From Acidobacteriota bacterium (GTDB lineage Bacteria; Acidobacteriota; Terriglobia; Versatilivoradales; Versatilivoraceae), in NCBI GenBank assembly GCA_028875135.1, contig JAPPFQ010000149.1, positions 1-36,111 on the forward strand: a stretch of 36,111 nucleotides of DNA, in the 5' to 3' direction. This document shows positions 1 to 36,111 of this stretch, piece after piece; position 1 is the stretch's first letter; each line of letters begins with the position of its first letter. The notes beneath the pieces are model-generated. The model saw only the letters and a program-made list of their open reading frames with translations. It was not told where the DNA came from and did no database searches. The position numbers and the translations under genes are program-made.

Positions 1-776
1 CCTACTACTCGCTCGGCAGCGACCAGGTTGTCCTTCCCGAAAAGAGCCAGTTTCCGTCCGCCGACCACTACTACCAGACGGCCCTGCACGAACTGGGTCA
101 CGCCAGCGGCCATCCCGGCCGGCTCAACCGCGAGACGCTCCAGAAGGGCCTCGAGGACGGATTCGGCTCCGAGTCCTACGCCCGCGAGGAACTGCGGGCT
201 GAGATCAGCGCAATGATGACCGGAGACCGGCTGGGCACCGGACACGATCCGAGTCGGGGAGCGGCCTACGTTTCAGGCTGGGTCGAAGTGCTGGACAAGA
301 ACCCTCAGGAAATCGTCAACGCTTCGGCTGATGCCCAGCGCATGTCCAACTACCTCATCAGCCGCACCCAAGAGCGCCAGCAGGAACAGGGGGGAAAGAC
401 ACAGAACGGGCCTGTTTCCGGACAACAGCCAGACCGGCAATACCATATTGTTCCGGTTCCACACCGGACCGGCGTTTACCGTATCCAGGACGCCCAAGAC
501 CCCAACCGTCCGGTCCCCAGTCCCTACGGGGGAATGTACGGCCCCAGGGACGATGCCGAGCGGGCCATCGAGAGGCTTCACCAGGACCGGAAGCAGGGCC
601 GGCGCGCGCCCGAGCCCGTCCGGGCGGCCCGGGGCGCTATCGTCGAAAGACCTTCCAAACTCGGAAGAACCGAGTCTTTCGTCACCTCTTCCCGTGACGG
701 AGCCGTTGTCCGGGGATCCGGGCGCCCTGGCGTCCGGCAAGACCAGTTCCCCAGCCGCACAACCCCCGAGAGGTAA
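1..776 (+). CDS. ardC: ArdC-like antirestriction/ssDNA-binding metalloprotease, C-terminal part (5' end lies outside the window)
   Basis: Frame 3 is open from base 3. The translation YYSLGSDQVVLPEKSQFPSADHYYQTALHELGHASGHPGRLNRETL... carries the HExxH-type motif HELGHASGH and parallels residues of the full-length copy at 23162..24619 (about 80% nt identity by eye). Confidence 0.8.
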   Translation, partial: YYSLGSDQVVLPEKSQFPSADHYYQTALHELGHASGHPGRLNRETLQKGLEDGFGSESYAREELRAEISAMMTGDRLGTGHDPSRGAAYVSGWVEVLDKNPQEIVNASADAQRMSNYLISRTQERQQEQGGKTQNGPVSGQQPDRQYHIVPVPHRTGVYRIQDAQDPNRPVPSPYGGMYGPRDDAERAIERLHQDRKQGRRAPEPVRAARGAIVERPSKLGRTESFVTSSRDGAVVRGSGRPGVRQDQFPSRTTPER

Positions 777-779
777 CCC

Positions 780-1769
780 ATGAGCCGCTGGCCCCCCGAT
801 ATTGACCCTCGCAAGCCGCCGCCTCGTCGGGCCGCCGTTGAACGGACCGATGGCAAACAAAGCGCAGAGGACGGCCGGATTCAACAGCAGGCCAGAGAGC
901 GATGCAAACAGTCTGGACGGTGCTCCCGCAACCATCGGAAGGTCGATTTACGCACCGGCCATCGCCGTGAGTTGGGCCGCACCCGCCACAAAGGCCTGGA
1001 CATCACCGAGCGGACCCATGCCTGCCTCCAGGAAGTGGGCCTTTACCGCTGCGCCTCGCACTGCGACCTGGTCGAGGCCCACTTCTCGGGCAACCGCTTC
1101 GCCGGCGCCAAAGGCCTCCAGCGCCTGGTCCGCTCCGGAGCCATGCAGGAGCACCAGGTCCGCGGCCCCAAGGGAGGCAGCTTCACCCTCTACACGCTGA
1201 CCAAAGCGGGAGCCGCCCTGGCCAAACGCCTTGCCGTCAAGCACGGCCTTGACTCCGAGCAGCGGGCCTGGTCCGGCATGGTGAAGCCCCGCGAGGCGTC
1301 CCACGACGCCGATGTCGCCAAGGCCTGCCGCAAGGAGATCGAGGCCCTCACTGCCCGGGGAGCCCGGCTCCGACGCATCCTGATCGACGCCGAGCTGAAA
1401 GGCATCCTGGCGAAACAGAGCGAAACTGCCCGCGCCCGGCACGGCAAGGAAGAAGCCGACCGTGCCAGGCGCAAAGCGGCTACCGAGCTGCACCTGCCCT
1501 GTGACGACCAGGGCCACGTGCAGATTCCCGATGCGCAAATTCAATACGTTGACGAGGCCGGGAACCTCGGCCGCGTCAATGTCGAGGTGGGGACCGACCA
1601 TTACCGGGAGGCCAGCGTCAAGGCCAAGAGCGCTGGCGGTTTCTCGATGCACGGCGGAAAGGGCGGCCAGGCACCGAACACCCGCACCAGCCTGTCCTCG
1701 CTGGGAGGCGGAGGAGGACGAAGGGGCGGCGGGCGCAGCAGCGGCGATCCCGCCTCGGTGGAGATTTGA
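780..1769 (+). CDS. Replication-relaxation-like winged-helix protein (function inferred)
   Basis: The ATG lies 3 nt after the ardC stop; 329 aa. The N-terminal wHTH-like segment (ERTHACLQEVGLYRCASHCDLVEAHF...LQRLVRSGAM) is followed by SHDADV...PDAQIQYVDEAGNLGRVNVEV, a pattern resembling Replic_Relax / PD-(D/E)xK-like proteins. It has a Gly/Arg-rich tail and a paralogue at 24623..25657. Confidence 0.6.
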   Translation: MSRWPPDIDPRKPPPRRAAVERTDGKQSAEDGRIQQQARERCKQSGRCSRNHRKVDLRTGHRRELGRTRHKGLDITERTHACLQEVGLYRCASHCDLVEAHFSGNRFAGAKGLQRLVRSGAMQEHQVRGPKGGSFTLYTLTKAGAALAKRLAVKHGLDSEQRAWSGMVKPREASHDADVAKACRKEIEALTARGARLRRILIDAELKGILAKQSETARARHGKEEADRARRKAATELHLPCDDQGHVQIPDAQIQYVDEAGNLGRVNVEVGTDHYREASVKAKSAGGFSMHGGKGGQAPNTRTSLSSLGGGGGRRGGGRSSGDPASVEI

Positions 1770-1770
1770 C

Positions 1771-2085
1771 ATGCACCCATGGAGGGTCAGCTTCGGCCTG
1801 ACCTGCATGCTGTCCGCCCTGGGGGTCCTGTTCGGCTTCGAGCGGCTGGTATATCTGAGGCCCTACGCTTCCCTGATCTGGGAGCAGTATGCGGGCCTGA
1901 TCCTTGCGCACCTCGTGGTGCTTGTCCTGTCGGTAGCCGCCGGCATCCACTACCTGGCGCGCCTCGTGGGCCTGGGCGATGCCGGCCGCAAGGTCGAGCA
2001 GGTCGAGCTCGCAGTTCGGCGCGGTGAGGGTGATCGCGAACTGGCCGCCGCCCTGCAGCGCGACAGTGAAGGAAGATGGGAATAG
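1771..2085 (+). CDS. Small membrane protein (two hydrophobic helices plus a charged C-terminus)
   Basis: The ATG is 1 nt after the upstream stop (TGAcATG); 104 aa, MHPWRVSFGLTCMLSALGVLFGF... A conserved paralogue lies at 25659..25973. The longer ORF-track version (1462..) overlaps the upstream gene and was trimmed. Confidence 0.65.
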   Translation: MHPWRVSFGLTCMLSALGVLFGFERLVYLRPYASLIWEQYAGLILAHLVVLVLSVAAGIHYLARLVGLGDAGRKVEQVELAVRRGEGDRELAAALQRDSEGRWE

Positions 2086-2171
2086 GCTATCTTATCGGCC
2101 TGGGAATCGGCCTTCTGGTTGGAGGCCTGCTGGGCTTGGTGTGTTACATCGGCCTCACCTGGAACAAGTGA
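2076..2171 (+). CDS. Conserved 31-aa hydrophobic mini-protein (below the ORF-track cut-off)
   Basis: MGIGYLIGLGIGLLVGGLLGLVCYIGLTWNK. The ATG sits just upstream of, and overlaps, the stop region of the preceding gene (GATGGGAATAG). A homologous mini-ORF with conservative substitutions lies at 25964..26059. Confidence 0.55.
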   Translation: MGIGYLIGLGIGLLVGGLLGLVCYIGLTWNK

Positions 2172-2192
2172 ACCCACCCCGAGGGAGGGCTT

Positions 2193-3041
2193 ATGGGAAC
2201 CACCTTGCAGGAACAGCTCGACTGGTTGAATGAGGCCCGGGAGGCCGACGCAGATCTTGGTTTCCGGGGCCGCATGTTGGCCCCTTGCAGCCTGCCTTGC
2301 ACCGACCAAGGGATTCTCTCCCACTTCGTGCGCGCCAACGTCACCTTCACCTTGGCGATTAGCGCCGTTGGAAACACTATGTTCCCCTGCAGGGACCTCC
2401 CGCGCCTGCTGCTGTCCTGGGTCGGCACCGAGGCCGTGCGCACGGGTCGGCGCGTGCTCGTGCTTCGCAAGGGTTTCCGCGGCTTCATGGTCCGCCCGGG
2501 AATTCACAGCGACGGCGGGGATCCCCGCCGCCGGCTCCGCAAACAGATGAAGCGACTCTTTAGCTCCGCCACCATATCGATCCACTATCGGGGAAACCAC
2601 AAATCTGTCCGTCTGGCTGGCGACAAGGCAGTCTTCTGGCGGGACTATGACCGTCTCATTCCGAGCGAAGTCCGCCTGTCCCGGCCCTTTTTCGACTCCA
2701 CTGTGCGCCGGTCGGTCCCGGTCGGACTCAACTGCCTTCACGCCTTGCGCCGGTCCACCCTGGGCCTCGATCTCTACCTTTGGCTCACCTGCCGCACCTT
2801 CTCGCTCACTGACGCGCTCGCTTTGACCCGGGCACAGGTCTACGCCAGTATGGCCCTTTCCCTCAGAAGGCTGGCGACAACCTCACCGTCCGGAACTATC
2901 GCAGAAAAGTGCCTCGGGGAACTGAAGAAAATCAAGCTCAACTGGCCCGAGGTCAACGACGCCACCGAGCCATGGCGGCTCAATCTCCACCGGACACCGG
3001 CGCAGATCCTGCCCGGTCAAAGGCCGGACGCTTACGCCTGA
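2193..3041 (+). CDS. Plasmid replication initiator, RepA_C-like (possibly degenerate)
   Basis: 282 aa with the SD-like GAGGGAGGG upstream. The blocks LPRLLLSWVGTEAVRTGRRVL, RRRLRKQMKRLF and VPVGLNCLHALRRSTLGLDLYLWLTCR match my recollection of conserved RepA_C (PF04796) blocks. Confidence 0.55.
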   Translation: MGTTLQEQLDWLNEAREADADLGFRGRMLAPCSLPCTDQGILSHFVRANVTFTLAISAVGNTMFPCRDLPRLLLSWVGTEAVRTGRRVLVLRKGFRGFMVRPGIHSDGGDPRRRLRKQMKRLFSSATISIHYRGNHKSVRLAGDKAVFWRDYDRLIPSEVRLSRPFFDSTVRRSVPVGLNCLHALRRSTLGLDLYLWLTCRTFSLTDALALTRAQVYASMALSLRRLATTSPSGTIAEKCLGELKKIKLNWPEVNDATEPWRLNLHRTPAQILPGQRPDAYA

Positions 3042-3379
3042 GTGTACGTCTTATGTCTCCACTGCCCTGCTGCGCTTCTCTCCCGGTGACTGCTGGGCCT
3101 CCAGCCTTCCCAAGTCGCTTCACTGCCCCATCCTTCACTCGGGCCTTTGGTTGCCTCCAGTCGCTCGCCTGGCGCTTGGTCCGCTGGGCCGGCGCAATCC
3201 AGCCGCCAGAACGCTTACGCTCGCCCAACGGGCGTCTGTCAACGTGGCTTGCCCATGCCGGCCTGGCGCGGCCCTCGACTGGGCTCCGCTTCGTCCTCCC
3301 GCTCGGGTTTGGCCGGTGCCGCCAGTCCTGGGTGAGCGGCACACGCTCACAAACCCTTAACGCTTAGGAGGAACAACCA

Positions 3380-3655
3380 ATGGCAAACCAAAGACCCATC
3401 GAGACCGTTCGGATCGGATCCGTCAAGGCCGCGATTTGGGGAATTCAGGCTGGCGAGCGCACGCGCTACAACGTCACCTTCTCGAAGCGCTACCGCGACG
3501 CGCAAGGGCAGTGGAAGACGACGCACAGCTTCGGCCGCAACGACCTGCTGGTTCTCGCCAAGGTCGCCGATCAAGCCCACTCCCAGATTCTCGTTCTCGA
3601 AGCGGAGCAGGCCGAAGACACCAACGGCCAGGATGACGACGATGAGCCGCCATAG
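3380..3655 (+). CDS. Small PC4/YdbC-like ssDNA-binding protein candidate with an SSB-like acidic tail (function speculative)
   Basis: The SD is strong (TTAGGAGGAACAACCAATG); 91 aa. The beta-rich core IETVRIGSVKAAIWGIQAGERTRYNVTFSKRYRDAQGQWKTTHSFGRNDLLVL resembles the PC4-like pattern. The C-terminus is QDDDDEPP. Confidence 0.6.
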   Translation: MANQRPIETVRIGSVKAAIWGIQAGERTRYNVTFSKRYRDAQGQWKTTHSFGRNDLLVLAKVADQAHSQILVLEAEQAEDTNGQDDDDEPP

Positions 3656-3661
3656 CTCGGC

Positions 3662-3686
3662 GGGCGGCGGGTCACTCCCGCCGCCC
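3662..3686 (+). terminator. Perfect 10-bp GC hairpin downstream of 3380..3655
   Basis: GGGCGGCGGG-TCACT-CCCGCCGCCC starts 7 nt after the stop and is followed by TTCCCTTCCC (no clean U-tract). Confidence 0.5.
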
Positions 3687-3733
3687 TTCCCTTCCCGGCT
3701 CGCTTGACCTATTATCTACCTGGAGACACTGAA

Positions 3734-4063
3734 ATGACCGACTTTGAAACCGCCACCTTGACCGCCCAATACGCCACCGCCATCGCCCAGGTCCTGATCG
3801 GGCTCGGCCAGATCGCCGTGGTCTGGTACGGCATCAACCGCATGGTGTCAGCTAACGATGCCCGTGCCCTGGCTGGCGACCGGCAGGAGCGGGAAAGCGA
3901 ACGCCGCCACGCCGAAAGCATGGCCGCCCTGCAAGGGCTGATCCGAGGCCTGGATAACCAGGGCGAGGCGTTGAAGAATCAGGGCCAGGCCTTGAGCCGG
4001 CAGGGCCTGGCGCTCGAAACCCTGATCGCCCGGACCGGCGGCAGCGGGACCGCGACCGCGTGA
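3734..4063 (+). CDS. Small membrane-anchored coiled-coil protein (N-terminal TM)
   Basis: ATG preceded by GGAGA; 109 aa. The hydrophobic segment AIAQVLIGLGQIAVVWYGI is followed by the heptad-like repeats NQGEALK NQGQALS RQGLALE. The ORF-track TTG start at 3704 lacks an SD and was rejected. Confidence 0.6.
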   Translation: MTDFETATLTAQYATAIAQVLIGLGQIAVVWYGINRMVSANDARALAGDRQERESERRHAESMAALQGLIRGLDNQGEALKNQGQALSRQGLALETLIARTGGSGTATA

Positions 4064-4169
4064 CGGTCCCTCCTGGATTCCGGACGTCGCGTTTGTGACG
4101 TCCGGATTTCCTTCGACACACCGAGCCACTTTCTCCCGCGATACGGGATACCTTCCCTCCACTCAACTT

Positions 4170-4203
4170 CCACAGGCGGCGGGGCTTCGCCCCTGAGAGA
4201 GAG
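4170..4203 (+). repeat. Intergenic hairpin repeat, forward copy (CCACAGGCGGC-GGGGC-TTC-GCCCC-TGAGAGAGAG)
   Basis: Member of a six-locus family (4170, 5936 rev, 13395, 17949 rev, 21637, 23087). It lies 3' of the gene 3734..4063. Confidence 0.7.
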
Positions 4204-4350
4204 CAGATCGGGAGGGGAAAGAGTCCGTAGGATGCCCTGTGAGCGACTTTCTCAGGCTCCGACGACCTGTAGCACTCGGGAAATCGAGCCGGCCACGGCG
4301 GGAGCTAGCCGCCGCGAGGCACAAGATGTTGTGGTCGAGGATTCAGCCGG

Positions 4351-4599
4351 CTAGAGTAGCTTCGTCAAGCCTACAATCAAGGCGACAATGCCGGCCCCCT
4401 GAATCCACAAGGCCCGGAAGACTTCAGCCTTGAGGTCGGCGATGTCGGTCTTGACTTCTGCGATGTCGGTCTTGGTAGCGACCGTATCGGTGAAGGCCTC
4501 GGCCAGGGTGTCCACCACCGCGTCGGCCTGACCTTCCGCGAATCCGGCTGCCTGGAGGGTGCGGACAGCCTTGCGAGTGTCAAACGTGATAGTAGCCAT
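4351..4599 (-). CDS. DUF1640-like coiled-coil protein with a C-terminal TM
   Basis: 82 aa from the ATG preceded by GGAAGGAAG. MATITFDTRKAVRTLQAAGFAEGQADAVVDTL...ATKTDIAEVKTDIADLKAEV is followed by a hydrophobic tail. Paralogues lie at 5617..5904 and 13487..13792. Confidence 0.75.
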   Translation of the reverse strand: MATITFDTRKAVRTLQAAGFAEGQADAVVDTLAEAFTDTVATKTDIAEVKTDIADLKAEVFRALWIQGAGIVALIVGLTKLL

Positions 4600-4677
4600 G
4601 AGCTTCTTCCTTCCCCAAAGTCTACCACACCTTCCCACCTAAACCAGACGTAATTACGCAGGCACGAAATAATGTGG

Positions 4678-4705
4678 TTGCGTAGACGCGCATCTGTGGT
4701 ATTGT
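4678..4705 (+). promoter_or_regulatory. Candidate sigma70-type promoter for parA (TTGCGT-16 nt-TATTGT); would give a near-leaderless mRNA
   Basis: The -10 element ends 9 nt before the parA ATG and no SD precedes that ATG. The perfect palindrome CGTAATTACG lies at 4649-4658 just upstream. Confidence 0.3.
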
Positions 4706-4714
4706 GTTTTAACG

Positions 4715-5329
4715 ATGCGCACGATTGTCATTGCAGCTCGCAAAGGCGGAGCCGGCAAAACCACCCTTACCCGCAACCTGGCGGTTGCCGCATGCGAGGC
4801 CGGCCAGCGGGTGCTGTGCCTCGATCTCGATCCCCAGGCCTCGCTTCGTGGTTGGTGGGACAGACGGGAAGTGGAGTCCCCCTCGATGCTTGACCGTGAC
4901 CCCCAGCCAGCCGAGATACAGGCCGCCCTGGAGGCCGTGGCCGAGGCCTTCGACCTGTGTCTGATCGACACCCCGCCCACTAGGGCCGAATGGCTGAACG
5001 AGGCGCTGGTGAACGCGGACCTGGTATTGATTCCGGTACGGCCGTCTCCGGACGACCTGAGCGCCGTTGGCAACACACTCGCCGGCGTGAGCCGAGCGAG
5101 GATACCGTTTGCCTTCGTCCTGTCGCAGACACCCCGCGCCAGGATCACCGACGAAGCAGCTCGCGTCCTGGCGCAGCACGGCCGAGTGGCCCCGGTCAAC
5201 ATCAGCCATCGCGTCGTCTATGCTGAGACCGGGGCGACCGGCGAGGGAGTCACGGAAACCGGGAACAAGAAAGCCGCCGCAGAATTTGTGGCCTTGTGGG
5301 ATTACCTGAAAGGAATGCTCGATGGCTAA
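4715..5329 (+). CDS. parA: ParA/Soj-family partition ATPase
   Basis: 204 aa with the deviant Walker A KGGAGKTT near the N-terminus (MRTIVIAARKGGAGKTTLTRNLA) and LDLDPQ. Confidence 0.9.
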   Translation: MRTIVIAARKGGAGKTTLTRNLAVAACEAGQRVLCLDLDPQASLRGWWDRREVESPSMLDRDPQPAEIQAALEAVAEAFDLCLIDTPPTRAEWLNEALVNADLVLIPVRPSPDDLSAVGNTLAGVSRARIPFAFVLSQTPRARITDEAARVLAQHGRVAPVNISHRVVYAETGATGEGVTETGNKKAAAEFVALWDYLKGMLDG

Positions 5330-5564
5330 AAAACCCCTAGGGCTCGATGGATTGCTGAAAGGCGATGCGCCCCAACAGGAATCCGCTCCACGTCAAGCCC
5401 CATCGACTCCCGTGCAAAAGCAACCTGGTGAGAAGCGTGTAACCGTTGCCCTGGATGGAGCGACCTATCGCCGCCTGCGGCTGTACGCCGCCAACACGGA
5501 CTTGACCCACCAGACAATTCTTGAACGCGCACTTGCACAGTATCTGAATAACGCAAATGCGTAA
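5322..5564 (+). CDS. Ribbon-helix-helix protein, probable ParG-like centromere-binding partner
   Basis: 80 aa, overlapping the parA stop (ATGGCTAA). It has a disordered N-terminus and then the RHH-like KRVTVALDGATYRRLRLYAANTDLTHQTILERALAQYL. Confidence 0.55.
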   Translation: MAKKPLGLDGLLKGDAPQQESAPRQAPSTPVQKQPGEKRVTVALDGATYRRLRLYAANTDLTHQTILERALAQYLNNANA

Positions 5565-5616
5565 TTGCGCGAACGAGGCCGGGTGACGCTCACGAACATC
5601 TACCGCTGCGCCAATA

Positions 5617-5904
5617 TCAAAAGAAGGCGATCTTGAGAAGCAGGAGGATAATGGCCGGGCCGAAGAAGTACTTGACGATCTTGAGATCCGCTTTCACCCC
5701 TGCAATTTCAGCCTTCAGATCGGCGATGTCGGTCTTGACTTCTGCGATGTCGATCTTGACTTCTGCGATGTCGGTCTTGGTAGCGACCGTATCGGTGAAG
5801 GCCTCGGCCACGGACTGCACGATGGCTTCGGCGTGCGCCTCCTCGATGCCGGCGGCCTTGAGTTTGCGGCTGGCTTTCAGGGTGTCGAATACGGCGGTGG
5901 TCAT
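5617..5904 (-). CDS. DUF1640-like coiled-coil protein with a C-terminal TM
   Basis: 95 aa from MTTAVFDTLKASRKLKAAGIEEAHAEAIV... It contains three 21-bp (7-aa) tandem units, TDIAEVK/IDIAEVK/TDIADLK, and shares a tract of about 69 nt identical with 4437-4505. Confidence 0.75.
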   Translation of the reverse strand: MTTAVFDTLKASRKLKAAGIEEAHAEAIVQSVAEAFTDTVATKTDIAEVKIDIAEVKTDIADLKAEIAGVKADLKIVKYFFGPAIILLLLKIAFF

Positions 5905-5935
5905 GCCCTTACTCCCATGGCAAGAGTTTAGCACA

Positions 5936-5967
5936 CTCTCTCAGAGGCGCACCCCCCCCGCCTGTGG
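5936..5967 (-). repeat. Intergenic hairpin repeat, reverse-orientation copy
   Basis: CTCTCTCAGAGGCGCACCCCCCCCGCCTGTGG is a degenerate reverse complement of the 4170-type motif. It lies 3' of the minus-strand gene 6005..6898. Confidence 0.6.
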
Positions 5968-6004
5968 CGCAGGCCGCCCTGACTTTCCCGGTGCTGCAGG
6001 TCGT

Positions 6005-6898
6005 CTATTTCTCCTGGACTTGGACCTGCTCCAGCTTCTTCTTTGCTTGGGCAAGGGCGGGCCGTATATTGTTTTCTTGGATCTCTATGCTTCTCCGCAC
6101 TAAATTGAGCCCACCGAGATCCGTGGCTCGCTGCAGTTTCGGCCGTAGCGGCAGTATATTTTGCCGGCGGGCGAGGCGGGCCATGGTAACCCGATCCCCG
6201 GCCCATCGCTTCTCCCAGTAGTCGGTTTGCGCTGCCTGCACCTCTGTCAGGACCTCGATCAACTCCTCATGCATCCTGTCCAACTTTTCGATTCGCGCCG
6301 AGTAGGTCTTGCGTAATTCCTCCAGATCGGGCGGCGGCGGGGCTGGCTTGGCAGCAACCTTTTTCGGCGTAGAGACAGGAAGTCCTCTTGGTTTTGAAGC
6401 CAATCTATTCCGAGACTTCGAAGTTGATCGTGTCTTTCTTCTCGCCGCCGCCCGCTGGTGCGCTTCCTTGGCCTGCTGGACTGTTTTCTTGGCCCGCTCC
6501 GGCAAGTCTTCGGCGGAGGTGTAGAATCTTTCGGCGATAGAGCGCACACCCCTTATACTCTGCGCCAAACGAGGCAGCTCCAGATCTGTGTACTCCTTGA
6601 CATCCGTGCGTAAGGCCGCAATCTCATTCGACAGCTTCTTTTTCTTTTCCTCGTAGTCACTACGGGTAATCACGCCAGTCGAGAAAAAACCCTTGAGCTC
6701 GACTTCTGACCCTTCATAGATTTCCATGGCGGTCTTAGTCGCAGCGAGATGCTTCTCATAGACTTCTTCAACCTCGTCGAGGATCCCCAAGAGGGCTTCC
6801 CGGGTCTCGTCGGACTGTCTCTGCTCGGCACTCCGGCAGCCCAGCGACAACAGCACGACGGAGGCCAGCACGATTCCTGTGGTGAGTCGAGGGGTCAT
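6005..6898 (-). CDS. Coiled-coil, Lys/Arg-rich probable lipoprotein
   Basis: 297 aa from the ATG preceded by AGGAGAG. The ATG overlaps the recombinase stop (ATGA). The signal/lipobox-like N-terminus is MTPRLTTGIVLASVVLLSLGC, with a long helical E/K-rich body and a basic PKKVAAKPAPPPP linker. Confidence 0.6.
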   Translation of the reverse strand: MTPRLTTGIVLASVVLLSLGCRSAEQRQSDETREALLGILDEVEEVYEKHLAATKTAMEIYEGSEVELKGFFSTGVITRSDYEEKKKKLSNEIAALRTDVKEYTDLELPRLAQSIRGVRSIAERFYTSAEDLPERAKKTVQQAKEAHQRAAARRKTRSTSKSRNRLASKPRGLPVSTPKKVAAKPAPPPPDLEELRKTYSARIEKLDRMHEELIEVLTEVQAAQTDYWEKRWAGDRVTMARLARRQNILPLRPKLQRATDLGGLNLVRRSIEIQENNIRPALAQAKKKLEQVQVQEK

Positions 6899-7536
6899 TT
6901 CTTCTCTCCTTTGCCTTTGCCGATTGTGAACCGAGGCTTGTTTGGTCCTGTGCCGAAATTCTCTGCCTTTCCCAAGGGAAACCACCTGTAGAGCGTGTTC
7001 GTGCTGACCCCAAAATGTCGGGCGATGCTGGCCCGACTCATCTCTGGGTTATTTAGCAGCGTCATGGCTGTTTCGACAACCTGCCGGTCATGGAAGATGC
7101 TGGGTCGGCCCCAAGCCATGTCTTGCTCTTTCCGCTGAGAGGCGGCAAGCAAGGTACGCTCCGATATAAGTGAGCGTTCGAATTCCGCCAACGCTGCGAT
7201 GATCGCAAAGAACAGTTTTCCCATGGCTGTGCGAGTGTCGATCTGCTCGGTCAGGGACTGCAACTGAATTTTGCGCTCCTTGAGTGAACCGAGGATAGTG
7301 AGCAGGTGCTGGAGCGAGCGTCCCAGCCTGTCGAAGCGCCAGACTACCAGCGTGTCGCCGGTCGTCAATGTCGCCAGTGCTCGGTTCAGAGCGGGCCTCG
7401 CATGACGCGCCCCGGTCACATGATCAACGAAGATCTCGGCACATCCGGACGATTTCAGGACTTGAATCTGATGATCCGGATTCTGCTCCAATTTCGATAC
7501 ACGGGCATAACCGATACGCTGGGCTTTGTCCCTTAT
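6895..7536 (-). CDS. Small serine recombinase (resolvase/invertase family) with a C-terminal HTH
   Basis: IGYARVSKLEQNPDHQ (catalytic Ser motif), GDTLVVWRFDRLGRS, AEFERSLISERT and the C-terminal HTH SIARHFGVSTNTLYRW are present. The catalytic motif lies upstream of the first ATG/GTG/TTG (TTG at 7491). The start is placed at an in-frame ATA (7536) 5 nt after AGGAGG, and an in-frame TAA lies at 7563. Confidence 0.8.
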   Translation of the reverse strand: MRDKAQRIGYARVSKLEQNPDHQIQVLKSSGCAEIFVDHVTGARHARPALNRALATLTTGDTLVVWRFDRLGRSLQHLLTILGSLKERKIQLQSLTEQIDTRTAMGKLFFAIIAALAEFERSLISERTLLAASQRKEQDMAWGRPSIFHDRQVVETAMTLLNNPEMSRASIARHFGVSTNTLYRWFPLGKAENFGTGPNKPRFTIGKGKGEKK

Positions 7537-7640
7537 TTTGACCTCCTGATACAGCTCTAATTAGCTCTTGACGATTGGTTATGTATTTTCGTTACCTTCC
7601 GAGAGCCTGGACAAGGTGGTTTTATCACACAAAAAGCAGT

Positions 7641-7666
7641 GTGTCGAAATCGTTCGATTTGGTGAC
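7641..7666 (+). promoter_or_regulatory. hix-like 26-bp recombinase site, left (GTGTCGAAATCG-TT-CGATTTGGTGAC)
   Basis: 12-2-12 imperfect dyad. Bases 7645-7667 are a perfect 23-bp inverted repeat of 8012-8034. Confidence 0.55.
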
Positions 7667-8012
7667 GGAATCCGAACTGTAACACCGATATTTATTACCC
7701 AACAAGCAAAATGCGAAAAAAAACAATGCGGGAGGAGTAAGGCGATTGCGTCCCGGATGTCCCTACCAGAGGGAGTTCCGCCTGGCCTGGGCTCACCTGT
7801 CTCCTGAGGGTCCTCGGAGAGGCTCAGAAGCCCCCCCTTTCACCCCTCTTTTGCGAACTCTGGTGAAAAATGCGGGCTAGGAGTCCCCGGCCTAGAGCTG
7901 CTGTCCCCAGAGGCCGCCGCTCGGTTTCCTAGCTGCAACCTCCCTCTCCGAGCAGGTCTATCAGTATTCCCTTCAGGTATTTAGCAGATATTTTCGTTCC
8001 CTCCCAATCGAC

Positions 8013-8038
8013 GTCACCAAATCGAACGATTTCGTATC
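8013..8038 (-). promoter_or_regulatory. hix-like 26-bp recombinase site, right (inverted orientation)
   Basis: GTCACCAAATCG-AA-CGATTTCGTATC. It is the reverse complement of the left site except for the outer 3 nt and ends 30 nt before the virB2 ATG. Confidence 0.55.
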
Positions 8039-8068
8039 TGATCCCCACTATTGGCAGGAGGGCAGAGG

Positions 8069-8371
8069 ATGAAGAACACCAACTCTATCACCTGGAAGCA
8101 TCTTGTCCTGCTGGCGGTCTTTCTGGCGCTTTCAGCCGGAGAACTCCTGGCCCAGGGAACACCGCCGGCCAGTCCCTGGGAAAACGCCATCCAGGTACTG
8201 GAGACGGCCTTTACCGGCCCTATCGCTCGCGGTTTATCGCTGATTGCCATTGTTGTTGGCGGCTTGATGTTTGCCTTTGGAGAAGGCGGATCGAAGAAGG
8301 CGCTGGCCGGTATCGTCTTTGGCCTTGGCATGGCTATGGGTGCAGCGAACTTCCTGGGCTGGCTGTTCTAG
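8069..8371 (+). CDS. virB2: VirB2/TrbC-family T4SS pilin
   Basis: 100 aa from the ATG preceded by GGAGGG. It has a signal-like N-terminus (LVLLAVFLALSAGELLAQG) and two hydrophobic helices, and is the first gene of the T4SS cluster. Confidence 0.7.
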   Translation: MKNTNSITWKHLVLLAVFLALSAGELLAQGTPPASPWENAIQVLETAFTGPIARGLSLIAIVVGGLMFAFGEGGSKKALAGIVFGLGMAMGAANFLGWLF

Positions 8372-8378
8372 GTATTAC

Positions 8379-8675
8379 ATGCACGATCTGAAAATCTGGC
8401 GGGGGCATGCGACGCTGAGTGCGCCCTTGAAAATGATGGGCGTCGAGCGGCGCTGGTTTCTTCTCTCCGTAACGGTCGCCCTGGCGCTATGGAACGCGGT
8501 CAACTCCCTCCTGCTCGGAGGCATGATCTTTGGCGTTCTCTACACCGCCGGACTGCTGGCTTGGCGGAAAGATCCGGCCATGCTGTCCATTCTCAAAGTC
8601 TCGGCGAGCTGCCGCGCCCGATACGATCCGGGCAAGTGGAGCCCCTCTCCTTTTGTTGTGGTGATCCGCGAATGA
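8379..8675 (+). CDS. virB3: VirB3/TrbD-like T4SS inner-membrane protein
   Basis: 98 aa with LSAPLKMMGVERRWFLLSVTVALALW plus a second TM. It sits between the pilin gene and virB4, and its stop overlaps the virB4 start (ATGA). Confidence 0.65.
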   Translation: MHDLKIWRGHATLSAPLKMMGVERRWFLLSVTVALALWNAVNSLLLGGMIFGVLYTAGLLAWRKDPAMLSILKVSASCRARYDPGKWSPSPFVVVIRE

Positions 8676-11092
8676 ACCTTGCAGAAGAAGCCAAGGATTT
8701 CGAGGCGGCCGGGGCGCTGGCCGACGAGCTCCCCTATTGGGGCTGGCTCCCCGATGGCGAGTGCCTGCTTGGCCGCAACGGAAACCTCATAGCCATTGGC
8801 CAACTCTCTCCGACTCCTGTCGACGGCCGCGAGGCGGTTCACCTGGACCGCGTCATAGACCGCTGGCAACGCGCCCTGTCCAACCTTGACCACAAGATGC
8901 GGCTCTATTTCTACTTTCTCCGTCGGCCGCCGGAGATCCCCCAGCCGGTCAGCAACGCCAGCGAGGTGGTCCGCCTGTCCCAGCAGCGCCGGGCCGAGTT
9001 CCTGGCCGGCCGCGTTTCAGACGTTTCCGTCTTCGTCGCCTGGTGCTATGACTCGGGCCTTCAAGCAGCCAGCTCCGAGGTAGACAGCGGAGTGATCCCC
9101 TGGATGCGTCAGTGGATCACCCAACGCAAGAAGCCCAATGAGGCTGTCTATCTCCGTCGAGCTGTCGAAGCAGCGGCTGAGCAGTTTCGCCAGGCGGTCG
9201 CCGCCAGCCGGGCACTGGTCTCCGACATTACCCCCATCGACCTGCTGGGCCCCAAACAGGGCTCACGCTTTCTCTCCGAGCTGGTGAACCGTCCCGGAAC
9301 ACCCTGGAGCGGCGCCACAGACGCGGGTCTCAACTGGCAACTCGCCGTGTCCGAGCTGGAGGCCGAGCGGCGCTTTCTCCGCCTCGACGGTGTTCCCGCC
9401 GTGGTCTATTCCATGCTGTCCCCGCCCGGAGAGGCCAGGGCCAACCTCCTGGCCGATCTTTTTCGTCTGGACGCTACTTCGACTGTAAGCCTGGAGTGGA
9501 AGCGATGGGGGCTTGACGCCGCCCGGCGAAAGATCCGTAGCGCCCAAAAACACTACTTCTCAAAGCGCTATTCCATGGCCGCCCACATGCAGGACACCCA
9601 GGGAACGGCCGCCGCTATGACCGACACCGCCGCCGAGGCCGCCTCCAGCCGGCTGGGCTCCGCGCTTGTCGAGCTGGAGGCCGATGGTGTCTCCTACGGT
9701 TCCATCACCTGCACCGTTACCCTCCATGGCGACCATGAGCAGATCGACCACCTGGACGGCGAGGTCCGGAGGATCTTCAACACCTACGACGCCAAGGTGA
9801 TCCGGGAAGGATACGGCCAGCTTCCGGCCTGGTTCTGCCGGCTGCCCGGGCAGCCGCCCAGCCGCAACGTCCGCAGCGTTTTTGCATCCGCTGGCCTCTG
9901 CGCCTGTCTGGCCCCCCTCTTTGGGGCCTCCACAGGCAGACCCACCAGCAAACACTTGGGCCGGCCCGCCCTTGCCGTCCTGGAAACCCGGAACAAGACC
10001 CCCTACCACTATGACCTGTTCGCCGGCGACGTGGGCCACACCCTCATTCTCGGAGCGACCGGCGCGGGCAAGAGCTTCACTCTCAACTTCCTGTTGGTCT
10101 CAGCCCTTCAGTACGATCCCCGAGTTCTAATCCTCGATCTGGGCGGCTCCTACCGCTGGCTCACGTCCTTTCTGGGCGGTTCCTACCTGGAGCTTTCCCC
10201 TTCCGAGGAGGGAAGCGCCACTTTCAAGCTACGGCCGTTTTCCCTGCCGGCGACCGAGCGTACCTACCAATTCCTGGCCGGCTGGGTCGCGCGCCTGTTG
10301 AGGATCGGCGGCGGGGATCTCGCCGGAGCCGACACCACCGAGATTCACGACCGCATCGTGGATCTCTACAAACTCCCTCCGAACCACCGGACCCTGGGCG
10401 ACTTGGTCCGCACCCTGCCTCAAAAGATGTGGCCCCCGCTGTCCCGGTGGCACGGCTCGGGGGCCTGGGGCGCGGTCTTTGACAACCCGGCCACCGGCGA
10501 CGACCTGAAACTGGCCGACTGGCAAGTGATCGACCTGGCCGGCGCGGCCGAGCACGAGGACTTGTGCGAGGCCGCCCTTTTCTATCTGCTGGAGCGCTTG
10601 CGGCTCGCCCTGGAAGACCCGGACGAGACCGCCCGCGTCAAGCTCATGGTTGTGGACGAGGCCTGGCGCTATCTCCGCGACCCCGCCGTCCTGTCCTACC
10701 TGGCGGAAGCCGCCAAGACCTGGAGAAAGAAAAACGCCGCGCTGATCCTGGCCACGCAGTCCGCCGTTGACCTTACAGGCACCGCCGGTGCCGCCGCGCT
10801 GCTTGAGTCTCTCCCGACCAAGCTGTTTCTCGCCAATCCCGACCTGCCGTCCTCGGTCGCCGAAGTGTTCCACTTGAACGACCACGAGGTTGAGGCCATC
10901 CGAAGCCTCCTGCCCAAGCGGGAAATGTACCTGCGCCGCTCCGACGAGTTCGCCATTCTTCGGCTTAACGTGGACAGACAAGGCTACTGGCTCTACACGT
11001 CTTCCGCTGTGGACGCCGAGAAGCGGTCCCAGGCCGTTGAGCAGCACGGCCTGGTGCGCGGCATCGAACACCTTGCAAAGGGGGTCCAATGA
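8672..11092 (+). CDS. virB4: VirB4/TrbE-family T4SS ATPase
   Basis: 806 aa from the ATGA-coupled start, with Walker A LILGATGAGKSF and Walker B-like KLMVVDEAWRYL. Confidence 0.9.
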   Translation: MNLAEEAKDFEAAGALADELPYWGWLPDGECLLGRNGNLIAIGQLSPTPVDGREAVHLDRVIDRWQRALSNLDHKMRLYFYFLRRPPEIPQPVSNASEVVRLSQQRRAEFLAGRVSDVSVFVAWCYDSGLQAASSEVDSGVIPWMRQWITQRKKPNEAVYLRRAVEAAAEQFRQAVAASRALVSDITPIDLLGPKQGSRFLSELVNRPGTPWSGATDAGLNWQLAVSELEAERRFLRLDGVPAVVYSMLSPPGEARANLLADLFRLDATSTVSLEWKRWGLDAARRKIRSAQKHYFSKRYSMAAHMQDTQGTAAAMTDTAAEAASSRLGSALVELEADGVSYGSITCTVTLHGDHEQIDHLDGEVRRIFNTYDAKVIREGYGQLPAWFCRLPGQPPSRNVRSVFASAGLCACLAPLFGASTGRPTSKHLGRPALAVLETRNKTPYHYDLFAGDVGHTLILGATGAGKSFTLNFLLVSALQYDPRVLILDLGGSYRWLTSFLGGSYLELSPSEEGSATFKLRPFSLPATERTYQFLAGWVARLLRIGGGDLAGADTTEIHDRIVDLYKLPPNHRTLGDLVRTLPQKMWPPLSRWHGSGAWGAVFDNPATGDDLKLADWQVIDLAGAAEHEDLCEAALFYLLERLRLALEDPDETARVKLMVVDEAWRYLRDPAVLSYLAEAAKTWRKKNAALILATQSAVDLTGTAGAAALLESLPTKLFLANPDLPSSVAEVFHLNDHEVEAIRSLLPKREMYLRRSDEFAILRLNVDRQGYWLYTSSAVDAEKRSQAVEQHGLVRGIEHLAKGVQ

Positions 11093-12072
11093 TCCGAGAA
11101 TTTATCACCACTGCCCTTCAGGTGGGTGTCCTCTCTACCCTGGGCAGCGCCCTTACCATCACTGCCCTGCTGCCCTTCGCCCAGGACACACCCGCGCCGG
11201 CTGCCGAAAAGACAGCCGCTCAGACCCCTGGCGTCCTTCGCGTCCAGGCGCAGCCGGACCAGATCATCGAAGTCCGGACCAAAACCCGCCACACAACGGT
11301 CCTGGTCCTGCCCTCCGGGGAAAACATCCTCGACTTCGTCGTCGGCGACTCCGACTACTGGCACCTCTCGGGATCGGCCAACCTGGCCTATCTCAAGCCC
11401 CTTGACGAGAAGGTCCAGACCAACGTAGCCCTGGTCTGTGAGAGCGGCTCGATCTACTCATTCCTAGTCAAGGAAGCTCCCGATCCGCACCTCGTGGTCC
11501 GGATCGAGGCCGCAGGAGGTTCCGCTCCGGCTGGCCGCCCCGCCTTTATCGCCCGGTCGGCGGTTGACGACTACCGGGAAATGGCCCGCGCCGCAGGCCA
11601 GGCCGCCCGCGCGGCACGCGAAGCGGCCGATCTCAGGTCCACCCGCGCCGAGTCTCAAGCCGCCGATGCCGTCAATCAATTCAAGACTGACTACCCTGGG
11701 CGGCTGTCCTTTGCCTACCAGCTCGACAAGAAGGCCCACCAGTGGCCTTTCCTGGTTGACGCCATGTGGCATGACGGCCAGTTCACCTATCTCCGCAGCC
11801 GGGCGCAGGAGTCTCCCGCGATCTACGAGCTGAAGGACGGCAAGCCGAGCCTTGTCGCTTACGACCTCACTCCGGAAGGCCTCTACATCGCCCGTCACGT
11901 GCTCGGAGACGGCTGGCTCCGCATCGGCAAGAAGCGCGCCCGCTGGCGGTTCGATCCGGCGCGAGACTTCGCCCTGACTCCCCCTCAGAAGATCAAGCGG
12001 CTCTTGAGCGACGCCAAGCGGACCCTTGAAGGAGCCACGCGCGGGCCTTCACAGGAGGAGCCCAATGAGTAG
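11089..12072 (+). CDS. virB9: VirB9/TrbG-like T4SS outer-membrane core protein
   Basis: 327 aa with a signal-like N-terminus. IEVRTKTRHTTVLVLPSGENILDFVVGDSDYWHL...NLAYLKP...TNVALVCESGSIYSFLV and the C-terminal FTYLRS...PAIYELKDGKPSLVAY fit the VirB9 N- and C-domain patterns. The start is ATGA-coupled. Confidence 0.7.
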   Translation: MIREFITTALQVGVLSTLGSALTITALLPFAQDTPAPAAEKTAAQTPGVLRVQAQPDQIIEVRTKTRHTTVLVLPSGENILDFVVGDSDYWHLSGSANLAYLKPLDEKVQTNVALVCESGSIYSFLVKEAPDPHLVVRIEAAGGSAPAGRPAFIARSAVDDYREMARAAGQAARAAREAADLRSTRAESQAADAVNQFKTDYPGRLSFAYQLDKKAHQWPFLVDAMWHDGQFTYLRSRAQESPAIYELKDGKPSLVAYDLTPEGLYIARHVLGDGWLRIGKKRARWRFDPARDFALTPPQKIKRLLSDAKRTLEGATRGPSQEEPNE

Positions 12073-13432
12073 CCGCTGGAGCCGCCTCGTCCCCAAGCCC
12101 TCCGGCGCCATCCCCGGCGGCCTTTACGGCCAGATTGCCGTGGGCCTGACCACCCTGCTTGTCGCCGCCCTCATCATCTCCTACGCCATCCAGGGCGACT
12201 TGACCGAAGAACAAGCCCAAACACCAGCCGCCCAGCCTCCACTTGCCGGAGAACGCATCCAGCGCCAAGTGGATCGCCGCATTGATGAACGCCAACAACT
12301 CGAACAGAACCGCCAAGCGGCCCAAGCACGCGACCGCCTGCGCGCACAAATGCAACAGCCCGGCCCCGGCCAGCAGAGACCCCCGGGCCGACTTCTCAGT
12401 GCGGCCGGGGTGACACCCGGCGCGCCGGCTATCGCAGGCGGCTCGAGCCATTCCCTCGACTCCACCATCGACGCTGAACTCGCCGAGCAGGAGCTTCTCC
12501 AGGAACTCAAACTACAGGCCATCCGCCGCAAGCATGAGTCGCTGCGCTCAAAGCCGGTTGCCCATTCCGCTCGACCTGGACCAGGCCAGCAACCCCCGGC
12601 CCAGGTTGCCGCAGCTCCCCAATCCGGAACTGCGCCTGTTCCCGCTCCCGATCCCAGCGCCGAGCAGATTCGGAACATGCAGCGAGCGGCCGAAAACATG
12701 ATGCAGCTCGCCAACCAGGGCGTGACTCCCGCTGATCTTTCCGGACAACCCATGCTTCCGCCGGCTGCCGCCGGCCCGCCCGCGGCCCCAAATCAGCCGC
12801 CGGCGCATACTCCGGAAAATCCAGGCAGGGTGACTATCCCTGCCGATCCGGAAGGCTTTGAACGCATCTACGAGGGATCATTCCTGGAAGGCGCGCTGAT
12901 TACCCAACTATCGGGAGACTTCCCTGGACCGGCCTTGGCCCAGGTCTCCGTGCCTTTCTATTCCAGCGACCGGCAGCGCGTCCTGATCCCCAGGGGAACC
13001 CGCGCCATCGGCACGGCCCAGGCCGTAGGCAACCGCGACCAGACCCGCCTCGCCGTTGGGTTTCACCGCCTCATCTTTCCCGATGGGCGCTGGGTGTCGC
13101 TGAGGTTTGAAGGCCTGGACCAGATGGGAACGACAGCCCTCAAGGACAAGGTGAACCGCCACTACCTTCAGATGTTTGCCGCCTCCGGTGCCGTCGGCAT
13201 CCTGTCCGGCCTCACCCTGCAGGGCAGCAACCCCTACGCAGGGGGGCTTGAGGGCTTTCGCTCCGGCGCCGGCCAGGGTTTCGGACAGGCCGCAACCCAA
13301 ATCATGCAGCGGTTCCTCAATCGCCTGCCGACGATCACGGTCCGCGCCGGCCATCGGCTCAGGATCTGGTTCACCGCCGATGTACTGATACCGGCAGAGA
13401 CGGCTCCACAGACGGCAGGGCTTCGCCCTTGA
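12065..13432 (+). CDS. virB10: VirB10/TrbI-like T4SS core protein
   Basis: 455 aa from the ATG after AGGAGGAG. It has one TM (VGLTTLLVAALIISYAI), a Pro/Gln-rich linker, and the C-terminal GSFLEGALITQLSGDFPGPALAQVSVPFYS...VLIPRGTRAIG...RLAVGFHRLIFPDGRWVSL. Confidence 0.8.
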   Translation: MSSRWSRLVPKPSGAIPGGLYGQIAVGLTTLLVAALIISYAIQGDLTEEQAQTPAAQPPLAGERIQRQVDRRIDERQQLEQNRQAAQARDRLRAQMQQPGPGQQRPPGRLLSAAGVTPGAPAIAGGSSHSLDSTIDAELAEQELLQELKLQAIRRKHESLRSKPVAHSARPGPGQQPPAQVAAAPQSGTAPVPAPDPSAEQIRNMQRAAENMMQLANQGVTPADLSGQPMLPPAAAGPPAAPNQPPAHTPENPGRVTIPADPEGFERIYEGSFLEGALITQLSGDFPGPALAQVSVPFYSSDRQRVLIPRGTRAIGTAQAVGNRDQTRLAVGFHRLIFPDGRWVSLRFEGLDQMGTTALKDKVNRHYLQMFAASGAVGILSGLTLQGSNPYAGGLEGFRSGAGQGFGQAATQIMQRFLNRLPTITVRAGHRLRIWFTADVLIPAETAPQTAGLRP

Positions 13433-13438
13433 GAGAGG
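13395..13438 (+). repeat. Intergenic hairpin repeat, forward copy overlapping the virB10 stop
   Basis: CAGAGACGGCTCCACAGACGGC-AGGGC-TTC-GCCCT-TGAGAGAGG aligns along about 44 nt with 21637-21681. Confidence 0.7.
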
Positions 13439-13486
13439 CCTTCGGCCCGAGGTGGGGATGGACAGGGAAAAAAATCTATGCAGCTT

Positions 13487-13792
13487 TCAGGAAAGGAACC
13501 GGATCAAGGCGAGCGTCATGGTTGCGTTCGCCAAGATGATGGCGACAGCCACTCCCAGAGCGACCTTGAACATCGTGGCCTTGAGGTCGGCAATGTCCTG
13601 CTTGAGTTCAGACCTGACTTCGGCGATCTCTACTTTGAGGTCGGCGATCTCTGCTTTGAGGTCAGTCTTGGTGGCCAGCTCGGCATCCGAGCGGCTCATG
13701 ACGGCAACGACCGCCTCGGCCTGGCGGGAATCCATGCCGGCTTCTTCCAGCTGCTTGATCGTCGCGTGGGTGTCGAGGGTGTAGGGAGCCAT
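13487..13792 (-). CDS. DUF1640-like coiled-coil protein with a C-terminal TM
   Basis: 101 aa, MAPYTLDTHATIKQLEEAGMDSRQAEAVVAVM...ATKTDLKAEIADLKVEIAEVRSELKQDIADLK followed by a hydrophobic tail. An internal 21-bp tandem repeat lies at 13622-13663. Confidence 0.7.
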   Translation of the reverse strand: MAPYTLDTHATIKQLEEAGMDSRQAEAVVAVMSRSDAELATKTDLKAEIADLKVEIAEVRSELKQDIADLKATMFKVALGVAVAIILANATMTLALIRFLS

Positions 13793-13858
13793 GGACGTAG
13801 TGTAGCAGATGGCCAGTGAATCGGAACACTGAGTCCACAGGGGGGGATTGTATGCAGG

Positions 13859-14092
13859 CTAGGCTGCGGGGTCTTTGTGGCTGAACAGAGCCTGATAGAG
13901 ATTGTCGATGCGGGAGTGCAGGGCGGCGATGTCGGTTCGCATTTCCTGGCGGAGCGCGTCGATGCGGGAGTTGGTTTCCTTGATGTCCTGGCGCAGGATG
14001 CGAAACAGGGAAACCAGCAGCCCGGCCAGTATCCCCAACAGAGTGACGCCGGTCCCGATGACGGCAAGGATGATTGGCGTGGTATCGATCAT
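13859..14092 (-). CDS. Small N-terminal-TM coiled-coil protein
   Basis: 77 aa. The TM segment MIDTTPIILAVIGTGVTLLGILAGLLVSLF is followed by DIKETNSRIDALRQEMRTDIAALHSRIDNLYQALF. Confidence 0.55.
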   Translation of the reverse strand: MIDTTPIILAVIGTGVTLLGILAGLLVSLFRILRQDIKETNSRIDALRQEMRTDIAALHSRIDNLYQALFSHKDPAA

Positions 14093-14176
14093 GGGGACAG
14101 TCTAGCACGCTCCGGGTCTTATGACCGACCCGTAGCATCTGGAACTTCAGCAGTGCCGTCTTGAAAGGAGGAAGTC

Positions 14177-23086: not shown

Positions 23087-23130
23087 GCAGCGGCCGGACC
23101 CACAACAGCGGGGCTGCGCCCCTGAGAGCG
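23087..23130 (+). repeat. Intergenic hairpin repeat, forward copy
   Basis: GCAGCGGCCGGACCCACAACAGC-GGGGC-TGC-GCCCC-TGAGAGCGG. The 28-nt core is identical to the copy at 21650-21677. Confidence 0.75.
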
Positions 23131-23161
23131 GACGGGCGACACCCAAGGAAGGGACACAAGC

Positions 23162-24619
23162 ATGGCCAAGCCGGACAAGCATCGAGAGCGCGCCGAGCGC
23201 TATCACAAGGAGTTCGCCGCGCAGCTCATCAAGCAGGTCGAGAAAGGCACCGCGCCCTGGCAGAAGTCCTGGAAGGTTGGAGAGCGCATCGGTCCCCGCA
23301 ACCTGGCCAGCGACCGCCCCTACAGCGGCAGCAACACCGTCCGCCTCATGGCCGTGGCCACCGACAAGGGCTATTCCGATTCCCGCTGGGCCACCTACGA
23401 GCAGATCCAGGCGGTCGGCGGCCAGGTGCGCAAGGGTGAGCGCGGGACCCGCATCCTCTCCTTCAAGAGCCATCGGCGGGTCGAGGTCAAGGACGACAAG
23501 GGCACCCCCGTCAAGGACGAAAACGGAAAGCAGGTCTACAGGCACGAAAAGCTGGACCGCCCCCTTACCCGCATCTACACCGTCTTCAACGTCGAGCAGG
23601 CGCGGGGCATCAAGCCCGAGCCCAGGCCTGAGCCCGCCCAGGCCTGGAAGGCCCACAAACGGGCCGAGGACGTTATCAAGGCCTCCGGCGTCCCCGTCAA
23701 GCACGTCCACGGGGACCGCGCCTACTACTCGCTCCCGAGCGACCAGGTCGTGCTTCCCGAGAAGGTGCAGTTCCCGTCCTCCGACACCTACTACCAGACG
23801 GCGCTCCACGAGCTGGGCCACGCCAGCGGCCATCCCGACCGCCTCAACCGCGACACCCTCCAGCAGGGAATCGAGGACGGCTTCGGCTCCCAGGCCTACG
23901 CCCGCGAGGAGCTGCGGGCTGAAATCAGCGCCATGATGACCGGCGACCGGCTGGGCACCGGACACGACCCCAGCCGGGGAGCGGCCTACGTCTCCAGCTG
24001 GGTCCAGGTCCTGGACAAGAACCCCAAGGAGATCCTCAACGCTTCGGCCGAGGCCCAGCGCATGTCCAACTACCTCGTCAGCCGCACCCGGGAGCGGGAG
24101 CAGGATCAGGGCCAAAAGACCCATGAGGCCGCTGCCGGACAACAGCAGGAGCCTCGCTACGTCGAGCAGGCCAAGCAACCTACCGCTGCGCGCGAGCCAG
24201 ACTCGCCAACCCACAGGCATCAGGACGACCATCGCGGCGCTCACGCCGGCAGGCCGAAGGAACCCGGCCGCACCTACCACGTCCGCGAGGTCTCACACCG
24301 GCCTGGCGTCTACACCATTGAAGACACCAAAGAACCCGACCGGCTGGTTCCCTCTCCCTATGGCCGCATGTACACCGGAAAGGCTGAGGCCGAGGAAGGC
24401 ATGAAACGCCTTGTCGAGGCGCAGGACAAGGGCGGGCGCTGGCCCGACAACTACACCCGCGCCGCCCAAGGCCGCATCGTCGAGGCCGAACCGACCTTCA
24501 AGGACCGAGGCTCCGCCGCCCGCGTCACATCCCCTTTCGAGGGCGGTGTGGTCCGGGGGGCCGGACGGCCGGGCGTCCAGAAAGACCAGTTCCCAAGCCG
24601 GGGAGGACCCGAGAGGTAA
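23162..24619 (+). CDS. ardC: ArdC-like antirestriction protein (N-terminal ssDNA-binding domain plus metalloprotease domain) with a long C-terminal extension
   Basis: 485 aa. The N-terminus has GTAPWQKSW...RPYSGSNTVRLM...GYSDSRWATYEQIQAVGGQVRKGERG (DUF1738-type), followed by the HELGHASGH metalloprotease motif. Confidence 0.85.
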   Translation: MAKPDKHRERAERYHKEFAAQLIKQVEKGTAPWQKSWKVGERIGPRNLASDRPYSGSNTVRLMAVATDKGYSDSRWATYEQIQAVGGQVRKGERGTRILSFKSHRRVEVKDDKGTPVKDENGKQVYRHEKLDRPLTRIYTVFNVEQARGIKPEPRPEPAQAWKAHKRAEDVIKASGVPVKHVHGDRAYYSLPSDQVVLPEKVQFPSSDTYYQTALHELGHASGHPDRLNRDTLQQGIEDGFGSQAYAREELRAEISAMMTGDRLGTGHDPSRGAAYVSSWVQVLDKNPKEILNASAEAQRMSNYLVSRTREREQDQGQKTHEAAAGQQQEPRYVEQAKQPTAAREPDSPTHRHQDDHRGAHAGRPKEPGRTYHVREVSHRPGVYTIEDTKEPDRLVPSPYGRMYTGKAEAEEGMKRLVEAQDKGGRWPDNYTRAAQGRIVEAEPTFKDRGSAARVTSPFEGGVVRGAGRPGVQKDQFPSRGGPER

Positions 24620-24622
24620 GCC

Positions 24623-25657
24623 GTGAGTCGCTGGGAGCCTACAATCCGGACACGGGAACAATCGCCAACGGAGCGGCCAGACTCGGATCTCGCCCGCAGC
24701 CTGGCCCGGCTCAAAGCCAGGGAGCGCGCCCTCGAACAACCCACCAAGGGCCAGCGCTACGACAACAGGAGCCCCCAGCACCAACCAAACCGCCGGCAGG
24801 AAAGGCGGCAGCGCCCTAACGGCCGGCGCACCGACATCCGAACCGGCCACCGCCGCGAGCTGGGCCGCAGCCGCCAGAAGGGTCCGGACCAAACCGAACG
24901 CACCCATGCCTGCCTGCGGGAAGTGGGCCTCTATCGCTGCGCTTCCCACCGCGACCTGGTCGAGGCCCACTTCTCCGGCAACCGCTTCGCCGCCGCCAAG
25001 AGCCTCGACAGCCTGGTCCGGTCCGGAGCCATGCAGCAACACCGAGCCAAAGGCCCCAACGGCGGCGCCTTCACCGTCTACACCCTCACCAAATCCGGAG
25101 CCGCCCTGGCACAGCGCCTCGCCGTCAAGCGCGGCCTCGATGCCGACCAGCGCACTTGGTCCGGCATGGTGAAGCCCCGGGAGGCCTCCCACGACGCCGA
25201 CGTGGCCAAGGCCTGCCGCAAGGAGATCGAGGACTTGGCTGCCCGAGGCGCTCGAGTGCGGCGCATCCTGATCGACGCCGAGATGAAAAGCATCCTGGCG
25301 AAACGAAGCGAGGTCGCCAGGGCCAAGGAGGGCAAGGAGGCCGCCGACCGCGAGCGGCAGAGAGCGGCCGAGCAATTACACCTGCCCTGCGACGACCAGG
25401 GCCACGTGCAGGTTCCCGACGCCCAGATCCAGTACGTTGACGAGGCCGGCAACATCGGCCGCGTCAACGTCGAGGTCGCTTCCGACCACTACCGGGAGGC
25501 CAGCGTCAAGGCCAAGAGCGGCGCCGGTTTCTCGATGCACGGCGGAAAGGGCGGCCAGGCCTCCAATACACGCACCAGCCTGTCCTCGCTGGGAGGCGGC
25601 GGAGGACGGCGGGGCGGCGGCCGGGGCGGCCGCGATCCCGCCTCAGTGGAGCTGTGA
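24623..25657 (+). CDS. Replication-relaxation-like winged-helix protein (paralogue of 780..1769)
   Basis: 344 aa from a GTG start 3 nt after the ardC stop, with the same motif pattern (SHDADVAKACRKEIE, PDAQIQYVDEAGNIGRVNVEV) and a Gly/Arg tail. Confidence 0.6.
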   Translation: MSRWEPTIRTREQSPTERPDSDLARSLARLKARERALEQPTKGQRYDNRSPQHQPNRRQERRQRPNGRRTDIRTGHRRELGRSRQKGPDQTERTHACLREVGLYRCASHRDLVEAHFSGNRFAAAKSLDSLVRSGAMQQHRAKGPNGGAFTVYTLTKSGAALAQRLAVKRGLDADQRTWSGMVKPREASHDADVAKACRKEIEDLAARGARVRRILIDAEMKSILAKRSEVARAKEGKEAADRERQRAAEQLHLPCDDQGHVQVPDAQIQYVDEAGNIGRVNVEVASDHYREASVKAKSGAGFSMHGGKGGQASNTRTSLSSLGGGGGRRGGGRGGRDPASVEL

Positions 25658-25658
25658 C

Positions 25659-25973
25659 ATGCACCCGTGGAGAGTCAGCTTTGGCTTGACCGCTACCCTG
25701 GCCGCCTTGGGGGTCCTTTTCGGCTTCGAGCGGCTGGAATATCTGAGGCCCTACGCTTTCCTGATCTGGAAAGAGTACGCGGCCACGGTCCTTGCCCACC
25801 TGGGCGTGCTTCTCCTCTCTATCGCCGCCGGCATCTACTATCTGGCACGCCTGCTGGGCCTGGGCGATGCCGGGCGCAAGGTCGAGCAGGTCGAGCTTGC
25901 AGTCCGCCGCGGCCAGGGAGATCCCGAGCTGGCCGCCGCCCTGCAACGCGACACTGAAGGACGATGGGAATAG
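25659..25973 (+). CDS. Small membrane protein (paralogue of 1771..2085)
   Basis: 104 aa, MHPWRVSFGLTATLAALGVLFGF..., with a TGAcATG junction. Confidence 0.65.
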   Translation: MHPWRVSFGLTATLAALGVLFGFERLEYLRPYAFLIWKEYAATVLAHLGVLLLSIAAGIYYLARLLGLGDAGRKVEQVELAVRRGQGDPELAAALQRDTEGRWE

Positions 25974-26059
25974 GGTTTCTTGTTGGCTTGGGTATCGGCT
26001 TCGTGATTGGAGGATTGCTGGGCCTGTTGTGCTACATCGGCCTCGCATGGAACAAATGA
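25964..26059 (+). CDS. Conserved 31-aa hydrophobic mini-protein (paralogue of 2076..2171)
   Basis: MGIGFLVGLGIGFVIGGLLGLLCYIGLAWNK, with the same overlap geometry as the first copy. Confidence 0.55.
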   Translation: MGIGFLVGLGIGFVIGGLLGLLCYIGLAWNK

Positions 26060-26297
26060 GTCCCTGACCAGCCCCAATCGACGGGTTCGGATTTTTCGCT
26101 CGGATCGGGCGCAAAAAAAGGCCGTAGGATGCCCTGTGAGCCACTTTCTCGGGGGCCGGCATACTCCAGCACCCCGGAATTTCGGGGGCCGTCAGCCCGA
26201 ACTGAGCATTTCCCTTGTGAGGTGTTTTTCAACTGGTGGAGGTGTGAACGGGCTGCATACGCACAAGATGTTGTGGTATGGTAATTGCAAAAGTGAA

Positions 26298-26320
26298 AAC
26301 CCCGGCTATTAACCGGGGTT
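26298..26320. terminator. 8-bp GC-rich hairpin (AACCCCGG-CTATTAA-CCGGGGTT) flanked by A-rich and T-containing tracts
   Basis: It is preceded by AAAAGTGAAA and followed by CTCGTT. It lies at the end of the conserved non-coding blocks, 60 nt upstream of the rep ATG. Confidence 0.4.
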
Positions 26321-26380
26321 CTCGTTGCGTTTCCAGTTGGAGCTGGTCGCGCGGCGGGCATCCGATGTGGACCCCATCGA

Positions 26381-27430
26381 ATGCAAAAAGATCCTACCAA
26401 TAATTCCCGCGCAGTTCAAGCCATTTACTACGCAGGCGGTCACTTCGTCCTGTGCCTGGAGGACAAGCGTCCCCTCTGGCGGTCCTGGCAGAAGCTCCGG
26501 CCAGGCCTGGACGTGGTGCTGGCGCATCCTGGACCCCTGGGGCTGAAACCCTGGTCCATCAGCACGTCCGCCCTGGACGTGGACACGGGCGATCCGGGGG
26601 ATCTGATCGAGGCCTGGCCGCCCATGGCTGTCCTCAATTCCAGGAGGTCCGACGGCAAGCACCTGTACTATTCAGATACCGAGGGCCGGGGGAATAGCCA
26701 CTTCGAGACCTACGGCTGCGCCGGCGAGGTCCGCAGCGCTAAGGGCTACCTGATCCTGTGGCACGATGGCGCCCAACGCCTGGCCGATGCGCTGGGAGAT
26801 CCCTTGGCGAGGGCACGGCGCTGGCCCCGTGACCTGTTCGAGCTCGCCGGCCTGCCGGCCGTTACGTTGCCGGCAGCCGTCAAGACACCCGCCTACAGCT
26901 ACAAGCCGAGCGACCACTCCAGGCAGACCTGGGCGTCGGCTGCCGCAGGGGTCGCGCTGGAGACCATCAGGCCAGGCCGCCGGAACGTCAATCTATTCGA
27001 TGCAGTCCGGTTCTGGGCCTACTCGGTCCCCAGGGGCAACGACCTGCAGGCCTGGAACCGCCGCGTCCAGCTCCACGCCCTGCAACAGAACCGGCGCTTT
27101 CCGCAGCCGCTCGATGGGCGAGAAGTGATCCAGACGGCCTACTCGATCTCGACCTGGTGCTGGTCCGGAGGAGGAGCTAAGTTGCACTATCCAAATTACT
27201 TCCGTCACGACAGCCAGAATCAGAGAAAGCGAGGGATCAAGGGTGGTTTGGTCTCCGGCAAGGTGCGACGGGCCAGGAATCGACCGAGAGACACGGCTTG
27301 GCGTGCTGCTCACGCTGCGGGCCAAAGCATGCGATCAATCGCCAAGGAGTACGGAGTTGAGCATAGTACCGTGCTTAGGGTGGTGCGCGAAGCCGAAATC
27401 AGTTCGGCTGTGGGTGAACTACTGACGTGA
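26381..27430 (+). CDS. Plasmid replicase of the Prim-Pol / PriCT type with a C-terminal HTH
   Basis: 349 aa. The N-terminus AVQAIYYAGGHFVLCLEDKRPLWRSW...ALDVDTGD...KHLYY is Prim-Pol-like. GRRNVNLFDAVRFWAY is typical of the primase C-terminal (PriCT)/ColE2-pAL5000 Rep block. The C-terminal HTH is MRSIAKEYGVEHSTVLRVV. Confidence 0.6.
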   Translation: MQKDPTNNSRAVQAIYYAGGHFVLCLEDKRPLWRSWQKLRPGLDVVLAHPGPLGLKPWSISTSALDVDTGDPGDLIEAWPPMAVLNSRRSDGKHLYYSDTEGRGNSHFETYGCAGEVRSAKGYLILWHDGAQRLADALGDPLARARRWPRDLFELAGLPAVTLPAAVKTPAYSYKPSDHSRQTWASAAAGVALETIRPGRRNVNLFDAVRFWAYSVPRGNDLQAWNRRVQLHALQQNRRFPQPLDGREVIQTAYSISTWCWSGGGAKLHYPNYFRHDSQNQRKRGIKGGLVSGKVRRARNRPRDTAWRAAHAAGQSMRSIAKEYGVEHSTVLRVVREAEISSAVGELLT

Positions 27431-27622
27431 TCTACGAAGTTAGGAAAAGGGGGGTTTGGGGGGAAGCCTCCAACTCTCTCATTATGCCGGCGGCTGTTCT
27501 GGCCGGAACCCGATTTGGCAGGGCCTTTCTTACGGAGCTGGGCCTCTCGGAACAGCGCGGCCTGTGGAAAAATCGCGCGCGCCGTCGAGTGACGATCGGT
27601 TTTTGCTTCCCAGGACCGATTT

Positions 27623-27859
27623 TCAGCCGCTCTCGAGATTGAAAGCGTTCACCTCATCCTGACTCAGTGGCCGGAGGGTGAAAACATCCTCAAGGCGGAC
27701 GATCTCGCTGGGAAACAGCGACTGCCCGAGGCATTGCTTGGCCTGCTTCAGGGTTCGATGCCCCAGCCGACGCCCACAAGCCCCACAGACAGGCTCAGCC
27801 CCCACGTCCTGCATCTGCTGACCGATGAGCCGAACCAGCCATCGCTTGGCGGCCATCAC
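27623..27859 (-). CDS. Hypothetical small protein (weak call)
   Basis: 78-aa ORF with a CGACGRRLGH Cys pair. The SD spacing is poor and I recognise no homology. Confidence 0.25.
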   Translation of the reverse strand: MMAAKRWLVRLIGQQMQDVGAEPVCGACGRRLGHRTLKQAKQCLGQSLFPSEIVRLEDVFTLRPLSQDEVNAFNLESG

Positions 27860-28303
27860 GTCCCTCGGTAGTACAGTTCCGCGAGCTTCCGACTCATCGC
27901 GGCGCGGCTTTGCTCTCCCTGGGCTACACTACTCAAGTTCACGACGACTCCCAGGCAACTCACGCACCAGCATTCACTCTAAACGTTTAGCTCAGGGTTG
28001 CGGGCCCCCGCCATCCCCGAATCCACTTTGTCGGGAGAAGTCGCCGAACTCCGTGCCGAGGTTACCCGCCTTCGTGCGGAGCGCGAGGAGCGAACCGAGC
28101 AAGACATTTCATCCCCTCGCCAAACGATCCATTAGCCCACCCCCGGGACACATTTGAACAAGGGGCCGCCTTTCTATCCGACGAGGCAGTGCGGCTCTGG
28201 CGCCGGCTCGCATTAGTAGCGGTGCATCCACCGGAGAGAAGACTTGGTGTAGAGTAAGCATGGAACTCGGAACCCAAAAACCAGCAAGAAAGGCGGTAAA
28301 AAC

Positions 28304-28546
28304 ATGAGTTTTGCGAACCGAATCAACCAGCTGCTGGCCGCGTCGATCGGTGTGGTCAACGCAGGCCTGGCGATCGTCTTGATCTTGTCCGCGCTCACAG
28401 TCTCCATCAACTGGTTTGGCTGGGTCGTTGGAATCATCCTCGGCCTCCTGGCTGGTGGCGCTTGCGCGGTGGCGGTCTGCGGTGCTCTGGCTATTCTGGT
28501 CAACATCAGGGACCTGTTGCAAGAGTCACTGCGCAACCGGCCGTGA
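28304..28546 (+). CDS. Small polytopic membrane protein
   Basis: 80 aa with AAAGGCGGTAAAAACATG upstream and 2-3 hydrophobic helices (AASIGVVNAGLAIVLILSALTV, WFGWVVGIILGLLAGGACAVAVCGALAILV). Confidence 0.5.
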   Translation: MSFANRINQLLAASIGVVNAGLAIVLILSALTVSINWFGWVVGIILGLLAGGACAVAVCGALAILVNIRDLLQESLRNRP

Positions 28547-28973
28547 CGGTAGTTGCACTCCGCCGCCGAGCTATGGCGGCTCATCCTTCATCCCACTCCG
28601 CCGCAGATTCCCGACGAGCGCGACCGGGACGCCTACGCCTGAGCATTGCGTCGTCTTCCCCTGCCCTGCTTTTCTCTAGGTGAGCGCTGGCCCGCCAGCC
28701 TTCCCAAATCCCTTCCCTGCCCCATCCTTCACTCGGGCCTTTGGTTGCCTCCAGCTGCTCGCCTGGCGCTTGGTCCGCTGGGCCGGCGCAATCCAGCCGC
28801 CAGAACGCTTACGCTCGCCCAACGGGCGTCTGTCAACGTGGCTTGCCCATGCCGGCCTGGCGCGGCCCTCGACTGGGCTCCGCTTCGTCCTCCCGCTCGG
28901 GTTTGGCCGGTGCCGCCAGTCCTGGGTGAGCGGCACACGCTCACAAACCCTTAACGCTTAGGAGGAACAACCA

Positions 28974-29249
28974 ATGGCAAACCAAAGACCCATCGAGACC
29001 GTTCGGATCGGATCCGTCAAGGCCGCGATTTGGGGAATTCAGGCTGGCGAGCGCACGCGCTACAACGTCACCTTCTCGAAGCGCTACCGCGACGCGCAAG
29101 GGCAGTGGAAGACGACGCACAGCTTCGGCCGCAACGACCTGCTGGTTCTCGCCAAGGTCGCCGATCAAGCCCACTCCCAGATTCTCGTTCTCGAAGCGGA
29201 GCAGGCCGAAGACACCAACGGCCAGGATGACGACGATGAGCCGCCATAG
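28974..29249 (+). CDS. PC4-like small ssDNA-binding candidate (copy 2, identical to 3380..3655)
   Basis: Identical translation at offset 25,594. Confidence 0.6.
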   Translation: MANQRPIETVRIGSVKAAIWGIQAGERTRYNVTFSKRYRDAQGQWKTTHSFGRNDLLVLAKVADQAHSQILVLEAEQAEDTNGQDDDDEPP

Positions 29250-29255
29250 CTCGGC

Positions 29256-29280
29256 GGGCGGCGGGTCACTCCCGCCGCCC
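29256..29280 (+). terminator. GC hairpin (copy 2 of 3662..3686)
   Basis: Identical sequence at offset 25,594. Confidence 0.5.
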
Positions 29281-29327
29281 TTCCCTTCCCGGCTCGCTTG
29301 ACCTATTATCTACCTGGAGACACTGAA

Positions 29328-29657
29328 ATGACCGACTTTGAAACCGCCACCTTGACCGCCCAATACGCCACCGCCATCGCCCAGGTCCTGATCGGGCTCG
29401 GCCAGATCGCCGTGGTCTGGTACGGCATCAACCGCATGGTGTCAGCTAACGATGCCCGTGCCCTGGCTGGCGACCGGCAGGAGCGGGAAAGCGAACGCCG
29501 CCACGCCGAAAGCATGGCCGCCCTGCAAGGGCTGATCCGAGGCCTGGATAACCAGGGCGAGGCGTTGAAGAATCAGGGCCAGGCCTTGAGCCGGCAGGGC
29601 CTGGCGCTCGAAACCCTGATCGCCCGGACCGGCGGCAGCGGGACCGCGACCGCGTGA
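29328..29657 (+). CDS. Small N-terminal-TM coiled-coil protein (copy 2)
   Basis: Identical to 3734..4063. Confidence 0.6.
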   Translation: MTDFETATLTAQYATAIAQVLIGLGQIAVVWYGINRMVSANDARALAGDRQERESERRHAESMAALQGLIRGLDNQGEALKNQGQALSRQGLALETLIARTGGSGTATA

Positions 29658-29763
29658 CGGTCCCTCCTGGATTCCGGACGTCGCGTTTGTGACGTCCGGA
29701 TTTCCTTCGACACACCGAGCCACTTTCTCCCGCGATACGGGATACCTTCCCTCCACTCAACTT

Positions 29764-29797
29764 CCACAGGCGGCGGGGCTTCGCCCCTGAGAGAGAG
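29764..29797 (+). repeat. Intergenic hairpin repeat (copy 2 of 4170..4203)
   Basis: Identical at offset 25,594. Confidence 0.7.
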
Positions 29798-29944
29798 CAG
29801 ATCGGGAGGGGAAAGAGTCCGTAGGATGCCCTGTGAGCGACTTTCTCAGGCTCCGACGACCTGTAGCACTCGGGAAATCGAGCCGGCCACGGCGGGAGCT
29901 AGCCGCCGCGAGGCACAAGATGTTGTGGTCGAGGATTCAGCCGG

Positions 29945-30193
29945 CTAGAGTAGCTTCGTCAAGCCTACAATCAAGGCGACAATGCCGGCCCCCTGAATCC
30001 ACAAGGCCCGGAAGACTTCAGCCTTGAGGTCGGCGATGTCGGTCTTGACTTCTGCGATGTCGGTCTTGGTAGCGACCGTATCGGTGAAGGCCTCGGCCAG
30101 GGTGTCCACCACCGCGTCGGCCTGACCTTCCGCGAATCCGGCTGCCTGGAGGGTGCGGACAGCCTTGCGAGTGTCAAACGTGATAGTAGCCAT
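29945..30193 (-). CDS. DUF1640-like protein (copy 2)
   Basis: Identical to 4351..4599. Confidence 0.75.
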   Translation of the reverse strand: MATITFDTRKAVRTLQAAGFAEGQADAVVDTLAEAFTDTVATKTDIAEVKTDIADLKAEVFRALWIQGAGIVALIVGLTKLL

Positions 30194-30308
30194 GAGCTTC
30201 TTCCTTCCCCAAAGTCTACCACACCTTCCCACCTAAACCAGACGTAATTACGCAGGCACGAAATAATGTGGTTGCGTAGACGCGCATCTGTGGTATTGTG
30301 TTTTAACG

Positions 30309-30923
30309 ATGCGCACGATTGTCATTGCAGCTCGCAAAGGCGGAGCCGGCAAAACCACCCTTACCCGCAACCTGGCGGTTGCCGCATGCGAGGCCGGCCA
30401 GCGGGTGCTGTGCCTCGATCTCGATCCCCAGGCCTCGCTTCGTGGTTGGTGGGACAGACGGGAAGTGGAGTCCCCCTCGATGCTTGACCGTGACCCCCAG
30501 CCAGCCGAGATACAGGCCGCCCTGGAGGCCGTGGCCGAGGCCTTCGACCTGTGTCTGATCGACACCCCGCCCACTAGGGCCGAATGGCTGAACGAGGCGC
30601 TGGTGAACGCGGACCTGGTATTGATTCCGGTACGGCCGTCTCCGGACGACCTGAGCGCCGTTGGCAACACACTCGCCGGCGTGAGCCGAGCGAGGATACC
30701 GTTTGCCTTCGTCCTGTCGCAGACACCCCGCGCCAGGATCACCGACGAAGCAGCTCGCGTCCTGGCGCAGCACGGCCGAGTGGCCCCGGTCAACATCAGC
30801 CATCGCGTCGTCTATGCTGAGACCGGGGCGACCGGCGAGGGAGTCACGGAAACCGGGAACAAGAAAGCCGCCGCAGAATTTGTGGCCTTGTGGGATTACC
30901 TGAAAGGAATGCTCGATGGCTAA
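30309..30923 (+). CDS. parA: ParA/Soj-family partition ATPase (copy 2)
   Basis: Identical to 4715..5329. Confidence 0.9.
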   Translation: MRTIVIAARKGGAGKTTLTRNLAVAACEAGQRVLCLDLDPQASLRGWWDRREVESPSMLDRDPQPAEIQAALEAVAEAFDLCLIDTPPTRAEWLNEALVNADLVLIPVRPSPDDLSAVGNTLAGVSRARIPFAFVLSQTPRARITDEAARVLAQHGRVAPVNISHRVVYAETGATGEGVTETGNKKAAAEFVALWDYLKGMLDG

Positions 30924-31158
30924 AAAACCCCTAGGGCTCGATGGATTGCTGAAAGGCGATGCGCCCCAACAGGAATCCGCTCCACGTCAAGCCCCATCGA
31001 CTCCCGTGCAAAAGCAACCTGGTGAGAAGCGTGTAACCGTTGCCCTGGATGGAGCGACCTATCGCCGCCTGCGGCTGTACGCCGCCAACACGGACTTGAC
31101 CCACCAGACAATTCTTGAACGCGCACTTGCACAGTATCTGAATAACGCAAATGCGTAA
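30916..31158 (+). CDS. RHH ParG-like protein (copy 2)
   Basis: Identical to 5322..5564. Confidence 0.55.
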   Translation: MAKKPLGLDGLLKGDAPQQESAPRQAPSTPVQKQPGEKRVTVALDGATYRRLRLYAANTDLTHQTILERALAQYLNNANA

Positions 31159-31210
31159 TTGCGCGAACGAGGCCGGGTGACGCTCACGAACATCTACCGC
31201 TGCGCCAATA

Positions 31211-31498
31211 TCAAAAGAAGGCGATCTTGAGAAGCAGGAGGATAATGGCCGGGCCGAAGAAGTACTTGACGATCTTGAGATCCGCTTTCACCCCTGCAAT
31301 TTCAGCCTTCAGATCGGCGATGTCGGTCTTGACTTCTGCGATGTCGATCTTGACTTCTGCGATGTCGGTCTTGGTAGCGACCGTATCGGTGAAGGCCTCG
31401 GCCACGGACTGCACGATGGCTTCGGCGTGCGCCTCCTCGATGCCGGCGGCCTTGAGTTTGCGGCTGGCTTTCAGGGTGTCGAATACGGCGGTGGTCAT
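31211..31498 (-). CDS. DUF1640-like protein (copy 2)
   Basis: Identical to 5617..5904. Confidence 0.75.
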   Translation of the reverse strand: MTTAVFDTLKASRKLKAAGIEEAHAEAIVQSVAEAFTDTVATKTDIAEVKIDIAEVKTDIADLKAEIAGVKADLKIVKYFFGPAIILLLLKIAFF

Positions 31499-31529
31499 GC
31501 CCTTACTCCCATGGCAAGAGTTTAGCACA

Positions 31530-31561
31530 CTCTCTCAGAGGCGCACCCCCCCCGCCTGTGG
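31530..31561 (-). repeat. Intergenic hairpin repeat, reverse copy (copy 2 of 5936..5967)
   Basis: Identical at offset 25,594. Confidence 0.6.
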
Positions 31562-31598
31562 CGCAGGCCGCCCTGACTTTCCCGGTGCTGCAGGTCGT

Positions 31599-32492
31599 CT
31601 ATTTCTCCTGGACTTGGACCTGCTCCAGCTTCTTCTTTGCTTGGGCAAGGGCGGGCCGTATATTGTTTTCTTGGATCTCTATGCTTCTCCGCACTAAATT
31701 GAGCCCACCGAGATCCGTGGCTCGCTGCAGTTTCGGCCGTAGCGGCAGTATATTTTGCCGGCGGGCGAGGCGGGCCATGGTAACCCGATCCCCGGCCCAT
31801 CGCTTCTCCCAGTAGTCGGTTTGCGCTGCCTGCACCTCTGTCAGGACCTCGATCAACTCCTCATGCATCCTGTCCAACTTTTCGATTCGCGCCGAGTAGG
31901 TCTTGCGTAATTCCTCCAGATCGGGCGGCGGCGGGGCTGGCTTGGCAGCAACCTTTTTCGGCGTAGAGACAGGAAGTCCTCTTGGTTTTGAAGCCAATCT
32001 ATTCCGAGACTTCGAAGTTGATCGTGTCTTTCTTCTCGCCGCCGCCCGCTGGTGCGCTTCCTTGGCCTGCTGGACTGTTTTCTTGGCCCGCTCCGGCAAG
32101 TCTTCGGCGGAGGTGTAGAATCTTTCGGCGATAGAGCGCACACCCCTTATACTCTGCGCCAAACGAGGCAGCTCCAGATCTGTGTACTCCTTGACATCCG
32201 TGCGTAAGGCCGCAATCTCATTCGACAGCTTCTTTTTCTTTTCCTCGTAGTCACTACGGGTAATCACGCCAGTCGAGAAAAAACCCTTGAGCTCGACTTC
32301 TGACCCTTCATAGATTTCCATGGCGGTCTTAGTCGCAGCGAGATGCTTCTCATAGACTTCTTCAACCTCGTCGAGGATCCCCAAGAGGGCTTCCCGGGTC
32401 TCGTCGGACTGTCTCTGCTCGGCACTCCGGCAGCCCAGCGACAACAGCACGACGGAGGCCAGCACGATTCCTGTGGTGAGTCGAGGGGTCAT
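31599..32492 (-). CDS. Coiled-coil probable lipoprotein (copy 2)
   Basis: Identical to 6005..6898. Confidence 0.6.
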   Translation of the reverse strand: MTPRLTTGIVLASVVLLSLGCRSAEQRQSDETREALLGILDEVEEVYEKHLAATKTAMEIYEGSEVELKGFFSTGVITRSDYEEKKKKLSNEIAALRTDVKEYTDLELPRLAQSIRGVRSIAERFYTSAEDLPERAKKTVQQAKEAHQRAAARRKTRSTSKSRNRLASKPRGLPVSTPKKVAAKPAPPPPDLEELRKTYSARIEKLDRMHEELIEVLTEVQAAQTDYWEKRWAGDRVTMARLARRQNILPLRPKLQRATDLGGLNLVRRSIEIQENNIRPALAQAKKKLEQVQVQEK

Positions 32493-33130
32493 TTCTTCTC
32501 TCCTTTGCCTTTGCCGATTGTGAACCGAGGCTTGTTTGGTCCTGTGCCGAAATTCTCTGCCTTTCCCAAGGGAAACCACCTGTAGAGCGTGTTCGTGCTG
32601 ACCCCAAAATGTCGGGCGATGCTGGCCCGACTCATCTCTGGGTTATTTAGCAGCGTCATGGCTGTTTCGACAACCTGCCGGTCATGGAAGATGCTGGGTC
32701 GGCCCCAAGCCATGTCTTGCTCTTTCCGCTGAGAGGCGGCAAGCAAGGTACGCTCCGATATAAGTGAGCGTTCGAATTCCGCCAACGCTGCGATGATCGC
32801 AAAGAACAGTTTTCCCATGGCTGTGCGAGTGTCGATCTGCTCGGTCAGGGACTGCAACTGAATTTTGCGCTCCTTGAGTGAACCGAGGATAGTGAGCAGG
32901 TGCTGGAGCGAGCGTCCCAGCCTGTCGAAGCGCCAGACTACCAGCGTGTCGCCGGTCGTCAATGTCGCCAGTGCTCGGTTCAGAGCGGGCCTCGCATGAC
33001 GCGCCCCGGTCACATGATCAACGAAGATCTCGGCACATCCGGACGATTTCAGGACTTGAATCTGATGATCCGGATTCTGCTCCAATTTCGATACACGGGC
33101 ATAACCGATACGCTGGGCTTTGTCCCTTAT
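32489..33130 (-). CDS. Small serine recombinase (copy 2)
   Basis: Identical to 6895..7536, including the non-canonical start context. Confidence 0.8.
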   Translation of the reverse strand: MRDKAQRIGYARVSKLEQNPDHQIQVLKSSGCAEIFVDHVTGARHARPALNRALATLTTGDTLVVWRFDRLGRSLQHLLTILGSLKERKIQLQSLTEQIDTRTAMGKLFFAIIAALAEFERSLISERTLLAASQRKEQDMAWGRPSIFHDRQVVETAMTLLNNPEMSRASIARHFGVSTNTLYRWFPLGKAENFGTGPNKPRFTIGKGKGEKK

Positions 33131-33234
33131 TTTGACCTCCTGATACAGCTCTAATTAGCTCTTGACGATTGGTTATGTATTTTCGTTACCTTCCGAGAGC
33201 CTGGACAAGGTGGTTTTATCACACAAAAAGCAGT

Positions 33235-33260
33235 GTGTCGAAATCGTTCGATTTGGTGAC
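33235..33260 (+). promoter_or_regulatory. hix-like site, left (copy 2)
   Basis: Identical to 7641..7666. Confidence 0.55.
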
Positions 33261-33606
33261 GGAATCCGAACTGTAACACCGATATTTATTACCCAACAAG
33301 CAAAATGCGAAAAAAAACAATGCGGGAGGAGTAAGGCGATTGCGTCCCGGATGTCCCTACCAGAGGGAGTTCCGCCTGGCCTGGGCTCACCTGTCTCCTG
33401 AGGGTCCTCGGAGAGGCTCAGAAGCCCCCCCTTTCACCCCTCTTTTGCGAACTCTGGTGAAAAATGCGGGCTAGGAGTCCCCGGCCTAGAGCTGCTGTCC
33501 CCAGAGGCCGCCGCTCGGTTTCCTAGCTGCAACCTCCCTCTCCGAGCAGGTCTATCAGTATTCCCTTCAGGTATTTAGCAGATATTTTCGTTCCCTCCCA
33601 ATCGAC

Positions 33607-33632
33607 GTCACCAAATCGAACGATTTCGTATC
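33607..33632 (-). promoter_or_regulatory. hix-like site, right (copy 2)
   Basis: Identical to 8013..8038. The bracketed segment has the same orientation as in copy 1. Confidence 0.55.
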
Positions 33633-33662
33633 TGATCCCCACTATTGGCAGGAGGGCAGAGG

Positions 33663-33965
33663 ATGAAGAACACCAACTCTATCACCTGGAAGCATCTTGT
33701 CCTGCTGGCGGTCTTTCTGGCGCTTTCAGCCGGAGAACTCCTGGCCCAGGGAACACCGCCGGCCAGTCCCTGGGAAAACGCCATCCAGGTACTGGAGACG
33801 GCCTTTACCGGCCCTATCGCTCGCGGTTTATCGCTGATTGCCATTGTTGTTGGCGGCTTGATGTTTGCCTTTGGAGAAGGCGGATCGAAGAAGGCGCTGG
33901 CCGGTATCGTCTTTGGCCTTGGCATGGCTATGGGTGCAGCGAACTTCCTGGGCTGGCTGTTCTAG
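33663..33965 (+). CDS. virB2: VirB2/TrbC-family pilin (copy 2)
   Basis: Identical to 8069..8371. Confidence 0.7.
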   Translation: MKNTNSITWKHLVLLAVFLALSAGELLAQGTPPASPWENAIQVLETAFTGPIARGLSLIAIVVGGLMFAFGEGGSKKALAGIVFGLGMAMGAANFLGWLF

Positions 33966-33972
33966 GTATTAC

Positions 33973-34269
33973 ATGCACGATCTGAAAATCTGGCGGGGGC
34001 ATGCGACGCTGAGTGCGCCCTTGAAAATGATGGGCGTCGAGCGGCGCTGGTTTCTTCTCTCCGTAACGGTCGCCCTGGCGCTATGGAACGCGGTCAACTC
34101 CCTCCTGCTCGGAGGCATGATCTTTGGCGTTCTCTACACCGCCGGACTGCTGGCTTGGCGGAAAGATCCGGCCATGCTGTCCATTCTCAAAGTCTCGGCG
34201 AGCTGCCGCGCCCGATACGATCCGGGCAAGTGGAGCCCCTCTCCTTTTGTTGTGGTGATCCGCGAATGA
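33973..34269 (+). CDS. virB3: VirB3-like protein (copy 2)
   Basis: Identical to 8379..8675. Confidence 0.65.
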   Translation: MHDLKIWRGHATLSAPLKMMGVERRWFLLSVTVALALWNAVNSLLLGGMIFGVLYTAGLLAWRKDPAMLSILKVSASCRARYDPGKWSPSPFVVVIRE

Positions 34270-36111
34270 ACCTTGCAGAAGAAGCCAAGGATTTCGAGGC
34301 GGCCGGGGCGCTGGCCGACGAGCTCCCCTATTGGGGCTGGCTCCCCGATGGCGAGTGCCTGCTTGGCCGCAACGGAAACCTCATAGCCATTGGCCAACTC
34401 TCTCCGACTCCTGTCGACGGCCGCGAGGCGGTTCACCTGGACCGCGTCATAGACCGCTGGCAACGCGCCCTGTCCAACCTTGACCACAAGATGCGGCTCT
34501 ATTTCTACTTTCTCCGTCGGCCGCCGGAGATCCCCCAGCCGGTCAGCAACGCCAGCGAGGTGGTCCGCCTGTCCCAGCAGCGCCGGGCCGAGTTCCTGGC
34601 CGGCCGCGTTTCAGACGTTTCCGTCTTCGTCGCCTGGTGCTATGACTCGGGCCTTCAAGCAGCCAGCTCCGAGGTAGACAGCGGAGTGATCCCCTGGATG
34701 CGTCAGTGGATCACCCAACGCAAGAAGCCCAATGAGGCTGTCTATCTCCGTCGAGCTGTCGAAGCAGCGGCTGAGCAGTTTCGCCAGGCGGTCGCCGCCA
34801 GCCGGGCACTGGTCTCCGACATTACCCCCATCGACCTGCTGGGCCCCAAACAGGGCTCACGCTTTCTCTCCGAGCTGGTGAACCGTCCCGGAACACCCTG
34901 GAGCGGCGCCACAGACGCGGGTCTCAACTGGCAACTCGCCGTGTCCGAGCTGGAGGCCGAGCGGCGCTTTCTCCGCCTCGACGGTGTTCCCGCCGTGGTC
35001 TATTCCATGCTGTCCCCGCCCGGAGAGGCCAGGGCCAACCTCCTGGCCGATCTTTTTCGTCTGGACGCTACTTCGACTGTAAGCCTGGAGTGGAAGCGAT
35101 GGGGGCTTGACGCCGCCCGGCGAAAGATCCGTAGCGCCCAAAAACACTACTTCTCAAAGCGCTATTCCATGGCCGCCCACATGCAGGACACCCAGGGAAC
35201 GGCCGCCGCTATGACCGACACCGCCGCCGAGGCCGCCTCCAGCCGGCTGGGCTCCGCGCTTGTCGAGCTGGAGGCCGATGGTGTCTCCTACGGTTCCATC
35301 ACCTGCACCGTTACCCTCCATGGCGACCATGAGCAGATCGACCACCTGGACGGCGAGGTCCGGAGGATCTTCAACACCTACGACGCCAAGGTGATCCGGG
35401 AAGGATACGGCCAGCTTCCGGCCTGGTTCTGCCGGCTGCCCGGGCAGCCGCCCAGCCGCAACGTCCGCAGCGTTTTTGCATCCGCTGGCCTCTGCGCCTG
35501 TCTGGCCCCCCTCTTTGGGGCCTCCACAGGCAGACCCACCAGCAAACACTTGGGCCGGCCCGCCCTTGCCGTCCTGGAAACCCGGAACAAGACCCCCTAC
35601 CACTATGACCTGTTCGCCGGCGACGTGGGCCACACCCTCATTCTCGGAGCGACCGGCGCGGGCAAGAGCTTCACTCTCAACTTCCTGTTGGTCTCAGCCC
35701 TTCAGTACGATCCCCGAGTTCTAATCCTCGATCTGGGCGGCTCCTACCGCTGGCTCACGTCCTTTCTGGGCGGTTCCTACCTGGAGCTTTCCCCTTCCGA
35801 GGAGGGAAGCGCCACTTTCAAGCTACGGCCGTTTTCCCTGCCGGCGACCGAGCGTACCTACCAATTCCTGGCCGGCTGGGTCGCGCGCCTGTTGAGGATC
35901 GGCGGCGGGGATCTCGCCGGAGCCGACACCACCGAGATTCACGACCGCATCGTGGATCTCTACAAACTCCCTCCGAACCACCGGACCCTGGGCGACTTGG
36001 TCCGCACCCTGCCTCAAAAGATGTGGCCCCCGCTGTCCCGGTGGCACGGCTCGGGGGCCTGGGGCGCGGTCTTTGACAACCCGGCCACCGGCGACGACCT
36101 GAAACTGGCCG
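34266..36111 (+). CDS. virB4: VirB4-family ATPase (copy 2, 3' end cut by the window)
   Basis: Identical to 8672..10517. The frame stays open to the window end. Confidence 0.9.
   Translation, partial: MNLAEEAKDFEAAGALADELPYWGWLPDGECLLGRNGNLIAIGQLSPTPVDGREAVHLDRVIDRWQRALSNLDHKMRLYFYFLRRPPEIPQPVSNASEVVRLSQQRRAEFLAGRVSDVSVFVAWCYDSGLQAASSEVDSGVIPWMRQWITQRKKPNEAVYLRRAVEAAAEQFRQAVAASRALVSDITPIDLLGPKQGSRFLSELVNRPGTPWSGATDAGLNWQLAVSELEAERRFLRLDGVPAVVYSMLSPPGEARANLLADLFRLDATSTVSLEWKRWGLDAARRKIRSAQKHYFSKRYSMAAHMQDTQGTAAAMTDTAAEAASSRLGSALVELEADGVSYGSITCTVTLHGDHEQIDHLDGEVRRIFNTYDAKVIREGYGQLPAWFCRLPGQPPSRNVRSVFASAGLCACLAPLFGASTGRPTSKHLGRPALAVLETRNKTPYHYDLFAGDVGHTLILGATGAGKSFTLNFLLVSALQYDPRVLILDLGGSYRWLTSFLGGSYLELSPSEEGSATFKLRPFSLPATERTYQFLAGWVARLLRIGGGDLAGADTTEIHDRIVDLYKLPPNHRTLGDLVRTLPQKMWPPLSRWHGSGAWGAVFDNPATGDDLKLA

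What the first reader, a model, noticed from the sequence alone, without database searches (positions are those of the whole stretch)
3163..36111. Apparently perfect direct repeat of at least 7.35 kb with a 25,594-bp period: tandem conjugative-plasmid units
Seen: 3163-10517 and 28757-36111 give identical translations in all six frames and identical spot-checked nucleotides. The repeat runs to the window end, so its true length is unknown. It covers the PC4-like gene, parA/RHH, two DUF1640 genes, the lipoprotein, the recombinase, the candidate switch, virB2, virB3 and most of virB4. The window is not a simple wrap of a 25.6-kb circle, because 1-3035 does not match 25595-28627. Inference: a cointegrate or heteromultimer of two related plasmids, or a tandem ICE-like array, whose heads were homogenised by recent recombination or gene conversion. 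The alternative is an assembly chimera of two strain variants. Each unit carries a resolvase-family recombinase and identical parA/RHH systems, so stable persistence as a tandem would itself be notable.
Basis: partly seen in the sequence, partly recalled or inferred. Interest (0 to 1): 0.7.

Follow-up and report, generated by a model that had tools for sequence, protein, structure and literature searches.

The report
Circular plasmid over-run plus chimeric join
The 7.35-kb perfect repeat is real in the sequence, but it most likely arose because a short-read assembler went more than once round a 25,594-bp circular conjugative plasmid after entering it from a related plasmid through a 179-bp identical stretch, so it is probably not a biological tandem.

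Summary
Positions 3163-10517 and 28757-36111 are identical (0 mismatches in 7,355 bp, period 25,594), and the window is a whole 36,111-bp contig, so the contig end cuts the repeat.

The headline interpretation, a stable tandem or cointegrate with homogenised heads, is not supported. Two independent assemblies of sister samples give the same element (B) as a 25,642-bp scaffold. That is exactly one 25,594-bp unit plus a 48-bp end overlap, and it spans the internal junction at 100% identity. The internal junction is therefore just the closure of a circular plasmid.

The left 3.16 kb (A) is the diverged tail of a related plasmid. It is 83-85% identical to 23721-26059 at a shifted offset and carries a different rep gene. 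An independent scaffold matches the window at 100% over 1-3341 and then continues into a different head (RHH plus a XamI-type restriction enzyme).

The window switches from A to B inside the only stretch identical in both, 3163-3341 (179 bp). Two other A-tail contigs stop exactly 55 nt into that stretch. Most likely the contig is a chimeric join followed by 1.29 laps round the circle. A real heteromultimer cannot be excluded without reads. Interest is low.

The parts
1..3162 (+). Tail of a related plasmid 'A'. Genes: ArdC/zincin C-terminus (3-776, cut by the contig start), relaxase-like gene (780-1769), 104-aa gene (1771-2085), RepA_C replication gene (2193-3041).
   Evidence: Pfam. It is 83-85% nt identical to B 23721-26059 at a shifted offset. 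It is 100% identical to the independent scaffold L002, and 99.6-99.8% to L015 and L016.
3163..3341 (.). Segment S, copy 1 (179 bp, intergenic). This is the only stretch identical in both A (L002) and B, and the window switches from the A haplotype to the B haplotype inside it.
   Evidence: The last A/B mismatches are at 3161 and 3162. The first window/L002 mismatch is at 3342. A-tail contigs L015 and L016 both end at 3217, which is 55 nt into S.
3163..28756 (+). One complete unit of plasmid B (25,594 bp).
   Evidence: Pfam. The unit equals the independent 25,642-bp scaffolds minus their 48-bp end overlap.
3163..10517 (+). Repeat copy 1 (first pass through the head of plasmid B).
   Evidence: Identical to 28757-36111.
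28757..36111 (+). Repeat copy 2 (second pass through the head of plasmid B). The contig end cuts it inside virB4.
   Evidence: L003 is 100% identical to 19966-36111 and crosses the junction at 28757.
28757..28935 (.). Segment S, copy 2. Together with the bases before it, this is the closure point of circular plasmid B (B tail to B head).
   Evidence: L003, L012/L099 and L013, from three samples, all cross it into the B head.
23721..26059 (+). The B-tail region homologous to the A tail at 83-85% nt: ArdC C-terminus, relaxase-like gene and a 104-aa gene.
   Evidence: blastn and tblastn of 1-3162 against the rest of the window.
26060..28560 (+). B-specific replication/cargo slot (PriCT_1 + HTH_38 protein, 26381-27430). 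It occupies the place that the RepA_C gene holds in A.
19966..20013 (.). The 48 bp present at both ends of the independent 25,642-bp scaffolds (their circular overlap).
   Evidence: L003 and L012 start at 19966 and L009 ends at 20013. The span 19966 to 28756 plus 3163 to 20013 totals 25,642 bp.

Best explanation
The contig is an assembly path, not a molecule. The community holds two related conjugative plasmids. Plasmid B is a 25,594-bp circle. Plasmid A has a tail 83-85% identical to B's, a different rep gene and a different head. The two share an exactly identical 179-bp intergenic stretch, S. That is longer than the assembler's probable k-mer (55) and longer than a 150-nt read. In the assembly graph S is therefore a node with two entries (A tail, B tail) and two exits (A head, B head).

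The path that became this contig entered S from the A tail and left by the B head, which is the chimeric join. It then ran once round the B cycle back to S, left by the B head again, and stopped 7.35 kb later. The 'direct repeat' is the same plasmid DNA written twice, and its period is the plasmid's circumference.

Shown: B exists as a separate circle; the A tail continues into a different head elsewhere; the switch lies in S; other assemblies break in S. Inferred: the source data are short reads assembled with metaSPAdes, and no read evidence supports the A-tail to B-head link or the second lap.
For: (1) Copies are identical and the repeat is cut by the contig end.

(2) Scaffolds ERZ23495471 scaffold_3232 and ERZ23495468 scaffold_3329 are both 25,642 bp. 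Each runs window 19966 to 28756, then 3163 to 20013, which is one 25,594-bp unit plus a 48-bp terminal overlap. They are 100% and 99.994% identical to the window and cross the internal junction.

(3) L002 comes from the same sample as scaffold_3232. It is 100% identical to the window over 1-3341 and then diverges into RHH plus a XamI-type endonuclease.

(4) The window's A-to-B switch falls within 3163-3341, the only stretch identical in A and B.

(5) A-tail contigs L015 (ENA) and L016 (NCBI MAG GCA_028874015.1) both stop at 3217, exactly 55 nt into S. Logan unitigs L004 and L100 stop 30 nt after the last A/B mismatch before the near-identical region. These are typical de Bruijn branch points.

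(6) Every contig that crosses S from the B tail enters the B head, and none enters the A head.

(7) The 'ROBB21-1' sample tag points to Robbins et al. 2021, which used Illumina 2x150 reads and metaSPAdes v3.9.0 (PMC8163846). Such data cannot phase a 25.6-kb period.

(8) Chimeric scaffolds and artificial concatenation of identical sequence are documented assembler errors (PMC7111523).
Against: No reads, coverage values or assembly graph were available, so the artefact is inferred from independent assemblies rather than demonstrated for this contig.

The source sample and assembler of the window are not known directly. The link to Robbins et al. rests on a sample tag and on the NCBI provenance of the proteins.

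S (179 bp) can be bridged by read pairs, so the assembler may have had some pair support for A tail to B head.

I cannot explain why the path stops at 10517/36111. I also cannot explain why both the window and L002 begin at the same base: the first 55 nt of the window are not identical to B.

Such an overshoot is not, as far as I know, usual SPAdes behaviour for a cycle, where I would expect a k-sized end overlap (my recollection, not checked here).
Confidence: 0.8

Rival explanations
1. A real heteromultimer. One circular molecule holds two plasmid units with identical heads and bodies but different tails (one with the A tail and RepA_C, one with the B tail and PriCT). It would form by homologous recombination between two variants, and the window reads across both junctions.
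For: The layout A tail, B unit, B head is what such a heterodimer would give. The two tails carry different replication genes, which could let both replicons coexist. A serine recombinase is present in the unit.
Against: The only independent contig that crosses S from the A tail goes to a non-B head. B is recovered as a monomer circle in two sister samples. If the data are short reads, as I infer, they cannot distinguish a heterodimer from two monomers, so the contig is no evidence for one. The resolvase-type recombinase in each unit might resolve such forms, but its role was not tested.
Confidence: 0.06
2. The A-tail to B-head join is real: a natural recombinant plasmid in part of the population, with module exchange at S. 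The second lap is still only the wrap of a circle.
For: A and B are mosaic. Identity is 83-85% in the tail, 100% in S, about 93% in the next gene, and nil after that. This pattern suggests past recombination around S. Read pairs can bridge 179 bp, so the assembler may have had support.
Against: No independent contig shows this join. Two assemblies break in S and one resolves it to the A head. No reciprocal product, B tail to A head, was found.
Confidence: 0.11
3. A tandem array of an integrated conjugative element in a chromosome, with 1-3162 as chromosomal flank.
For: Relatives of this T4SS lie inside multi-megabase Acidobacteriota contigs, often in several copies.
Against: The left flank is homologous to the element's own tail (ArdC, relaxase-like gene) and carries a plasmid RepA_C gene. 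There is no tRNA. No tyrosine or large serine integrase was found, only a resolvase-size recombinase of about 160-200 aa. The unit has ParA, primase and rep-like genes and closes as a circle in independent assemblies.
Confidence: 0.01

Closest known systems
Terminal direct repeat of a circular genome in a linear contig (wrap-around), and artificial concatenation by assemblers (Chen et al. 2020, PMC7111523)
   Same: The repeat is exact and reaches the contig end. Its period equals the circumference of the independently assembled circle. Reads shorter than the period cannot support the second copy.
   Different: The overlap is 7.35 kb rather than one k-mer. It is not present at both contig ends, because 3.16 kb of another plasmid precedes the first copy.
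Chimeric contig joined through a repeat shared by co-occurring strain or plasmid variants (Chen et al. 2020, PMC7111523)
   Same: Both parents exist separately in sister samples. The switch lies within a perfectly shared stretch longer than k. Other assemblies fragment at exactly that place.
   Different: Lack of read-pair support and a coverage step, the usual proofs, could not be tested here.
Plasmid multimers and cointegrates with their resolution systems (Tn3/RP4-ParA-type serine resolvases at res sites; ColE1 cer/XerCD) - from established knowledge, not tested here
   Same: Head-to-tail units of a plasmid that carries a serine recombinase of the resolvase/invertase family.
   Different: No molecule-level evidence exists for more than one unit. 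The junction lies more than 3.5 kb from the recombinase gene, not at an adjacent res-like site. The A head seen elsewhere differs from the B head.
Tandem arrays and hybrids of ICEs (the SXT/R391 tandem arrays that yield recombinant ICEs) - from memory
   Same: Two related conjugative elements lie head to tail, with recombination between them proposed.
   Different: There is no integrase, no att site, no tRNA and no chromosomal flank. The elements have plasmid replication and partition genes.
VirB-type conjugative plasmids
   Same: Unit B encodes VirB2, 3, 4, 6, 8, 9, 10 and 11 homologues, a coupling protein, ArdC, a primase and ParA.
   Different: Its VirB4 is only about 23-30% identical to the listed PLSDB matches. 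Close relatives (61-91%) are in Acidobacteriota and Gemmatimonadota MAGs, mostly within large contigs. No recognisable relaxase family was found; the only hit is a weak one to Replic_Relax.

Membership tests
Wrap-around of a circular replicon in a linear contig | An exact direct repeat that reaches the contig end | tested here: met
   0 mismatches in 7,355 nt. The window is the whole 36,111-bp contig and the second VirB4 is truncated by its end.
Wrap-around of a circular replicon in a linear contig | The period equals the length of the replicon assembled independently as a circle | tested here: met
   Two 25,642-bp scaffolds each equal 25,594 bp plus a 48-bp end overlap, and they are 100% and 99.994% identical across the junction.
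Wrap-around of a circular replicon in a linear contig | The repeat sits at both termini of the contig | tested here: not met
   Copy 1 starts at 3163, and 1-3162 is the tail of another plasmid. The contig is therefore a wrap plus a chimeric extension, not a pure wrap.
Chimeric assembly join at a shared repeat | Both parental sequences exist separately | tested here: met
   A: L002, L015, L016. B: scaffold_3232, scaffold_3329, L013.
Chimeric assembly join at a shared repeat | The switch lies inside a stretch identical in both parents and longer than the k-mer | tested here: met
   S is 3163-3341, 179 bp. Contigs L015 and L016 end 55 nt into S.
Chimeric assembly join at a shared repeat | No read-pair support, or a coverage step, at the join | not testable with these tools
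   No reads, coverage or assembly graph are available.
Plasmid cointegrate / heteromultimer | Single molecules spanning more than one unit | not testable with these tools
   This needs long reads or physical sizing. The probable source data are 2x150 Illumina reads (the link to the study is inferred).
Plasmid cointegrate / heteromultimer | Reciprocal junction of an A x B crossover at S (B tail to A head) | tested here: not met
   The window has the B head after the second S. All six contigs carrying the last B-tail gene either enter the B head or stop before or within S.
Tandem ICE array | An integrase with att sites and a chromosomal flank | tested here: not met
   There is no tRNA and only a resolvase-size serine recombinase. 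The left flank is homologous to the element's own tail and encodes RepA_C.
VirB-type (MPF-T-like) conjugative plasmid (unit B) | A VirB2/3/4/6/8/9/10/11 set plus a coupling protein | tested here: met
   Pfam hits to TrbC/VirB2, VirB3, the VirB4 P-loop, CagX, TrbI, TrbL, VirB8, T2SSE and TraG-D_C/TrwB.
VirB-type (MPF-T-like) conjugative plasmid (unit B) | A recognisable relaxase | tested here: inconclusive
   The product of 24623-25657 gives only a sub-threshold Replic_Relax hit (E = 9e-4) and nothing in NCBIfam.

The most novel reading that the evidence does not exclude
The contig reflects a real molecule: a heterodimer of two variants of an Acidobacteriota-type conjugative plasmid. The two would share identical heads and carry different replication modules (RepA_C and PriCT), and would persist although each unit encodes a resolvase-family recombinase and the same ParA system.
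Probability: 0.05. Interest if true: 0.45.

Novelty: not a real feature. Interest (0 to 1): 0.1.

Why it matters
As a biological claim it matters little. The evidence points to an assembly path that wrote one circular plasmid 1.29 times and prefixed it with a piece of a related plasmid.

It matters practically in three ways:
- The deposited contig overstates the size of the replicon and duplicates about twelve genes.
- It falsely links a RepA_C replicon to plasmid B.
- It could be mistaken for a tandem array or a dual-replicon plasmid in surveys of mobile elements.

The useful by-product is a clean 25,594-bp circular conjugative plasmid. By its relatives it probably comes from a sponge-associated Acidobacteriota host. 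It belongs to a T4SS family that is very distant from catalogued plasmids.

Tried and rejected
- **PLSDB DNA search, left flank:** only short matches within ArdC, mostly 65-76% identical, and no close plasmid.
- **Exact 80-nt piece of S:** 0 hits in JGI metagenome contigs and 0 in IMG/VR, so the source is not there.
- **Paper search for sample and run accessions:** nothing found. The study was reached only through the 'ROBB21-1' tag and the BioProject number I recalled.
- **Look-up of the 867-aa VirB4 ORF:** nothing on record, because the called gene is 806 aa. The window's own contig is not shown by the look-up tool.
- **Truncated VirB4 relatives on 29-56-kb contigs, checked as possible further over-runs:** P0128 is not on record. 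P0124 lies on an unrelated long-read contig carrying a degraded relative.
- **Window start as an A/B shared 55-mer:** it is not; only 14 nt are shared. The contig ends remain unexplained.
- **tRNA or att-site reading of the partial similarity at 2960-3162:** rejected. There is no tRNA, and the similarity includes the homologous 3' ends of the two preceding ORFs, both ending ...TACGCCTGA in the alignment.
- **Comparative support for an invertible switch upstream of virB2:** none. The region is not conserved in relatives, and all independent contigs share one orientation.


Full report
**Observation.** A base-by-base comparison at an offset of 25,594 shows that 3163-10517 and 28757-36111 are identical: 7,355 nt with 0 mismatches. 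The last mismatches before the perfect stretch are at 3161 and 3162. Leftward, similarity decays gradually, to about 76% over 2960-3162. The window has no N and no tRNA. It is a complete contig. The second VirB4 copy, cut at 615 aa, is on record with a longest contig of 36,111 bp, and its sources are NCBI and NCBI nr. The contig end therefore truncates the repeat.

**What the unit is.** Positions 3163-28756 (25,594 bp, about 64% G+C) encode the following, in order (Pfam; NCBIfam):
- ParA, with an 80-aa gene downstream
- three small DUF1640/CCDC90-like genes
- a resolvase/invertase-family serine recombinase
- VirB2, VirB3, VirB4, VirB9 (CagX), VirB10 (TrbI), a weak TrbJ-like gene, VirB6 (TrbL) and VirB8
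- a coupling protein and VirB11
- a RepB-type primase and ArdC
- a 344-aa protein with only a weak Replic_Relax hit
- a PriCT_1/HTH_38 protein

This is a small VirB-type conjugative plasmid.

**The left flank is related, not foreign.** blastn and tblastn of 1-3162 against the rest of the window show 1-429 at 85% to 23721-24146 and 951-2171 at 83% to 24839-26059, that is, at a shifted offset. These regions hold the ArdC C-terminus, the relaxase-like gene and a 104-aa gene. Between them and the repeat, A carries a RepA_C gene (2193-3041), whereas B carries about 2.5 kb with the PriCT/HTH gene. The flank is the tail of a second, related plasmid (A) with a different replication module.

**Independent assemblies.** Exact-protein look-ups returned contigs from sister samples tagged ROBB21-1 (SAMN13943213, -14 and -15; runs SRR10996925-27).
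- Two scaffolds, ERZ23495471 scaffold_3232 and ERZ23495468 scaffold_3329, are each 25,642 bp. Mapped on the window, they run 19966 to 28756, then 3163 to 20013. That is exactly one 25,594-bp unit plus a 48-bp terminal overlap.
- Both are 100% and 99.994% identical to the window, including across the internal junction at 28757.
- A third sample gives a 6.3-kb scaffold (L013) that crosses the same junction.

B is therefore a 25,594-bp circle, and the internal junction is its closure.

**The A side.** Scaffold L002 (4,896 bp) comes from the same sample as scaffold_3232 and starts at the same base as the window.
- It is 100% identical to the window over 1-3341.
- It then diverges, at about 93% to 3690 and unrelated beyond.
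- Its continuation encodes a homologue of the 91-aa gene (about 81% aa), an RHH protein and a XamI-family restriction endonuclease.

In that assembly the A tail therefore runs into a different head, so the heads are not homogenised.

**The switch point.** Combining the two comparisons, 3163-3341 (179 bp, intergenic; 'S') is the only stretch identical in both A and B, and the window changes from the A haplotype to the B haplotype within it.
- Two further A-tail contigs both terminate at 3217, exactly 55 nt into S. They are L015 and L016, the latter from NCBI MAG GCA_028874015.1.
- Logan unitigs of the B tail (L004 and L100) terminate 30 nt after the last A/B mismatch before the near-identical region.

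These are the marks of a branch node in de Bruijn graphs, k = 55 being the default maximum in metaSPAdes and k = 31 the value used by Logan, both as I recall. Every contig that crosses S from the B tail enters the B head, and none enters the A head.

**Interpretation.** Each base of the window is reproduced at 99.98-100% identity by independent contigs. The only adjacency without independent support is A tail to B head, made across a 179-bp perfect repeat.
- A simple A x B cointegrate is excluded by the window itself, because the second S is followed by the B head, not the A head.
- What remains is either a path artefact or a more elaborate real molecule. The artefact would be a chimeric entry into the B cycle, one full lap and part of a second. 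The real molecule would be an A-tailed unit fused to a B unit with identical heads.
- The sample tag and NCBI provenance point to Robbins et al. 2021, which used Illumina 2x150 reads and metaSPAdes v3.9.0 (PMC8163846). This link is my inference.
- With such data nothing can phase a 25.6-kb period, so the second copy carries no information about molecules.
- Chimeric scaffolds and artificial concatenation of identical sequence are recognised assembler errors, and repeats that read pairs cannot span are exactly what curators are told to check (PMC7111523).

I put the artefact at about 0.8. A real recombinant join with an artefactual wrap gets about 0.1, a real heteromultimer about 0.06, and a tandem ICE array about 0.01.

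**Unresolved.** I cannot say why the path stops at 10517/36111. I also cannot say why two assemblies start the A tail at the same base; the first 55 nt are not shared with B. I have no reads, depth or graph.

**Context.** VirB4 relatives at 89-91% occur in an Acidobacteria MAG and a 'Ca. Versatilivorator vitaminiformans' MAG whose sources I did not check. Relatives at 61-69% are common, and often multi-copy, in large contigs and chromosomes of Acidobacteriota (Terriglobia, Bryobacterales, Vicinamibacterales) and Longimicrobiales MAGs. The listed PLSDB VirB4 matches are only about 23-30% identical, and no PLSDB plasmid is close at the DNA level. The plasmid itself is thus a new member of a poorly catalogued family, but that is separate from the finding under review.

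**Verdict.** The repeat is real in the file and almost certainly not real in the cell. The window should be read as 3.16 kb of plasmid A, plus plasmid B written 1.29 times.

Noticed in passing
window 7645-7667 and 8012-8034 (also 33239-33261 and 33606-33628): A perfect 23-nt inverted repeat (CGAAATCGTTCGATTTGGTGACG) brackets 344 nt directly upstream of virB2 (8051). It lies next to the serine recombinase gene (6895-7491, minus strand), whose NCBIfam hits include the Mpi invertase family. This is a candidate invertible promoter for the T4SS operon. All independent contigs have the same orientation, and the region is not conserved in relatives.
   Followed up: partly
window 2193-3041 versus 26381-27430: The two related plasmids carry non-homologous replication genes in the same slot, between the relaxase-like gene and S: RepA_C in A and PriCT_1/HTH_38 in B. 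This suggests module swapping that could make them compatible.
   Followed up: partly
window 4351-4638, 5617-5934 and 13487-13792 (all minus strand): Three paralogous small DUF1640/CCDC90-like coiled-coil genes lie in one 25.6-kb plasmid. 4429-4564 and 5734-5869 are 83% identical at the DNA level.
   Followed up: no
loci L020-L097 (for example CBDCKA010000002.1, CBDHFM01 contigs): This T4SS family (VirB4 at 61-69% aa) is widespread and often multi-copy in MAGs of Acidobacteriota and Longimicrobiales. One 3.0-Mb Terriglobia contig holds at least five copies among the listed loci. The closest PLSDB VirB4 is about 23-30% identical.
   Followed up: no
window 24623-25657 and 780-1769: The gene in the usual relaxase position (after ArdC) has no confident family assignment. 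Its only hit is a sub-threshold one to Replic_Relax, and NCBIfam gives nothing. It may be an undescribed relaxase type.
   Followed up: partly
L002 3981-4895: In plasmid A the head carries an RHH protein followed by a XamI-family restriction endonuclease (Pfam E = 2e-65). This is a restriction-type cargo absent from plasmid B.
   Followed up: no

What the first reader, a model, noticed from the sequence alone, without database searches (positions are those of the whole stretch)
7641..8038. Hix-like inverted sites bracket a 370-bp segment between a serine recombinase and the T4SS pilin operon: candidate invertible switch for conjugation
Seen: CGAAATCGTTCGATTTGGTGACG (7645-7667) recurs as a perfect 23-bp reverse complement at 8012-8034. 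Each copy sits in a 26-bp imperfect dyad with 12-2-12 geometry (GTGTCGAAATCG-TT-CGATTTGGTGAC; 9/12 half-site symmetry) and a non-palindromic TT/AA core. The cores are 370 bp apart. The bracketed DNA is AT-rich and has no credible ORF. It contains an A8 tract (7716-7723). A 17-nt word, TATTTTCGTTMCCTYCC, occurs once outside the left site (7584-7600) and once inside next to the right site (7989-8005). The segment lies exactly between the divergent small serine recombinase (start about 7536, minus strand) and virB2 (ATG 8069), and the right site ends 30 nt before that ATG. Established: Hin/Gin/Cin-type serine invertases of about 190-210 aa act on 26-bp 12-2-12 sites in inverted orientation. Resolvase res sites, by contrast, are three subsites clustered within about 120 bp. 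Inference: a phase-variable switch that turns the T4SS/pilus operon (or the recombinase-lipoprotein operon) ON or OFF. Both copies in this window (7641-8038 and 33235-33632) have the same orientation, so the sequence gives no direct evidence of flipping, and I could not place a convincing promoter by eye.
Basis: partly seen in the sequence, partly recalled or inferred. Interest (0 to 1): 0.85.

Follow-up and report, generated by a model that had tools for sequence, protein, structure and literature searches.

The report
Inverted recombinase sites before T4SS operon
A small plasmid from an uncultured bacterium carries two conserved, oppositely oriented binding sites for its Gin-like recombinase between that gene and the conjugation-pilus operon, which may form a flip-switch for conjugation, but no flipped copy was seen and one site also looks like an ordinary plasmid-resolution site.

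Summary
A perfect 23-bp inverted repeat (7645-7667 / 8012-8034) sits inside two 26-bp 12-2-12 dyads with a TT/AA core, between a serine recombinase and virB2. The second copy in the window is an exact duplicate from the assembly, not an independent example.

New evidence: the same site pair occurs in four or five related metagenomic plasmids (recombinase 78-85% identical). The 14-bp centre is invariant in all nine sites. The DNA between the sites is unrelated in sequence and ranges from 173 bp to 1.6 kb, including parA-parG in one lineage. The recombinase is closest to Gin invertase. One conserved promoter-like element lies just inside the left site and points at the recombinase. It would point at virB2 after inversion, and virB2 has no conserved promoter of its own.

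Against a switch: at least 11 assemblies all show one orientation. More distant relatives have a single site. The left site with its conserved leader resembles a Sin/beta-type res site.

Verdict: candidate invertible promoter (about 0.4). The main rival is a resolution site plus an operator, with no inversion (about 0.3). It would be a new variant of a known kind, with moderate interest. Read mapping is needed to decide.

The parts
7641..7666 (+). Site L: 26-bp dyad GTGTCGAAATCG-TT-CGATTTGGTGAC, next to the recombinase. The outer half (7641-7652) is invariant in 5 lineages.
8013..8038 (-). Site R: 26-bp dyad in inverted orientation (GATACGAAATCG-TT-CGATTTGGTGAC on the minus strand), next to virB2. 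Its outer half is conserved for only 8 of 12 bp between lineages.
7667..8012 (.). Bracketed segment, non-coding, 55% GC. It is replaced by 173 bp (L007), 219 bp (L010) or 1627 bp carrying parA-parG-106aa (L001) in relatives. It has no Rfam match and no RNA-structure signal.
7676..7705 (-). P_in: promoter-like element TTGTTG-18-TGT-TACAGT inside the segment, firing out across site L toward the recombinase. The same position and TGnTAnAGT motif occur in all 5 lineages.
   Evidence: This is a prediction only.
7716..7723 (+). A8 tract (a T-tract just upstream of P_in on the minus strand, like an UP element). An A-rich run is conserved in L007 and L010.
7537..7640 (-). Conserved leader between site L and the recombinase start. 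It holds the dyad CACAC-N8-GTGTG (7626-7643, overlapping the outer end of site L), a TTGTCC-18-GAAAAT promoter-like element (7585-7614), and head-to-tail repeats TAACGAAAATAC (7583-7594) and TAACCAATCG (7572-7581). The repeats lie +60 and +73 from the site centre and could be a Sin-like accessory 'site II'.
7989..8005 (+). Second copy of the 17-nt word (TATTTTCGTTCCCTCCC), inside the segment 6 nt from the 23-bp repeat arm of site R (7 nt from the 26-bp dyad). It is present in the window and L007, weak in L001 and absent in L010.
6895..7536 (-). Small serine recombinase (213 aa; Resolvase + HTH_7), 44% identical to Gin. It is the only site-specific recombinase found among the ORFs of the plasmid unit that were scanned. 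No ATG, GTG or TTG precedes the catalytic Ser, and the apparent start is ATA, 5 nt after AGGAGG.
6005..6898 (-). 297-aa coiled-coil lipoprotein (lipobox LSLGC). Its start overlaps the recombinase stop (ATGA). This gene is not conserved in relative L001.
8069..8371 (+). virB2/trbC pilin, first gene of the T4SS operon (VirB3, B4, B9, B10, B6, B8, VirD4, VirB11 follow).
33235..33632 (.). Exact duplicate of 7641-8038, part of the 28757-36111 = 3163-10517 repeat. It is not an independent copy.

Best explanation
The two sites are crossover sites for the adjacent Gin-like serine recombinase, and the DNA between them is an invertible segment.

Proposed mechanism (inferred):
- A recombinase dimer binds each 26-bp dyad.
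- The sites pair with their TT cores aligned, which is possible only in the inverted arrangement.
- Strand exchange at the central dinucleotide flips the segment.

The segment carries an outward-firing promoter (P_in) at its left edge. In the assembled orientation P_in drives the recombinase(-lipoprotein) operon, and virB2 has no conserved promoter, so the T4SS would be low or OFF. After inversion P_in would sit directly upstream of site R and virB2, so the T4SS would be ON. The recombinase would then keep only its external promoters.

Site L, with its conserved 100-bp leader, probably also serves as the plasmid's multimer-resolution (res-like) and autoregulatory site. This is the ancestral single-site role seen in more distant relatives.

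Shown here: the sites, their conservation and polarity, the family of the recombinase, and the position of the promoter-like element. Inferred: binding, inversion, promoter activity and the effect on the T4SS.
For: - The inverted repeat is far beyond chance.
- The same pair is found in L001-L006, L007/L032-34, L010 and (one site only on short contigs) L011/L012. The centre AAATCG-TT-CGATTT is invariant in 9/9 sites, and the polarity is always outer half-TT-inner half.
- The bracketed DNA is unrelated between lineages and measures 173-1627 bp, while the sites stay at its borders.
- Gin is the closest solved relative (145 bits, against 68 bits or less for resolvases).
- The site geometry is 12-2-12 = 26 bp, as for hix (PMC3798978).
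- P_in (TTGnnn-17/18-TGn-TAnAGT) is the top or second-ranked promoter-like element in all four full loci. It sits 28-30 nt inside site L and always points outward.
- In L007 the outer half of site R runs into the virB2 RBS, so virB2 transcription must start in or before the segment. No conserved promoter in the virB2 direction was found there.
- P_in and site R are absent from single-site relatives.
- Only two sites exist per plasmid, so this is not a plasmid-wide operator.
Against: - No assembly shows the inverted state. This covers the window plus L008/L009, at least five L001-type contigs and three L007-type contigs from three samples.
- The inner flanks have the same orientation in all lineages.
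- The outer half of site R is degenerate beyond 8 bp.
- Relatives at 55-63% identity carry one site plus the same downstream repeats. The enzyme family therefore looks like plasmid resolvases, and the asymmetric core is not diagnostic.
- The Gin/Hin helix-B basic motif KRALK, needed for Fis-enhancer activation, reads NRALA here (PMC3798978).
- No enhancer can be identified.
- Promoters are consensus predictions in an unknown host. A weak rightward candidate (TYRGCT-17-TATTTT) left of site L cannot be excluded.
Confidence: 0.4

Rival explanations
1. Resolution site plus operator, with no programmed inversion. Site L with its leader is a Sin/beta-type res site (crossover site I, bent spacer, head-to-tail site II). 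It would be used for plasmid multimer resolution and for autoregulation of the recombinase. Site R is an isolated copy of site I that the recombinase only binds, repressing or roadblocking virB2 transcription, much as Tn3 resolvase represses tnpA. The inverted orientation would simply reflect each site facing its own gene.
For: - Relatives at 55-63% identity on similar RepA_C/T4SS plasmids have a single site within 5 kb.
- All eight lineages have T[AT]nCnAAAAT[AC] at +58 to +61 and a second copy 12-13 nt later. This matches the Sin res layout of site I, spacer and direct-repeat site II in 86 bp (PMC2428073, PMC9943657).
- It is the only recombinase found among the ORFs of the plasmid that were scanned.
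- All assemblies have one orientation.
- Site R lies over the virB2 RBS and promoter zone.
- The outer half of site R is degenerate.
Against: - I know of no precedent for an isolated crossover-site copy used purely as an operator (own knowledge).
- It does not explain why P_in appears together with site R only in this sub-family.
- No conserved virB2 promoter was found in the present orientation.
- The +60/+73 repeats could equally be the -10 and start region of the recombinase promoter.
- The recombinase scores 60 bits against Sin and 145 against Gin.
Confidence: 0.3
2. Recombination hot-spot or cassette borders. The two sites are real crossover sites, but their main effect is evolutionary. 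Occasional intermolecular or double exchange between related plasmids swaps the DNA between the sites. Any inversion would be rare and have no regulatory role.
For: - The bracketed DNA is entirely different in each lineage. In L001 it is a whole partition cassette whose ParA is only 37% identical to the window's ParA, which lies elsewhere.
- The inner arms are identical within a lineage but differ between lineages: GGTGACG in the window against GGTGATGGATG in L001.
- The window itself joins two 83-85% diverged plasmid variants through an identical 7.4-kb block.
Against: - The inner flanks next to both sites are conserved between lineages (P_in in 5 of 5, the word in 2-3 of 4). Whole cassettes are therefore not exchanged at the core.
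- The junction of the duplicated block in the window is at about 2960-3163, not at the sites.
- Ordinary intergenic indels explain the length variation equally well.
Confidence: 0.12
3. Terminal inverted repeats of a small non-autonomous transposable element (MITE), or a chance palindrome pair.
For: A 23-bp perfect inverted repeat brackets about 350 bp of non-coding DNA.
Against: - There is no target-site duplication: the flanks are TGTGT and TATCT.
- There are no other copies in the window, in GTDB genomes, in IMG/VR or in JGI metagenomes beyond chance.
- The repeats are conserved at the same gene borders while the content changes, including housekeeping par genes.
- Each arm is itself a dyad like a recombinase site.
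Confidence: 0.02

Closest known systems
Hin/hix, Gin/gix, Cin/cix enhancer-dependent DNA invertase systems
   Same: - Small serine recombinase with Resolvase + HTH_7 domains, 44% identical to Gin.
- Two 26-bp 12-2-12 sites in inverted orientation with an asymmetric 2-bp core (hix is 26 bp, PMC3798978).
- The recombinase gene lies just outside one site, as for gin and cin (own knowledge).
- An outward-firing promoter-like element inside the segment, as in the H segment.
   Different: - No Fis-type enhancer can be identified, and the helix-B motif KRALK reads NRALA.
- The host is unknown and probably lacks Fis.
- The segment is as short as 173 bp.
- No inverted state has been observed.
- Close relatives of the enzyme have single sites.
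- The target would be a T4SS operon, not flagellin or tail fibres.
Sin resH and beta recombinase six sites (two-subsite res of Gram-positive plasmids)
   Same: - Plasmid-borne small serine recombinase with its site immediately upstream of its own gene.
- A crossover dyad plus head-to-tail half-site-like repeats about 60-85 bp away, about 100 bp in total against 86 bp for Sin (PMC2428073).
- Beta recombinase catalyses both resolution and inversion, depending on site orientation (Canosa et al. 2003, cited in PMC2428073).
   Different: - Weak sequence relation (Sin 60 bits).
- Binding to the repeats is not shown.
- Site R lacks the accessory element at the equivalent spacing.
- The two sites are 0.2-1.7 kb apart within one plasmid monomer.
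Mpi-type invertible promoters of Bacteroidales (serine recombinase)
   Same: Short (about 200-370 bp) promoter-bearing segments between inverted repeats of about 20-26 bp, flipped by a serine recombinase of about 200 aa (own knowledge).
   Different: The recombinase scores 49.6 bits against the NCBIfam Mpi model, whose cut-off is 272. It has a single local target rather than many, the repeat sequence is different, and the element is a plasmid with a T4SS.
Tn3/gamma-delta res, with TnpR as repressor of divergent genes
   Same: Recombinase-binding sites lie in the region between the recombinase gene and a divergently transcribed gene, and autoregulation is likely.
   Different: Tn3 res is three dyads within 114 bp, with no DNA-bending host protein (PMC2428073); by my own recollection its crossover site is 28 bp with a palindromic core. 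Here there are two 26-bp sites with a TT core, 201-1655 bp apart, and only 26% identity to gamma-delta resolvase.
R64/IncI shufflon (Rci)
   Same: Site-specific inversion on a conjugative plasmid that changes the conjugation apparatus (own knowledge; PMC9045228 describes an IncI2 example).
   Different: Rci is a tyrosine recombinase. The shufflon rearranges the PilV C-termini of a type IV pilus and does not turn the T4SS operon on or off.

Membership tests
Enhancer-dependent DNA invertase systems (Hin/Gin/Cin/Pin) | Small serine recombinase of the invertase clade | tested here: inconclusive
   Closest solved structure is Gin (E 2e-41, 44% identity) against gamma-delta, Tn3 and Sin at E 1e-17 to 1e-15. 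However, relatives at 55-63% identity have single sites like resolvases.
Enhancer-dependent DNA invertase systems (Hin/Gin/Cin/Pin) | Two 26-bp (12-2-12) crossover sites in inverted orientation with identical asymmetric core | tested here: met
   7641-7666 and 8013-8038, core TT/AA. Conserved in four full loci.
Enhancer-dependent DNA invertase systems (Hin/Gin/Cin/Pin) | Cis-acting recombinational enhancer bound by Fis, and the recombinase residues that contact it | tested here: inconclusive
   An enhancer cannot be recognised from sequence. The Gin/Hin helix-B motif KRALK reads NRALA, so the Hin K51 equivalent is Ala (PMC3798978).
Enhancer-dependent DNA invertase systems (Hin/Gin/Cin/Pin) | The segment is found in both orientations | tested here: inconclusive
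   At least 11 consensus assemblies from several samples are all in one orientation. Minority orientations in reads could not be examined.
Sin/beta-type res (two-subsite resolution site) | Crossover dyad plus head-to-tail accessory site II across a bent spacer, about 86 bp, upstream of the recombinase gene | tested here: inconclusive
   Repeats at +58 to +61 and 12-13 nt later are conserved in 8 lineages. They overlap a promoter-like -10, and binding was not tested.
Sin/beta-type res (two-subsite resolution site) | One res per plasmid monomer | tested here: not met
   There are two site-I-like dyads per unit in this sub-family. A single site is seen only in more distant relatives.
Tn3/gamma-delta res | Three dyad subsites within about 114-120 bp, and a 28-bp site I with a palindromic core | tested here: not met
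   The sites are 26 bp with a TT core and lie 372 bp apart. No three-dyad cluster is present.
Mpi family master invertase | Score above the NCBIfam NF009949 cut-off | tested here: not met
   49.6 bits against a cut-off of 272.
MITE / transposon terminal inverted repeats | Target-site duplication and multiple dispersed copies | tested here: not met
   No duplication at the flanks. No further copies in the window or in public collections.

The most novel reading that the evidence does not exclude
One Gin-like recombinase does two jobs on a deep-branching conjugative plasmid. It resolves multimers at a Sin-like res site. With a second, inverted crossover site, it also flips a short promoter cassette between its own operon and the virB/T4SS operon. 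Conjugation would then be phase-variable (bet-hedged), with most cells held in the OFF orientation seen in assemblies.
Probability: 0.3. Interest if true: 0.8.

Novelty: new variant of a known kind. Interest (0 to 1): 0.55.

Why it matters
Expressing conjugation machinery is costly and exposes cells to pilus-specific phages, so plasmids normally repress it with transcription factors. A DNA-inversion ON/OFF switch for an entire T4SS operon, run by the plasmid's own resolvase-like enzyme, would be a different and heritable form of control. I found no description of such a switch in the papers searched. It would also be a natural case of one small serine recombinase using a res-like site and a bare crossover site together. 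That bears on how invertases and resolvases evolved from each other. If no inversion occurs, the finding reduces to a plasmid resolution site with an extra operator, which is of modest interest.

Tried and rejected
- Rfam scan of 7400-8200 at E <= 1: no match.
- Sigma-70 and terminator consensus scan: nothing at the tool's threshold.
- RNA folding of the segment on both strands: z about 0.2, so no structured RNA.
- PLSDB by DNA: only distant recombinase fragments. A short site query gave chance hits, such as the intergenic DNA upstream of an ArsR-family regulator gene in Rothia.
- Exact-site scans: JGI metagenomes 0 hits and IMG/VR 0 hits. GTDB genomes gave 3 hits with no homologues of the window's proteins, so they are chance matches.
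- Protein-based scan of JGI metagenomes: only 41-49% relatives. 16 of 80 have some inverted repeat near the gene, which I did not follow up.
- Wider VirB2 family (about 80% identity; L020-L031, L035): no recombinase and no sites. There virB2 sits inside an ArdC-299aa-107aa-virB2 operon or next to repA.
- A P_in-like block upstream of virB2 in L035 would have suggested an ancestral T4SS promoter now inverted. The shared stretch is only a 10-mer (E 0.66), so I rejected it.
- Host identification failed. No source names were available, and VirB4 is under 30% identical to any PLSDB plasmid, with Acidobacteria plasmids the best hits.
- A direct-repeat reading of the sites gives 15/22 matches against 23/23 for the inverted reading, so I rejected it.

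Full report
**1. The observation**

- CGAAATCGTTCGATTTGGTGACG at 7645-7667 recurs as a perfect reverse complement at 8012-8034. Dinucleotide-preserving shuffles give no such match even with three mismatches allowed.
- Each arm lies in a 26-bp 12-2-12 dyad. Site L is 7641-7666, GTGTCGAAATCG-TT-CGATTTGGTGAC. Site R is 8013-8038, GTCACCAAATCG-AA-CGATTTCGTATC. Both have 9/12 half-site symmetry, and 370 bp separate the cores.
- The A8 tract (7716-7723) and the 17-nt word (7584-7600 and 7989-8005, 15/17) are present.
- The bracketed DNA is 55% GC against 64% for the window, so it is only relatively AT-rich.
- It has no Rfam match, no unusual RNA fold and no conserved ORF.

The 'second copy' at 33235-33632 is not independent. 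Window 3163-10517 is identical to 28757-36111. The first 2.2 kb of the window is an 83-85% variant of 23721-26059. The window is the whole 36,111-bp contig. The real unit is therefore a plasmid of about 25.6 kb, and the contig runs through two strain variants or a heterodimer.

**2. Context**

- Pfam confirms a small serine recombinase at 6895-7536 (-) with Resolvase and HTH_7 domains.
- A lipoprotein gene at 6005-6898 (-) overlaps the recombinase stop codon.
- Upstream lie ParA, a RepA_C protein and two small coiled-coil proteins.
- On the other side lie TrbC/VirB2 (8069-8371), VirB3, VirB4, VirB9, VirB10, VirB6, VirB8, VirD4 and VirB11, then a RepB-type primase and ArdC.
- No other site-specific recombinase was found among the ORFs scanned.
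- VirB4 is under 30% identical to anything in PLSDB. No genome in GTDB carries the element. The host is unknown.

**3. Relatives**

The recombinase has few close relatives. Their contigs were fetched.
- L008 and L009 are identical to the window.
- Four other lineages (recombinase 78-85% identical) carry the same sites: L001-L006, L007/L032-L034, L010 and L011/L012.
- The central AAATCG-TT-CGATTT is invariant in all nine sites. The polarity is always outer half-TT-inner half.
- One site always lies 85-110 nt upstream of the recombinase start. The other lies 16-37 nt upstream of the virB2 ATG.
- In L007 the outer half of the virB2 site runs straight into the ribosome-binding site (CGATTTCGACAGGAGG...ATG).
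- The DNA between the sites is not homologous between lineages. It measures 344 bp in the window, 173 bp in L007, 219 bp in L010 and 1627 bp in L001.
- In L001 the bracketed DNA encodes parA, parG and a 106-aa protein. That ParA is only 37% identical to the window's ParA, which lies elsewhere.
- The arms are identical over 23 bp in the window and 27 bp in L001, with a C-to-T difference present in both arms of L001.
- Only two sites exist per plasmid, so this is not a dispersed operator.
- The wider VirB2 family (about 80% identity) has neither the recombinase nor the sites.

**4. What favours an invertible switch**

- The recombinase aligns to Gin invertase at E 2e-41 (44% identity overall, 53% in the catalytic part). 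It aligns to gamma-delta, Tn3 and Sin resolvases only at E 1e-17 to 1e-15.
- The sites have the 26-bp geometry of hix (PMC3798978) and an asymmetric core that can align only in the inverted arrangement.
- The alignment of the five recombinase-proximal regions shows an invariant TG.TA.AGT block 28-30 nt inside site L.
- A simple -35/-10 scoring ranks this element first or second on its strand in all four complete loci: TTGTTG-18-TGT-TACAGT in the window (7676-7705, minus strand), TTGTAC-17-TGG-TAAAGT, TTGCAT-17-TGC-TAAAGT and TTGCAC-17-TGT-TAGAGT in the others. A T-tract lies just upstream.
- I call this element P_in. It lies inside the bracketed segment and fires outward across site L toward the recombinase. 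After inversion it would fire across site R into virB2.
- No promoter in the virB2 direction is conserved next to site R. Yet virB2 transcription must begin in or before the segment.
- Neither P_in nor site R was found in the more distant single-site relatives.

**5. What argues against it**

- Every assembly has the same orientation: the window, L008 and L009, at least five L001-type contigs, and three L007-type contigs from three different samples.
- The inner flanks (P_in at site L, the word at site R) have the same orientation in all lineages. Consensus assemblies cannot exclude a minority orientation, but a balanced switch is unlikely.
- The outer half of site R is conserved for only 8 of 12 bp.
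- Relatives at 55-63% identity (L016-L019) sit on similar RepA_C/T4SS plasmids of 25-40 kb. Each has one dyad (for example CCAAAAGG-AA-CCGTTTGG) about 130 bp upstream of the recombinase, and no second copy within 5 kb.
- When all eight lineages are aligned on the site centre, each has T[AT]nCnAAAAT[AC] at +58 to +61 and a second similar motif 12-13 nt later. In this sub-family, L016 and L017 the core reads AA on the recombinase-sense strand.
- That layout matches Sin/beta-type res sites: crossover site I, a spacer bent by HU or IHF, and a head-to-tail site II, 86 bp in all (PMC2428073, PMC9943657). The same block could also be the -10 of a recombinase promoter (TTGTCC-18-GAAAAT).
- Site L is therefore probably the plasmid's resolution and autoregulation site, and the asymmetric core is ancestral rather than specific to invertases.
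- The helix-B basic motif that Hin needs for Fis-enhancer activation (KRALK in Gin) reads NRALA here (PMC3798978).

**6. Weighing the explanations**

Pairs of inverted crossover sites beside a small serine recombinase are, in known biology, inversion systems. The co-occurrence of site R with an outward-firing promoter-like element and a virB2 gene lacking its own promoter fits a switch whose assembled state is T4SS-OFF. The uniform orientation and the res-like character of site L fit a resolvase whose second site is only an operator.
- Invertible promoter, with site L doubling as res: about 0.4.
- Res plus operator, without inversion: about 0.3.
- Cassette-exchange hot-spot without a regulatory role: about 0.12.
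- MITE or chance: about 0.02.
- The remainder is unassigned.

**7. Comparison with known systems, and novelty**

It works most like Hin/Gin-type inversion or the dual resolution and inversion activity of beta recombinase. I do not file it as a member of either.
- The enhancer and the two orientations are untested.
- The 'one res per monomer' feature of resolution systems is not met.
- It is not an Mpi-family enzyme (49.6 bits against a cut-off of 272).
- It is not a Tn3-type res site.

Two literature searches found no serine-invertase switch for a T4SS operon. The known conjugation-related inversion system is the tyrosine-recombinase shufflon. If real, this is a new variant of a known kind. 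If not, it is an ordinary plasmid resolution module with an extra binding site.

I give 0.55.

Noticed in passing
window 7534-7536 (minus strand); L007 and L010 equivalents: The recombinase has no ATG, GTG or TTG between the upstream in-frame stop and the catalytic Ser. Gene callers therefore truncated it to 149-174 aa (P0002, P0004, P0005). A conserved AGGAGG is followed 5-6 nt later by an invariant AAAT[A/C], so the start codon is probably AUA or AUC. Such a start would keep expression low.
   Followed up: partly
window 1-3162, 3163-10517 and 28757-36111: The window is the whole contig. It contains an exact repeat of at least 7,355 bp at an offset of 25,594. Its first 2.2 kb is an 83-85% variant of 23721-26059. 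This is either an assembly path through two strain variants of a circular plasmid of about 25.6 kb, or a heterodimer.
   Followed up: partly
window 4351-4638 (-) and 5617-5934 (-): Two paralogous small coiled-coil proteins (weak CCDC90-like hits) flank parA-parG in the same orientation. They share a 136-bp repeat at 83% identity (4429-4564 and 5734-5869). L011 has a homologue next to its site.
   Followed up: no
window 7626-7643: An invariant dyad CACAC-N8-GTGTG lies immediately outside site L and overlaps its outer end. It is conserved in all five lineages. It could be a further protein-binding site or a leader hairpin.
   Followed up: no
window 6895-6898 and 6005-6898 (-): The recombinase stop overlaps the start of a 297-aa coiled-coil lipoprotein gene (ATGA; lipobox LLSLGC). 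Downstream genes differ in L007 and L010, and the gene is absent in L001.
   Followed up: partly
L035 4850-4892: A related TARA plasmid has about five tandem copies of GCAAGACC between repA (RepA_C) and virB2. They look like iterons.
   Followed up: no
L020-L031: VirB2 proteins about 80% identical are common in long-read ENA metagenomes. They occur on circular plasmid-size contigs and on contigs of 0.1-4 Mb. They always sit in a 64aa-ArdC-299aa-107aa-virB2-virB3-virB4 operon next to RepA_C and a Peptidase_S24 (LexA-like) gene. VirB4 of this lineage is under 30% identical to PLSDB plasmids.
   Followed up: partly
L043, L052, L067, L070, L074, L080, L097: Several recombinases 41-49% identical from JGI metagenomes have inverted repeats of 17-54 bp beside or around the gene. 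These are possible further inversion or transposon systems.
   Followed up: no
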